Source: Antedon mediterranea
Taxonomy: Eukaryota; Animalia; Echinodermata
Reading direction: 5' to 3'
DNA: 64,000 nucleotides
Assembly (NCBI RefSeq): GCF_964355755.1
Contig: NC_092673.1
Coordinates: 26,347,648-26,411,647 of the forward strand
Below are positions 1 through 64,000 of the stretch, in pieces. The notes beneath the pieces are model-generated. The model searched no databases. It was not told the origin of the DNA and saw nothing but the letters and a program-made list of their open reading frames with translations. How positions within the stretch are numbered: position 1 is the stretch's first letter; the number at the start of each line of letters is the position of its first letter. The position numbers were made by a program, and so were the translations under genes.

Positions 1-3000
1 TTGTAAACTTCTTTCTGCAGGTTTTACACTTATATGGGCTTTCTCCGGTATGTACCCGTAAATGTATTTTCAACAAAAATTCAAAACTAAACTTGATTCC
101 ACAATGTTCACACATAAAATGTTCTTCTCCTGATGTGTGTATTAACAAATGTTTTTTTAACTTTTTCTCATCTGTTAACTTTTTCTCACAATATTCGCAT
201 TCATATAACTTGTCTACTGTATGAAGAGTCAAATGTTTTTTAAAACTTCGCCGCTGAATATATTTCTGCCCGCAAAATTGGCATTCATATTTACCTAAAT
301 GCACTATTAAATGTTTGTTTAAATCGCACTTAGTTTTATATTTCAATCCACAATGTTCACAATCATGTAGCCCTTTTCTTGCGTGTTGTGATCGAAAATG
401 CCTTTTCAAACTTCTGATGTTTTTAAATCGCATTCTACATCGACTACATCTGTGAGATTTTATGCCGGTATGCATTCTTAAATGCGCTTTTAAGTGAATA
501 AAAAGTTTCAGCGTCTTTCCGCAATGTTCACACTGATAACGATACAATTCGTCACATCTATTGGACGAGTTGTCTTCATAATGTACCATTGATCCCGCCA
601 GTAAATTTTGTTTGTATTGACAAGAAAATCCGTCCATTTCATCTGTGTGTATCTTCATACCATTACTATCTGTATACTTTATCTCTTTACATATTTCATC
701 CTCATTGCATGTTCTCCAATTTGCTTCTAAACTTTTGATATTTATGTCTTTTTTATTAACTTCAGATTCACATTCTTCTTTCTCTCTTAACTGTGTTGTA
801 AATTCTGTATCATTAATTTCTTTATTTTGCTTTGGTTGTTTACTGTTACCTGGCAACAAATCTGATATTAAATTGTTTGTTGTGAGGTTTGGTTTCTGTC
901 CATGCTGATTAAATTGACATGAAAATTCATCTTTTTCATTTGTGTGTGTTTTCAAATCAGAGTTCATTAAACTATCGCAATTTATGGAATTCTCTCCAGA
1001 ATCTTCTTTCTGTTTTCCAGAGTGCATTTTCAAATCCTTACTATCTGTATTTTTTGTTTCTTCATTATTGCATGTTTTCCGATTTGTTTCCAAACTGTTG
1101 GTCTTTGTAATTTCTTTTTGTTTAGAATGACTTTCTTCTTTGTTTGCTAACTGTGTTGTAAATTGTTGTTTTCCTTCACCTGGCAACAAATCCGAGATTA
1201 AATTGCTAGTATTCGATGATGTTTGTTCATCAGTGTGTACTTTCAAATGTATTTTTAAATCGCTACTCTCCTTAAATATCTCCTTACAATGTTGACTTTC
1301 ATTTATTTTCTCTGTATTCGTCATCAAATGTATTTTTAAATCACTACTCTCCTCGGATATCTCATCAGAAAGTTGATGTTCCTTCAATTTCTCTGTATAT
1401 GCTGTTGAATTATCTTTTAAATCATTCATTTCTGTAAACACTTCATCACAATGTTCATGTTCTTTTAATTTCTCTGTATATGTTGTTAAATGCTCCGATT
1501 TTAAATCATCACTCTCTATAAATTCTTCGTCACAATGTTGACGTTCTTTCAATTTCTGTATTATAGTTGTTCCCAATTGTTGTTCACATTCCTCGTCCTC
1601 TGATGAACCTTCCTCTGCAAATTCCATAGATTGGTTTCTTTCTTTTTCTTTGTAATGTTCCTTTTTTAAATGTTTATTTAGTGCGCCTTTTAACTTGTAC
1701 TTATTCCCACATTCTTCACATTCATATGGCATATCTTCTTCTGTATGTGTTTTCAAATGCATTTTTAAATCCCTGCTGTCTAAGAATATCTCATCACAAT
1801 GTTGACATTCTGAGAATTCCTGTTCAAAATCTTCGCCCTCTGATGATGAACTTTCCTCTGAGAAATTCTCAGAATGCGACTCTACTCTCATGGATTTCTC
1901 CAATTCATTTTCTGTACAATGTTTCTTTCGGATGTGTCTATTTAGTGATCCTTTTAACTTATACTTATTTCCACATTCTTCGCATTCATGTGGCATATCT
2001 CCAATATGTATTTCCAAATGCTTCTTTAAATTACTGCTATCCTTCATCCTCTTGTTACAGTATTGGCATTGGAATGGCGACTCAGATGTATGAAGTTTCA
2101 AATGACTTCTCCAGCTGCTTCTTTGGTTAAATGTTTTCCCACAATGCCCACATTCGTATGGTTTCTCTCCCGTGTGTATTCTGAAATGTACTTTTAAAGT
2201 TGTACGATCTTGAAAACTTTTCCCGCAAAGTTCACATTGATGTGGCTTCTCTTTTGTGTGCGTCATCATATGTCGTTTGACATGACTACTTTGACTAAAC
2301 TTCTTACCGCATTCATTACATTCGTACGGCAACTCTTTTGTGTGAACTCTCAAATGTGCTGTCAAACCAGAAACCTGGCTAAATTTCTTCCCACAATATT
2401 CACACACAAAAGGTAACTCTCCATTATGCATTCTTAAATGCGTTTTTAATCCTCCGTTATCTGCAAATTTCTTTCCACAATGTTCACATTGATAGCGTTT
2501 TTCTGCGTTCGGTTTTCTCAATCTTTTATTCCTTTTAAATTTTGTAACATTCAGATTTTCTCCTGTATGTATTCTCATATGCATTTTCAAGCTATAACTA
2601 TGACTGAACGACTTGGCGCAGTATTCACACTCATGAGGTCTTTCATTTGTATGTTTCGATCTAAAGTGCTTCTTCATTGTGCTTTGCTCTCGGAATTTCT
2701 GTCCACAATCTTTACACTCATAAGGTTTCTCACCTGTGTGTATTCTTAAATGTATTTTTAGTGTATTACTGTAACTGAACATTTTCCCACAGTCATCGCA
2801 TTGATATGGTGTCTCTCCTGTATGTATCCTCATGTGTTTCTTCAGACTGCTACCATTTACAAAACTTTTTCCACAGTTTTCACATTCAAACCTTTTTTCC
2901 GTGTCTTGTTTTAACAGGTGTATTTTACTGATTTGACTTTTCGTTTCATCAGTTAGTTTCACATCATTTTTTTCCGTGTGTATTCTTGTATGTCTTTTCA

Positions 3001-3508
3001 AATTATAATTGTTACTGAACGTCTTAGCGCAATATTCACATTCGTAAGACTTTTTTTGTTTGTGTTTCGATCTCAAGTGCTTCTTCAATGTGCTTTGATC
3101 TTGGAATTTCTCTCCACAATTTTCACACTCATATGATTTACTTCCCTCACACCACTTTTTAATTTTTTCTTCGCATTGTTCACACTCATAAGGTATGTCT
3201 GTATATAAATACAGGTGCGAATTCAAAACATTGCTAGCTGGAGCAACTTTTCCACAATGAACGCATTCACACGTTTCTTCAGTTTGGTTATTCGCAATTA
3301 ATTCATGTTGCGTACTAGCTGTCTCACAATCTATACACTTCTGTCCTACATTATGATTGTTTTCCAAATGTGTATCAAATTTGACAAATTCTTTTCCACA
3401 CTCCTCACATTTCAATTCTATTTTCTCTACATTATATTCAGAAGAAAAAACTGTCACGTTGTTTTGAGATGTTATTGGATTGGCTAAGCTTAACGTTAAA
3501 TCATCCAT
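1..3508 (-). CDS. C2H2 (Kruppel-type) multi-zinc-finger protein, large exon, 3' end beyond window
   Basis: Reverse strand reads ATG at 3508 (MDDLTLSLANP...KCEECGKEF) after an acceptor ttttcag at 3529-3535. Repeated CxxC...HxxxH fingers with HTGE-type linkers (e.g. HTGESPYKCKTCRKKF at the window start, same frame as the ATG). It is absent from the ORF track, consistent with no stop inside the window (>1160 codons). Confidence 0.9.
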   Translation of the reverse strand, partial: MDDLTLSLANPITSQNNVTVFSSEYNVEKIELKCEECGKEFVKFDTHLENNHNVGQKCIDCETASTQHELIANNQTEETCECVHCGKVAPASNVLNSHLYLYTDIPYECEQCEEKIKKWCEGSKSYECENCGEKFQDQSTLKKHLRSKHKQKKSYECEYCAKTFSNNYNLKRHTRIHTEKNDVKLTDETKSQISKIHLLKQDTEKRFECENCGKSFVNGSSLKKHMRIHTGETPYQCDDCGKMFSYSNTLKIHLRIHTGEKPYECKDCGQKFREQSTMKKHFRSKHTNERPHECEYCAKSFSHSYSLKMHMRIHTGENLNVTKFKRNKRLRKPNAEKRYQCEHCGKKFADNGGLKTHLRMHNGELPFVCEYCGKKFSQVSGLTAHLRVHTKELPYECNECGKKFSQSSHVKRHMMTHTKEKPHQCELCGKSFQDRTTLKVHFRIHTGEKPYECGHCGKTFNQRSSWRSHLKLHTSESPFQCQYCNKRMKDSSNLKKHLEIHIGDMPHECEECGNKYKLKGSLNRHIRKKHCTENELEKSMRVESHSENFSEESSSSEGEDFEQEFSECQHCDEIFLDSRDLKMHLKTHTEEDMPYECEECGNKYKLKGALNKHLKKEHYKEKERNQSMEFAEEGSSEDEECEQQLGTTIIQKLKERQHCDEEFIESDDLKSEHLTTYTEKLKEHEHCDEVFTEMNDLKDNSTAYTEKLKEHQLSDEISEESSDLKIHLMTNTEKINESQHCKEIFKESSDLKIHLKVHTDEQTSSNTSNLISDLLPGEGKQQFTTQLANKEESHSKQKEITKTNSLETNRKTCNNEETKNTDSKDLKMHSGKQKEDSGENSINCDSLMNSDLKTHTNEKDEFSCQFNQHGQKPNLTTNNLISDLLPGNSKQPKQNKEINDTEFTTQLREKEECESEVNKKDINIKSLEANWRTCNEDEICKEIKYTDSNGMKIHTDEMDGFSCQYKQNLLAGSMVHYEDNSSNRCDELYRYQCEHCGKTLKLFIHLKAHLRMHTGIKSHRCSRCRMRFKNIRSLKRHFRSQHARKGLHDCEHCGLKYKTKCDLNKHLIVHLGKYECQFCGQKYIQRRSFKKHLTLHTVDKLYECEYCEKKLTDEKKLKKHLLIHTSGEEHFMCEHCGIKFSFEFLLKIHLRVHTGESPYKCKTCRKKFT

Positions 3509-4859
3509 ACGCAACCATTCTTCAAAACCTGAAAATTGAAAAATAATAAAAGTTCAACTTCTTTTTAAACAAACAATAGAAGTACCGTAAACAATGGTAC
3601 ACAGGTAGATAATAAGGATTGCATTCATAATTAATTTATGGTCAAACAAACTTAATTTTTAAGGGTTTTTTATTGGTTAAATAGGAGCATATTCAGTACA
3701 TTCTGGCGTATGTGCACAGCCGGCACCAATGGCAATACAGCACCAATGGCTTATTCAAAAGATTGCATTGTATATTACCATTTATGAACCAAATTCTGAG
3801 ATTGTGAATGTTACCCTTAATAATGTCCACTAGTAACTTTCACAGGCGATGAATATAAACAAAATTAATATAAAAATAATTATGGACAAATCAACGACCC
3901 ACATACTGCAAACAAGAAACCTGTCTCCCCTGTTTTCCGCGACTGTACAAGTGTCAAAACACAGCCTGGTGGACGTGATGGGTATAACCAAATATTTATT
4001 TTCTATTTTATAGTAGAAATTTTTATGGCAAATTACTGACCTTCTTCAACCTTAATTTGAACATCTTGTTCTGTGGAAATACTTGTTTCAGCGTTGTCAC
4101 ACATTCTGTAATGTTTTTTGTAATTTCTGAAACAATATTATTGATCAAATGTTGTGAAATAATATTTAAACCCAAATATTTGAATATTCTGTAGTTTAAA
4201 AAAAAAACAATTTTTAGGTCATTAATTGACAAATAACCTCCACCCACACCTGCACTCCCTCCCAGACAAAACAAAATTATGGTGCAGGGTCGACTATAGT
4301 ATAACTATGTAGCTCACTACGGCGCATCTGGTCTTGTGTATTTCGACTCCCATTTTCGCGCATAACAAGACTCAATGCGTGACCATTCAACAACATAGCT
4401 GGGATAAGAAGATGGTGCTGCTGTGCAGCGGGTGAATGTTTTTTTACAAGACAGGTGCGAAGTGCATTAGTGCCCTACTAGAGTGCTACTAGGCCTAGGC
4501 TAGATCTGGTCAGTGTTTTCTGGGCCCTTTTAATTAGACTAAGCTTAACCCCTACTAAATAGGCCAGACTAGGCTAGGCTATTATAGTAGTAGCCTCTAT
4601 ACCAACTGGTATGACGATCGGGCCCAACGCTGAAGACGATCGGGACCACGTTTTCTGGGCCCGATCGTCCGTGGTCCCAATCGTCTGTTCCCCGGCTAGA
4701 GCCTAGGCCTACTACTAGCTAGGCTAGGGGGCGCTAGGCCTAGGCCTATCTAGGCCTAGGCTAGGTTACGCCAGTTTAAGCATACTCATAGCGGGTACCC
4801 TCATAGCCTAAGAAAAGTCAAAAACACAGTAAAGTGTGTATATAAAAAGCCTGATTTAA

Positions 4860-5090
4860 TTTACGTACAAATATTGAGAACCAAATTACTCTAGGCTAAT
4901 ACAAATACAGTAGTAGGCTAGTAGGCTAGGCCGCTTCTCATCTAAAGGACACACGACGTAGGTGGAGCTGAGAGCGACGACCGGCGGACCACCACCAGAG
5001 TTCGAGAGTTTTCTAAAACATCTCACCGCCCTCTCTAGTTCATAAAACTTTATTTGTCATAGAGGAGGAGGAGGCAGCAGAAAAGGAAAA
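4860..5090 (-). promoter_or_regulatory. Probable promoter / non-coding first exon of the zinc-finger gene
   Basis: Locally GC/CpG-richer patch, a minus-strand donor-like gtacgtaa near 4867, and an adjacent TAGGCCTA-rich tract like those after the first exons at 11.9 and 41.2 kb. Confidence 0.35.
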
Positions 5091-5334
5091 ACTTTTTTTT
5101 TATAGATTAAATTAAACAAAGTTTTGTTGAGCTTGCAAATTGTCTTGAAATTTTGCAAAATGTCATAATCCAGTTATGTCCTTGGCCAATAGAACTTCAG
5201 TTGTTCAAACTGTTACAATGATTTAATTTTTAACATGCATGTATCTATGGATCTATAGGAAAGAGTTTCAAATTGTAAGTTGTCGGTCATATCTTTTTTT
5301 AATGATTTAATCGTAAATATGTTTTTATTTAATT

Positions 5335-6190
5335 TTTTATTATTATTATTTTTTCGATCGAACTTTTGATCAAAGTGCACTGTATGTGACATTAAAATGG
5401 CATATTCAACAAAAATATTCTAAAAATACAATATATTTTTAATCTGATAACATTCCATAAGTAAACATTCTAAAACTGCCTAAACGTAACAAATTCGTCT
5501 GACGAGCCCCAGGCACCAGGAGTTTGTCCCTGGGCCATGACGAAGCTCTAGATGCCATATGCCAAGTGGAGGAGTCTATCATGCAGTTCAGATCTTCCAG
5601 GTTGGTAACTATGTACTCGCAGCAAGTATTGTAGTATGTTTTTTTTTTTCTTTACGGTTGTTGCTGTTTTTGATTATTTTTTTAGTTTTTTTCAATAGAC
5701 AATATTACCATAGAGCATTAATTATAAAATGCATTTTTACTTTAGATAATAGATTTAATTGTGCAACAGATATGTTTCCAATAGGTTCATATTTCAAAAA
5801 AACATTTATTATTTAAGCGTTTTTTTTTGTTATTTCATGGAGTATTTAAAGACTTCTGAGCGGGAGCGGTACGACGTGAATTTGATTATAATCGCATGTG
5901 GTTTTGATTTTTGTTACTTCTAATTTTCTTTTACCTAGGCGATGGGTTCAATCAAGATTGCCTAGTTCAATACTGTCTATAATTGTAGAGGTAATTAAAT
6001 TAGTATCTTCTCTAGGTGATTTAGGCATACCATGCAAATGTAGGCAGTTTCGTCGACTATGTTCTAGGTCATCGAGGTGCGGTTTTCTGCTAGAAGATTT
6101 TGATGTTGCAGCGAATGTTATCAATATCGCCCGCAGTTGAATTGTCCAGGGTTACGCTGTTGTAAACAGAGTCCGAGTCTAAAATATGTT
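5335..6190 (+). repeat. Paralogous intron-1 block (copy 1 of 3) containing a decayed LINE ORF1 fragment on the minus strand
   Basis: Near-identical to 15810-16500 and 44475-45630 (caaagtgcactgtatgtgacat...gagtctaaaatat). The minus strand of copy 3 encodes HGMPES...LDRTHRLG...PRPIIIKF, typical of CR1/L2/L1-type ORF1. Confidence 0.85.
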
Positions 6191-6372
6191 TACTTTAAAG
6201 AAATTTTACTTTTTGTCTTTTCTAAGTATTTTCTCCCATTATTGACCCATTTTACCAGTATATTTTCACAGAAAATGTCTATATACAGCATTTACTGATT
6301 TAATTAAGAATGATGCCTGTTTAATTATAGTGGAAATATTGTTCTTGATGGTTTACATGCTAGATTTCAGGG

Positions 6373-8420
6373 GGATCCAGTCAAGTCGCCCCATCGCAAA
6401 GTCGCCCCATACAAAGTCGCCCAATACAAAGTCGCCCCATCGCAAAGTCGCCCCAAAACAAAGTCGCCCCGGCACCGCCCCGGCACAGTCGCCCCATCGC
6501 AAAGTCGCCCCATTACAAAGTCGCCCCATCGCAAATTCGCCCCATCGCAAAGTCGCCCCAACGCAAAGTCGCCCCATCGCAAAGTCGCCCACGGTTTTAA
6601 TCATATTGGTTGCGTTTGATATCGATTGCGTTGTTACTTTGGTCGCGCTAAATGTCGTATACAGTATAATGTTTATCCTATATACATAATTTGTGTTTTA
6701 ATTTTTATTTTACAGGTTTTAATGGAGTGATGTGCTTTTTAAAAATCATTAAAAAAATAGTCCCTTGTTTGAAAGTTCTAAAAAGATTATCCCTGATTTA
6801 TAGTTTCGAAAATGTTAATTTAATATGATTTTAAAATTAGTTACCAGAGCCACAATTACGAATCTTTCTTCAACCTACGCGTGGATACCAGCTAATTTTT
6901 TAGGATAAGCTAATTTTTTAGGATAATATAATAAATGTATAATGTGTAGTAGCCTAGGCCTTCGTATAGATTTACAGTAGTTAAAACAATAACAGTGTTG
7001 TAAGACAATGAGTGTTATAGGCTACTTATTGATCATTTTGCATTTATTGACAAGTTATATGTCTTAATTTTATAATGACTTTTCAAAATAAAGAAATAAA
7101 AAAAAAAAGGATTTCATCGCCGATATGATTGTTTTACATGCAGGTATTTTAGTAAAATTAAAACGCTACATTTTGACCATGGAAAAACCATCGTACAGTA
7201 TCGTGTGCGTGTTTTTTAAAAAGGGGAATCCCCGACGGTCAGCAGAAAGACGTAGCAGCTGTGAGGAAACAGATACCAGAAGGCGCAGCTCCGATTGGTT
7301 TCAGAGAATGTTTCAGATGGCGAGTCGCCTTTTATTCAACAGCACAATGATCATTTTACTGAAGAAATTCTTTTCAACCCCTTTGGTTAGGCCTAGAACA
7401 TTCTAATTATCATGCCTAATAAATATCCTCATATCGGGTATTTATTTAATTTTAAATTAAACAAGACAGTGAAGAGGCACGGAATAATACGTACACGGAC
7501 GTACGACGAATACACACACGCACGTCATCATTTACGACATATAGTGGTGATATGATGCAATTTTATAATGGATATAATGATGGGATTGCCTTTCCAGGCT
7601 TACAATCAATGTTCATTACGTAATACTATGTATATAATAGTAAACTGAATGTTTATAAATAAATTGTTTTACGTAATTTGTTGCATATAAAATAAAAGAC
7701 ACAGACGTAGCCTACGTTTCCTATAAAATATTTCACATTTAAATTATTATGTACTGTTAAATGACATTATGCTGGATAATATTATAATCTTAAACTATGT
7801 TTACAATTATTAATATAGGCCTAATAATAATAATACATATTCATCGACCAAAGTAAAAATAATCTAGATCGTATAACATTATTTTATCGCGACCAAATTT
7901 AAACGCGACCGATTTCGAACGCGACTGATATCATCGTAAAACTCCGGCGGGGTTTCCCCATCTTCAGATGGTGCGTTGCAGTACGACGACAACGGCGGAG
8001 TAATTACGGGGGTTTCCCTCTGGTAAGCTAGCACGTTAGTGCGACCGCGGAAGGATTAGTCGGGGGCTTCCTCTCTGATGATGGGGTGCGTGCCGATCGT
8101 GTGACCTGAGACTACATGGCGGGGCTTCCCCTTTTTATGCCTACACGTTCCGTGTTATTTTGTGTATGATTGCGACATTTTACGCACTTGTAAACTATTT
8201 TTTAACGTTTTGGGGCGACTTTGCGTTGGGGCGACTTTGTGATGGGGCGACTTTGCGATGGGGCGACTTTGCGTTGGGGCGACTTTGTGATGGGGCGACT
8301 TTGCGATGGGGCGACTGTGTCGGGGCGACTTTGTTTTGGGGCGACTTTGCGATGGGGCGACTGTGTAAGGGGCGACTTTGTATGGGGCGACTTTGCGATG
8401 GGGCGACTTGACTAGCATCC
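6373..8420. mobile_element. Non-autonomous Mutator/Foldback-like DNA transposon with inverted subterminal ~17-bp tandem repeats
   Basis: Arrays of (c)aaagtcgcccc at 6380-6590 and the reverse complement at 8210-8412. Ends GGATCCAGTCAAG / CTTGACTAGCATCC. 9-bp TSD ATTTCAGGG at 6364-6372 and 8421-8429. Confidence 0.9.
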
Positions 8421-9082
8421 ATTTCAGGGTGCTCGGTTCAAATCCTGTCAGATTTATCCTTAAATATGTTTGTGCTATAAGGTGCAACTACACCAAAACC
8501 TGAGAAAGCTTCTTAGGTTTCTATCCTGTTTGACAAGTCATGTATTTGCTGTTGGATGGATATCATACTGTCATTTCCATACAATGCTGTAAATGAAGAG
8601 TTTTGAGAATTCACTTTACTCATCAAAAAAGGCTTTAAAGATAAATGGAAACAAATTGCATTAGAAAGAATGGTCGATGTTGTATACATTCAATTCACTT
8701 CAGTTGGCGGGCACTTAAGGGTCATATAAGAATTATTTTTCATGCTAAAAGAAGAATAATGTTTGGAGTTTTTGGAAAGATGTTTCAAAATGGATATAAA
8801 CTGATAAACTGATAAAAATACTTTTATTGCAACTTTTGGGTTGAATTATACAAAAATATATACTTAGACTTAAATGAAAAAATATATCAAATCCATCAAC
8901 GATATAAATCAAAAAACACAAAAACATCGAACAACAGACAAAATGAAGTCAAGTCAGGGAACGAAGCGACTGTGCAGGGATATATAAGTATGCTTACCAC
9001 TTTTGAAAGAGACCAAAGTTTACAATAAAATTTTTTGATCGTTCCGTTTTTATTTTTGGAATGCAAAATTCTTTAACTTGTC

Positions 9083-9622
9083 TTAAATTGTATCTAGATT
9101 TAGGCGCTTTTGGAAGAAGGTGATGAAGTTAAGTCTATGGGAAGGGTTTTTAAGTTTCTGATAGTAATCCTTGCACAGTCTAGTTCGACGTTCACATAGC
9201 ACAGGCACATTACATTGAGCCATTGCTTTGTTGTAACTGAGCTTTGGGAACGTGATTCTATGCGCCCTTCGTTGGATACTTTCCAGTTGGTCAGACTGCA
9301 ATTTAGTTAAGCACGTTCCCCAAACGGGGACGGCGTATTCTAGTACAGGTCTGATAACACAACAATAGAAATAGCATAAGGCTTGGGCGTCTAGACCGGA
9401 CCGGCGCAATTGTTTAAGGAAATATAACCGTGAGTTTGATTTAGCTATCAAAGAATCAATATGGGGTTGCCATGATAAATTGTCACATACAATAATTCCA
9501 AGGAGCTTAGTACGGCAAACCTGGTTAACACTACATTTATTAATAATTAGAGGATTAAATATCGACTTGTTTTTCTTACAACTCACAATTAATTCACATG
9601 TTTTTTTAGCATTGAGGGTCAT
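9083..9622 (-). mobile_element. LINE (CR1/L2-like) reverse transcriptase C-terminal fragment
   Basis: LNAKKT...KLLGI...NLSWQPHI...RLYFLKQLRR...IRPVLEYAVPVW...LESIQRRA are hallmark RT thumb/C-terminal motifs. Confidence 0.85.
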
Positions 9623-9968
9623 ATGGTTAAGCCGAGTCCATGCAAGGGCCGAGTTAGGATATCAACTGAGAGTAAGACTCTGGAAGCCTGGAAATGACGA
9701 GGTAATTAATGATTAATGTAAAATAGTAATAGTTTGTAACAGTATATGATTTAAACAAGTTCCATAGAAAGATTTTACTGCATGATTGTAATTTTGATAG
9801 CAATTATAAACCAGATACTATAGGCATATTAATTAAGTAATAAAACTTTAAATCAAAAATAATATATCAACCATATTCAGTTTATAGCAATCAAAATTTT
9901 AACTATATAATTATGTTGTTTATACTTATTTTGTAATAATGGTAAAATGTTTTTCTTCATCCTTATAG

Positions 9969-10466
9969 ATTTCTCAAAGGCTGATTTTAGATAGTTAATC
10001 ACCGATTTTGCACAGATGAACGTGAACTATTTAACATGCTACAAATTCTATTTATAGAAAAGTTAGGTGGCATTGAAGCAGTGAAAAAGGCTAGCAGTTC
10101 AATCGACCTGTTAGCTCTTTTAACTAGGAATGGATTATTGAGTGAAACAAATCTGTCTGTCCTGTATGACACAATAAAGGTAACTGAACAATTTGGCTTT
10201 GATTCAGTCATTAAAGAGAAGCTTCCTGCTTTCAATAATATCAAGAAGCGTAAGGTAGCATCATTTTCACTACACACAAAAAAGGTTTTTAATATGGGAA
10301 AGAATCTTAGTGATCCAGAAATAAAAACTCTTGATGGACGATACAACTTCCCTGTCTTTAAGAAGTATGCTGACAGTACAGCTGGAGTTTGATTCTAGAT
10401 TTTCAACGTCGAGGGTTGCTGACTGAAGACAAAATCGAATCAGTTAGAAGCGTTTTAAGTTAAATG
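9969..10466 (+). pseudogene. Decayed tandem-DED exon (paralog of the tDED exons downstream)
   Basis: Acceptor ttatag at 9968. DED-like SSSIDLLALLTRNGLLSETNLSVLYD and second-DED start VASFSLHTKKVF. In-frame stop and frameshift near 9985-10010, and a frameshift near 10380 (the frame continues as WSLILDFQRRGLLTEDKI). Confidence 0.65.
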
Positions 10467-10533
10467 GTAAAACAAGTATGTTGTGGTATTTAACCTAATT
10501 GCAATCTACTGAATTTCCAAAGTTCAGTTAGGT

Positions 10534-10897
10534 TGTAAATGAAGTACAGTGGTTGTTACTGTGCATTTTCAGTCAATAGCATATATTTGTGTTAATCGGG
10601 GCAGGGGGTTTGTAAATGAAGTACAGTGGTTGTTACTGTGCATTTTCAGTGCAAAGGGCTTCTCTGCTATTCTCATATGTTTGTAAATTCCAGTTTAAAA
10701 TAAATAGTACTATAAATAAAATGGAGCACCTTGGTTTTCACTATGTATATTTTCAGAATGTAATATTATAAATGTGTATGAATACGAAATAAATACATAT
10801 TTTAATTACCATAGTCCTTTCTGTAGTATTTTTAATTATAAACAACATCTAACTTTGGGATTTATTTTTATTTTGTGTTACAGGGGTGGATTTCGGC
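10534..10897 (+). repeat. 3'-flank block with ~1.5 copies of the 76-bp minisatellite, paralogous to 63365-64000
   Basis: ttgtaaatgaagtacagtggttgttactgtgcattttcagt... followed by aaatacatatttt...accata...atttcggc, shared with the window end. Confidence 0.85.
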
Positions 10898-11679
10898 TGC
10901 AGTTCAGTTCAGCCGCCATAATAAAAACACATCCCTCTGGGTAAAAATAGTGAGTAAAGACGATTTTTAGCCACCCAAACCCTTGTACTCAATAAAGATG
11001 TAGTAAGTTGTGAATTTAAGAGTTCATAAACTGGTGGCCGAAATAATCGGATCCCGAATTATTTTAAACATCTTTCTGGCAACAAATTCTAGAAATGCCC
11101 ACAGTAGGCCTACTTATTTTTCTGTCAAAATACATGGATGATTGACATCTTAAAATGTTGTTGATTCTTTTTAAATAATAATTTTAATGATGCGAATCTA
11201 TTTCTGTATAAACTGATTTCATAAAAATTCAAGAAATTACTGAACAAGATAAACTGAATGAAGGAATAATGCCACAACCCAACTGTACAACGTTTTATGA
11301 AGGTACAAATAATATTAATGAAATGATTTCTGCGTTATCTTTGGTTATGTTTTGGCTGGATGGAAATTTTACTGCATAGTAGTTTGGGTCATGGGAGAGA
11401 AAGACCTTGTAATAGGCCTGTATAATTTACATTTACATGATTGTAAAATACAAAACAATACAGAAATTAAATCTATTGTAATGATGGATTGCCATTTTTA
11501 TATTACATATGTTATGAAATATTTTGAAACAAGGCTATGAATAATTAACGTTTCTACATTTTCGTTAAATAATTTTATTTAGTAAGAAGGCCTACAAAAC
11601 CTTAAAGGTAATATGATTTTGAATAACATTAATTATCCGGAAAACGTCACAGCTACAGAAGATACGATTGGGCAACATC

Positions 11680-11866
11680 AAGCAAGATATTTAATGACGT
11701 CATTCCAGAAAGGGGAATTCCCATTTCCAGGGCTCTTTTACTACGACGCTGAACTGGTACTGGGTACTTCATGCAGTGTATGGTAATGAGAACAAACGAG
11801 GAAAACAGGACCGCCGCCATGTTGATTCAACTTGTTCTTTTCCAATAAATTCCGAAAGGTTTTCAA
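11680..11866 (+). promoter_or_regulatory. Promoter and non-coding exon 1 of the ROCO gene: CRE + NF-kB site + YY1-like motif
   Basis: TGACGTCA 11695-11702, GGGGAATTCCC 11712-11722, CCGCCATGTT 11814-11823, donor gtatgt at 11867. The same arrangement recurs at 41071-41218. Confidence 0.7.
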
Positions 11867-12380
11867 GTATGTACAACAGTATACTTTTAACAACATTGTA
11901 ACAATTAATGTCCTTAACAATTAGGCCTGGCCCTAGGCCTAGTAGTACTAGCTAGGAGGCCTACTATACTAGAGTGCTCTAGCTAGTAACTAAATAATAG
12001 TTTAGTTTAGGGGCTAGGCCCAGCTCAGCACAATGATTTACAGTACCTCCACTGAGTACAGCTTGCTTGGTGGCCCTGGAATGTCTTGTGGTTCAACTCG
12101 TAGCCCACTCTGACACTAGGTTTAAGTTAGGTAGTAGTAGTGTATTTACTTGTATACGTACACTAATTCCAATTAGTTCAATTCATCTGTTTTTATATTC
12201 AATCTCACCTATAATTTGTCAAATTATTTATTTTACTTATAATCCATGAATGATTTAATAATCAAAATTATTATGTTTTAAAATTACAAATCACAATTTA
12301 TAACTCTCGCTTTATTAGTTGGTTTCATATTCAAGCTAGATGCTGTATAACTAAGTACTGAATACAACAATATGTTTTAG

Positions 12381-12790
12381 CGGGTGTCACGAAACCTAAG
12401 ACCACGAAAGCTAAGACCCCCTAAGACCTAAGATCACGAAAGCTAAGACCCAAGACCTAAGATTACAAATATTTATCTTTCGCACCTGCCTTGTTTTTTA
12501 ACTCCCAACATTTATTCTGAATACCACACCTTAGAATTGGCACTTTCATGAAAAAGAATCACATAAAAAGTAACAAATACATTTTTAAATTGATGATTTT
12601 ACAGACGTTTTTCTCGGACACAAAATGACTAGCCTACAGCACACTAGAGGTAGGCCTACCCCATGTTCAATGTTTTTGTTTCTATGGAACGTCAAAAGAG
12701 CAAAAATTATATAGAGGGCTGAAAACTCTGTGGAGTCCATCTACAGTGTGGATGGAACAATGTAAAATTAAAATTGTAATGATAATAGTA
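12381..12790. mobile_element. Partial copy of the MULE-like MITE found complete at 22764-23677
   Basis: Starts cgggtgtcacgaaacctaagaccacgaaagc and matches the reverse complement of 23270-23678. Confidence 0.8.
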
Positions 12791-12859
12791 TAATCATGCA
12801 AGTACGAAGAAATAAATGCTGGCAAATAAATTTTAACTTAAAAATTATGATAAGTTTTT

Positions 12860-14085
12860 TTGTTTCGTCTTTACTCACTCACTAAACAGTCTTTAGTCGA
12901 CCGTATCGAATGATCGCGTCGTTGAAGTTTTAATTAATTACACCTATTCTTTGAACAGAATGGTTTTCGTAAATCATGATTTGACTCTGTGATTTTTAAC
13001 ACGATGACGTCATCAAAGTGAAATATAAAGATACCAATATCAGAAGATAAATATCTAAATAATTACATTAATAAAATTTGAAGAATTTTGGGATCGTAAA
13101 AGTGAGATGCGCTCTCTTTCAAATGCAATGAACATTTACGAAAGAGATGAAAATCCGACTTTTTGAATTCAACTGGACATATGATGACGTCATGACATCA
13201 GATAGACAAAATTTGTATATGAATTCATATCTACAATTCAACAACTTCCATAATAACTTTTAATCACGTGGGTGACTTTTCATTCCGATGAGCGATAACA
13301 GAATAAAATATACTGTATAGATGAAATTAAGTAACTCACGTTATTCTACTTTTTTTTGATGACGTAATAAAAATTAAGATTTTTGTAACTTATATGAAAG
13401 AGAATTGATTGATAAAGAACATATTAAAATCTAGAAGAAAATGGGGAATGCAATTGCCCGATGCGTTCTATTAAATTGTATTGACCAGTACAAAAGACAA
13501 ACAAATTCTATTTTTGAAATTAGAGTAGCCATATGGTGACGTCAGAACATCTGGTGGTGGTACAATTTTACATGAATTGATATCTACAACTCATCAGCTT
13601 CCATAATACATTAAAAAAAATAGGGGTAACCAGCCATCCTGAGGAGCTATAACTGCACAAATTTGCATTAAATTACCTGTTCTTTATTTCATTATTCATT
13701 ATTAAAGTTTAACGTGCACATGCGTCGTTATTTTGCAATTAAAGTTCATCAAAGTAAATGAAATCTACTACAGAAGATATAAATTTCAATTGCAAAAACA
13801 ATTTTTCTATGTTTTGTATGAGCGGTGCGCACCAGTGTGTGCGCAAAATGCAAACAATTTAGAACATTTTGAAATGCTAAAAATGAGCTGAAATGTACAA
13901 AAAATTTATTAGAAATTAATTTTGCGCTTTTTAAAATTTTAAATACGCGTACTCGCATAATTTTTTGCGTAACACGCTATTTTAATCATGTCAAAATTTG
14001 CTCCATATTATGAAATACATTTTTGTAAAATTTCATTGAAAAATAAGTTTTTGTTCACGCTGCACGACTCTAACGAGGTCATCAA
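12860..14085. repeat. Probable non-autonomous interspersed element with internal duplication
   Basis: Two similar ~350-bp halves with repeated tgatgacgtca motifs (13000-13300 vs 13350-13650). No termini or TSD resolved. Confidence 0.35.
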
Positions 14086-15408
14086 TAATCCTCACAACAT
14101 CACAGGATTTCTTCTGATGAGGACATGTGTATTAAAATGTTGAAAGTTTGTCTTTCTAATATTAACTCTTGTTTGAGACAAATACACATGAAGTACTCAA
14201 TATTATTCTTTCATTTCATAGTTTTCATGGATGGTAATGATTTGAAATAATAAAACAAAAATATATTGTTTGCTAATTGCACATTTAATAGGTGGGATTA
14301 ATAACATATATTCTTCTCTGTGTTGGAAATCAGTAATAATCATGAATATTGTTTTTATGAATCAGGCAGGTATGAATTGCCAAGATCTACTCAAGCACTT
14401 GTATTTATAAACACTATACTTGGTGTATTACACAAAATCCTAATTTAATGCTAAAGGTGATGCATTGAGCTGTTACACAACAATACATTCTGTCTGCTCT
14501 ACTTTCCCTTTGTTCATTGGAAAATGAATAAACACAATAAATTTCTATATATACAGAAGGCAGCCATGCAAGAATGGTTGTTGAAGTCGTATGATATCGG
14601 AAATTCTGTTGTCACTTTGCATAACAATACACATCAATAGAAATGTACAGTACCACTGTTCAGAGCAGCGTTTATACTCTCGGGCCAGTGAGCGGGGAAA
14701 GGTGGCTTATAAAGGTTAATAGATTTGTTTTAAAGGAAAACCTACAAAGTATTGCCAGAATGATATTATTATTTTTACTGGAAGTTTCTAATAATTTGTA
14801 GATTAATTTCACTGTAAGTAAATACTGTTTTATACTATGTATTTAAATTACAATAATATTGCCGAAAATATCAGCTTAAATCAATATCAACTTATGATAT
14901 GGCAGTAGGCAATAATAGATTAAACATTATGTTACTAATGCCACCTAAATATAGCTTTGATAAAATCTATTTATTTATATATGTATTGTCCTCCAAAAAC
15001 ACTAATGCAAAATGAAGATTAGTAAAGACAGACATTGAATAGACCAATCACTTCCGAAAAAAAATGTTTTCACTTAAAAAAAGACAAAACAGTTAAATTT
15101 AGCCAAAAACTCATTGACTTCCAGTCAATTTTACTAATTTTTGCTTTAAAATATTGGTTTATTGTAAATTGTAATATAACGATATACTTTTATATTTAAG
15201 AAATCGACCTTTGTATCGGAATTCAAATAGGTTCACAAACTTGACCCAGAAAGTCCAGAGGAGAGTTTGTCCAGATGTTTTAATGACCATTTAGTTTATA
15301 ATAGAGTCCCTAAAGAAAACACTTAGCTTAACTTTGCGACCGTTCCCATCGTAAAACAATTAGATACTGACAGTTTTAAGCAGAGATTCGACAGGGCCAA
15401 TTCATCAT

Positions 15409-15785
15409 TGTAACCTCCCCAGATAAGATCAATCACTCCCACTTAAACACCCCTGGATCAACTTAGGACCAATCGTTACCCTCACAGATTACGTAATTGA
15501 CATATGCTAATGAACTGAGCCAATATACTCCCAAGTTTCAGAAGGGCCCAGACACACCTTACAGCCACCTCACGGAGCACACACCTTACAGCCACTTCTT
15601 CAGAAGCAGACCTACACACTTCACACCTCACCGACAGCATCAATCATTGAACGTCCGTTCCTTATCTATACTTATAGTTGTATATTGTACTGAAGTATTA
15701 TACTGAATAAACAATATATGTGTTACGACAGTCAAGCGAGTCAGAGTCCTTCATTAGTACCTCAACAACGCAACATTATATTACA
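15409..15785 (+). mobile_element. Candidate solo LTR
   Basis: TGTAA...TTACA ends, AATAAA at ~15706, GC-richer than flanks, absent from the paralogous intron at ~44460. TSD imperfect. Confidence 0.45.
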
Positions 15786-16532
15786 TTATTTTCATGTAAA
15801 TAATTTGTTTTCGATCAAAGTTTTGGTCAAAGTGCACTGTATGTGACATTAAAATGGCATATTCAACAAAAATATTCTAAAAATACAATATTTTTAATCT
15901 GATAACATTCCATAAGTAAACATTCTAAAACCGCCTAAACGTACCAAATTTGTCTGACGAGCCCAGGAACCGAGAGTTTGTCCCTGAGCCATGACGGGGC
16001 TCTTAAGTGCCCCTATGCCAAGTGGAGGAGTCTATCATGCAGTTCAGATCTTCCTGGTTGGTATTATGTACTTGCCTCAAGTATTGTAGTATGTTGTTTT
16101 TTTTTTTTACGGCTGTTGCTGTTTTGGTTATTTTTGGCTAGAAATAGTATATTTCATGGTTTAGTTTTTTTTTCAATAGACAATATTACCATAGAGCATT
16201 AATTATAAATGTATTTTTACTTTAGATAATAGATTTAATTGTGCAACAGATATGTTTCCAATAGGTTAATATTTTAGTTAGATTCAATTAAAAAACCATT
16301 TATTATTTAAGCATTTTTGTGTTTTTAAAGATTTTGTTACGTCTAATTTACTTTTACCTAGGCGATGGGTTCGATCAAGATTGCTTAGTTCAATACTGTC
16401 TGGCAGGCATAAGTAGGCAGTTTCATCGACTATAATGTTCTAGGTCATCAAGGTTTTTGCAGGGTTACGCTTTTGTAAACAGAGAGTCTAAAATATGTTA
16501 TTACTATAATAATAAACTAATAATATTACTTA

Positions 16533-16711
16533 AGCATGGTTCCCACTAGCAACGCAACGCAAGGACGTAACGCAACGCAAGTGAATTGACCAATCACAAG
16601 CGATGGCTTATTCGCTTGTGATTGCTAACTGTCTATAACTTCGCTTGTCATTGGTTAAAACGCTTGCGTTGCGTTTACGTCCTTGCGTTACGTTCTAGTG
16701 GGAACCAAGCT
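16533..16711. mobile_element. PIF/Harbinger (Tourist-like) MITE, 179 bp
   Basis: TIR AGCATGGTTCCCACTAG / CTAGTGGGAACCAAGCT with TTA TSD. The empty site tacTTAttggag is preserved in the paralog at ~45631. Confidence 0.9.
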
Positions 16712-16739
16712 TTATTGGAGATGCTGTGCAACTCAAAGT

Positions 16740-17050
16740 ACAGAATACAACAATATGTTTTAGCTTATTATTTGGTTTCATATTCAAGCTAGATGCTGTA
16801 TAACTAAGTACTGGTTTTAGCTTATTATTTGGTTTCATATTCAAGCTAGATGCTGTGTAACTAAGGACAGAATAAAACAATACATTTTAGCTTATTATTT
16901 GGTTTCATATTCAAGCTAGATGCTGTATAACTAAGTACTGGTTTTAGCTTATTATTTGGTTTCATATACAAGCTAGATGCTGTGTAACTAAGTACTGAAT
17001 ACAACAATAGGTTTTAGATTATTATTTGGTTTCATATTCAAGCTTGATGC
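16740..17050 (+). repeat. Minisatellite (~54-70-bp unit, ~5 copies), also at 45660-45890 and 12310-12380
   Basis: Unit ttagcttattatttggtttcatattcaagctagatgctgtataactaagtactg. Confidence 0.85.
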
Positions 17051-17174
17051 TTTGAAATTGTGTGAGGCCCTAGGCTGGTGAATAATGCGTGATTGATAAC
17101 CGACCTGTAGAGTACGCTGTCTATTATTACAATAGGACTAATAACAATGTTTACTGTATTGTGTCTATTAGCAC

Positions 17175-19142
17175 ATTAGTATCTATTGGCCTTCTTGGAC
17201 TTCCGAAAAGCATTTGATAGTGTTTATTGATTTCATTAAGCCGTCTCTCCATACAGTGTATGGAGAGACAGCTTAATGAAATCAATTTGGAATACAGGAA
17301 TAAGAGGAAAGGTATGGAGGATGATTGATAAGCTTTATGCTAATGTTAAAGGTAAAGTCTCCTCTGGTATAATTGATACAGATATTTTTGATATTGATCA
17401 AGGAGTAAAGCAAGGGTGCGTTTTATCACCTGTTTTATTTAGCATCTACATAAATGAGTTTACCAAAATGTTAAGATCCAAGGATATAGGTATTAGAGTA
17501 AATGATACATGGATGGGTAGCCTTTTTTGGGCTGATGATATTGTATTATTAGCTAACAATGAACTGGAAATGAAAAGAATGTTAGACCTTGCAGGAAATT
17601 TTGCTAAGGAATGGAAATTATGCTTTAATTTTGAAAAGTCAAATATACTGATAACTGGTAAACGTGTTGATAAAGTAAGACAATGGAAATTAGGTAATGG
17701 CTTTATATCTGAAACTGAATCATATAAATATCTCGGTGTACATATTTCTCGTAAATTAAATGACCATATACAAATTGAGAATGTTATAAAAAAAGGTCAA
17801 AGATTAATAGCGTACGTTAAATCAATTATCAGTAGCTTTGATAACTTTAACAGAGTATATTATGGGGATACTCTGTGGAGATCGATAGTTCTCCCATCTA
17901 TCAACTATGGTTGTTCAGTATGGTGCTCTTTAAGTAGAATAGATATAGATAAACTAGAGCGTCTCCAGCTCCAAATGGCGCGTTATATCTTAAAAGCACC
18001 TCGAAATACACCTTGTGCCGCCTTATATGGAGAGCTTGGTTGGTCTCCAATTAACGAGATTCATAACGCTCTTCGTATGAAATACTTCCATAGAATTATA
18101 AAGATGGAAAACTATCGATGGCCAAAAATTATGTTTATTGGAATGCTACAACTTAATTGTGAATTTAAAGACTTAAGGTATAAGTTTCTATCTTGTATAA
18201 ACGATATTCTCTTGAAGTGTAATTGTGAATCCAAAAATATTTTCACCACTCTCTCAAATTATAAAGAAGTCTACTTTCCAATTTCTGAAATCTTAAGAAA
18301 ACTTAACTATATAATATAGATGAATGGAGAATTGAATTACAAAATAAATCAAGTCTCCACATCTATGAAACATTAAAATCAAAACCTGGACTTGAAAATT
18401 ACTTAATTGATAAAACTAATTTTGAAGGTGCTGCATTAAAATTTAAAGCTCGTTCAAATACTCTACCTTTGAATGATAGAACTGCAAATTGGAATATTGA
18501 TAATAATAAAAAATGTAAATTGTGCGGTACAAATTCGGACGAAGACATCCATCATTTCATCCTTAATTGTCCAGCTTTAAATAATATACGTAATCAGGAA
18601 TTATTTAATTTATATGTGGATATGTATAGAAATGGCAGCAAAGATATGTTTGATACTTTTTATACTTCTCATGAAAATGACAAACTTAAATATATTTTGG
18701 GATACTCAGATAATTTAATTGATGAAGAGTGTGAAAATATTTTGGATAGTTTTTGTAAAAGATACCTAAAACAAGCATGGAAATTTCGAAATGATTCACT
18801 GAATTCCATGACTCAATAACTATGTTATCTACATTGCTACATTAAGTAAATTGAAAAAAAAAGTGGGGGGGGGGGGGGGGGGGGTTCGTAATAAGCTGTG
18901 TTTATCAGTTGATTTTATTTTATTTCATACACTTGTATTCATTGTGTAAAGTAATGATCTACTGTATGTATCGATGTAAGTTGGGGGGGGGGGGGGGGTA
19001 GGATAGGGGTTGATAGTTAGTTGCTTTTGCCTTTTTTTTACTTTTCTGTTAATTGTTATATTTTATATTGTGAAGGATGCACCTTTGTGCTAAGTGTGCC
19101 ACCGATCTAAAGGTGTAATTCCAAATAAATAAATAAATAAAT
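17175..19142 (+). mobile_element. 5'-truncated LINE (RTEX-like): RT, C-terminal CCHC and (TAAA)n tail
   Basis: FLDFRKAFDSV, GVKQGCVLSPVLF, WADD, YKYLG, GELGW, CKLC...EDIHHFILNC; stop at 18319; tail aaataaataaataaataaa at 19123-19142. Absent from the paralogous intron at ~46015. Confidence 0.9.
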
Positions 19143-20541
19143 AGCATAACCTGGTTTCAGTTTCTTTATAGAAATGATTGAATATGAATTAACGCAGAGC
19201 TAAATTTTCGATTAAATAGCATAGCACGCATGACTGATTTTGTAACTAACAGAACGCAGTAAAAAGGGTGTTGGCACTTTGCATAACAATAAGCATATTA
19301 TAGGCAACGCAAGTCTATTGATGTATAGTAGCGTTATGTGCTAGGCCAGGTAAAAAATCAAGATGGCTTTAGACTAAACTTACTTCATTTATTTTATTTA
19401 TTCAATTTCCAGGTATACAGACAACAACATTAACAAACGAAGTGTGGATGGAGTACCCTGTGGATTGCCAACAGTGAAAGCACTATCAAAGTGGCTCTCC
19501 AATAAACATAGTAAACCTACTGTATGAGGCATTCCATATTTACTCTTTCAGGAAATATTTGATATACGATAGATTCAATAAAGGATGTAAGTTGATAAAA
19601 AATGTTTATTTTCAGAATCATAAGCTGGCTAAGCATTATTTTTTTGATAGAAAAATATATCTTGATCTCTCTAAAATGAGGCAGGAAGATTGGAAAAATG
19701 TGTTATTCTACTCAATTTTTGATTTAAAATCACTATTGTGAGGTATTTGATAAATAGGCAAACTGCCTTAAAATAACTTGACATGTTTCGAGAAACTATT
19801 CTCATCATCAGAACAGAAAACAACGCCTAGAGTACTTATATACCAATAGGACAGGTTTGTAAATGAGGAAGTAATAACTAGCATGATAAAAAACACAGGA
19901 ACGTGAACAACAACCTGTCCTATGTATATAAGTACTCGGGGTTGTTTTCTGTTCTGATGATGAGAATAGTTTGTCAAGATACATGATTTATCTACCCAAT
20001 TTCAATTAAAAAGCAGATAACAAAAAGCTTAATAGTCTAATTACTGTATATATAATATAAGTATTCGCAGTTATATATCAGTACACCAACCCATCAGTTT
20101 TCAACATTCCTACCTACCACAGTTTAATATATTGTTCTCCAAGCTGTTAACCTAATTGTTTTTTATATAAGCATGATTCTGAAAGTGTTTATTCAATGCA
20201 GCTTATTTTTAATTGGTGTATCTCATTATAACTTTGTTTTGTTTTATTTTGACTTAATTTGTGCTACTTAGTTTTGTTATTTTTGTATTTTATAAGTAAT
20301 GATGGAGTAAGAGCAGTTTTCTGTTTGGGCTCATGCCTATTACTTGCTCCTGGCAAGATGAATTGTAAAATGTATTTTATGAACTTTTGCCGAATAAATA
20401 TTATTATTATTATTATTATTGATATTTTAATTTATCAAACACTTAGAAATGCCAGTTATAAAATATGTTTTTGTCTTATTTAATTAAGGCGATAATAGAA
20501 AGAACTTCTGTATAATATGAATTCCATCTTTTTATTTTTAG

Positions 20542-20571
20542 AACTTCAGTGTAAACCAATACAAAAATAAG
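20542..20571 (+). other. 30-nt non-coding exon 2 of the ROCO gene
   Basis: ttttag|aacttcagtgtaaaccaatacaaaaataag|gtaagt; identical exon at 47050-47079. Confidence 0.7.
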
Positions 20572-21086
20572 GTAAGTTGTAAAGTCTATTTTAACCATAT
20601 TAAATGAATGTTGCTTTTAGTTGTAGTTTTAATTATTTTGAGAATAGAAGGAAGTCTGTGTTTAGACTGATAAGTAATTAATGTTTTATTCCCAGTACAA
20701 ATATTCCATTAATTATGTATTATTAGTTACATATTTCTATTGTAATGTAGATATGCATACATTTACACACGTTTGACCATATAATAAATATGATGACAAT
20801 AAGTACTACATATAAGTGACACAGAGAGCTGTTTTACATTCTATAAAGCTCTCAAACTAACAAAACTTTAAATGGAAATCAGTTATTTCATTAATACCAA
20901 CAATAACTTTTTAGAGAAATCATTGATATGTTTAATATTGTATAATTCAACTTTTCAACTTTATCAAATATTTAAATTCCTATAATAAATCATTGATTGA
21001 TAATTTATAAGTGCTGCATGTAATGGAAACGTAATCATTATTAAATTATAGGTGTTTTAATTTATTTGTATATATTATACTAGAAA

Positions 21087-21684
21087 ATGGAAGAATTGGC
21101 AGAACTCCTTGCAAGTTTAAGTCAGAGATATAAAGGTGAGAACCGTTCGTGGCTAAGACTTCTGCTGAATAACCACTGCTCTGGAATGGTATTAAGTAGA
21201 GATGATGTCTCAGCATTTGACTGGTTTAATGAACTTGAAAGCATAGGTTATATTAATCATAACCCTACTGATGTAGAAATTCTGTTAGACATCGCTAAAG
21301 TAACTGAGAAGAAGAAAGCGATAGATTTAATAGAACAGTTTAAAGTGAAGCATCCAAACAATGAAGGGTACAACTTTACCAAGGGCAAACCAATAACAGA
21401 ATATCGCAAAAGACTTTATACAGCATTACGACAAAATACAACAAATTTACCAAGCATGCTTGCCCATTACAGCCTTAGTGATCACAACTTTGCCACAATT
21501 TGGGACTTTGTATTCTTTCTGGAGGTGGAAAAACAACTGGTGGATGAAGAGCAGTCAATGAAAAAGTTTGCAAAACTTCTTGACAAAAATGCCAGTGGTA
21601 TTTTTTTGGGGATAGAAGATAAGAAGTTAACGAGACCAATTGCTGATAAAGCATCTGATAAAAAGATCAGATTTATGAATGAGG
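21087..21684 (+). CDS. ROCO exon: tandem DED module 1
   Basis: SAFDWFNELESIGYI...DVEILLDIA; second DED begins ITEYRKRLYTAL...TIWDFVFFLE, resembling the caspase-8/cFLIP tandem-DED pattern. Phase-1 donor at 21685. Confidence 0.75.
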
Positions 21685-24600
21685 GTAAGTTTATAATTAT
21701 TTTTTTAACCATGTATATGATGTTTATTTTAATTGATTATACTTTTCATAATAATTATATGTAATCTAATATGGTTGATAATTATTATCTAACTAATATA
21801 GTGGATGGTAAACAACTTTTATGTTTATCTTGTAAACATTTATAGTTTTAATCTTTATCTTTAGACCAACAATATACAAGCACTGCTGCATCAACAGTAC
21901 TTATAGTTAAGCCTGTCAAGGTACGATTCTTCCTTCTTTATTGTTAACAAAAAACATAAATACTGTAATGGGTAAAAGTATAATGAACTTGTAAGCAGGA
22001 CTTTAATTAAACATTAATCAATAATTAGTTTATAATTTATATAAATTTACGTAAGGGCATACTATTTTAATAGATTTAATATACGTTATACAAATGTATT
22101 GATTGCCGATGAATGGAACATTCCAATCTCTCTTCCACAAGTGTCTATTCACAAAAGCAAGTACACTCATAACAGAAATTCGATCCATTTTTGTTTTCAA
22201 TCTGTGACTGCAGAGGTGGGATATAGGTATTTTTTTTTTTCAATCAATTAACATGAATTATATACAGTATAATTTGACAATACGCTTGCGTACCCTTTAG
22301 TACGTGCCCACAGATGGTTCTCGAATATATAAAGCTTTGACATACATAACTGGAAATTGTCAAAAACGCAATTCTACACATAATTTCTTCTTCTCTATTA
22401 GGTTACAACGTGTTCAAAATAAGTTTTGTAGGTTTTATTTTCGTAAATTTGGTCAAAATCCCGAGTTAGCTTTACTTAAAGATAGAAGGAATATATTTTT
22501 CTGTCATGATTCTGTCTTCCTATTTTCTGTTTAGGGCAGGATGGTTTGTTATGTTATTGTCTAAATTTTTTTTCCTTTTAAATATTTATTTATTTGGTTC
22601 ATCCAGTTTTTTGGTCTTCTGGTTTGTTCTTCATTTTTATAAAAGATGCCTGTCTATTAAAATATGGATAAATAAAAGATCATTTCATACTGTATAATAT
22701 TAAACGGCTGATGAATGAAACAGCAGGCAAAACTGTTTGTGAACATGTATGATGGTAGGATACGGGTGTCACGAAACCTCAGACCACGAAAGCTCAGACC
22801 CCCTAAGACCTAAGATCACGAAAGCTAAGACCCAACACCTAAGATTACAAATACTAAGATATACTACAGCTTAAAAACAATACTTGTTTATCCATACATA
22901 ATTTTAAACACAGTAGGTTTCATTTATTACCATAAATATAATTTAATACTACCGCAAAACATAGATAAACTCACATTATTTTCGCCCGTTGAGTAAATGT
23001 ATATTTTTTCTTTACAACAAACAAACTTGACGGGTTGTTTGTTGGTATATATTTACTCCATTGTGTTGGTTCAGAGGATGTTTTTCTTACGCACCTGCCT
23101 TTCTTGTATTTTGACTCCAAATTTGTTGACTAACTTTATCCTGAACACCACACTTTAAAATTAGGACTTATAAGTACTTTCAGAAGGAGAAACACATAAT
23201 AACAAATAAATAAATCCTTTAAATTGATGATTTTACAGATGTGTTTCTTTGTACTGTATACTGATTATACTATTATCATTACAATTTTAATTTTACATTG
23301 TTCCATCCACACTGTAGATGGACTCCACAGAGTTTTCAGCCCTCTATATAATTTTTGCTCTTTTGACGTTCCATAGAAACAAAAACATTGAACATGGCCC
23401 ATGGGGTAGGCCTACTGTACTGTAGGCTAGTCATTTTGTGTGCGAAAAAAACGTCTGTAAAATCATCAATTTAAAAATGTATTTGTTACTTTTTATGTGA
23501 TTCTTTTTCATGAACGTGCCAATTCTAAGGTGTGGTATTCAGAATAAATGTTGGGAGTTAAAATACAAGGCAGGTGCGAAAGATAAATATTTGTAATCTT
23601 AGGTGTTGGGTCTTAGCTTTCGTGATCTTAGGTCTTAGGGGGTCTGAGCTTTCGTGGTCTGAGCTTTCGTGACACCCGGTAGGATACATACTAATGATAT
23701 ACATTCATGTAATTATTAAATAATTATTATTTACAGTGTAAAGAATATTAATTAAAGCAATATTGCTACAGTAGTAATTATTGTGATATGAATTTTTTCC
23801 TGGAAAAGATGATACGATGAATAATACGTCTGAGCTATAATAAATAATATACTGTAGTTGTAAAATGAAAGAATCTAGAGCAAAGAACATGTGAGGCATC
23901 GTATATCCAATATTGGAGTATAACCTTATAAAAGGAAGGAGTCTGTGTTTTGCTGTATTTTGTGTTTAGGGATTGGTATAGATATACTGTAAGACAAGTA
24001 TTTTTTACTTCTAATTTTTCGATCCTTGAAACTATAAAGCTCTGTCTACACTTTCAAACAAGTTTGACAAAAAAAGTGTGATGTGCCCAAATATCGTAGT
24101 GATATACTCAAATATCGTAGTGATATATGACATCACCATGTCCATAAATGTTCACATCACATTTTTTTGTCGCACAAAGTTTGATAGTGTAGACAGGGCT
24201 TTAGTTATACTAATTTTTATTTGTATATTTAAATTGTTACTTTCTTGTTATATTTAAGATAAACAAATTTTGTATTTCAGTTGTTGATGTTCACTGTAGA
24301 CTTGATCTATTGTGGTAACGACAGCTGATTTTGATCATGTTCATTAAATAAAAAATATATGCAAAGAAACATTATATTGGCCTGTATCCAGATACAATAA
24401 TATTTAATTATACTTTGATAAAGTTTTACAAAAGTGTATATTGCATTTACCTTTGGTTTATTTATTTGTCTTTTTACATGTTTAACAAATGTTGCTAATT
24501 TTTCAATTGAAAAGGCTACCAATCAAGACTGTTGAAGTTATATGATATATGACGCTGTATAATAAGCGTTGGTACTTTGCAAAACAAATACCTATACTAA

Positions 24601-27600
24601 TGTACTATTGATCTTTTAGAGCAGTGTTGCAGAATGCTAGGCCAGGGAGATAGGAAAGGTGGCTCATTATAGAGGAATTTTTGAGGAAAGCGTACAGTAA
24701 TCTATAAATTGTAGTCTCTAGCAGAAAGCCTGTAATATACTTTAGATTGAGTGCAGTATACAGTCTATCAATTCTTTTTATTTTACAGTAATTTTATTCA
24801 TTGGAAAGTTTGAAAAGAAATGATCAGGATTGTAAATGTCATGTTATACTGTAAAAAAAATGCAAAATATAGTATAAAACATGTAAAAGAAAGGGAAAAA
24901 TAACCCTCGTTAATTAGATTTGCTTGAAAATCATGGCTTTTCGTGATCTGGGAGGATGGGATACCTTGTCATTTTTTTAGAAAATGTATAAGTTTAATTA
25001 TTATCTAGTATATCTACTATTGTTTTTTCAGACTGCTGAAATGAAGTTCCATGATTTGAAAGCTGATTTTAGTAAATACTATAAAGGTAACAAATACCTG
25101 TGGTTACGGTTTGTATTGTTTGATCAGTTAGCTTTAGAGGATACCTGTAAAGATAATGAGGCTATTGATCTACTCAATGCACTACAAGAGGAAGGTGTTA
25201 TTACTCATACTGAAGTTCAGCTTCTTCTCGAGATTGCCATATTGACCAAATTGAAGGAGGTTGTAGATATTGTACTTCAGTATATCATGGAGTGTATGGA
25301 AGATAACAATGTACAAAATAGAGGTGAAAACAAATTATCATCTTACAGAGGAAAATTGTTTAAAGCGTTGAGACAAGTTGACCCAGATGCATTTAATGAA
25401 ATTATTGCCTGCTATGACCTGAACGTTTTTAATTTTCAAAATATTTGGGACGTAGTTTTTAAACTTGAAATCAAAGGACAGTTGGCAGATGAACCAGATA
25501 AAATATCCAAATTTGCACGCTGCCTTGGACAACGTGCAAAAAACATATTGCTAGATAGAGGTATGTATAAGACGTTTTTTTGTTGGTTGGTACAGTAATA
25601 ATTCTAAATTACAAAGCAAATAATATAAATTTTTGTTTTTATATTATGTTTTACAGTTGAAGAATTCATAAGACCAGAGGGTATGTTTTATACTTAACAA
25701 CTAGATCAGATATATCAAAGAAGATGGTGCATCATAAATACGTTGGAGAAAAATGATATATAGTTGTTGATATTTCAATGTTGCATAATATAGAATAGGA
25801 AAAACTTCAAATTTAATTTTAAAAAAATAAAAAGTTATTAATTGGAGGTTGAGGGTTCAAACTTGCAACACAGGGGATAGCATAGTGCTGGATTTAAAAA
25901 TATCAAATGAACCATTGCTTGTCATTGAAATTACTAAAACATCAGAAATAACTGCTTTAAAACAAACCTCTCACAAGTGGAAAACCTCCTGCATGAAGAT
26001 ATTTCTCAAACCTAAGAATGTCCTCGTATGAAAGAGTACAATACTAGTTTTTATTTTTTTCTTGATGGAATTGGTCCAACCAAAAAAGAAATTGAATAAT
26101 GAGTAAATTGATTCAAAATAAGTAGATTTAAACCACAAAATCAGTAAGTATCTTTCATGCTAAAAGCAGTACAAAGCAATGAGAAAAATATAAACACTGT
26201 ATTTTTATTTTTTATTTTTTTACAGTTAAACCTGGAACATCAAAAGAATTCAAGAGACAAACTAGTCCAGAGGGTATGTTTTATTTGTTATCGTGACAAG
26301 TGTAATGCTAATCACTTACCGAAAAACCTTTATAGAACTCCTGTGGGCTTCTTTTTTATATGGGCTTCTTTTAGAGATGGGTTTCTTTTAGAGATGTGTT
26401 TCTTTTCAAGATTACTTTTACAGTACATACTAAACTAAATTTTTGTGAATTGCAACTACAATAGGACTTTTGAGACATTTGAAACATCATTATAATCCAC
26501 AATGACACTCGAAAATGTCCCTGTAAGAGAGAGTAAGCAATAACAGTTTTTTTTTCTTGATGAAATTGGTCCAACAACAACAAAAATAGAATAATAGGTA
26601 AATTGATTCAAAATAAGTAGGTTTAAACCACAAAATTAAAATGGTATTAATCTACTGTCAGTAAGTATCTTTCATGCTAAAAGCCGTACAAAGCAATGAG
26701 TCTACAATGGAAAAATATAAACACTGTATTTTTTTTTTTACAGTTAAACCTGAAACATCAAAAGAATTCAAGAGAAAAACAAGTCCAGAGGGTATGTTTT
26801 ATTTGTTATCATGACAAGTGTAATGCTAATCACTTACCGTAAAACCTTTATAGAACTCCTGTGGGCTTCTTTTAGAGATGGGTTTCTTTTAGAGATGGAT
26901 TTCTTTTCAAAATTACTTTTACAGTACATACTAAACTAAATTTTTGTGAATTGCAACTACAATAGGGCTTTTGAGACATTTGAAACAACATTATAATCCA
27001 CAATGACACTTGAAAATGTCCCTGTAAGAGAGAGTAAGCAATAACAGTTTTTTTTTCTTGATGAAATTGGTCTAACAAAAAAAAAATAGAATAATAGGTA
27101 AATTGATTCAAAATAAGTAGGTTTAAACCACAAAATTAAATTCAATTCAATTTCAATTTCTTATTTCAATTCAATTTCTTTATTGCTGCAAATGCCATCA
27201 AGGATATCTGCTTAAACATACATCATACAAACATATACATATTTACATTTAAAATTGTTGTTATCAAATGGTATTAATCTAGTGCTAAGCAGTACAATTT
27301 TAGTAAAGTCTGCAATGGTAAATATAACCGGAAATTGTATCTTTTTTGTTTTACAGTTAAACCTGGAACATCAAAAGAATTCACAAGATCACCAAGTCCA
27401 AAGGGTATATTTTATTTATTATTGTAACTGAAAATGACAGCCGTAGTTTAAAAATCAATTATTTTAAAAAGAAGATTTAAATACAAATAATATAGTTATT
27501 TCAAAATATATACCATTATATTATAACATTAGAGCTTTATGTATCACAAACATCTTTTCACTGCCAACAATTGTCAGAAATTGAAAGATTATAATAATTA

Positions 27601-30600
27601 CATTTAGTCAGAAAAGACTTGTATCTGTGAAATTAATTATTATTTTGCTTGATTTGTTGACTATACTTCAACAATTTAACTTTTTAGTCTTATTTAATTG
27701 TTAGATGAAATTCCATATTTTATTACTGCTCGTGGAAAACGTGCTAAGGAAGCATACATTGAAGCCTTGAAAGAGGGTACTGTCAAAGTCAATCTTGGAA
27801 TGCTAAAAGTGATCGGACAGGAAGCAGTGGGTAAAACATGCCTCATAAATGCCTGTCTTGGAAAGAAGTAAGTACTAGTTAAAGTACAGTGAAATGAAAA
27901 TTATAAGAAATAATTTTGTGAATCAAGTATACAAAATAACGTAGGCTTTTTATTGATAAATTTTTTTAATAAACCAGCATGGCAGCACAGTTTATTATTG
28001 GTTCCAAATTATATTTACTTCAGATTTGAGGAAGACCATGATGTTACAAATGGCATAGCAGTGATAAGAACTGTAAGCAGAAACTGGACAGAGGATAAGG
28101 ATGATAGTGGTAAACATGAAGACATTTAGTTGTAATATAGTATACAAATAAAGATTGTTTATGAGTTGTTTGGTAAAGATATTTCATGAGTTGAAAGATT
28201 GACTGCTACATTCACGTTTACACATGTGGATGTTCACAGTTTGGTCTTGAGAATTTTTTTTTCATACGTATGAGACAAATTTCAATGTAAAAAAGGTGTT
28301 AGTCAAACACCATGTGACCCACAATCATCCAATCAAATTATAGAATATATTTTAAGGTGTGTGTTAATATCATATACCCATCATCGTATACACAAACAGT
28401 CCCACAGCTCCTAAACTTTGAAACAATCTTCCTAATTCAATTCAAAATGCACTATCTGTCAAGGTTTTCAAAACCTTTTTAAAAACCCTTTATCTTGAAG
28501 CACTTTGGAACAATAGGTATTGTTAAAAGCTCTATATAGATTTGAAAACATTAACAACCATTGTCTATTATTTCAGCTCATATTGAAGATAACTTGAGAT
28601 TTTAATAAGCATTTGTGGGGTCACTAAGATGGTTTGTTGGTATTTATGACAATAACAATGAAACTCTAAGGGGATCAAAACCTTGGACAATATAATATTA
28701 TGTTACGACACCCTGTTTATTTGGGTTTTTACTATAGATTGTCCTACACAACTATACACCAAATTGGTCACTGAAAAAGTGAGGGCAAATGAAAGTTCAC
28801 CTACAATTGATGTACATGCCAGAATGAACACCGATGGATCAATTGAGAAAAAGAAAGACGTGAGTATACATAGCTGTAATTTCTAATGTACAGTAAATTA
28901 GATGTATGTTGAAATAATATTATTACCAAAAATGGAAAATTCAACTATAAATATAAAAATTTCATGGCCTACTACACATTTTCTATTGCAAATCAACCAA
29001 ATAAAAATGTGCTAAATTATTTTATACTAGATGGTACCCTCGCTTTACTTGCGTACCATCTAGGTTTTTAAGTATCTAACAAATGGCAACCAAAATGGTT
29101 TATGTATTTGTCAACATTTGTTATAACACTAGTACTACTACTATAATAACTTACTATTGCAATAGTATAGATCGAACGGTTTTAAGTTTATCCCCCACAG
29201 GCCCATAAATTAACCTAATATTGGTGAGTTAGAGATTGGAATGTTCATTCATCACCAATCAATATGTTTGTATAAACGTACAGTACAGTATATTAAATCT
29301 ATCAAAATCATATTTTTTTAAGAAAATCGGCTTTTCTTCAACATTACAGCTGTACTTGAGCTGTTCAACAGCTATTAAAAAAATTATCGTAGAAGGAGAT
29401 AGGTAAATGCGAAGCATCTTCGTATTTTTGTGTGCAGGTATTTTTCAGCATCGACATCAATTAGACAGTGTATATCATGATTTGAAAACCCCCCTATTTG
29501 GACCTAAATTTGTTTTAATCGTCAATAACTAATTATCTAACTCAACTTAATTAGTAAACAGGGTTACATTAGGTGGTTAAAATCAGTACCAAACGTATGA
29601 ACCATCAAGTAATAATTCTAGAAGTATCGCACGATTTACCAAATTTTGCCCTTACGTAAATTTATATATAGATTCAAATTACTATACTGAAAACAATTTG
29701 TATTGGAGTGTAAAATTAGTTGGCCTTTTTACAAATTAAATGTTTTTAAATTTTTATTTCTGTTAGGACAAAGGTAATGAAGTAACTCGGAATACACGTA
29801 AGTTTTTTTTTTATAATTGTTCATTTTTAAATTAAAGATGTATTACAATTTCCATGACCATCGTAAACATAATTATGTTTTTGCATTCATTATAAACTAA
29901 TTTTTACACTCAGAAATGAACAGGAAAAGATCTACAAAGAATATGGAACATGGAACTGAAAAAAGAAAGATAGATGTGAGTACATTACTGTAATTTGTAA
30001 TTTACAATAGATTTGGTGTATGTTGAAATATAGTATTAAATTAAATTTTAAAAAAAATGTTAATGTCAATTTATATTTTATTGTATATAGGTTGATGGGA
30101 CAGTGGCTACAGAAGGTCTGTAACTTCTCTTTAATTGCTATTCTCTTTCCCCCCCCCCCCCCCCACCCTCATGAATAACAAGTGACTTTTGATTGGTCAC
30201 AATACTTGCATTTCACAAACATTTTTGCATTGTAGCCTTAATGAAAAAATATGAATTTATAGTGTTTGTGATTATTATAATTACTGTATGTTGAATTGAT
30301 TGTTGATGTGCAATTCTGGGAGACAGAAAAATCCTCTCCTTAAATTGTAAATAAAGGAGCATTAACAAATATTTGAATAGAATTGCGCATACAGCAGCAT
30401 CAGCGACTTCTCGTTTACATGACGAGCCGCACAGTAAAAAGTAACAAGATTGGTGCGTCTTGAAAACGAAGCATTGTGGCGCGATTCTATTTACCACTTC
30501 AGAACCAGAGCAGGTGTTAAAGGTCCTTAACACAGAAGCGAGATTAAATTATTTGTGCAACAATGATGGTAAAATAAAGATTTTTTATTTACTATGCTAA

Positions 30601-33600
30601 TGACTAAAATACTGACTACAGCAATATTGATAATGACAATTGAATAATGATTACATTGATGACAATGATATGCTACAATGATATTGATTGATGACACACT
30701 CCGATAATGGAACTACTACAATATTATACCATGGACTTGATTATAGGTCCATGAATATACTACTGTAAAATATGACAACAGAATACTATTTCTACTATAG
30801 GTACTGAAATTCCATTTGATACTGAAGACCAGTTAGATAAAGATACAATTGAGGATATTGTGCAAAATAAGGGTGGAACCTTTAACAATACTTTTTACAT
30901 CTGGGATCATGGAGGCCAATTGATATACCATGGTATTCATCGGGTAAGTTCTAATAAATGTAATTGGCTTGTACACACCATGTTATTTTTAGTATAAATG
31001 TTTATTAAAATAAACCAATAATAAACTTTCCAAGACAGTTTCATCTAGCTTAGCAGCAAGACTTCATCATTTGTTGTGTTTTAAAGTAACTTAGCCTATT
31101 ACTACTTTGAAACCAGATCAAATTATTTTCACATGAACCGCCATTGTACTGTAGATAAAGTTTTTAAGAATCTTTTATTCATTTTAAAATCATAATTTGT
31201 TCAACATTTGACATCAAAGCATATGTTAAATATAAAAGTGTTCAGTATGCTACCTTAGCATAAACCAATGTTGGAAAATACTAGAAATTAATTTCTTATA
31301 CATTAGTTAATTAAATTACATTAATTTATGTGTTGAATTTATATCAATTGTGCCTTTAAATTTGTATTAACTATTGATATCAAAATCTATTCTTCCAGAT
31401 CTTCATGACAATACAATCACTTTACGTTGTAGTGTTTGATCTCAGTAAAGGCCTTGATGATCCTGCTAAGGTCATTGATTCAAGTGGAGTAAGTAAAATA
31501 AGTTTAGCAGTTAAAAGATGCCATCTCATACATAATATAATAATATAATATAATATAATATAATGTATTCTCTATTTGTACAGGAAACACGTACACATCA
31601 TTGGACCAATCTTCAATTCATATTATCTTTCATCCTGACAGTTTATTCTCATAGCCGTATTGTGGAAGAAGATGAGGAGAATGAAGTTCACAAACCAACT
31701 ATCCTTATTGTGGGTACACATAAGGGTAAGCTTGGCAGGACTGAGGAACAGCAAAATGTTGAGGTTAATTCTCTTTTGGTTCTAAATTATTAAAATAGTT
31801 CAACACTTTTATTAGGCTTACATTTATAAAAGTTTTTAAATTTTAATATAATTAAAATGTGTCTTTAAATTGTTTACAACCAGGCAGAGAAGGTGTTTAA
31901 GAACCTTAAAGATGTAATTAAAACAAAACCATATGCAAAACATGTGTATCACCGTTACTTTGCCATCGAAAACAGCCGACAAACTACAGATAAGAGCTTT
32001 AGTGATCTCAAAGAAGTTATTGATGAACTTATGACTGCTTTAGAGAAAGAAGTTCCTTTAAAATGGATGCGTTTTCGATGTGATCTTCATGGTCTAAGGA
32101 GCAATACATCGGTTTCTTTGTGTCCTTTGGAAAAGGTAAACATTTCTCAAACATTAACAATGTAGAAATAATATCTAGATACAACAGCTTTAGTCAGTCT
32201 ATTTGAATTTATTCATTGTAAAAATGAAGTATTTATTTAACATTGATTCACAAATTTATTTTAAAAATGAGATTTGACACTAAATAATGACAAAGTTTGT
32301 TATCTACCATTATCATTTATTAAAGTGATTAAATGTTTCAAAATACATCTGAAAAGTACTTATTATTACCTGTAAGTAAATTTTATTACAAAGCAATTTT
32401 GATCTTCTAGATATAATTGTCTTCCTGAAAAAATGTTACACAATTTTTTTAAAGCCCAATAGGTTAAATTTAACCTTTTGTATTTTTTTAAGTAAAATTT
32501 TTATTTATTTTTTTTTGCTGTGGAAGCGAATAAAAATTGTTTATGTTTTAGATGACAACCTTTAAGCTGATTGATGTTTACCCATGGCCATATTTAAAAT
32601 CCCACACACAATTTATTATCCCTTTACACAAGGATATTAATATGTTAGAATGTTTGATAATGTAAAAATACACAAAATTAGTAATGAAAAACAAAAAAAT
32701 AGGAATAGTCTTTATTTATTTATGGATGTAGGCCAACTGAAATCAAACTATGTTCTAATTATTATTTCATTTCATTTATTTATTTCACTTTACAAATATA
32801 TAAATATAAAGTGGAGGAGCCTAAAAGAAAGCAAAGCTTGTGGTGAATAGGCTCCTCAAAACAAAAAAAATAAAATATAAATAATATAACACAATTGTCA
32901 TTTCCTAAATCACCCAACAAATAGCAATAAAACAATGCTAAAATCCATAAAGGTATTTTATTATACTGTGGTAGAATAACAAAGATGTCTGTTGTATTTC
33001 TGAATAATAATCATTGTCACAAACTTCTATAATGTATGTTTCTGAAAATACTTTAAGAACTCCCTTGTGACATAGAAGTATACACATAAAATCCACAAAG
33101 TTGTAAAATAACTCAAAACACAGCTTTAATTTCCATCTTCTAACTTCAACTTTTAACAATCCAGTACACTTTAAACAACAGCTTCACAATAACTCCAAAA
33201 ATCCAACCTTCTTCAAAATATACGTTCAATGAACAATCCTTCTCCTCTCTTACATTTTATTTATTTATTTTAACCATATTTAATGAGCGTGATCCATCCA
33301 GCATTTGCTGATCATTTGGGACCCTCAGAACAGATACAATATACAAAATACAACAAAAACAGAAAAATAAAAGAAAAACAAAAACCAAAATATAAAATTA
33401 ATTACATAAGACTAAAAATCAGAATAAGAAAATTTGAAATATAGAAAATAACTGATATGTTAAATAAAGCAAAAATATATAATATATATAAATATTTAGA
33501 GCTACTATTTTACAATTTAAAATCTGGAAAAGGATTACATAGTTTTGAGAAAAGTCTAGTTTTGAAAGAGGAAAAGGATAAGGAATTGCGGATAGATAGA

Positions 33601-36600
33601 GGAAGATCATTGATTGTCCTACTTCCCCTTATATACATATGGTCATAACCTTCTAGATCATTCCTTATACTTCTTACTCTATTGGATTACAGTTTCTATA
33701 AATAGTATACTTCTTGAATGTTCCTGATTGTTCTTATATTAATTAATTGTTCTTATATTAACTAGAATGTTCATGTACAGTAGGTACTATGTTACTGTAT
33801 AATGTTAAGGAATGGTAATTTATTACACTCTTCATTTCTTTAGCTCAAAACGCTGGCGAGTAAGAATGGTATTGTTGACGAAAATGAGCAATCAGTCCTG
33901 CTTACCTTCTTGTACGATCTTGGTGAAATTATTTTTATGCCTGACAAAAGAGATCAAGCGGTGTTAAATCCGATGAACTTGGTTGAAACTGTCAAAGCCT
34001 TTGTGACCGTCATTCCATCAGAGATTCCAGTAAGTAGCCTCAAATACTATTATATTGTAAAAAAGTACTACCAGCCAATACAACCCAGTAGGCCTATTGT
34101 TATTTGTTTCTGGAAAATTAACATTACATTCCAAATGCATATAATTTTGATTTATTAATTTAATTGGACATATTTTTTAAGGTTTTAATGTGATTCATTA
34201 GTGTCACACACAAACACCCCTCCCCCTATAGTACAAATAAATACAAAAACACTAATTAATGGTGGATGTTTTTTAGACGGCCATTTACAGAGATGCTTTT
34301 GATAACCTTGACAAGGGCATACTGGAAGAAGACTTGTTGCGAAGAATATGGAAAAAGCGCAAAGTCGATGTTGAAAAGTATTTTAAGTTTCTTGTAGAAC
34401 TGATGATTCAATTTGGTTTCATTTGTAAGATGGAGACAACCAGTAACCAAGACATAGAAAGTGCATCTACAGTAGGATTTTGTTTCTTTATGTATCCACA
34501 TTGATAATAATGTATAAAATTCATTATGGTTTAATAATTGATGAATGTCAATTTTACTGAATTATTTAGGTACACATTCAGAAATACACTTTATATTGAA
34601 TGTGTAATTTGTTTAAAGAAATTTAAATGTCATTTTTTGCAATTTCAGGAATCCAGTGTAAAGCGGTCATTCTTTGTGCCACTGCGCCTTGCTTTCAAGA
34701 CATCAACTGAAGCGAAACCAGTGCCTGATGATTCACAATCTATCAGTGTCTATTACGACTTTAAGGGATATCTGCCAGACGTATTGTTTCCATATACAAT
34801 TATTGAATTCCTCAACAAATTTCAAAAGGAAGGATTTGTCCCACAGCTATCATGTGATCATGCAGAACTTTACCTTGACCAGTACCATCATGTGACTTTA
34901 TCTCTCGTGAAATTCGTAACCAAGAAAGATGAGCGAAAGTTCTTGTTAAAGGTACCAAACAATCTACAGAATCAATAGATAATTACTATTTTGTTTTAAT
35001 TTGATAATTCAAGCATAACCTTTCCATTGAACAGCTGCAAGTTATCAGTAGTATGTATTTGTTGTATTCTAATATTGTTCAATTTATTGATGGTGTAATG
35101 CATTGTTTAATCATAGCAACTATTTTTATTTAAAGATGACTATTAAAAGAAAAGAAGCTCATCACAGTAGTGATAAACATGAACTGTCCCCTGAAGCTTG
35201 CAGAAAGGTATGTATAGTTTGTTTAGAACGCAATATTTGTTTTATATTTTTATAAGATATATTCTCCCTATGAAAAAACTATTTTGTTCAATAGGCTATT
35301 TTATTTTCACATAATTATTCATTTTGACCAAAAAGTGGAAAGTGGTTATAAAAGAAAATATTTACCTAATAAAACCGTAATAAGAAAGAAAAAAAAAGAA
35401 GCCCATAGAAGTTTTTGATTAGATTTATTTAACTGTTTGTTTTATCTTTTTTATAAGCAAAGTAATTATTTTTTGTGGGTTTAAATTAGTTTATTAAAGC
35501 TACAAACATTTGTTTAAACATTTTTTCATCTTTTTGGGAACAATACATCTTTAATGTTTACTAGTATAAAGATCTTTAAAACTAAATACACAATTTAACA
35601 TTTTATTAAATTGTTTTATACTATTAGTACAGTGTTGTTTATTCAGGGGGTTTAGTATTCTTATTAGTAAATAATGTATATTAATTATTCTACTATAAAT
35701 AATAATATCAATAATGCTATGATATTCAGATAGATATTTATTTAATTTGTTTTTTCTTTTTTAATTGTATTGTAAATAAGTTAATGCATATGTTTTAAGA
35801 ACATGTGTTGCTAATTCAATGAAATATTCTGCCTCTGCCATTGCAATTGGCTTCATGTTGTTTGAAATCAACATTCAATTTTTATCTTAGGCTTTGTCAA
35901 CCGTTGAGATGTCATTTGAACATTCTAAAGATGGAGATAGAAGAGGGATTCAATTTTACAGATGCATTCCATGTGATTGTAGTTGTACATCAGAAAAGAA
36001 GCATATTCAAATACTAGAGAATTTCCAGTATGAGATGTTGCCATGCAATGGAGATGGCATGGATGTTACACGTTACAAACGGCTATTTGGAGGTAAGAGT
36101 ATCTATTGAAGTTTGGTGGATGAAATTGTTTGACTAGTAGTAGCCTATACAATTAAATGATCTTTTAAAAATCTAATCATGGCATATTCAATTTAGCTAG
36201 CTTATGCCGTCACCTCCAAAATTTTGAACATTACAGTGCAGTTTAAATGTGTTGCAACTTAGTGAAAAGCAACAGTAATTAATGCAACAATATTTTTTAT
36301 TTTTTTTCTAGATGAAATTAAGCCAACAAAAGTAACAGAAACAGACCAAGGTAAGTCTTAGAAAAAATAAATTAAATTTGACAGTTTTGCTTTTGATATT
36401 CTGCATGATCTGAATGGAATAAACATGTTGAGTACAATATGTATGGGATGGGAATGTGAGTAGAAACTGACTTTTAATATTTTGTCAAGATAAAGATTAA
36501 AAAATGTATTGTCCCCCCAAAACATGAAAATGATTTAAAATAGGCCATTTTGCAGTTTTAATAAAGTTATTCACTTCTGTAAAAAAAAAAACAAAAAAAA

Positions 36601-38244
36601 AATCATTATTTCACTTGTAAAAAGAAATGGTTAATTTCAACCAAAATGCTTTAAATTACATTTCTTTCAGGTAAATCATTTTTTTCCCGATCCAGTTTTT
36701 GGTCAAAGTGAATTATACAATAGCTATTACAAAAATAGCATATTAAAAAAAAAAATTGGAAAAAGAAATGTTGGGGGGGGGGGGGGGAGAGACAATATAT
36801 ATCTTTAAATGGTTAAAAATACCAATTAGTGCATTTTATGTAACAAAAAATACTGTAACTGTAATTATAAAATGTTATCACAAGAATTAAAACAATATTA
36901 CCATTAACAGTCTGCTGATTCTACCTACTACAATTTGTTTTAATGCTTAAACAAACTATTGAAGAATAATAGTCCTTGTTGAAATAAAATAATCTTATTT
37001 CAAATGATAAGCGAACAAAACAAAATCAGTTCTTTTTATTATTGTATGTGAATTAAAGACTATAGTGAGTGAGTAGAGCAACCAACTGGAAAAACATACA
37101 CAGGACTGTTTACATTGCATTGTTGGTTGGGTGATTGAGCAACCCAGATCAATTTTATTTTCTTTTTATACTGACCGATAATTCTACTGTTTACAATCCA
37201 GGATTACACAATTCTGAATAAATTTTTTGGCAGTGTAAAATTGTATAACTGTCAGGCGCAGATTTAGGCAGGGGCTAAACAGGCTTTGGCCCCCTCTAAA
37301 ATTTAACAGCCATGTCTTTTAAAATTAAAGTATAATATTTTTATTTTTCAACTGATTTTATCATTTGAAATAAATCCCCTGCTAGATCCTAGAACATTAT
37401 TAGAATGTTGTATTCTCTTTTTCGTGGATTGTGATAATAGTATTGATGAAAATAGTTGTAATAAACATAATACATTTTACAGTTGACAGCAATCAATTGG
37501 AAGACAAGTTCAACAAGTTAAATGATGATCTAAGTGAAGTCTTTATGAAGTTGAAGAAAAGCTATCTTTTTTTGAGATGTTGTCTCTTTGAGCACATTGA
37601 ATTACAGGTCCTTGCATCTCAAAATAGTATAGCAAAGAGTTTATTCAATGAACTCTATGCTAAACGATATATCAAACCTACTGACGTCAGCCTTTTGCTA
37701 GAGGTTGTGAAACTATCCGAAAATAAGTATGCAGAAGATCTTGTAAAACAGTATATGGAGGACAACAATGTTCAAAATGCTGATGAACAAAAGCTGTCCC
37801 CGTACAGGAAAAGATTGTGCCGGGCATTGACAGAGTTTGACCCAAATGAATTAAACAAAGTTAATGCTTCCTATGAAATGGAATCATTAACCATTTGGGA
37901 TGTAGTTTTTGCACTAGAAAGCAAAAAAAAGTTAGCAGATAAATCACAAAAGGAGAGGTTTGCTGAGCTTCTTGGAGCAATACCAAAGGAAATACTATGT
38001 GCTGGTATGTATATTGTATCTTATTTTAACATGTTTCAAACAATATTTACATGCACAGTATTATATAGATAGATTAACTCTATTACATAGCATCTAAAAT
38101 AGATTCCTGTCATTTGATTGGTCGAATGTGGGTCATGTGATAAAAACATGGGCAAAAAATGTCTTCACCCATTAAAAGGAAAAACATTTGTTTCTTATCT
38201 TGTTTGTATCTGCTAAACTTATTTTTTTGCTTTTAGATTCATGA
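21087..38244 (+). CDS. ROCO-family GTPase with three tandem-DED modules (tDED-tDED-Roc-COR-tDED), ~1343 aa, ~25 coding exons
   Basis: Phase-compatible GT-AG exons: 21087-21684, 21865-21920, 25032-25560, 25657-25680, 26226-26273, 26744-26791, 27357-27404, 27705-27867, 28024-28109, 28738-28859, 29767-29797, 29914-29975, 30091-30115, 30801-30943, 31399-31488, 31584-31763, 31884-32135, 33844-34029, 34277-34471, 34649-34951, 35136-35207, 35891-36092, 36312-36350, 37483-38004, 38237-38244 (alternative last exon at ~39089). Motifs: GQEAVGKT (P-loop), TNGI, WDHGGQ, VVVFDLS, IVGTHK, EVPLKW, FLYDLGEII. Confidence 0.85.
22764..23677. mobile_element. MULE-like MITE with long TIRs
   Basis: GGGTGTCACGAAA...TTTCGTGACACCC with ~90-bp inverted subterminal repeats. 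Flanking direct repeat GGTAGGATAC (8-10-bp TSD depending on the end call). Confidence 0.9.
24038..24200. mobile_element. Harbinger-type MITE
   Basis: TIR AGCTCTGTCTACACTTTCAAAC / GTTTGATAGTGTAGACAGGGCT, flanked by TAA / TTA. Confidence 0.75.
25032..25560 (+). CDS. ROCO exon: tandem DED module 2
   Basis: FHDLKADFS...WLRFVL...AIDLLNALQEEGVI..EVQLLLEI...LSSYRGKLFKAL...NIWDVVFKLE. Confidence 0.8.
26030..27410 (+). repeat. Tandem duplication (~520-610-bp unit) carrying three 48-nt phase-1 microexons
   Basis: Exons VKPGTSKEFKRQTSPE, VKPETSKEFKRKTSPE and VKPGTSKEFTRSPSPK with near-identical flanking introns. Confidence 0.9.
27705..32135 (+). CDS. ROCO exons: Roc GTPase domain and start of COR
   Basis: IPYFITARGKRAKEAYIEALKEG (typical invertebrate pre-Roc helix), IGQEAVGKTCL, FEEDHDVTNGI, IWDHGGQLIYHGIHRIFM, ILIVGTHKG, FAIEN, EVPLKW. 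Confidence 0.9.
29026..29672 (+). mobile_element. Helentron/HINE-like non-autonomous element (partial inverted copy at ~22040-22295)
   Basis: Starts actagatggtac...gtaccatctag (hairpin) and ends cttacgtaaatttatatatagat. The reverse-complement end is seen at 22040. Confidence 0.45.
33844..36092 (+). CDS. ROCO exons: COR domain and Cys-containing C-terminal region
   Basis: LLTFLYDLGEIIFM...VLNPMNLV, GILEEDLLRRIW...LVELMIQFGFIC, FFVPLRL, YLPDVLF, CIPCDC...H...LPC. Confidence 0.85.
37483..38004 (+). CDS. ROCO exon: C-terminal tandem DED module 3 (symmetric phase 1-1)
   Basis: AKSLFNELYAKRYIKPTDVSLLLEVV...LSPYRKRLCRAL...TIWDVVFALE. Confidence 0.8.
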
Positions 38245-41057
38245 GAAATTTGACTTTCATTCTGTGAAGCAAGTACCATTACATTGCAAGAGAGTCAAGA
38301 AAGTTTGAAATAGAGTAAAATAATAAAGGGGAGTCCTAATATCTTATCTTGTGTGAAATCAAATAAGTACAGTTTGTATTGTATTGTTTCAAACATGTAC
38401 CAACCCAGTACCAAAGTAAAGCCTATTGTATGAATTACAAATGTGTGTGATAATATCATAACTTAAATAGATCAGGCATTAGGCTACGACCTCCAAGAGC
38501 AAATCTTTGTAGAACTAGAAAATCCTTCGTTGTAAATAGCATTCATTTTTAAATTCTAATGTAAGACGTTAATACAATTTTTAATAGTTTTACATTTTTA
38601 ACAGTATTTTTAACTTTTTATCTTGTATTTTTAATCTGTTATAATACTGCACGTTTTTTAAATTGTTGCAATATTGTTGTTTTAATCTACCAAGCAAAGT
38701 GAATTTCCATTTTTATGGACAAATAAAATTTCTTCTTGAATCTTGAATCCTGTTTTTAAATCGTTTATATCAGATTGGAAGAGTTAGCTCATGACCCTTT
38801 GAAAACCTAAAGCCATCTAAAAATAAACAACAATGCTGTTAAGTAAATAATATGTAAAAGTAAAGAGTCAGAGAGAAATGAAACTTAAATCTTTAATAAA
38901 CTACCGTGTAAAAAGTTATGATAGAGTTTGATGGTTTAATGCCATGTATATAGATATGTTTATTTTTATAAATGTATGCTATAATTTGTTCTTTAATAAA
39001 TTTGATTATGATTATAAAACAAACTCTGACAAAAATTGAGGCAAGTCATTATGATTTTATATTTCAAACTTAATTTGTTCATCTTCAGGTTTGGAATATT
39101 TTATTACATGAAGATGAAGAAACACGATGAAAATCACAATTACAATTTGAAATATTATTCATGATGGATTTCCTAGCCTTTTAGCATTTCATAATATCTT
39201 CAGATACATATTTCATTATATAATTGTAGTTTTAATATTAGAATATTTAACCTGTATTTGATTTTGTGAATGCCACAAAAACCAATAACATTTTGAGATA
39301 CAAGTTGCAGAAAACATTTTTCATAGATAATTTAGATATTTTGTAATCAAATGTTAAGTACTAATAATATAGACATTCCAATGCTGCAGAAGACATACAG
39401 TAAATGCAAACAATTTAAGACAGTTTAATATCGACCTGTACATAATTAAATAGAAATAAAATGTTTGTTTACTCAATCATAAATTTTATTTTCATAAATT
39501 TTAATTATCTATATATATATATTATGAATATGTTTTTAATAAATCTCTAAATAGTATATTGTTGTTGACCACTGGGCTATTTTATTTCTTAAAAATGCCA
39601 GCTATCACATCATATAGATGTATAAGTATAGGTATGGAAGGAAAAATGAATGATTTTTTACATTTAAAGTAACAACCGAATATGGAAAACTATACATTAG
39701 CCGAAAAATGGTTTTTCCAGTTTCAAAGTGTTTTTTTTTATTGTTTTTGCAATTTTTTATATTCTGGTGGGGGAAACAAGCAGGGCTTATCAACATACGT
39801 TCTGCAGTGAATTTTATATGGACTGCGAAGAACTATTGCTGAAAAAAATAAAAGAAATAGCTTACTGTGTTACGGTGTGTGAGCTAGACCAGGCTGTTAT
39901 GACTCTGCTTGATCTGACCCACAAGATTATTTTGATACCCCTGACATACTACAGTATGAATTTGAAAAGAAATTTTATTTTTTTTTAAACTACTCGTATT
40001 AAAAAACCTGTATATTAAATCAAATTATGTTTTAAAATTACAAATCACAAATTATAACTCTTACCTCTTGTACAAAAATGATGTTTTTTGGACAAGTAGT
40101 TCTTGAGAAAATGCAATTTCAGTTTACTTGTTACTTTAAGATTGTTCGCCGGCTTTTAAAAATTCTGTTCTATCTTTAAAATTATACTAAAAAGTGGTCC
40201 AGAATTGGTAGAGGTAAATAAAAGGTATCATTCACACAAACTAGGTTCCCAATAAAAAGCATTGCAAAGACATGCACACATAAGAGAGAAGATCCGTTTT
40301 GAGTATTCAGATTAAGATGGGAAAAAAAAGCAAACAAAAAAAATTGCCTAAAACGGTATAATATTACATTAGTTTTTTACATTATTTTTTGTTACCAATT
40401 AAGCCAGACTGTAGTTGTGTGTTTTAAGTTATACTTTATCATTCCAGTGGATGAAATAATTATTCAATAAATATTCAATGTACTGTAATATTAAAACTGG
40501 TCCTTTCAAAAACTGTTATTATTGACATTTATACACATCATCAAATGTAATGTTTATTTCTGGGAACCTAGGTGTTAATAAATGAAACGGAAAAAATATA
40601 TTCGGAATAAAAATGTGTTTATTGACAATCTATAAACATTAGCACCATGTCAATTAATATTTCTTATATTCGTCAAATAATAATTTCATTAATTCACACA
40701 AAAATCTCAAAGGGAGAAAAAGTTACAATTGCAACATTCGTTATTCAAAGTAAATGATTGTCTTTTCGTCATTACACCAAACACCATAGTATTATAAATT
40801 TTGTGATTTTTATTAATAACTATTTTCAATAAACACAAAAAGCAGAAAATACGATAATAATCTCAACTGAGTAGAAAAAGTTAAAATTCTATTGTTTAGT
40901 TTCTTACTCAACAAAGTAAGTGAGTAAGTCTTTTTGTACACCATAGTATTATCATGAATGTTGTGAATTTCATTAATAACTATTTTCAATAAACACAAAA
41001 AGCAGAAAATACGATAAAACTAATATAATAAGAGAGGCATCGTTTTATTGCAATTTT

Positions 41058-41217
41058 CCAAGCAAGACAATGACGTCACTGCGGAAAGGGGAATTCCCAT
41101 ACTCACCACCTTCACTTAACGCCTGAATAGTTGCATTGTGTGTTCACTTGTTGGGGTATGAAATGAAACGTACTAGAGTGTCGCCATTTTTAATTGGCTG
41201 CAATTCATCAATTTCAG
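41058..41217 (+). promoter_or_regulatory. Promoter and non-coding exon 1 of the tDED-LRR gene: CRE + NF-kB site + YY1-like motif
   Basis: TGACGTCA 41071-41078, GGGGAATTCCC 41088-41098 (same 9-bp spacing as at 11.7 kb), CGCCATTTT 41182-41190, donor at 41218. Confidence 0.7.
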
Positions 41218-42014
41218 GTATATGTATACTTTTATCACAAAGTTACCGTCTCTAAAAGTTTCTTTCCTCTATGACTAGTTAGTTGGGCCTAGTTAGTTAG
41301 ACTTCTTGTTTTAGTAGGCTGGGAGTGGTTGTGTTTCAGTTTTCTCAAACACAACCTGGTATTGAAATAATTTGTTTTCTTCCACATGGTGTGGCCCACT
41401 AACTAAAGTGTATACTGCTGAAGAAGACTTAATTCCAGCCTACCACCCGAACAATACACAACTAACTACTTAACCTGTAGACCAATTGGGCACTAATACA
41501 GTTGGAAATTATAGTAGGCCTAAATTCCAAAACTTCAACTTTCGCTGACAGTTTTTCCTAGGCATATATATGTCAAGCAAATTCTTAAAAGAGTGTATCC
41601 TTCATAATCTTTATCCTATACATCAATTTCTATATATTTCTATTAACTAAATTATTTTATTCTAAATAAGCCTATTCTTTAAGTTAGTTAAGGTGAAATC
41701 CATCTCGTTATTGTGAACTAGACTATATTTTCACCATCACATGAAAATCATTTCTATTACAGCAAAGTTTTAATTTGTATCAATTAGGCATGGAGTTGTA
41801 CAACTCCCTGAATTAAGTAAGTAAGCTAGTGATGCCCAACAAAGCATTTATACAGTCTAAGCATCCTACTGCAGGCCTAGTTATTCTTTATAATCTGAAG
41901 ATCAAATAATATGCCTACTGTAGTTTATGTCCAATACAAATAATGCAAAAAACATACAGGTACAGTAGGCCTAACAAGTTACTGTATTGTTTACTAGCAT
42001 AATCTTGCCATATG

Positions 42015-44095
42015 GGTCATTCTTCAGTAAGTGTCTAATTTCAGGTTTATAAAAAATCGATTTTAAAACTTGCATTTTTTAAATTTTAAAAGTTTATTCA
42101 GATAATGAACATGTATTACATGGCAAGCGTATGTTTGGCGCAATCTTTATTATATATTTCGTATTTTATTCATATTTATAAATACATGGTTCCATGTTGC
42201 TGTCATCTGTCACATTTATGGAATATACAAAGGTAGAAAAAATAACAGGTTAGGAATTATAACATCATTGATGTTTTACAAAATTCTGTTGAACTAATAT
42301 TACTAACCATTGACATAGTAGAAGAATATTGTTCGGCGAATCCGCAAAATGTCCATTTCGAGAAAATCGCGATTGTAAAAAAGGCACTTTTTGCACGGTC
42401 ATTTCTCGCAAGAAAAAAAGCGAATGTCCATTATTTTTGTGGTAATTATGTAAAAATATATCAAATGAATAATTTTAAAGTGTCCATAAAAAATATACTC
42501 ATTAATTAAAGAGTAATCACTTAATTAATACATTCGTCACTTCGTGTGAAGATTATTTGCCGCGTATCGCATAACTAAGCGATATTCGACGCATATTCGT
42601 CACTTTGTGTGAACAAGAATCTTACGCAATGACTATAAAATATGCGGTATTCGCCGTGATTGCGTGGTAATGAATAGGCAGTCCCACGTAAACATCTTAG
42701 ATAGGGCCCTAACGATAATAATATAAAGTAAACAAATTATTCTGTTAAAAATGCAAAAGAAAAATCACAAATCAGTTGCAAAATATAATTTATAGTAGCC
42801 TAACTGATGCACAAACATCATTTTAGCTATTGTAAATAATGCAAAAACGGAAACATGGTTCATTTAATTTAATTTAATTATTAATTTATACATTATTTGA
42901 TCTCTACATAAGGCAAGGCAATGTTAGATAGTTAGAATAAACGTTTTTAATTCAATATTCCCTTATTAGGCCCTACGGGAACAGTTAAAAAATAATTAAG
43001 ACAGTCCATTGTACAATACGACTTTTTCAGCATATTAGGCCTACAATCATTTAGCCATTCATGGCCAATATAGTATTTATTAAATAACATTAAATGGGTT
43101 AACTGCCTTTTCTAATATCCGTATTAAAAGGCTAATTTAAATTATTTACTAATTTAATGTGAGATACCGTAGCAATGTGGTCTTATTGTAGGGCATATCA
43201 CAGGATAATGTGCAGACTACCCTATATAGTATACGATAGTATTTAGTATAGCCATGCCCCAAAGATATTTGGTGACTCACTGATTATAATAATTATACTG
43301 TAACTATCTAATTTAAAAAGCAAAAACAAAAAATATAAATACTCTAACATCAAAATGTGTACACAGAAATGAAAGTTATTATCCTTAGTAGCATTACCCT
43401 TTAACAATAGAGGGGAAATTTGATGTTTCTTTTTAATAATCAGGTTATTTATTCTCTAAAAAATTAAATATTTCAAAATACTTAAGACTATTGATGTAGG
43501 CCTAATCGTTACCGTACCGTTTCGTGTATGTGTTGTCAGTGCCATAATGTAATGTTTTGCTAGTGCTCGAGTGAACGTACGAAAGAACAAACATCGAAAC
43601 GTTGCATTAAATTTCCTGAAATGTATTTATATAATTAGCTTACTAAATAATTTATCAATAACCACAAAAATCAGTTTTTACTGGGTAAAATACTGTTCAA
43701 TATTCTTTAATCTATGCTCAATCTAACTTCGCGGGACTGAAAATTGGCCATCAAATAAAGGAATGTTCCAGATATGCAATAAACCAATCAGATCACATGC
43801 AATTAGTGACGAATTGCATATTCGCCGTTTATTGAGGCGCGTAAACAGTGTGCGTGATGCGCGTTTTACTCACACGAAGTGACGAATCGATATTCGACGC
43901 TTCGTGTGACGAATGATTATAATATCACAATATATTCGCCAAATTATGATTTAAATAATTAATTATTGAAATAAGATACGCAGTTGATATTTGCATCAAT
44001 TGTTCTTTAGAATAAATACTTTCGAAATATACAAAAAAAAAATGTCGCGCCAAAATGACGATTTGCCGGTTCGTGTGACGAGTGACGAATTATAC
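42015..44095. mobile_element. Degenerate non-autonomous DNA-transposon remnant(s)
   Basis: Inverted clusters of attcgtcac / gtgacgaat at 42530-42610 and 43805-44090. Ends not resolved. Confidence 0.35.
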
Positions 44096-44169
44096 CACAT
44101 AATTGCGTTCATTACTGAAATAGGATTTAAAAGGATAAAATATCCATGTGACGGAGATGAAACCCGTAA

Positions 44170-47079
44170 CGGAGCTGTTAGTTACACAACAATACATTCT
44201 GTCTGCTCTTCTTTATCTTTGTTCATTGGAAAATGAATAAACACAGCTTAAATTTCTGTACATACAGAAGGCAGCCATGCAAGAATGGTTGTTAAAGTCG
44301 TATGATATCAGAAATTGTGTTGTCACTTTGCATAACAATAAACATCAATAGAAATGTACAGTACCACTGTTTAGAGTATAGTGTTTATACTGTAAAAATA
44401 CTGTTTTCACTTATAATAAAAAACAGTTAGATTTAACCAAAAACCCATTTACTTCCATCCAATAATTTTGTTTTCGATCCAATTTTTGGTCAAAGTGCAC
44501 TGTATGTGACATACTCAACAAAAATATTCTAAAAATACAATATATTTTTAATCTGATAACATTCCATAAGTAAACATTCTAAAACCGCCTAAACGTACCA
44601 GATTCGTCTGACAAGCCCCAGGCGCCGAGAGTTTGTCCCTGAGCTCTAGGTGCCCCTATGCTAAGTGGAGGAGTCTATCATGCAGTTCAGATCTTCCAGG
44701 TTGGTAACTATGTACTCGCAGCAAGTATTGTAGTATGTTATTTTTACTTGAGGTACCCGAGTCTAGGACTCACTCATCTTCTCCTCCATCCGGACACTAT
44801 TGAGTAAAAAGTGCGATTTATAAACTACTACTCCTCCCTTATTCGTTGTAGTATTGAGCTAAGATTTGGCATGAATATACTACAGGGACATGTCCTCAAA
44901 GTTATAGAGCCGGATTTTTAAATTTCAAACCGGATGCGCGCAGCCATATCACGTCTCGAAGATGGTACCGTATAGCCGTATTTGGTAGCGAGGTTATTGA
45001 TGTGTATGTGACATTACATCCGGTCTTATGACGTCATTACAGCTTCTTTTGCTGTACCCCGAGTATCGCACATTCGTGCTTGTTTTTTCTTTACGGCTGT
45101 TGCTGTCTTGGCTAGCAATAGTGTATTTCATGGCTTAGTTTTTTTTCAATAGACAATATACCGTAGAGCATTAATTATAAATGTATTTTTACTTTTGATA
45201 ATAGATTTAATTGTGCAACAGATATGTTCCAATAGGTTAATATTTTAGTTGGATTCAATTAAAAAAACATTTATTTAAACATTTTTTTGTTTTTAAAGTG
45301 CGGGAGCGGTACAATGTGAATTTGATGATAATCGGCCGTGGTTTTGATTTTGTTACGTCTAATTTCCTTTTACCTAGGCGATGGGTTCGATCAAGATTGC
45401 TTAGTTCAATACTGTCTGTAATTTTAGAGGCAATTAAATCAGTATCTTCTCTAGGTGATTCAGGCATACCATGCAAAAGTAGGCAGTTTCGTCGAATATA
45501 ATGTTCTAGGTCATCGAGGTGCGGTTTTCTGCTAGAAGATTTTTATTTTTGCAGCGAGTTTTATCAATATCGCCCACAGTTGAGTTTTCCAGGGTTACGC
45601 TGTTGTAAACAGAGTCTGAGTCTAAAATATTACTTATTGGAGATGCTGTGTAACTCAAAAGTACAGAATACAACAATAGGTGTTAGCTTATTATTTGGTT
45701 TCATATTCAAACTAGATGCTGTGTAAGTACTGAATACAACAATAGGGGTTAGCTTATTATCTGGTTTCATATTCAAGGCTACAATAGGGGTTAGCTTGTA
45801 TTTGGTTTCATATTCAAGCTAGATGCTGTGTAACTAAGTACTGAATACAACTATAGGGGTTAGCTTATTAGTTGGTTTCATATTCAAGCTAAATTCTTTG
45901 AAATTGTGTGAGGCCATAGGCTGGTGAATAATGCGAAAACCGGCCTGTAGAGTGCGCTGTCTATTATTATAATAGGCCTAATAACAATGTTCAATTTACT
46001 GTATTGTGTCTATTATTAGCATAAACCATTTGCTTTCAGTTTCTTTATAGAATTGATTGAATATGAATTAGCGCAGAGTTCAATTTTCGATTAAATAGCA
46101 TAGCACGCATGACAGATTTTATAACTAACAGAACGCAGTAAAAAGGGTGTTGGCACTTTGCATAACAATAAGCATATCATAGGCAACGCAAGTCTATTGA
46201 TGTATAGTAGCGTTATGTGCTAGGCCAGGTAGAAAAACAAGATGGCTTTAGACTAAACTTACTTCATACTAAACCTACTGTATGAGGCATTCCATAATAC
46301 TCTTTCAGGAAATATTTCAATCAATCAATCAAATCAATCAAAGTAACATTTATTTCTCTTGTCTTTCATAGAAAATAAAAATTAACAGTAAAAATTATTA
46401 AAATAAGAGGGGCAACATTCCTAAAAAGCAAAGCTTGTATAAGGCAGCCCATAGAAAATGAAAAAAAAAAACAGGACAACACGGGAACCGGAAACAGGAC
46501 AAAAACAGTAATGAAGACTTTTAGATTCAGGGTACCGAAAAGATTTGATATACTATAGATTCTGTGCAGGATAAAAAATGTTTACTTTCACAATTATTTA
46601 AAAACTGGCTATAAGCATTATTTTTTTAATAGAAAAATATATCTTTATCTCTCTAAAATGAGGCAGGAAGATTTGACAAATGTATTATTCTACACAATTT
46701 CACGTAAAAAGCAGGTAACAAAAAGCTTGATAGTCTAGTTACTATTAGTATTCTCAGTTATTAGCACACCAGCCCACTAAACTTAAGAAAGCGTGTATGA
46801 CAAACAGTGGCATCCGTTTCAACCTACCACAGTATAATATTGTTCTCCATGCTCTTAACTGCCAAATGTTTTTTTATATAAGCATGATTCTGAAAGAGTG
46901 CCCTGTTGATTGATATTTTAATTTATCAAACATTTAAAGAAATGCCAATTATAAATTATACAATTATAAAATATGTTTTGTCTTATTTAATTAAAGGCTA
47001 TAATAGAAAGAACTTCTGTATAATATGAATTCCATCTTTTTATTTTCAGAACTTCAGTGTAAACCAATACAAAAATAAG
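44170..47079 (+). repeat. Intron 1 / exon 2 block paralogous to 14467-20571 of the ROCO gene
   Basis: Collinear near-identical segments, including the conserved elements, LINE-ORF1 relic, minisatellite and the identical 30-nt exon 47050-47079. The two copies differ mainly by TE insertions. Confidence 0.9.
44742..45083. mobile_element. Helentron/Helitron-like insertion in a T-run
   Basis: Absent from the paralogous T-runs at ~5640 and ~16100. No TSD; 3' hairpin-like gcacattcgtgc followed by ttgtttt. Confidence 0.55.
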
Positions 47080-47333
47080 GTATTATTATTATTATCATTA
47101 TGTATGTATTAGCTTCCCTACAATTTGTCACGTTTTGTAAAAATAATACATATATATTACTTTAAAAACATTAAACCATGTCATTCCTTGTCTTAAATGT
47201 ACGTTTTATGGTAAATTATGATAAAAAGTGAGAAACAATGCACTACCTAAGTAGCTCGCGGCGATCGACCTCTCGTGGACGGTCTTAGGCTAGCCTAGCT
47301 AGGCTTAGTTTTGTAGGCCTAGCTGGTAAACAT

Positions 47334-49407
47334 GGTTCTAGGACACCTACCCCCTAGACAGTTACCCCCCGGATGTTTACCACCCGGACAACTACCCCCT
47401 TAGGACAACTATCCCCCGGACAATTACCCCCCGGAAAACTACCCCCTTAGGATAACTACCCCCCGGACAACTACCCCCTTAGGACAACTACCCCCTTAGG
47501 ACAACTACCCCCCGGTCAACTACCCCACCGGTCAACTACCCCACCGGTCAACTACCCCCCCCCCCCCAATCTAAAAGTAGACAAATATATAGGACCGGTT
47601 TCTGTAAAAATGAAATCATCTGTTTTTAACGGGTGTTTCGAAACTAGAGACCCGAGACCAGAGACCTGACACGACCCAATACGAAAAGGGAGACCTATAT
47701 TTGGGTCTCCCTTTTCGTATATTAGGGTCTCCCTTTTCGTTCTGGTCTCTTTTTTCGTATATTTGGGTCTCCCATTTCGTATATTTGGGTCTCCCTTTTC
47801 GTATATTTGGTCTCCCTTTTCGTATATTTAGGTCTCCCTTTTCGTATATTAGGGTCTCCCTTTTCGTATAGTGGGGTCTCCCTTTTCGTATAGTGGGGTC
47901 TCCCTTTTCGTACGTGGGTCTCCCTTTTCGTATATTTAGGTCTCCCTTTTCGTATTGGGTCTCGGGTCTCATGGTCTCTGGTCTCGGGTCTCTAGTTTCG
48001 AAACACCCGTTTTTAACCGATTATTCTGTTTAACAGCACGCTAGGCCCTAGATTTGCTAGATTTAAAGTACCGTATTTATTGAAAAAAACGGCCTGGGCT
48101 GTTTATTGTTTAGGTGGTTTTTAGGTGGACATTTATTGGAAGAAAGTTGTTTATTCAATGGGAGGGGGTATAATCTAATGGAAATAGACGCCGATTATTC
48201 CATATGATGTGTCATGAGAGTGACATGGTCACCGTTTATTTGAGGGGAATTTATTTAAAGATCGCCGTTTATTCGGTGAGTGAACATTGAGGTCAAATAT
48301 CAAAAGTGATATTATTCTTCAAGTGTACAAAAATACAAATGACAAATTTGAGACAAAAATTAATTCTTTTAAGACCAGTGGTTATCGAAGCATTGTCCTG
48401 ACGCAAAAATTATTATTATTATTAGCGAACCCAGTTTTTACAGTAAATACAGGGAGTACTATATAATACGTTCGACTATCCTATGATCATGTGACAATCT
48501 TCAGTTTATACCAGGCTATATTTATGTTCAATCTTTTACTTTTGTTTACAATAATGAATAGTAATTCGTCAAAGTAAGAATTAAAATATAGTTATTAATT
48601 CCTATTATACGCTGTTGCAGAGGTCAGGTTGTTGAATGGTCTGGGTGTTAGTTGTCCGTCCGGGGGGTAGTTGTTCTAAAGGGATAGTTTTCTGGGTGGT
48701 AGTTGTCCAGGGGTTAGTTGTCCTACGGAGGTAGTTGTCCTAAAAGATTATTTGCCCTCGGAGTATTGTCCAGGTCCAGGAGGTAGTTGTCCTACGGGGA
48801 GTATTGTGTCAGAGGCAGTTGTCCGCGGGGTAATAAGATTATGATAATATAATTTCTAATTTGATACGATTAACCAAAAAGGAATTACAGTGATACGGGT
48901 TACTGGTGGTACTGAGCTATTATTGTTTTTTTTTATCATGTATATAAATATATTGTATAATCCGGGTTGTAAAATGAAAACAAACAAATGAAATGTTGTC
49001 CAGGGGTTAGTTGTCCTACGGAGGTAGTTGTCCTAAAAGATTATTTGCCCTCGGAGTATTGTCCAGGAAGTAGTTGTCCTACGGGGAGTATTGTGTCAGA
49101 GGTAGTTGTCCGCGGGGTAATTACCCGGGGAGGAGGGGGTAATTGTCCGGGGGGTAATTGTCCGGGGGGTAATTGTTCCTAGGGGGTAATTGTCCGGGGG
49201 GTAGTTGTCCAGGGGGTAGTTGTCCTAAGGGGGTAGTTGTCCTAAGGGGGTAGTTGTCCTAAGGGGGTAGTTGTCCGGGGGGTATTTGTCCGGGGGGTAG
49301 TTGTCCTAAAGGGGTAGTTGTCCTAAGGGGGTAGTGGTCCAGGTGGTGGTTGTCCGGGGGGTAGTTTTCCGGGGGGTAAATGTCCAGGGGGTGAATATCC
49401 GGATACG
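47334..49407. mobile_element. Non-autonomous Mutator-like element with inverted ggacaactacccc subterminal arrays
   Basis: 9-bp TSD GGTAAACAT at 47325-47333 and 49408-49416. Arrays at 47340-47560 and 48990-49400. Confidence 0.9.
47631..48008. mobile_element. Nested MULE-like MITE with ~22-bp internal tandem repeats
   Basis: TIR GGGTGTTTCGAAACTAGAGACCCGAGACC / GGTCTCGGGTCTCTAGTTTCGAAACACCC; 9-bp TSD GTTTTTAAC. Confidence 0.92.
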
Positions 49408-50164
49408 GGTAAACATCGGTAACGTACGAACATCGTACGCTAGCTATATACCTAGCCTGACGTTGTATAGTTGCTGCATTAATTGTCTTTCTATTTTTGA
49501 TGTACGAATCACTAAATTTACAATTTGCATGTATTGGTAGGCGGCATAATTATTACACATATTAAAGTACACACAAAACAAAAACTACCATATTACATAA
49601 TAAAATGGTTGAGTCAATTCCACAATGTATCATTTGTTTCACGTTTCGTGAATGGTAGAATATAACAATAAAGATACGGACTAAATAACTCGTGTTACTC
49701 GGTAGCCATATTTATTCAGATCAAGACATAGCGCCCTCAGTCGGGGCACGATACTGTGACATCCTTCCTTTTTTATAATAAGTTACGGTGTGCGCTTTTA
49801 TGAATTTTTTTTTTATATACTTATTTGTTATTTAGTGTGATGAATATATTAAAATATAGTATATCAATTAGTATCAGTGTTACTGTTTAGACTTCATATC
49901 TCTTGTGAGTGAATTATTATAAATACAGTATTATCATGAGTAACTTTAACACGACTTTAACTTCTTTAACATAACATTTAACTTTAACTTCTTTATTGAT
50001 TAACTGTTGTGACCTCCTGCTGTTCAGTTGGTATTGTTGCATTATCATCTGCTGTTTCCATTGGTGTGTAGAGTTGAGTTGTATCAGGGGGTGATTCAGG
50101 TGTTTTCCTAATATGAACTCTGTTTCAACAGGTACCTGTTGGTGTGTCTATCTCATATGATCTT

Positions 50165-52696
50165 TCATCTAGTCTTTTTACAACTACTCCTTTTTTGCCA
50201 TTCTTTTTGACCTAATCGGTGTGGTTTTAGTCTTACCGTATCACCTTCAACCAGTTCTGGTAGGTCATGTGCATGTTTATTGTATTTAGATACTTGTTTC
50301 TCCTTGTTGGCTTTTATCTGTAGCTTGTCCAACTGTAGATACTCTTTTCCTCTGGGTGTTAGTAATGTGTCAGTCATTGGTAACATTGATCTTCTGCGTC
50401 TGTTGAAAAGTCTCTGTGTAGGACTAGTTCCTGTTCCTTGAGTAGGTGTGTTTCGAACTTCAAGTAATGCCATATATGGGTCAGTTTTGCTTTTCTTACA
50501 CTTCATCAACATAGTCTTTGCTGCTTTTACAGCTGCCTCTGCCTTACCATTAGCATTAGGATGATGTGGAGATGAGGTTTGATGTTGGAAATCCCAATTT
50601 GCACTGAAGTTTCTGAACTCTTGACTTGCAAATTGGGGGCCGTTATCCGAAATAACAATTTCAGGAATCCCGTTTCTCGCAAAGTGTTGCTTTACTTTCT
50701 TTATGACTGATTTAGTTGTTGTTTCAGTTAGTTTGTCAACTTCCCAAAATCCACTGTAGTAGTCCACTGTGGTCATGTAATCTACCTTATCAAGTGTGAA
50801 TAGGTCAATTCCAACTTTGTGGTAAGGATATTTGGCTTCAATAGGAATCATAGTTTCCTTTGTCTGTGCCTGTTGATATGTTTGACAAGCATCGCACATT
50901 TGTGTCATTTGTTTTATTTCATATGACATTCCGGGCCAAAAAATACATTCCCTTGCTCTTCTCAGCATACTATCTCCTCCAAGGTGGGAAACATGCAGAC
51001 GTTCCTTTATTGATTTTCGTGATGAGATAGGTACTACTACTCGTTCACCTTTGAATATAAGTCCATCATGCACTGCCAGTTCATCTCTGAATGAATAATA
51101 AGGCATAATCTGCGTTGGTACAAACTGTTTTTCATCTGGCCATCCTTGCATAATTATGGATTTCAGTATTTTTGTAGTTTCATCCATGTTTGTTTCTCTT
51201 TTAAGTTCATCAATTCGCTCTGGGCCAATACAAAGACCACCAACTGCATTTACTTGATCAAATTTGTCTACCTTGTCAGTATTTGGTAGATATGCCCTAG
51301 ATAAAGTGTCAGCGATATACATTTCTTTGCCTCTTGTGTATACGATCTTTGTATCGTACTGTAACAGTCTCATCAGCATGCCTTGCAGTCGCTTTGGAGC
51401 TTTGTGTAAAGGCTTTCTCACAATCATTTCAAGAGGTTTGTGATCACTGTTGATAATAGTCAAACGTCCAAATGTATACTGATGAAATCTCTCCATTGCA
51501 AAAACAATTGCGAGGCACTCCTTCTCTATTTGAGCATATCTTACTTCTGTAGCTGATAGAGATCTGCTAGCGTATGCAATTGGCTTTCCTTCTTGTAATA
51601 AAGCTGCTCCAAGTCCTGTGCTTGAGGCGTCACATTGTACTATTAACTCCTTCTTTGGATCATAATAGACTAGAATAGGAGTTTTAGTGATTAGTTGTTT
51701 CAAATTAAGCATTGCTTTATCTTGGTCATCTGACCAGTGCCACTGACAATCTTGATGAGTCAGTCGACGAAGTGGTTCAACAACAGTTGCTAGCTGAGGT
51801 AGGAACTTTGCTAGGTAATTTGTTAATCCTAGCATTCTACGAACACCTTCAACATCTGTTGGATTATCCATTTTGAGGATTGCTTCTAGCTTTTTCACGT
51901 CAGGTTTTAATCCATTAGCAGTTATGGTATGTCCCATGAAATCAATTGTGTCAGTATGAAATACACTCTTCTCTTTATTTAGTTGTATTCCAGCTTTCTG
52001 ACATTTTTCAAAAAGGTTTCTCAAACTTTTGTCATGTTTTTCAGTTGTATTACCATAGACAAGTATGTCATCTGCTACGCATGCTACTCCTTCTAACCCT
52101 GTCAATGATTCATTTAACTTCCTTTGGAAAATTTCTGAGCTCACTTTCAAACCAAAGGGTAATCTATTCCAGCGAAATCTTCCAAACGGACAGATGAACG
52201 TAGTCAGACGGCTGCTGTTTTCGTCCAATTCACAGTGCCAGTATCCATGTGACAGATCATAATCAACCTTGCTAAATACCTTTGCATTGGCTAGTTCTGG
52301 TAGAATATCCTCCATGGTTGGTAGTGGATATCTCTCACGCTGCAGAACTTCATTCAGCGGTCTCGGATCTACGCATATTCTTAGTTTACCATTTTTTTTG
52401 GTTTGTATAGATATCTGTAAACACCAGTCTGTTGGTTCAGATACTGGCGTTATAACACCTTCTGTTAGTAGTTTGTCTAGTTCCTCTTTTAACTTGGGCT
52501 TCACGGATATAGGTACTCTTCGAGCTGGACATTGCGTTCCTTTTGAGTGCTCGGCAATCTTTATACAAACTTTTCCTGGTAGATGTCCCAGTTTACCATT
52601 AAAAACTGTTTTGTAGTCTTCAAGGATCTTGGATGTTGTCTGTGTGACACTATGTAATTGCTTGAAGTTACTGTAGTTTACCGTGATCAGTTTCAT
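50165..52696 (-). CDS. pol: Gypsy pol: RT, RNase H, integrase
   Basis: LRICVDPRPLN, LPFGL, VADD, CDAS, ELAV...HVSHLG...CDAC, GIDLF, SDNG, AEAAV. Separated from gag/PR by an extra A in an A7 run near 52696-52702. Confidence 0.92.
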   Translation of the reverse strand: MKLITVNYSNFKQLHSVTQTTSKILEDYKTVFNGKLGHLPGKVCIKIAEHSKGTQCPARRVPISVKPKLKEELDKLLTEGVITPVSEPTDWCLQISIQTKKNGKLRICVDPRPLNEVLQRERYPLPTMEDILPELANAKVFSKVDYDLSHGYWHCELDENSSRLTTFICPFGRFRWNRLPFGLKVSSEIFQRKLNESLTGLEGVACVADDILVYGNTTEKHDKSLRNLFEKCQKAGIQLNKEKSVFHTDTIDFMGHTITANGLKPDVKKLEAILKMDNPTDVEGVRRMLGLTNYLAKFLPQLATVVEPLRRLTHQDCQWHWSDDQDKAMLNLKQLITKTPILVYYDPKKELIVQCDASSTGLGAALLQEGKPIAYASRSLSATEVRYAQIEKECLAIVFAMERFHQYTFGRLTIINSDHKPLEMIVRKPLHKAPKRLQGMLMRLLQYDTKIVYTRGKEMYIADTLSRAYLPNTDKVDKFDQVNAVGGLCIGPERIDELKRETNMDETTKILKSIIMQGWPDEKQFVPTQIMPYYSFRDELAVHDGLIFKGERVVVPISSRKSIKERLHVSHLGGDSMLRRARECIFWPGMSYEIKQMTQMCDACQTYQQAQTKETMIPIEAKYPYHKVGIDLFTLDKVDYMTTVDYYSGFWEVDKLTETTTKSVIKKVKQHFARNGIPEIVISDNGPQFASQEFRNFSANWDFQHQTSSPHHPNANGKAEAAVKAAKTMLMKCKKSKTDPYMALLEVRNTPTQGTGTSPTQRLFNRRRRSMLPMTDTLLTPRGKEYLQLDKLQIKANKEKQVSKYNKHAHDLPELVEGDTVRLKPHRLGQKEWQKRSSCKKTR

Positions 52697-53428
52697 TTTT
52701 TTCTGCTGTCTCTCTGCTTAATAGTGGTTGTAAATCTTGTTTGACAATTTGAAAATCAACTGTATATGACTTGTTTGTGGCGTCATTTTTAAGCGTTAGC
52801 ACACATTTTCCTAATGGGATGACTTTGCTCTTGTTATACATTGTTAACTTTGTGTGTGATTGTTCAATTTTGGTACTACCTAGTTCAACATATTTTACTG
52901 GTATCACGTTTACAGTAGCTCCGCTGTCCACTTGGAATTGTATTTTACTTCCATCATTCATGGTCATTTCCGCATATATTGGTCCTGTTGAAACATTGTA
53001 AATTTTGTCTTCAGTTACACTCAATGTACTATCATCTGAATCTTGTGCTTCAACACCATATAGCTTGGGTTTCCGTTTGCATACAATAGCGAAATGGTTC
53101 ATTAATTTGCATTTGTTGCACCGTTTACCCCAGGCAGGGCACATTTCTTTCTTTCTTGGGTGGCTGTTTCTACAATATTTGCATTTAGGCATGTTGCCAG
53201 ACGGTGCTCTGTCACTAGTTTTATGTTTTCCTGATGACTGAGGGGTTTCATGTTTCTGCTTATGTCCACCTATGTTCATCACTTTATGAACTTCTTCTTC
53301 CTCCAATGATTTACCAGAAATCACTTTCATTTGGTTGTATGTGTTTTCATAGCTGTGGCAGATGTCAATACATTTCTTTAAATCTATTTTTCTTTCTTGG
53401 AATAGTCGTTTTCTTACTCTTTCATCAT
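52668..53428 (-). CDS. Gypsy gag C-terminus (two zinc knuckles) and aspartic protease
   Basis: CKYCRNSHPRKKEMC, CNKCKLMNHFAIVC, FQVDSGATVNVI. Confidence 0.88.
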
Positions 53429-54991
53429 CTGGGGCGGATCCAGAGGGGGGGTCCACGGGGTCCGGACCCCCCCTAAATTTTAAGGGTGCCCTTTTTTTAG
53501 AGGTTCAATATTTTATTCGTGTGACATATTTGTGTGTATATTAGTATGCACAGAGTAGGCTACACTAACCCCAAAAATAAAAACAGAAATTTATCACAAT
53601 GAGCGCGATGTTAAGTTACGGCGGCCGATCAAAGAGCATCGTGAGAGGTGGTGACGCGTGATGATCTCTACTTAAACTTCTAAAAATAGATCGTTTCACA
53701 TACTACAGAGGGCGCATGTAAACTTTTTACGATTCAACTCCGCGTACGTTACAATGCGCGCTATGTCATTGACGCGATTATTTGTCCATTGGTAAACACA
53801 TTTTTATGTATTATTATTCTGAAACTAATTGAACTGTAAACATAATTCTTTTGAGTATTTGTTTATTTACATATCATTCTATCAGATCAACTATTTTTTA
53901 TTTCCATTACATCCAACCAAACATGTAAAAAATGTAGTTAAAATATCGTACTATCTAGCGCGTACGACCATACGCGGTAGATTGTTTACTCAAAAATCAT
54001 CGATACACTATTCAACCTTGGTCTTGTAGTTGAGCCTCTCATGACCTGGGATTTGTTTGTCTTCCTACGCCAAGATAATATAGTTCTACAAGCCATGTGC
54101 TTTTTTCTCTGAGAAATATTTATTATAAGTGCAAAAAAATGTTTTTTTCTCGATATGAAGCCTTTATTATTCAAATCTTTTAAAGAAAAATCACACATAC
54201 CATAAAGAAGGTTCATTTATTTCATTTTTGAAACAATATTTGTGAAAATTACGTGAGGCTCAACTACAAAACCACCATTTTGTGATATGATGTCATCGTG
54301 AGCTCACGATTGAATGATTTTGGATTCTGGCTATTTGATTGGTGGACGCGAATTACCCACAGCGGAATGTTTTCTCTCGCGTGTACCAAGAAGTCACGTG
54401 ATCTCTCTGTACTGAACGGTACTACACAAATTTAGAGAAATGGATTTGTACGAATTCCGTTAAATAAACAACTCTATATATTTTATAAACATTTAATAAC
54501 ATATTTTATTGATATTTCCAATGTTGATATATAAAAGAAATTACTATAAAACGTAATTATATGTAATTATTTTAGCGAAAAATGGCGCAATTTGTTTACA
54601 ACGTTCGTGGCTAAAAACGATCATTTTCGGCAATGTTTTAGACCCTATATTTCGAAAACTACAAGTCAGATTTTCGTAATTCTTTCTTTATTGGAATATT
54701 GAAACAAAATACCAACAGATAATGTTTAAATTGGTTGAAAAATAACAACTTTTAATTTTGCATCGTTATCCCTGCTAATAAAGTGTCATTTCCGGCGAAC
54801 TAGAAAGGTGCCATTTATCATGGATTTTGCGTGCGAGGGTGCCATTTCCGGCCATCTAAGTGTGTCCTGTAACAAAATTCGCTTCGCCACAACCCCCACC
54901 ATGGGGGGGGCTGTGGCTCAAATACTCAATATCTGATGTGCCCTTTTTATCGGCGGACCCCCCCTCTCAAAAATGTCTGGATCCGCCCCAG
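53429..54991. mobile_element. Non-autonomous DNA transposon nested in Gypsy gag
   Basis: TIR CTGGGGCGGATCCAG / CTGGATCCGCCCCAG with flanking ATCAT duplication. Removing it restores gag ...LVLGVHDERVRKRLFQE. Confidence 0.9.
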
Positions 54992-55519
54992 ATCATGTAC
55001 TCCCAGTACTAAACGATCTCGAATTAGACTATCTTTCATGCAATCACAGAAATTACAGGTTTTTCTGAGTATTTTCAAAGCATTTATATATGTGTCAATT
55101 GACTCGCCTTTTTCTTGTTTTCGGGAATTGAATTTATATCGTTCAAAAATTTCATTGGTTTCACCAAGAATAAACGTATCCAATTTTTGTATGATTTCCT
55201 CACACGTGTCAGATTCTAGTGGGTCACATCCATTATATATTTGGAGTGCATCAACACCCATGGTAGAGATCAGTAATGATTTCTTAAAATGAGGTGATCG
55301 TGATGGATGATCTAGGTTGCTAGCAATGGTATAATGTGTCCAAAGCTGCTTCCATAATTTCCAATTTTCCTGTTTACCATTTATGTCTAGTTTTACCGGT
55401 TCTGGGGGTTTAACATTGAACATCGGGACAGGCATTTGTATCGTCGGCAGTCCGTTGCCGTTAGCTTCATCCTGCAGGCCATGTGCGTCATTTTGCACGC
55501 CCTCCTCGCCGTCTGCCAT
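54992..55519 (-). CDS. gag: Gypsy gag N-terminus
   Basis: ENWKLWKQLW...ERYKFNSRKQEKGESIDTYI...LIRDRLVLG. Confidence 0.88.
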
Positions 55520-56068
55520 GCTGGCTAGGCTGGTCGTATCTATCTCGTGAGATTTAACAGTAAATATCTTACTTTACTTATCTGTGTTTCAGTGTGCAAT
55601 TCAGACTAATCTTTTCTTGCAATGAGCACCGCTGCCGCCATGTTTCACGTTTCGTGAATGGTAGAATATAACAATAAAGATACGGACTAAATAACTCGTG
55701 TTACTCGGTAGCCATATTTATTCAGATCAAGACATAGCGCCCTCAGTCGGGGCACGATACTGTGACATCATTAAATTTGCAATTTGTGAATATTGCATGT
55801 GTTGGTAGCATAATTATTACACACAAATACACATGTTTCAATAAAAAGAACCCAAATATTTACAACCTAGCAAACTAGCCTGAAGAGTAATTAAAATATA
55901 CTTGTACAGTAATAGCTCAGATAAAAGCATTTATATAGTATCAGCTCAGCATTGTCAGAAATAAATAAGATATTCTCCCCATTTATTTTTGTTTAACTCA
56001 TAAACAATCCTTATTGTATACAATTTAATTAACTGTAATCGCTTAATATAAAACATATTTACATATCA

Positions 56069-56392
56069 GAGTGAGTGAGTGGCCGAGCGGTTAAGACAGT
56101 GGAACCGTAATTACGTAGCCATAACATCGGCAAGGGTTCGAGGCTCACTCACTCCATGGTTCTGGTGGTAGAACGAGTCTTCTCGGATAAGGACTATAAA
56201 CCGTAGGTCCAGTGTACACAACTAGCTCGTGTGCACTTTAAAGAACCTAGTACATCTTTCGAGACGAGTAGGGGGTTACCCCGGTGTATCAGTACATCAC
56301 AGCCACTGATCACCAACTGGGTCCTCTGGGAGATCAGTCTTTGACTGAAGAGGTCACCCAGTATAAAAATGAACAAACAAACAAACAATAAA
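56069..56392 (+). mobile_element. tRNA-derived SINE
   Basis: A-box TGGCCGAGCGG and B-box GGTTCGAGGC in a tRNA-like head, unrelated body, (AAAC)n tail. Confidence 0.8.
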
Positions 56393-56429
56393 ATGAGAAT
56401 ATTGAAAAATAAAATAGCTGTTCAATTAT

Positions 56430-57890
56430 TTAATGTTTATTGTAGTGCCGCAGTGGCCATATTATACAGTACACCGGCACCACTTTGTCTACAGAGTCTG
56501 ACGCGGGTCGGTAAAACACTAGACGATGAATCTGCAACGGTCTCATTCTGAGCCGGCAGAACGGGAGTAGGTCGACGAAGCTGGCGAGGAAGCCCAGAGT
56601 CCTAAGCCAGTCGAATACCGTTGGAGCCAAACTCGTGAGCAGACCGGCCAGAGCTGCCTGAGCCGAGACCACTCGCGCTGCAGTTGGGTGAGCCACGCAT
56701 GTGTTCAGATTGATCCGGTCTCCAAGGCATTGCGGGTACTGAGTCGGGAGCAGGCACAACTTGTCTCGATTTATTAGGAAACCTACTCGTTCCGTCGCGT
56801 CGAGAACGAAATCTATGTTGCGCAGCAACTGATCTCTTGACTGGGCTACAACCAACTAATCGTCGAGGTACATGTGTATACGGATACCGTGTCGATGCAG
56901 GAACGCTGCCAGCGCCCGAACGACATGTGTGGAGACCCGTGGGGCTGTCGACAGCCCGAACAGGAGAGCGACGAATTGGTAAATTTGGTTGTTTATGCGG
57001 AAGCGCAGCCACAGCTGATCGGCCTCGAACATGGGTACACGGAAGTACGCATCCTTGAGATCTTGAGGCTTAGGCTCCTCGTCGCAGGTCAAGCAGAATC
57101 GTGGAGAGCGTCTCCATTCTGAATTTGGCCGGTCGGATGTAGCGCTTGTTGAGACTCTTGACATTTACAATCGGTCTCTATCCGCCGGAGGATTTGCGCA
57201 CCAGGAACATCGTAGACTCGTGTCCTGGTGGGGCGTGTAGAGCGTCGACCGGAACAACCGCGCCGTCTAGGAGAGCGCTGCGTATTTCTGGATCGCTCGG
57301 GATCCGAGTGTGGCTTATCGTCCCTGGCACCAGGGTAGCTGTAAATTCGATACGGTAGCCCTCCCGTACGGTTACGCAGACCCAACTACTGTCCGCTTCT
57401 AGAAGTGAGTTCCACGCTCCTTGTATGCGTATTCTACCCCGAGGTAAGTTAGCACCGCAGGTACTACACGATTAACAAAAGTTTGGAGCCCGGGTGCCCC
57501 CGAACCATCGCCATAACCAAAAAAAGACACAAGCGTTTCGTCGTCCTCCATGTAGATGTCCTCGGGTTCTGGTGCTGCGGGAAGAAGGACAGTCGGAGGG
57601 GGTTGCATATATGGCACCGACGGAGGGCCATCCTTGGGCAGTGCTTGTACGGCCGCCACGACCGCCTGTAGAAAGGCGGGAGACAAGTCAAATTGTTGCT
57701 CCGCAGGAGCTTGACTTTGCATATTTTGATACGTACGGCTGTGTAATAATTGGAATCGGCGGTGTAATAACCGGAATCGGCGGCGGAATTTCCGGGACTG
57801 GGGGAAACGGCGGAGTCTCCGCAGGAGACTCGGGCCTAGGCGAGGCAAGTCTTAACGTCTTTCTCGCGTGCTGGAAGCATGGTGACTAAG
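56430..57890 (-). mobile_element. Degenerate DIRS-type retrotransposon fragment (gag-like and RT/RNase H)
   Basis: GC-rich. DLKDAYF, YQFVALLFGLSTAPRV, MYLDD(W), GFLINRDK, LRMRPLQ, split by frameshifts and stops. Confidence 0.8.
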
Positions 57891-58254
57891 CACACGTACA
57901 GCCCACAACAATCGACCAAGGAAAGCCGGCACCGGGTCTTGGCTAGCAATGTTCCCTTAGCACAGTAACAACAGACCGAAATCCCACGGATTACGGCCGA
58001 AACTATAATACTTAGCTTCGTTGGAGATAAAATTAGCGTGAGTAGCGTTGCTTTTATTCTTCTAGCAGTAGCTGCTCACACAACAAACAGATCTTTCGCG
58101 TATAAATCCAATCCAACGGCAAGGCTCTAGGCTCAGTATAGTACAATACAATACTATAGGCTATCCTAATACAATACAATAGGTTCTATTGTTCTCTCTC
58201 TCCAGCTAGTCACGTAATAGACTACCAACACCACTATTGGTTTGTGTAGATATT

Positions 58255-58325
58255 GATATCTGAGTTTTCTAGATCTAGAAAAGTCAGATATCTGAGTTTT
58301 CTAGATCTAGAAAACTCAGATATAT
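58255..58325. repeat. Two tandem copies of a ~32-36-bp palindrome
   Basis: atatctgagttttctagatctagaaaa(g/c)tcagatat occurs twice, overlapping. Confidence 0.85.
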
Positions 58326-59089
58326 CTGAGATTCCTGTAGCATTTATTTTAGTTAAATGAATAAAAAAAAATAGTTCGTCATGCAAGACTGATTAAAGAA
58401 GTCATGTGACACATAGAAGGTGGCAAAATTCTAAGGTGTTGGCACTTTGCATAACAAAAACACCTTGCATTGTAATCAAGTTGAAGTCTTTGGTAGAGCA
58501 GCCTTGTCATGCTAGAAGGTTCATTGATTACTGGCCCTATTTGGAAATTGGACCGTTGCCAATAATATGAATTATATACTTGCGCAGGTAGTTTTTAATA
58601 TACTATAGAATCTGAGTGAAGTTAATAGATTTCCGTAGTCATTTTATTGATGGACTGAGATAAGGCAGTATAAAATAAACTTTGTTTACACCTCCATGGT
58701 TGACTATTATAGTTAACAATACAACAACACCAAAACCTTCCGAAACAGGAAACAATACAAATAATAGTTCCGAGAGGTATTGGTATAGCTTATTTCTTAA
58801 TACTGGGCCTAGCTTGGAGAAAGAATTTAATAGTTCCATAAGATAAGAGAAATTGCTTAAAACAGTTATACACATTTACATAGTTTTAGTAAATTGGAAA
58901 AAAAGTCTCACCCCAAGATTTTGAATTGGTTGAAGTTTGTTGGTATTGCTACTGGATAGAGACTGGGTGACAGAATTTTAAGTGGCAACAGGTCTAGAAA
59001 CGTACTGCTACTATTACCATAAATAGCGTAATTTATTAATGTTTCAGTGTAAAAATGTATACAGATACTATTTGTTATTTTTCAGGAAA

Positions 59090-62000
59090 ATGGCATCTCT
59101 TGAAAGGAATGATGAGTTTGACGACTTGAAGGCTGAACTTGGTAAACACTACAAAGGTGAAAAGTATGATATGTTGAAATTCTGCCTATTGAATATCCTA
59201 CCTCACGGAGATATTAAACAAAACTTTATAGCGAACGATATATTTAATGTACTTGAAAAAAAGGGTGTTATCTCAGCTGATAATGTTTGCTTTCTCCTCG
59301 AGATTTCTAAACTGTCTAATCAAAGGAAAGCTATGGATCTTGTAAGAAACTATATGAAAGATAACAATCTTATAAATTCAGGTACGCAAAAGTTTTCATC
59401 ATACCGAAAAAGATTGTTCAAGGCTTTACAGGAAGTTAGAGAAGATACATTAGATAGGATAATTTCTCGCTATGATCTGAGAGACCTTGCCGATAATTTA
59501 CCAAATATTTGGGCGGTTGTTTGTTATCTGGAAAGAGAGTTACGTTTAGAAGATAAACCTGATAAAATAAAGCGGTTTTCAAAACTTCTTCCGGAACAAG
59601 CAAGAAAAATAATACTTGATGGTAATTACAATGAATTCTGATAATTTATATTGAAGTTTTAATAATAACTGTAATATTGTGGGTCATTAGGCATGTTCAT
59701 ATTAAGATATGATGATCTATTATCATGATACGTTTAGCACGATAAAGAGAAACTGTTCACATAGAAATCATATCACGATCTCTTTTATGGTAATGGTATT
59801 AAGTTACATAATAGCTGAGAGCCAATAATGTTGCGCGCAATACTAACTCTAACGCTGATTGGTTGATTCTATCTTGTGAATTAATTAATCACATTAAACT
59901 AGGTCAGTCATGTTTCTCCTTCATGCTCAACAGATCACATTAAGCTGATTAAGCTGATCACGTTTTTTGATAAATAGGTTCACATAAAATTACATCGTAA
60001 TCAATGGTGAATGTGAACCCATATTGAAAAGGAAAAAATAGGCTTTTTCTTGTAGAAATTTATTATTTCTATAGTTTTAAATAAAAACTTTTACTGTAGC
60101 TTTTAATGATCCAATGAGAATTAATAAATTCCTAGACTTGAAATTGGCCTGGAATATATTCCCCTGTCAGTTTAGCATTTCTCTTGTTTTATTAGATGAG
60201 TCAAAAGATCAAGTAAAGAAACCAAGAAAATAAAAAAAGAGACAATAAATCCTTTATTTTAATTCCAATACTGACCTATATACCAAACAAATTACTTATT
60301 ATTCTCTAGAGTTATTATCTGAAGGCTAATAAAAGCAAAATAATTATTAAGAGTAAACTCTGATCAATTTAATGAAGATAATAACTGAGATTGAAGAAAT
60401 GAAAACTAAAGTTATACTGTTCACAGACAATTTAACAATTAAAAAATGTTGTTATTTTTTATATATACCTATTAATTAAAATTTGATTTATTTGATAGAG
60501 ACAACATTAAAAGACTATGTAAGAGAAATGTTTTTACAGAAAAAATGTTTTGTGAAAACAGATTCTGAGAAATCACCGAAAGAAATGGAACTAATTAAAG
60601 GTACGTAAAGAAGTATTTAATGTAAGATTTGTTGTTAATATTTAGAGTAATGTTTCATTTCATTTATTTGACCCAAAAAAAAGCAACCTAGACCACTATG
60701 ACTCGATGACGGTCAGTAATTCCTTTATACAAAATAAAATAGTTTTAATCTTGTTCATATTTTGCTTTTTATTAATAAAATAATATTTAGTTTACAGAAT
60801 ATAATTATGAATTCTATACATCTACAAATGCACTTTAAGAAGTGTGTGTTTATATTTTTTAAACCTATAATACAGTTGTGCAAATTTTATAGTTTTTGTT
60901 TCTTTTACATTTTAAAATTCTTGTACATTCATTTATGCTGTGTATATCTTAAGCAATAAAGAAACATAAAAGTTGACATGAATCCGGTAAATATATATTA
61001 AATTGCTGCAAACCCATTGTCTGGTTTAATTTAAATTTTTTTTTTCAGGTATTGATGACAGTGAATCCTCAACCTCACATCAACAGCTACCAAGTCGAGA
61101 TACAATGACCGATGAACATGCTGTAGATGAGATATGTAACTCTGTAAGGAGATTTTGCACTTACATGAGATGTGGTGAGAGCTTAAAAACAGACCAGGAT
61201 GTCATAAAGATGATAAGTAGTCTTAATCAGGAAGAAGAAAAATGGAAACATAGGTATAGATGGAAATGGATTCAACTGGAATCATCAGAAGACATTGGTA
61301 GAATGCTAGCTCATGTTTTGATTACTGTAAAAGATGAAAAGTATATGTTATTTAAAATCAGTGAATCATGTACTGATGATGTGGTAAAAGGATTATCTAC
61401 TGAATGTAGTAAATACATGTTTAAATATAGTATTGAAGGTTTTTCTTGGGTTGAGTCTCATATTTATATTTCTACATCATTTTTACTCCACTTTTTGATT
61501 AATGCACCAAGACTTCAATACCTTAATTTAAGTGAAACATATGCTAATATGAATGATATTGTTAGTGTACTATCGCAGAAATGTTTAGTGTTGGCATTAG
61601 ATAATCTCAATATCGGTTTTAATAAACTCAATGATATCACAGGTTCTTCACTCGGCACATTACTGGCTATTTCTCCTAAACTGAAAACACTTGACATGTA
61701 CAACTGCAGTCTGTCAGGTGTTTTCATAGATGCTATGGTGAAGGAATGTGTCAATAGGAACCTAGTGTTGGAATTAAATAATCTTAATATCAGTGGGAAT
61801 ATTCTCAGTAATATCAAAGGTTCTGTACTTGGCACATTACTGGCTATTTCTCCTAAACTGAAAACACTTAAATTGCACTACTGCAATCTATCAGGTGTTA
61901 TCATAGATGCTATGGCCAGGGAATGTGTCAATAGGAACCTAGTGTTGGAATTAGATAATCTTGATATCAGTGAGAATAATCTTGGTGATATCGCAGCTTC

Positions 62001-62844
62001 TTCACTAGGCACATTACTGGCTATTTCTCCTAAACTGAAAACACTTTACATATACAGCTGCAGTCTGTCAGGTGTTATCATAGATGCTATGTTTAGGGAA
62101 TGTGTCAATAGGAACTTAGTGTTGGAATTAGATAATCTTAATATCAGTGTGAATACACTCAGTGATATCACAGGTTCTGTACTTGGCACATTACTGGCTA
62201 TTTCTCCTAAACTGAAAACACTTAACATGCTCTACTGTAATCTGTCAGGTGTTATCATAGATACTATGGTGAAGGAATGTGTCAATAGGAACGTAGTGTT
62301 GGAATTAGATAATCTTGATATCCATGGTAATAATCTCAGTGATATCACAGGTTCTGTACTTGGCACATTACTGGCTATTTCTCCTAAACTGAAAACACTT
62401 AACATGAGCAAATGCCATCTGTCAGGTGTAATCATAGATGCTATCGTGAGGGAATGTGTCAATAGGAACCTAGTGTTGGAATTAAATAATCTTAAGATAA
62501 GTAAGAATGTTCTCATTGATATCACAGGTTCTATACTTGGCACATTACTGGCTATTTCTCCTAAACTGAAAACACTTAAAATGTACAATTGCAGTCTGTC
62601 AGGTGTTATCATAGATGCTATGGTGAGGGAATGTGTCAATAGGAACCTAGTGTTGAAATTAGATCATCTTGAAATCCGCAGGAATAATCTCACTGATATC
62701 ACAGGTTCTTCACTAACCACATTACTGACTATTTCTCCTAAACTGAGAAAGTTTGGTATGCGTAAGTGTAAATTACCTAATGATATAGTGCAGGATATGA
62801 GGCAACACTTTCAGAGTATAAATGGTAAATTTTCCTATCAATAA
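59090..62844 (+). CDS. Tandem-DED + ribonuclease-inhibitor-type LRR protein (NLR-like but lacking NACHT), ~810 aa
   Basis: Exons 59090-59621 (tDED: MLKFCL...IFNVLEKKGVISADNVCFLLEI...SSYRKRLFKAL), 60499(or 60562)-60600 (linker) and 61049-62844 (LRR), all joined in phase 1. Seven 59-aa (177-nt) two-LRR units. Confidence 0.8.
61590..62780 (+). repeat. Intragenic 177-nt tandem repeat (x7) encoding alternating A/B LRRs
   Basis: ctggctatttctcctaaactgaaaacactt recurs every 177 nt (e.g. 61681, 61858). Confidence 0.95.
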
Positions 62845-63364
62845 CTGCTATACAGTATTACTAAAGTGCAGCTTAATTTGACATTCATTAAACTGCAGGA
62901 TACAGGTAAAGTAGAGGCATTTTCATGTTTGACTTGAGAACATTTAAAAAAATATAAATAGTAAATTACGGATGTGTATTACAGCCAAAAAAAAAAAAAA
63001 TAAACCTCGATATGATAATTCTTGTATATGAAAAATTGATATTTTTTTATACTGATGAGACAATGCCTGATTTTTGTTGTTGGTAGCAATATGCCTCCAT
63101 TGTAACTGTACATAATTTTGATTTATTTACGATAATGTTTGGTTATTTAAAGTTCTTGCATGTCGTTTCTTAATACTGTAATAATGTGAACATTTTATTT
63201 TCCCAAAACTTTTAAACTTAATAAAATCAGGTTGATTTACTTTAATACTAATATTTGTTTGTTATCATAATCTTTGGTAATATAAATATAAATGCTTTAT
63301 TCATTGTGATTAAGTGAATATTATACAAATTATGTTATAATATTTCTAAGCAATATGTCATTAT

Positions 63365-63820
63365 TATACTGTGCATTTTCAGTCAATAGCATATACTTGT
63401 GTTAATTGGGGCAGGGGGTTGTAAATGAAGTACAGTGGTTGTTACTGTGTATTTTCAGTCAATAGCATATACTTGTGTTAATTGGGGTAGAGGGTTGTAA
63501 ATGAAGTACAGTGGTTGTTACTGTGCATTTTCAGTCAATAGCATATACTTGTGTTAGTTGGGGCAGGGGGTTGTAAATGAAGTACAGTGGTTGTTACTGT
63601 GCATTTTCAGTCAGCATATACTTGTGTTAATTGGGGCAGGGGGGTTGTAAATGAAGTACAGTGGTTGTTACTGTGCATTTTCAGTCAATAGCATATACTT
63701 GTGTTAATTGGGGCAGGGGGGTTGTAAATGAAGTACAGTGGTTGTTACTGTGCATTTTCAGTCAATAGCATATACTTGTGTTAATTGGGGCAGGGGAGCA
63801 TTAAATGAAGTACAGTGGTT
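63365..63820 (+). repeat. 76-bp minisatellite, ~6 copies, in the 3' flank of the LRR gene
   Basis: gtaaatgaagtacagtgg recurs at 63421, 63497, 63573, 63647, 63724 and 63801. Confidence 0.95.
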
Positions 63821-64000
63821 ATTAGTATATAAATGTATACAGTATATAAATATGATAATTTATTTTTGTATTAAGTTTTTACAAATAAATACATATTTTA
63901 AATACCATACTCCTTTTTGTAGTGTTTTAAATTATAAATAAATTATAAATAACTAATTTTGGGATTTACTTATTATTTTGTGTCATAGGTGCATTTCGGC

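Follow-up and report, generated by a model that had tools for sequence, protein, structure and literature searches.

Two adjoining plus-strand genes in a 64,000-nucleotide stretch of the Antedon mediterranea genome (the window) share a tandem-DED (tDED) module and carry different bodies: a Roc-COR GTPase in gene A and an LRR array in gene B. The interpretation that we favor, with somewhat better than even confidence, is that gene B encodes an NLR-derived receptor that has lost NACHT, that gene A encodes an LRR-less tDED-Roc-COR scaffold, and that both belong to a family-wide DED network and are not a one-to-one pair. The exon chains, folds, NLR origin, single loss of NACHT, diversification of the concave LRR face and family sizes are established by the observations set out below; features are located in Table 1.

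Gene A comprises 25 coding exons (21087-38244, all GT-AG) that join into 4032 nt without internal stops and specify 1343 residues in the order tDED-tDED-Roc-COR-tDED. The RefSeq protein P0005 (861 aa, Antedon mediterranea) is an exact suffix of this model, starting downstream of the first two modules, M1 and M2; it scores above Pfam cut-offs for Roc (48.1; cut-off 27) and COR-A (44.7 bits; cut-off 35.3), and PDB matches are Roc-COR and LRRK2 Roc chains. The P-loop and G3 motifs are intact and common to paralogs. The canonical G4 motif is NKxD; the corresponding position reads THKG throughout the family, and nucleotide handling is presumed from these motifs. Judged by domain content (Roc then COR, with intact P-loop and G3), gene A is a ROCO, and no LRR was found in it, as the preliminary description had proposed. 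Upstream lies a pseudo-exon of the NLR-type tDED family, which tblastn with P0011/P0003 recovers only as three pieces in frames 2, 1 and 3, and whose HMM matches are split over two frames.

Gene B comprises three coding exons (59090-59621, 60499-60600 and 61049-62844; 2430 nt, no internal stops) encoding 809 residues in the order tDED-linker-LRR, without NACHT. Again a RefSeq protein, P0192 (622 aa, Antedon mediterranea), is an exact suffix of the model; it begins at an internal Met and omits the tDED, and the residues preceding that Met are conserved with paralogs. Both chains are open and anchored by RefSeq suffixes, which upholds the description of two neighboring genes. A search of 2828 six-frame pieces of the window revealed no NACHT (best E 0.19), ruling out an exon of this kind hidden there, and none occurs in P0192; an LRR gene without an NTPase is therefore confirmed. 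Between the tDED and linker exons lies a dead homolog of a paralog exon, having an in-frame stop at 60231, an intact acceptor, and a matching end that lacks GT; it is of phase 1-1, so that skipping it preserves the frame. Intron 2 holds a 6.1-kb LTR element (LTRs 99.2% identical, 5-base target duplication) among further insertions. Neither the dead exon nor this element figured in the preliminary description. Equating the linker exon with the pre-NACHT helix of NLRs was dropped, HMM support being nil in both directions. ARAGORN found no tRNA.

Table 1. Positions of features assigned to the two genes and their surroundings
Feature	Position	Strand	Basis or remark
Frameshifted tandem-DED pseudo-exon, NLR-type (tDED_c) family, 5' of gene A	9968..10457	+	tblastn, HMM
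Gene A promoter island, TGACGTCA and kB consensus	11679..11724	+	
Gene A non-coding exon 1, 3' end; donor 11867	11830..11866	+	sequence; X5 contig ends
Gene A intron-1 block with 30-nt exon 2 (20542-20571)	14472..20574	+	collinear with gene B 44181-47082
Gene A first coding exon, tandem DED M1; ATG 21087	21084..21684	+	open, phase-consistent; not in P0005
Gene A 56-nt exon preceding M2	21865-21920	+	
Gene A tandem DED M2	25032..25560	+	not in P0005
Gene A four phase-1 micro-exons (24, 48, 48, 48 nt), duplicated linker	25657..27404	+	
Gene A Roc GTPase exons; P-loop GQEAVGKT, G3 WDHGG, GTHKG	27705..32135	+	
Gene A COR domain exons	31884..36092	+	Pfam COR-A on P0005
Gene A C-terminal tandem DED M3 (37483-38004) and terminal stop exon (38237-38244)	37483..38244	+	identical to P0005 end
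Gene B promoter island, TGACGTCA and kB consensus	41059..41100	+	
Gene B predicted exon 1 donor	41218	+	exon end read by eye
Gene B intron-1 block with 30-nt exon 2 (47050-47079)	44181..47082	+	
Young LTR retrotransposon in gene B intron 2	49635..55772	-	RT/RNase H/integrase
Gene B first coding exon, tandem DED M4; ATG 59090	59086..59621	+	not in P0192
Gene B dead linker exon	60196..~60240	+	by-eye comparison with P0009/P0040/P0189
Gene B linker exon, 102 nt, phase 1-1	60499..60600	+	conserved across NACHT-less clade
Gene B last exon, seven 59-aa units of two LRRs each following a helical cap	61049..62844	+	

The tDED module of about 175 residues occurs in four intact copies (at 21087, 25041, 37494 and 59090), those of gene A being 35-45% identical to that of gene B. 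Pfam DED scores fall below the cut-off (best 31.8 versus 35.9); the predicted fold of the gene B module, M4 (pLDDT 90.3), has as its top Foldseek matches exclusively caspase-8/cFLIP tDEDs (TM 0.67-0.75, with caspase-8 at 0.70-0.75), and on this modeled structure the module is two DED folds in tandem of the caspase-8/cFLIP type, bearing out the shared module first described. Most DED exons end in phase 1. The presence of M1, M2 and M4 in protein is predicted from reading-frame continuity and from paralogs; for M4 these include P0041, P0009 and P0069, whose models have a tDED. The proposal that gene A carries six DEDs stands as far as its three open, phase-matched tDED exons; P0005 omits the first two and no RNA joint to them was seen. 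In a tree of the modules, M1 is sister to module 1 of P0001 (100/98), M2 to module 2 of P0001 (98/83), and M3 to the module of a ROCO on another record, which marks gene A as a chimera. No sister relationship between the tDEDs of genes A and B was found, M4 being sister to none of M1-M3. A predicted complex of M3 with M4, computed without alignments, scored 0.00 and gives no answer either way.

The body of gene B has a separate ancestry. The closest relatives of its last exon are crinoid tDED-NACHT-LRR proteins, its helical cap is homologous to their post-NACHT region, and its best fold match is ribonuclease inhibitor. In a tree excluding LRR-only fragments without cap, P0073 with its partial NACHT, isoforms P0061/P0189 and distant matches, a 100/98 branch sets apart 11 NACHT-less rows from two genera, including five from Antedon and five from Anneissia, and places them within 35 NLR rows; a second tree, omitting rows with cap scores under 35, separates 12 from 13 rows at 100/100. 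RefSeq models P0192, P0040, P0041/P0189, P0009 and P0069 join the linker to the cap and lack NACHT, and the Anneissia members of the clade bear TIR or Ig domains or have no detected N-terminal domain. From these sequence relationships, the LRR of gene B descends from NACHT NLRs, and NACHT was lost once in its subfamily. The notion that it represents the LRR that a ROCO lacks was accordingly rejected, and our best reading of the clade is an old NACHT-deleted NLR subfamily within a shuffled tDED network. The repeated domain of P0001, P0002, P0009, P0059 and P0069 is presumably "TRADD-N-like" from motif likeness; Pfam returned no such match for it.

Hypervariability of the gene B LRR, claimed previously, is real and located on the concave strands. 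Across six internal units, eight concave columns have accumulated no fewer than 25.5 non-synonymous changes over 19.8 sites, compared with 13 synonymous changes on 42.2 sites for the units overall (p about 4e-6, a rough value because repeats within one gene, subject to conversion, are not independent); dN/dS in the remaining columns is about 0.7. With its NLR-derived LRR and diversifying concave face, the gene B product looks like a ligand sensor, in keeping with the role originally suggested.

Similarity of the two 5' regions is less extensive than the preliminary description held. The 30-nt sequence of exon 2 is the same in both genes, and intron 1 is collinear over its 3' part (68-94%), interrupted in gene A by a LINE-type RT (17240-18819); promoter likeness is confined to a 46-base island (83%, E 2e-7) comprising TGACGTCA, presumably CRE-type by its consensus, and a neighboring motif, presumably a kB site, with regulatory function predicted accordingly. 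Outside the island, exon 1 and its flanks cannot be aligned. The combined element has two matches in the window and none in 100 shuffles. The genes lie in tandem on the same strand, not head-to-head, with separate promoters 29 kb apart.

RNA joints were taken from run X5; contigs of runs X1-X4 cross introns and behave as DNA. No GT-AG joint of gene A stood among the 15 of about 410 X5 joints listed, which has no bearing on expression, and no joint bearing gene B's own bases was seen in X5. One X5 contig with paralog-type bases contains the GT-AG joint 60600>61049, passing directly from linker to LRR exon over the site of NACHT; an intervening NACHT exon, which had been named as something to look for, thus appears neither in the window nor in this paralog transcript. 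Two X5 contigs have loose ends matching 11830-11859 and continue into a B-type tDED exon at its 59086 start, a start common to at least three paralogs (P0009, P0010 and P0040), and all three contigs covering 59152 carry a base also found in paralogs. Because the A-type exon 1 is also joined to B-type tDED exons, the 5' module appears to be family-wide. Summed read depths suggest many paralogs, and are not copy numbers.

Among 25 Roc-COR relatives of gene A, none has an LRR, 16 have a tDED and four a Death domain; 16 lie clustered with each other on one 36.19-Mb record (chromosome). In this family a death-fold Roc-COR protein without LRR is the rule, and such proteins are frequent in molluscs and sponges. 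Of 12 tDED proteins found, 11 map to that same record, with bodies including ubiquitin, RING/B-box-NHL (TRIM), Roc-COR, NACHT, LRR or no other domain. The view that genes A and B are halves of a split ROCO/NLR, as had been envisaged, is not supported. With accession numbers, and not the genome, as the guide to gene order, one of 14 ROCO accessions lay near a NACHT-less gene, so that by this proxy the anticipated recurrence of tDED-ROCO beside tDED-LRR was not seen. The accession of P0001, the closest paralog of the 5' half of gene A and a ubiquitin fusion, adjoins that of the NACHT-less LRR gene P0041; a block of a tDED-tDED gene and a NACHT-less LRR gene may therefore recur with another effector.

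These distributions bear on the original model, in which gene B is a dedicated sensor docking through its DEDs on gene A as switch. Adjacency, the shared CRE+kB element, the recently shared intron-1/exon-2 block, complementary bodies with homologous tDEDs, and the possible second block all speak for it. We nevertheless consider it improbable, given the non-recurrence by accession, the ubiquitin fusion in place of Roc-COR in that second block, the separate affinity of M4, the entry of A-type exon 1 into B-type exons, and a tandem arrangement with separate promoters that differs from plant pairs (PMC9528088, in part). The two genes likely became neighbors as exons were shuffled and stretches duplicated locally within an immune cluster of tandem-DED genes. 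The two contigs that run from 11830-11859 into the 59086 start raise another idea, a single transcription unit with A and B as its alternative bodies, in which exon 1 of A would be spliced across the entire Roc-COR gene to the tDED exon of B, or the last tDED exon of A (ending at 38004 in phase 1, matching the B acceptors) to its LRR exon; the paralog-carried base in every informative contig, the exon start shared among paralogs, the promoter island of gene B itself, and RefSeq termination of A at 38244 make this very improbable.

Two other alternatives concern gene B itself. B-type proteins might be inhibitors or decoys, capping DED filaments of full NLRs in cFLIP-like fashion or absorbing effectors aimed at NLR LRRs; the missing switch domain, a kB-type site that would suit a feedback inhibitor, variable or absent N-terminal domains across the clade, and the fold match to an LRR-only protein that is homologous to NLR LRRs and dampens inflammasomes (PMC8922048, in part) agree with this. 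Diversification of the concave face fits a changing foreign ligand better, although an effector decoy would diversify too, and we regard inhibition as unlikely, if a serious contender. Alternatively, this copy may be decaying, or yield LRR-only or tDED-only products from unjoined exons: besides the dead exon and the intron-2 insertions, P0192 begins internally, models P0040, P0009 and P0010 treat the greater part of the corresponding tDED exon as intron, and a joint with the gene's own sequence was not seen in X5. The open, phase-matched exons, conserved residues before the P0192 Met, intact promoter island, and skippable dead exon make this rather unlikely.

Under the network interpretation, members of the NACHT-deleted subfamily likely bind pathogens as receptors in the cytosol, and gene A belongs to a large set of tDED-Roc-COR GTPases without LRRs that likely serve as DED scaffolds, roles that we infer from sequence. 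Co-induction and DED co-assembly are plausible because both genes have caspase-8-like tDEDs and the same CRE+kB element. Infection would induce the tDED family through that element, with the N-terminal tDED exons included in both mRNAs; a ligand on the variable concave face would cluster B, and because B lacks an ATPase needing relief, the clustering would in itself gather its tandem DEDs, seeding or capping DED filaments. Partners could be any tandem-DED proteins at hand: complete NLRs, Roc-COR proteins (A among them), TRIM and ubiquitin fusions, or DED caspases. Roc-COR dimerization would allow A to present two to six DEDs in a GTP-dependent manner, and the output may be cell death or NF-kB. 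A bolder version, which we think rather unlikely, would place the switch in trans, with NACHT-deleted receptors plugging via tDEDs into the LRR-less Roc-COR expansion as a GTPase-gated, family-to-family "split NLR" network. Loss of the NTPase before two crinoid genera split, in a multi-copy group with a diversifying ligand face, suggests that some intracellular receptors can do without a NACHT switch, and the clade is a natural setting in which to ask whether clustering by ligand is enough to drive DED signaling. The presence of at least 16 tDED-Roc-COR genes without LRR on that chromosome provides a tractable route to invertebrate ROCO GTPase function.

A published description of either crinoid family was not found in the literature searched (subscription journals and supplements lay outside the search), and both, including the NACHT-deleted NLR subfamily, appear undescribed. 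Echinoderm DED/death-fold-NACHT-LRR NLRs (sea urchin, holothurian; crinoid P0010 and P0012) share with gene B, in its predicted form, an N-terminal death-fold, and further a ribonuclease-inhibitor-type LRR, post-NACHT cap and lineage-specific expansion (PMC8913654, in part), whereas B and its clade lack NACHT; that survey starts from a NACHT HMM, and such surveys miss this clade because it has none. The ribonuclease inhibitor RNH1 likewise forms a horseshoe of two-LRR units, without NTPase and homologous to NLR LRRs (PMC8922048, in part), but is a single, LRR-only gene, while B is part of a multigene family and adds a predicted tandem DED, an NLR cap and a concave face that diversifies. ROCO proteins (LRRK2, DAPK1, CtRoco) share the Roc-COR tandem of gene A with P-loop and DxxG; in contrast to these and to mollusc, sea-anemone and brown-algal immune candidates, A lacks LRR and kinase, and tandem DEDs replace Death/CARD/TIR. 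Roc-COR-Death/CARD clusters exist in molluscs and sponges, Roc-COR fusions to death-fold or TIR domains are described from Aplysia and actiniarians (PMC9334734, PMC5094078, each in part), and in brown algae the ROCO proteins themselves contain diversifying LRRs, in cis (PMC11378527, in part). Plant pairs (RRS1/RPS4, RGA4/RGA5, Pik-1/Pik-2) resemble A and B as adjoining immune genes with a shared regulatory element; both members of such pairs are NLRs, generally arranged head-to-head with promoter sequence in common and co-dependent one-to-one (PMC9528088, in part), whereas A and B, unlike the analogy drawn earlier, have no STAND NTPase (NACHT or NB-ARC), lie in tandem with distant promoters, and form a pairing that shows no recurrence by the accession proxy. 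A further parallel is found in the lineage-specific DED/TRADD-N expansions of oyster, amphioxus and sponge, in which a constant death-fold adaptor is shuffled onto variable bodies (repeats or effectors), in sponge including LRRs without NTPase (PMC8195603, in part); the portion of that source consulted does not mention a NACHT-deleted NLR clade, and the crinoid set differs in using tandem DEDs and Roc-COR bodies.

What endures from this locus is the finding of an NLR subfamily that is old, has a deleted NACHT and shows a diversifying LRR face. It lies within a cluster of tandem death-effector-domain (tDED) exon shuffling that also holds an expansion of LRR-less Roc-COR genes. In this AT-rich animal DNA, splice sites were checked by coordinate and by translation of the joined exons, giving two models free of internal stops: gene A (tDED-tDED-Roc-COR-tDED; 25 coding exons, all GT-AG, 1343 aa) and gene B (tDED-linker-LRR; three coding exons, 809 aa). 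Two Antedon mediterranea RefSeq proteins, here designated P0005 (XP_071946835.1; 861 aa, Roc-COR-tDED) and P0192 (622 aa, named LRRC31-like), are exact suffixes of models A and B, respectively. Each begins at an internal Met and is missing the N-terminal tDEDs (482 and 187 aa). Because the residues immediately upstream of that Met are in open frame and kept in paralogs, the sequence argues for coding exons upstream of the RefSeq starts. RNA joints for the N-terminal tDED exons of genes A and B themselves were not seen. The observation in the preliminary description is partly confirmed, and its interpretation partly supported.

Four intact modules of ~175 aa were identified (M1, M2 and M3 in gene A, M4 in gene B), at 35-45% to the gene B module in alignment. 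Pfam DED scores fall under the cut-off (best 31.8 of 35.9 bits); the AlphaFold model of the gene B module (pLDDT 90.3) matches the tandem DEDs of caspase-8 and cFLIP (TM 0.67-0.75 in the top nine rows). A profile search of proteins of 311-2000 aa (7994 candidates scored) gave 12 matches: 11 are Antedon proteins, all encoded on a single 36.19-Mb record, and the twelfth is from Anneissia japonica. Because these proteins carry such varied bodies (ubiquitin in one, RING/B-box-NHL in two, death folds only in four, Roc-COR in two, LRR without NACHT in one and NACHT-LRR in two), the module behaves as an adaptor exon that is mobile. A tree built from 28 modules pairs M1 and M2 each with one module of P0001, which is the paralog closest to the 5' half of gene A (100/98, 98/83). 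It places M3 beside a ROCO from a different record (100/100) and gives M4 no sister with support; gene A is accordingly a chimera, and the gene B tDED did not arise by local copying from gene A. RefSeq models of the database proteins P0040, P0009 and P0010 start like the tDED exon of gene B and splice out after 17-22 codons, suggesting that the B-type exon is broken in them.

The LRR of gene B is built of seven 59-aa units, each containing two LRRs, and is modelled as a 16-strand horseshoe (pLDDT 85) whose best fold matches are ribonuclease inhibitor and NLRP14/NLRP9. Its proposed hypervariability was borne out: eight exposed concave-strand columns, chosen from motif geometry before variability was seen, have a pN of 0.51, a value that none of 100000 random sets of eight columns reached. 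Over the six internal units, non-synonymous changes in these columns number at least 25.5 on 19.8 sites, whereas synonymous changes in all columns together number 13 on 42.2 sites (p 4e-6, a rough value, as repeats within one gene are not independent); dN/dS is about 0.7 in the other LRR columns of these units, and the same concave columns are variable in paralogs. This is the pattern of a surface that binds ligand and evolves under diversifying selection.

Gene B was also correctly described as lacking an NTPase, in that 2828 pieces from all frames of the window contained no NACHT (best E 0.19). With E 0.001 as the limit, its last exon matched 391 representatives; among the 58 annotated from the 150 listed, close relatives are crinoid-type tDED-NACHT-LRR proteins and a NACHT-less set. 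Some 120 residues ahead of its repeats align to the post-NACHT region of the crinoid tDED-NACHT-LRR NLRs. In a tree built on the cap (the helical region before the repeats) and first repeats, whose root is approximate, the selected outgroup itself not being a single clade, a branch with 100/98 support, lying inside a set of 35 NLR rows, separates off 11 NACHT-less rows: P0192, P0040, P0041, P0009 and P0069 from Antedon, P0193, P0194, P0190, P0050 and P0059 from Anneissia, and P0051. A second tree of 25 rows recovers this split at 100/100. Because a short linker exon immediately precedes the cap in all 11, the absence of NACHT is not mere model truncation. N-termini across the clade vary (two kinds of tDED, TIR, Ig I-set, or none); the TIR of P0059 (27.7 of 28 bits) and Ig I-set of P0050 and P0190 occur in RefSeq models, and could be real fusions or joined models. 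One contig assembled from X5, a run guessed to be RNA and from a second sample, carries the GT-AG joint 60600>61049 with bases of a paralog; at the level of the subfamily, though not for gene B itself, the NACHT-less layout thus has support from a transcript.

Gene B might instead yield an LRR-only or tDED-only product, since it shows signs of decay: another linker exon, one that paralogs use, is dead in gene B, with a stop at 60231 and no GT at the matching end, and intron 2 contains a 6.1-kb LTR element with ends 99.2% identical. Skipping of the dead exon leaves the frame intact, so gene B may be intact.

Gene A has Roc and COR-A above Pfam cut-offs, and its solved relatives are Roc-COR chains and LRRK2 Roc chains. 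A search with its Roc-COR part (7998 candidates scored) gave 25 proteins of 473-1507 aa, 21 from Antedon (16 on the 36.19-Mb record) and four from Anneissia; tDEDs occur in 16, Death domains in four, and LRRs in none. P0015 has tDEDs on both sides of Roc-COR, and the Anneissia proteins P0030 and P0032 likewise have Roc-COR-tDED. Mollusc and sponge clusters in the ESM Atlas combine Roc-COR with Death or CARD, and the available portions of PMC9334734 and PMC5094078 report TIR/Death ROCOs from Aplysia and sea anemones. ROCOs of this kind thus normally have no LRR, and its absence from gene A is no reason to postulate a neighbouring partner.

A dedicated sensor/switch pair of A and B, as first proposed, is very improbable. 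When gene order is approximated by the numbering of RefSeq accessions, only one of 14 Roc-COR accessions, gene A itself, lies within ten numbers of any of the four NACHT-less genes with accessions seen, the remainder clustering among themselves; by this approximation, tDED-ROCO beside tDED-LRR does not recur. In favour of a pair, the accession of P0001 adjoins that of NACHT-less P0041, and duplication may have affected a two-gene block made up of a tDED-tDED gene and a NACHT-less LRR gene; the body there, however, is a ubiquitin fusion. A switch acting in trans at the family level, though somewhat less improbable, is also unlikely. Because P0040, the closest paralog of gene B, lies two accession numbers from gene A, a tandem copy of gene B is suggested just downstream.

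The 5' regions, described as paralogous from promoter to exon 2, are so in part. Between the genes, collinearity (68-94%) extends over the 30-nt exon 2 and the 3' portion of intron 1, whereas the promoters align only over a 46-base island (83%). The combination of TGACGTCA with a kB consensus after it is present at 11695 and 41071 but in none of 100 shuffles. The shared intron-1/exon-2 block is younger, a product of duplication or conversion, and part of the intron-1 similarity may be dispersed repeat of a three-copy non-coding segment. Two X5 contigs join sequence equal to exon 1 of gene A to a B-type tDED exon; as three paralogs have that exon start in common and the contigs show a paralog-type base there, it is simplest to suppose that other genes of the family also use this type of exon 1, long-range splicing onto the tDED exon of gene B being a minor alternative. 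The kB sites at 7223-8130 may mark where a third gene of the family, now decayed, had its promoter, and a ~76-base repeat, in one to two copies at one site and a tandem array at the other, hints that a segmental duplication bounds the A-B block.

Coordinates of features in the window
Feature	Position	Strand	Remarks
C2H2 zinc-finger protein	2-3553	-	one long open frame, 1184 aa, extends past window start
Non-coding segment, three copies	5342-6198, 15808-16509, 44461-45630		78-87% identical
kB-consensus sites	7223, 7949, 8008, 8121		upstream of frameshifted tDED exon
Near-consensus kB site	8061		read by eye
LINE-type reverse transcriptase fragment	9083-9661	-
Frameshifted (pseudo-)tDED exon	9968-10457
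~76-base repeat and flank	10531-10897, 63367-64000		3' of pseudo-tDED exon and of gene B
Gene A exon 1, part equal to X5 contig sequence	11830-11859	+
LINE-type reverse transcriptase fragment	17240-18819	+
Gene A, ATG to stop	21087-38244	+
48-nt micro-exon with its introns	26017-27428		recent tandem duplication, three copies, 81-86%; lengthens gene A linker in frame
Young LTR retrotransposon	49635-55772	-	near-identical ends, 5-base target duplication, inside gene B intron 2
Broken retroelement fragment	56400-57900	-	GC-rich (52%), RT-like frame; presumably DIRS-like, from its look
Gene B coding exons	59090-59621, 60499-60600, 61049-62844	+

In literature on crinoid and echinoderm NLR, DED and ROCO proteins we found no paper on these crinoid families; supplements, such as the architecture tables of PMC8195603, could list some. 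As to the analogy drawn to plant sensor/helper pairs, those pairs, in the available part of PMC9528088, are two NLRs, as a rule head-to-head, and A and B have neither feature. The crinoid set does share a general theme with systems described, in the part of PMC8195603 available, from oyster, amphioxus and sponge, in which death-fold adaptors are shuffled onto variable bodies.

Follow-up and report, generated by a model that had tools for sequence, protein, structure and literature searches.

Does an array of nearly identical leucine-rich repeats (LRRs) in the genome of the feather star Antedon mediterranea form a recognition surface diversified by selection, and what kind of protein would carry it? 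A sequence-only reading of 64,000 nucleotides of contig NC_092673.1 (hereafter the window) had described seven near-identical 177-nt units whose xxLxLxx positions differ in nearly every copy, and had attributed this pattern to repeat homogenisation combined with diversifying selection on a ligand-binding surface, as in fungal NLR repeats and lamprey VLR modules. The gene that contains the array has the following features.

59086–59621, plus strand: exon for a tandem death-fold pair (likely tandem DED), with ATG at 59090, a phase-1 donor, and Pfam and fold matches
60196–60243, plus strand: decayed mini-exon ESKDQVKKPRK, a peptide coded by paralogs, with TAA at 60231–60233 and no donor seen
60499–60600, plus strand: short phase-1 exon, within which the RefSeq model P0001 begins
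61049–62844, plus strand: last coding exon, comprising the NACHT-deletion junction, a helical remnant, degenerate LRRs, the homogenised array, a cap and the stop
61051–61150, plus strand: NACHT-deletion junction, where the pre-NACHT linker meets the helix that follows the NACHT in crinoid NLRs
61588–62775, plus strand: LRR array with 14 LRRs, made up of six full 177-nt units plus a seventh cut to 42 codons

The product of the last exon is 100% identical to XP_071946836.1 of Antedon mediterranea, annotated as "leucine-rich repeat-containing protein 31-like". TRF confirms the tandem array, with a period of 177 nt, 6.6 copies and an 86% match at 61586–62746. However, only six of the seven units described earlier are full (61588–62649; pairwise identity 85–91% in DNA and 71–81% in protein), while the seventh is a partial unit of 42 codons, 73–77% identical to the others, that runs into the cap. 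All seven A-type and all seven B-type motifs listed earlier are present in the translation. Each unit of 59 residues consists of an A and a B LRR of the ribonuclease-inhibitor (RI)-like kind, and the entire array lies in a 604-codon frame (61030–62844) and, as had been proposed, in a single exon. Among the six full units, 46 of 177 columns are variable and one run of 39 nt is without any change. The identity of the array of XP_071946836.1 to the column consensus of its own repeat is 0.86, a measure that stands in for the Psim 0.85 criterion of HIC repeats. Exact contigs from runs X1 and X2 match parts of the array, and these parts are therefore not an assembly echo; contigs of run X2, which shares its sample with X1, leave holes even at 100% likeness. 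The number of units varies between the gene models of Antedon paralogs.

From the LRR consensus LxxLxLxxN/CxL, 12 exposed positions of the unit were fixed before any counting. These positions hold 24 of the 43 extra amino-acid alleles in the six full units, a clustering with a permutation p of 1.5e-5 against all 59 positions and of 0.002 against the 30 polar positions. Non-consensus codons are non-synonymous in 26 of 26 cases at exposed positions, in 2 of 7 at structural positions and in 17 of 21 at the remainder. The hypervariable codons are 8, 10, 11, 13 and 15 together with 36, 38, 39 and 41, at the strand end and loop, as well as helix codons 21 and 51. Thus, the statement that xxLxLxx positions differ in nearly every copy holds for the later positions and the loop, but not for the first two x (codons 5, 6, 33 and 34), which are almost invariant. 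An AlphaFold model of the last-exon product (pLDDT 86, pTM 0.82) places strands at unit positions 6–8 and 34–36 and helices at ~19–28 and ~44–56, with codons 8 and 36 at strand ends and codons 10–15 and 38–41 in the loop that follows. The top fold matches of the LRR model include FBXL2, ribonuclease inhibitor and NLRP LRRs. The predicted structure is an RI-like horseshoe with variable residues at the strand end and the following loop; the terms concave face and rim are read from the LRR pattern, because the model was used for secondary structure only. In four other Antedon paralogs (18 units) the same positions vary (Spearman 0.65, at the protein level only), and the seven most variable positions in those units are all among the 12 exposed positions. 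Codons 5, 6, 33 and 34 are conserved in the array of XP_071946836.1 but variable in NACHT-bearing relatives. At eight loop positions, which were chosen from XP_071946836.1 itself, identity in its array is 0.19, the lowest among similarly homogeneous genes.

Estimates of dN/dS were based on the seven units of the window gene only, with a star tree, our own codon-model code (not PAML) and NEB posteriors. Model M2a was favoured over M1a both for seven units (LRT 42.8, omega 8.8 on 20% of sites) and for six (LRT 34.9, omega 12.3). With seven units, codons 11, 13, 21, 36, 38, 39, 41 and 51 had posteriors of at least 0.9. On the predicted solenoid the variable sites fall mainly at the strand end and loop, but two of these eight selected codons, 21 and 51, are inside helices and count against selection on the surface. 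A fixed-partition test for omega>1 gave p ~1e-7 with a single synonymous rate and p 0.003–0.017 when the patches were given their own synonymous rate. The site-wise analysis that the sequence-only reading had called for returns omega well above one, whereas the strictest fixed-partition test, in which exposed sites have a free synonymous rate, is borderline (p 0.007–0.01 with six units, 0.075–0.11 with seven). Synonymous change in the variable patches is ~2–3.6× higher than elsewhere, as expected if homogenisation does not reach them. At the exposed positions, 16 of the 26 alternative codons differ by two or three bases, which can inflate codon models. Neutral simulations, in which exposed sites were neutral under expansion alone, conversion, or mismatch-blocked conversion, were kept if they matched synonymous divergence (9,572 of 13,435 runs). 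None of the 9,572 attained the pN of 0.325 seen in the array, its six codons with at least four residues, or its 24 alleles; the nearest, in one regime, had a pN of 0.317. Site models, exposed-codon counts and simulations support repeat homogenisation together with diversifying selection on a strand and loop surface.

To approach how the repeats are kept alike, a tree was built from 110 units, which represent 18 genes with no more than eight units per gene. Units from five Antedon NACHT-less genes, 24 in all, group together with support 0.85 but do not sort by gene, none of the five being monophyletic; 30 Anneissia units make up a separate clade (support 0.84), and seven other genes are each monophyletic (0.94–1.0). 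The repeats of the five Antedon NACHT-less paralogs are one pool, while NACHT-bearing genes each keep their own. Framework identity is 85–88% between Antedon paralogs and 87–90% within them, and distinct motifs number 21 among the 24 Antedon units for A and 24 of 24 for B. The shared pool fits exchange among paralogs, and recent duplication alone can also homogenise repeats. A PHI-like test on the window units, with nine informative sites, detected no spatial signal of recombination (p 0.92); 17 of 36 pairs of sites were incompatible. Among 50 related proteins with at least three units, isoforms included and with the organism looked up for only some, 23 have an identity of at least 0.85 to their own consensus. 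Giant echinoderm NLRs of 2,200–4,300 aa were also observed (P0035, P0014, P0015 and P0046); in P0035, of Antedon, 33 repeat units were detected, and blocks of them are duplicated at a higher order.

Among the longer homologs of the array, 14 of 21 carry a Pfam NACHT domain, and these are crinoid NLRs. To judge from homology, the array is built of the LRR found in crinoid NLRs, and the hypervariable repeat pattern is common to many of them beyond XP_071946836.1. In the gene itself no Pfam NACHT was found, and tblastn of NLR NACHT regions gave no match in the 64-kb window. The counterpart of the linker in NLR P0016 is STHQQLPSQD, directly before the pre-NACHT helix (z 6.8), and in 8 of 40 NLRs the best linker match sits 91–118 residues before Walker A. 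About 478–540 residues are missing at the junction, as estimated from the 9 of 40 NLRs showing both marks. Because the last exon opens with the linker and passes straight into the post-NACHT helix, the deletion lies inside one exon. The junction motif is present in all 12 NACHT-less proteins examined (six from Antedon, six from Anneissia) and, being common to both genera, places the deletion before their split. XP_071946836.1 therefore belongs to a crinoid subfamily with about 500 NACHT residues deleted inside an exon. The annotated N-termini of this subfamily, which come from automatic gene models and may in some cases be chimeric, are DED pairs in Antedon and TIR, Ig or no annotated domain in Anneissia. 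The gene has C-terminal RI-like LRRs homologous to those of NLRs and lacks NACHT/STAND, and without NACHT it is by definition not an NLR. What the first reading missed is that the array would be the sensor of an NLR-derived gene without NACHT and with a tandem DED exon upstream.

The upstream exon at 59086–59621 matches Pfam DED with an E of 1.3e-7, below the curated cut-off. Its best PDB match is caspase-8, which is weak (E 0.027), and the second death-fold domain aligns with a caspase-8 DED at Z 7.0 and rmsd 2.7 over 74 residues, with PYD tied. A Foldseek search with the DED model (pLDDT only 67) gave no match at E<=0.001, and its top nine rows are caspase-8 DEDs. The death-fold exon, the short exon and the last exon join in phase through GT/AG sites into 809 codons. 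For paralogs P0003 and P0019 the annotation connects DEDs to the same LRR exon, while the models of paralogs P0002 and P0025 have truncated DED exons. A contig of run X8, a run guessed to be RNA, skips a 448-nt GT..AG intron before the last exon, although it may come from a paralog. That the DED and LRR exons are spliced together and yield one protein is our inference: the RefSeq protein model begins downstream of the DED exon, which it omits, and no joint of that exon to exon 60499–60600 is among the contig joints listed. Contigs of runs X5, X6 and X8 carry a version of the DED exon that is ~6–7% different; the exact version of the window is not among them, and such contigs show presence, not absence. 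The short exon was considered as a remnant of the pre-NACHT helix and rejected, with profile scores near or below zero.

Elsewhere in the window, further tandem death-fold exons lie on the plus strand at 9968–10457 (which looks broken), 21084–21611, 25041–25562 and 37509–38000. No NACHT or LRR exon was found behind these four within the window, and they could make up one cluster as alternative or serial exons; a 146-codon frame at 34538–34978 without a Pfam match may also belong to it. At 11830–11859, 30 letters are identical in a contig of run X8 (then GT), where a DED exon like that at 59086 is joined to them; they are either a non-coding leader situated 47 kb upstream or a leader that belongs to a duplicated segment. 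A 76-nt tandem repeat (six copies, 94%) follows the gene at 63367–64000 and is homologous to 10531–10897, which suggests a segmental duplication boundary. A Gypsy-like retroelement occupies 49635–55772 on the minus strand, with gag/pol in several frames and a 132-nt end pair whose 99% identity indicates recent insertion. The region 56400–57900 is GC-rich (52%) and contains RT-like fragments that resemble a DIRS-type element. A long C2H2 zinc-finger exon lies at 2–3553 on the minus strand, and inverted array pairs with 15–16-nt units, likely the ends of foldback or MITE-type elements, lie at 6379–8413, 12378–23681 and 47339–49392.

Alternating near-identical A and B LRRs with variable strand residues and changes in copy number are known from tomato Cf-2/Cf-5, which are extracellular, membrane-anchored plant receptors of unrelated origin. 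The A/B alternation and variable strand residues are shared with the feather-star gene, whereas the extracellular, anchored location is not. Among the closest systems are the crinoid DED-NACHT-LRR NLRs (for example P0017, P0026 and P0016; "uncharacterized" in RefSeq), which have the same 59-residue LRR pair, pre-LRR helix, pre-NACHT linker and death-fold N-termini. In contrast to these, the gene described here has no NACHT, its framework is common across paralogs rather than gene-specific, and its variation is shifted towards the post-strand loop. The comparison with fungal NLR repeats is apt. In the available passages on fungal HIC NLRs (Podospora HNWD/het-d and het-e; ANK and TPR types), near-identical repeats likewise carry few hypervariable, selected binding-face positions and are exchanged within and between genes (PMC4986451, PMC13449251). 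Unlike them, the crinoid gene has LRR pairs, lacks the NACHT and has a death-fold pair as effector. Podospora HNWD-type repeats are quoted at 80–100% identity in the part of PMC13449251 consulted, and the 71–81% protein identity of the array is at or below this range. The same part of that survey, which included LRR types, states that HIC NLRs also occur in animals (PMC13449251). Of the HIC marks, the array has repeat conservation, selection on few surface positions and concerted evolution, the last resting on unit-tree clades in which conversion and recent duplication are not separated, and it lacks the central NACHT/NB-ARC. Since the array works like fungal HIC NLRs, its evolutionary signature is of a kind already known. 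The ROCO-LRR and NB-ARC-TPR candidates of Ectocarpus also combine intracellular repeats with diversifying selection and shuffling, but the abstract of PMC3341825 describes one exon per repeat, whereas here all repeats share a single exon and an NTPase is absent. Zebrafish NLR-B30.2 genes are an animal NLR family shaped by conversion and positive selection, with LRRs that are not very variable and selection on B30.2, as far as excerpts of PMC4852459 go; here the LRRs vary.

The main rival to a signalling sensor is an LRR-only or signalling-dead product, subject to the same selection and homogenisation, that would serve as decoy or ligand sink or would regulate full NLRs. We consider this rather unlikely. 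The RefSeq model without the DED exon, the TAA in the mini-exon between the DED and LRR exons, the truncated DED exons in P0002 and P0025 and the loss of NACHT, the usual oligomeriser, all speak for it; the intact DED frame with phase-compatible GT/AG sites over 809 codons and the DED-LRR annotations of P0003 and P0019 speak against it. A further reading dispenses with positive selection and supposes recent expansion with merely unconstrained exposed sites, or patches that mechanically escape conversion. It draws on the non-significant result of the strictest test with seven units, on the raised synonymous rate in the patches and on the greater variability of exposed positions in any LRR protein, and relaxed selection is the norm between paralogous repeats in the passages seen of PMC5120217. 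However, at the exposed sites not one of the 26 alternative codons is synonymous, no simulation reached the observed values even with mismatch-blocked conversion, and the equally exposed codons 5, 6, 33 and 34 are conserved here and variable in NACHT-bearing relatives, all of which makes a reading without selection improbable.

In lampreys, VLRs are either secreted or held by a GPI anchor, and somatic assembly from cassettes gives them arrays of 24-residue modules. They resemble the feather-star gene in the variable residues on the LRR strand face, yet none of these other traits was seen in it, and the proposed lamprey analogy breaks down. By hydropathy only, no signal peptide or membrane anchor was found (N-terminal maximum −0.65; overall maximum 1.41, inside a repeat helix). 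Nor does this look like an incomplete germline gene with LRR cassettes, as the frame is complete in the assembly and no other copy of the unit lies within the 64-kb window. RSS-like motifs, as generally known, are absent after position 58000, and variable columns show no bias to AID-type WRC/GYW hot spots (7 of 19, against 16 of 47 other C/G columns). A VLR-like locus rearranged in somatic cells is thus extremely unlikely, even though the repeats are modular with variable faces and somatic shuffling is hypothesised for brown algal LRR genes in the abstract of PMC3341825. It is also very unlikely that non-pathogen recognition, such as allorecognition or symbiont control, drives the diversity. 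Fungal HIC NLRs with the same signature do act in allorecognition, according to portions of PMC4986451 and PMC13449251. The drive towards diversity in fungal het genes is the model for this reading. Against it, adult feather stars are, to our knowledge, not known to fuse.

On balance, we lean towards an NLR-derived, NACHT-less LRR sensor with repeats kept alike by crossover and conversion, exposed residues under positive selection and an upstream death-fold pair for signalling. Because the exposed residues are much more diverse than neutral drift would produce, the gene probably codes for an intracellular immune sensor that is rapidly re-tuned. In the proposed mechanism, unequal crossover and conversion likely keep the repeat framework uniform, the trading of repeat segments, both inside one paralog and from one to another, would spread and recombine the variable patches in the germline, and positive selection likely favours new residues on the binding surface. 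Since NACHT is absent, clustering would have to come from the ligand itself, which would be multivalent, cytosolic and probably microbial; the DED pairs thus brought together could then seed a FADD/caspase-8-type assembly with no need for an ATPase step. We infer these functional steps (ligand, clustering, signalling) throughout.

In the literature searched, which was mostly open-access main text, we found no description of crinoid NLR repeats or of a NACHT-less DED-LRR family, although Fig. 8c of PMC13449251 may show an echinoderm example; the passages seen of PMC10236652 (coral genomes) and PMC8913654 (sea cucumber NLRs) do not describe the pattern. Animal NLRs are usually viewed as fairly fixed-pattern sensors that need NACHT to oligomerise. 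More broadly, and only tentatively, feather stars could have converted a single NLR into a NACHT-free family of intracellular variable-LRR receptors, with a one-exon pool of interchangeable units traded among paralogs, swappable effectors (DED, TIR), a combinatorial germline repertoire in each animal and ATPase-free signalling; that such a repertoire is generated somatically is barely credible. The 59-residue unit, with its fixed frame and about nine variable positions, is a natural binder scaffold. A long-kept NACHT-less branch with the strongest surface diversification would, if the reading is true, test whether LRRs alone can drive death-fold signalling, and a deuterostome family with fungal-style self-shuffling LRR sensors would be a route to a variable intracellular repertoire in an invertebrate.
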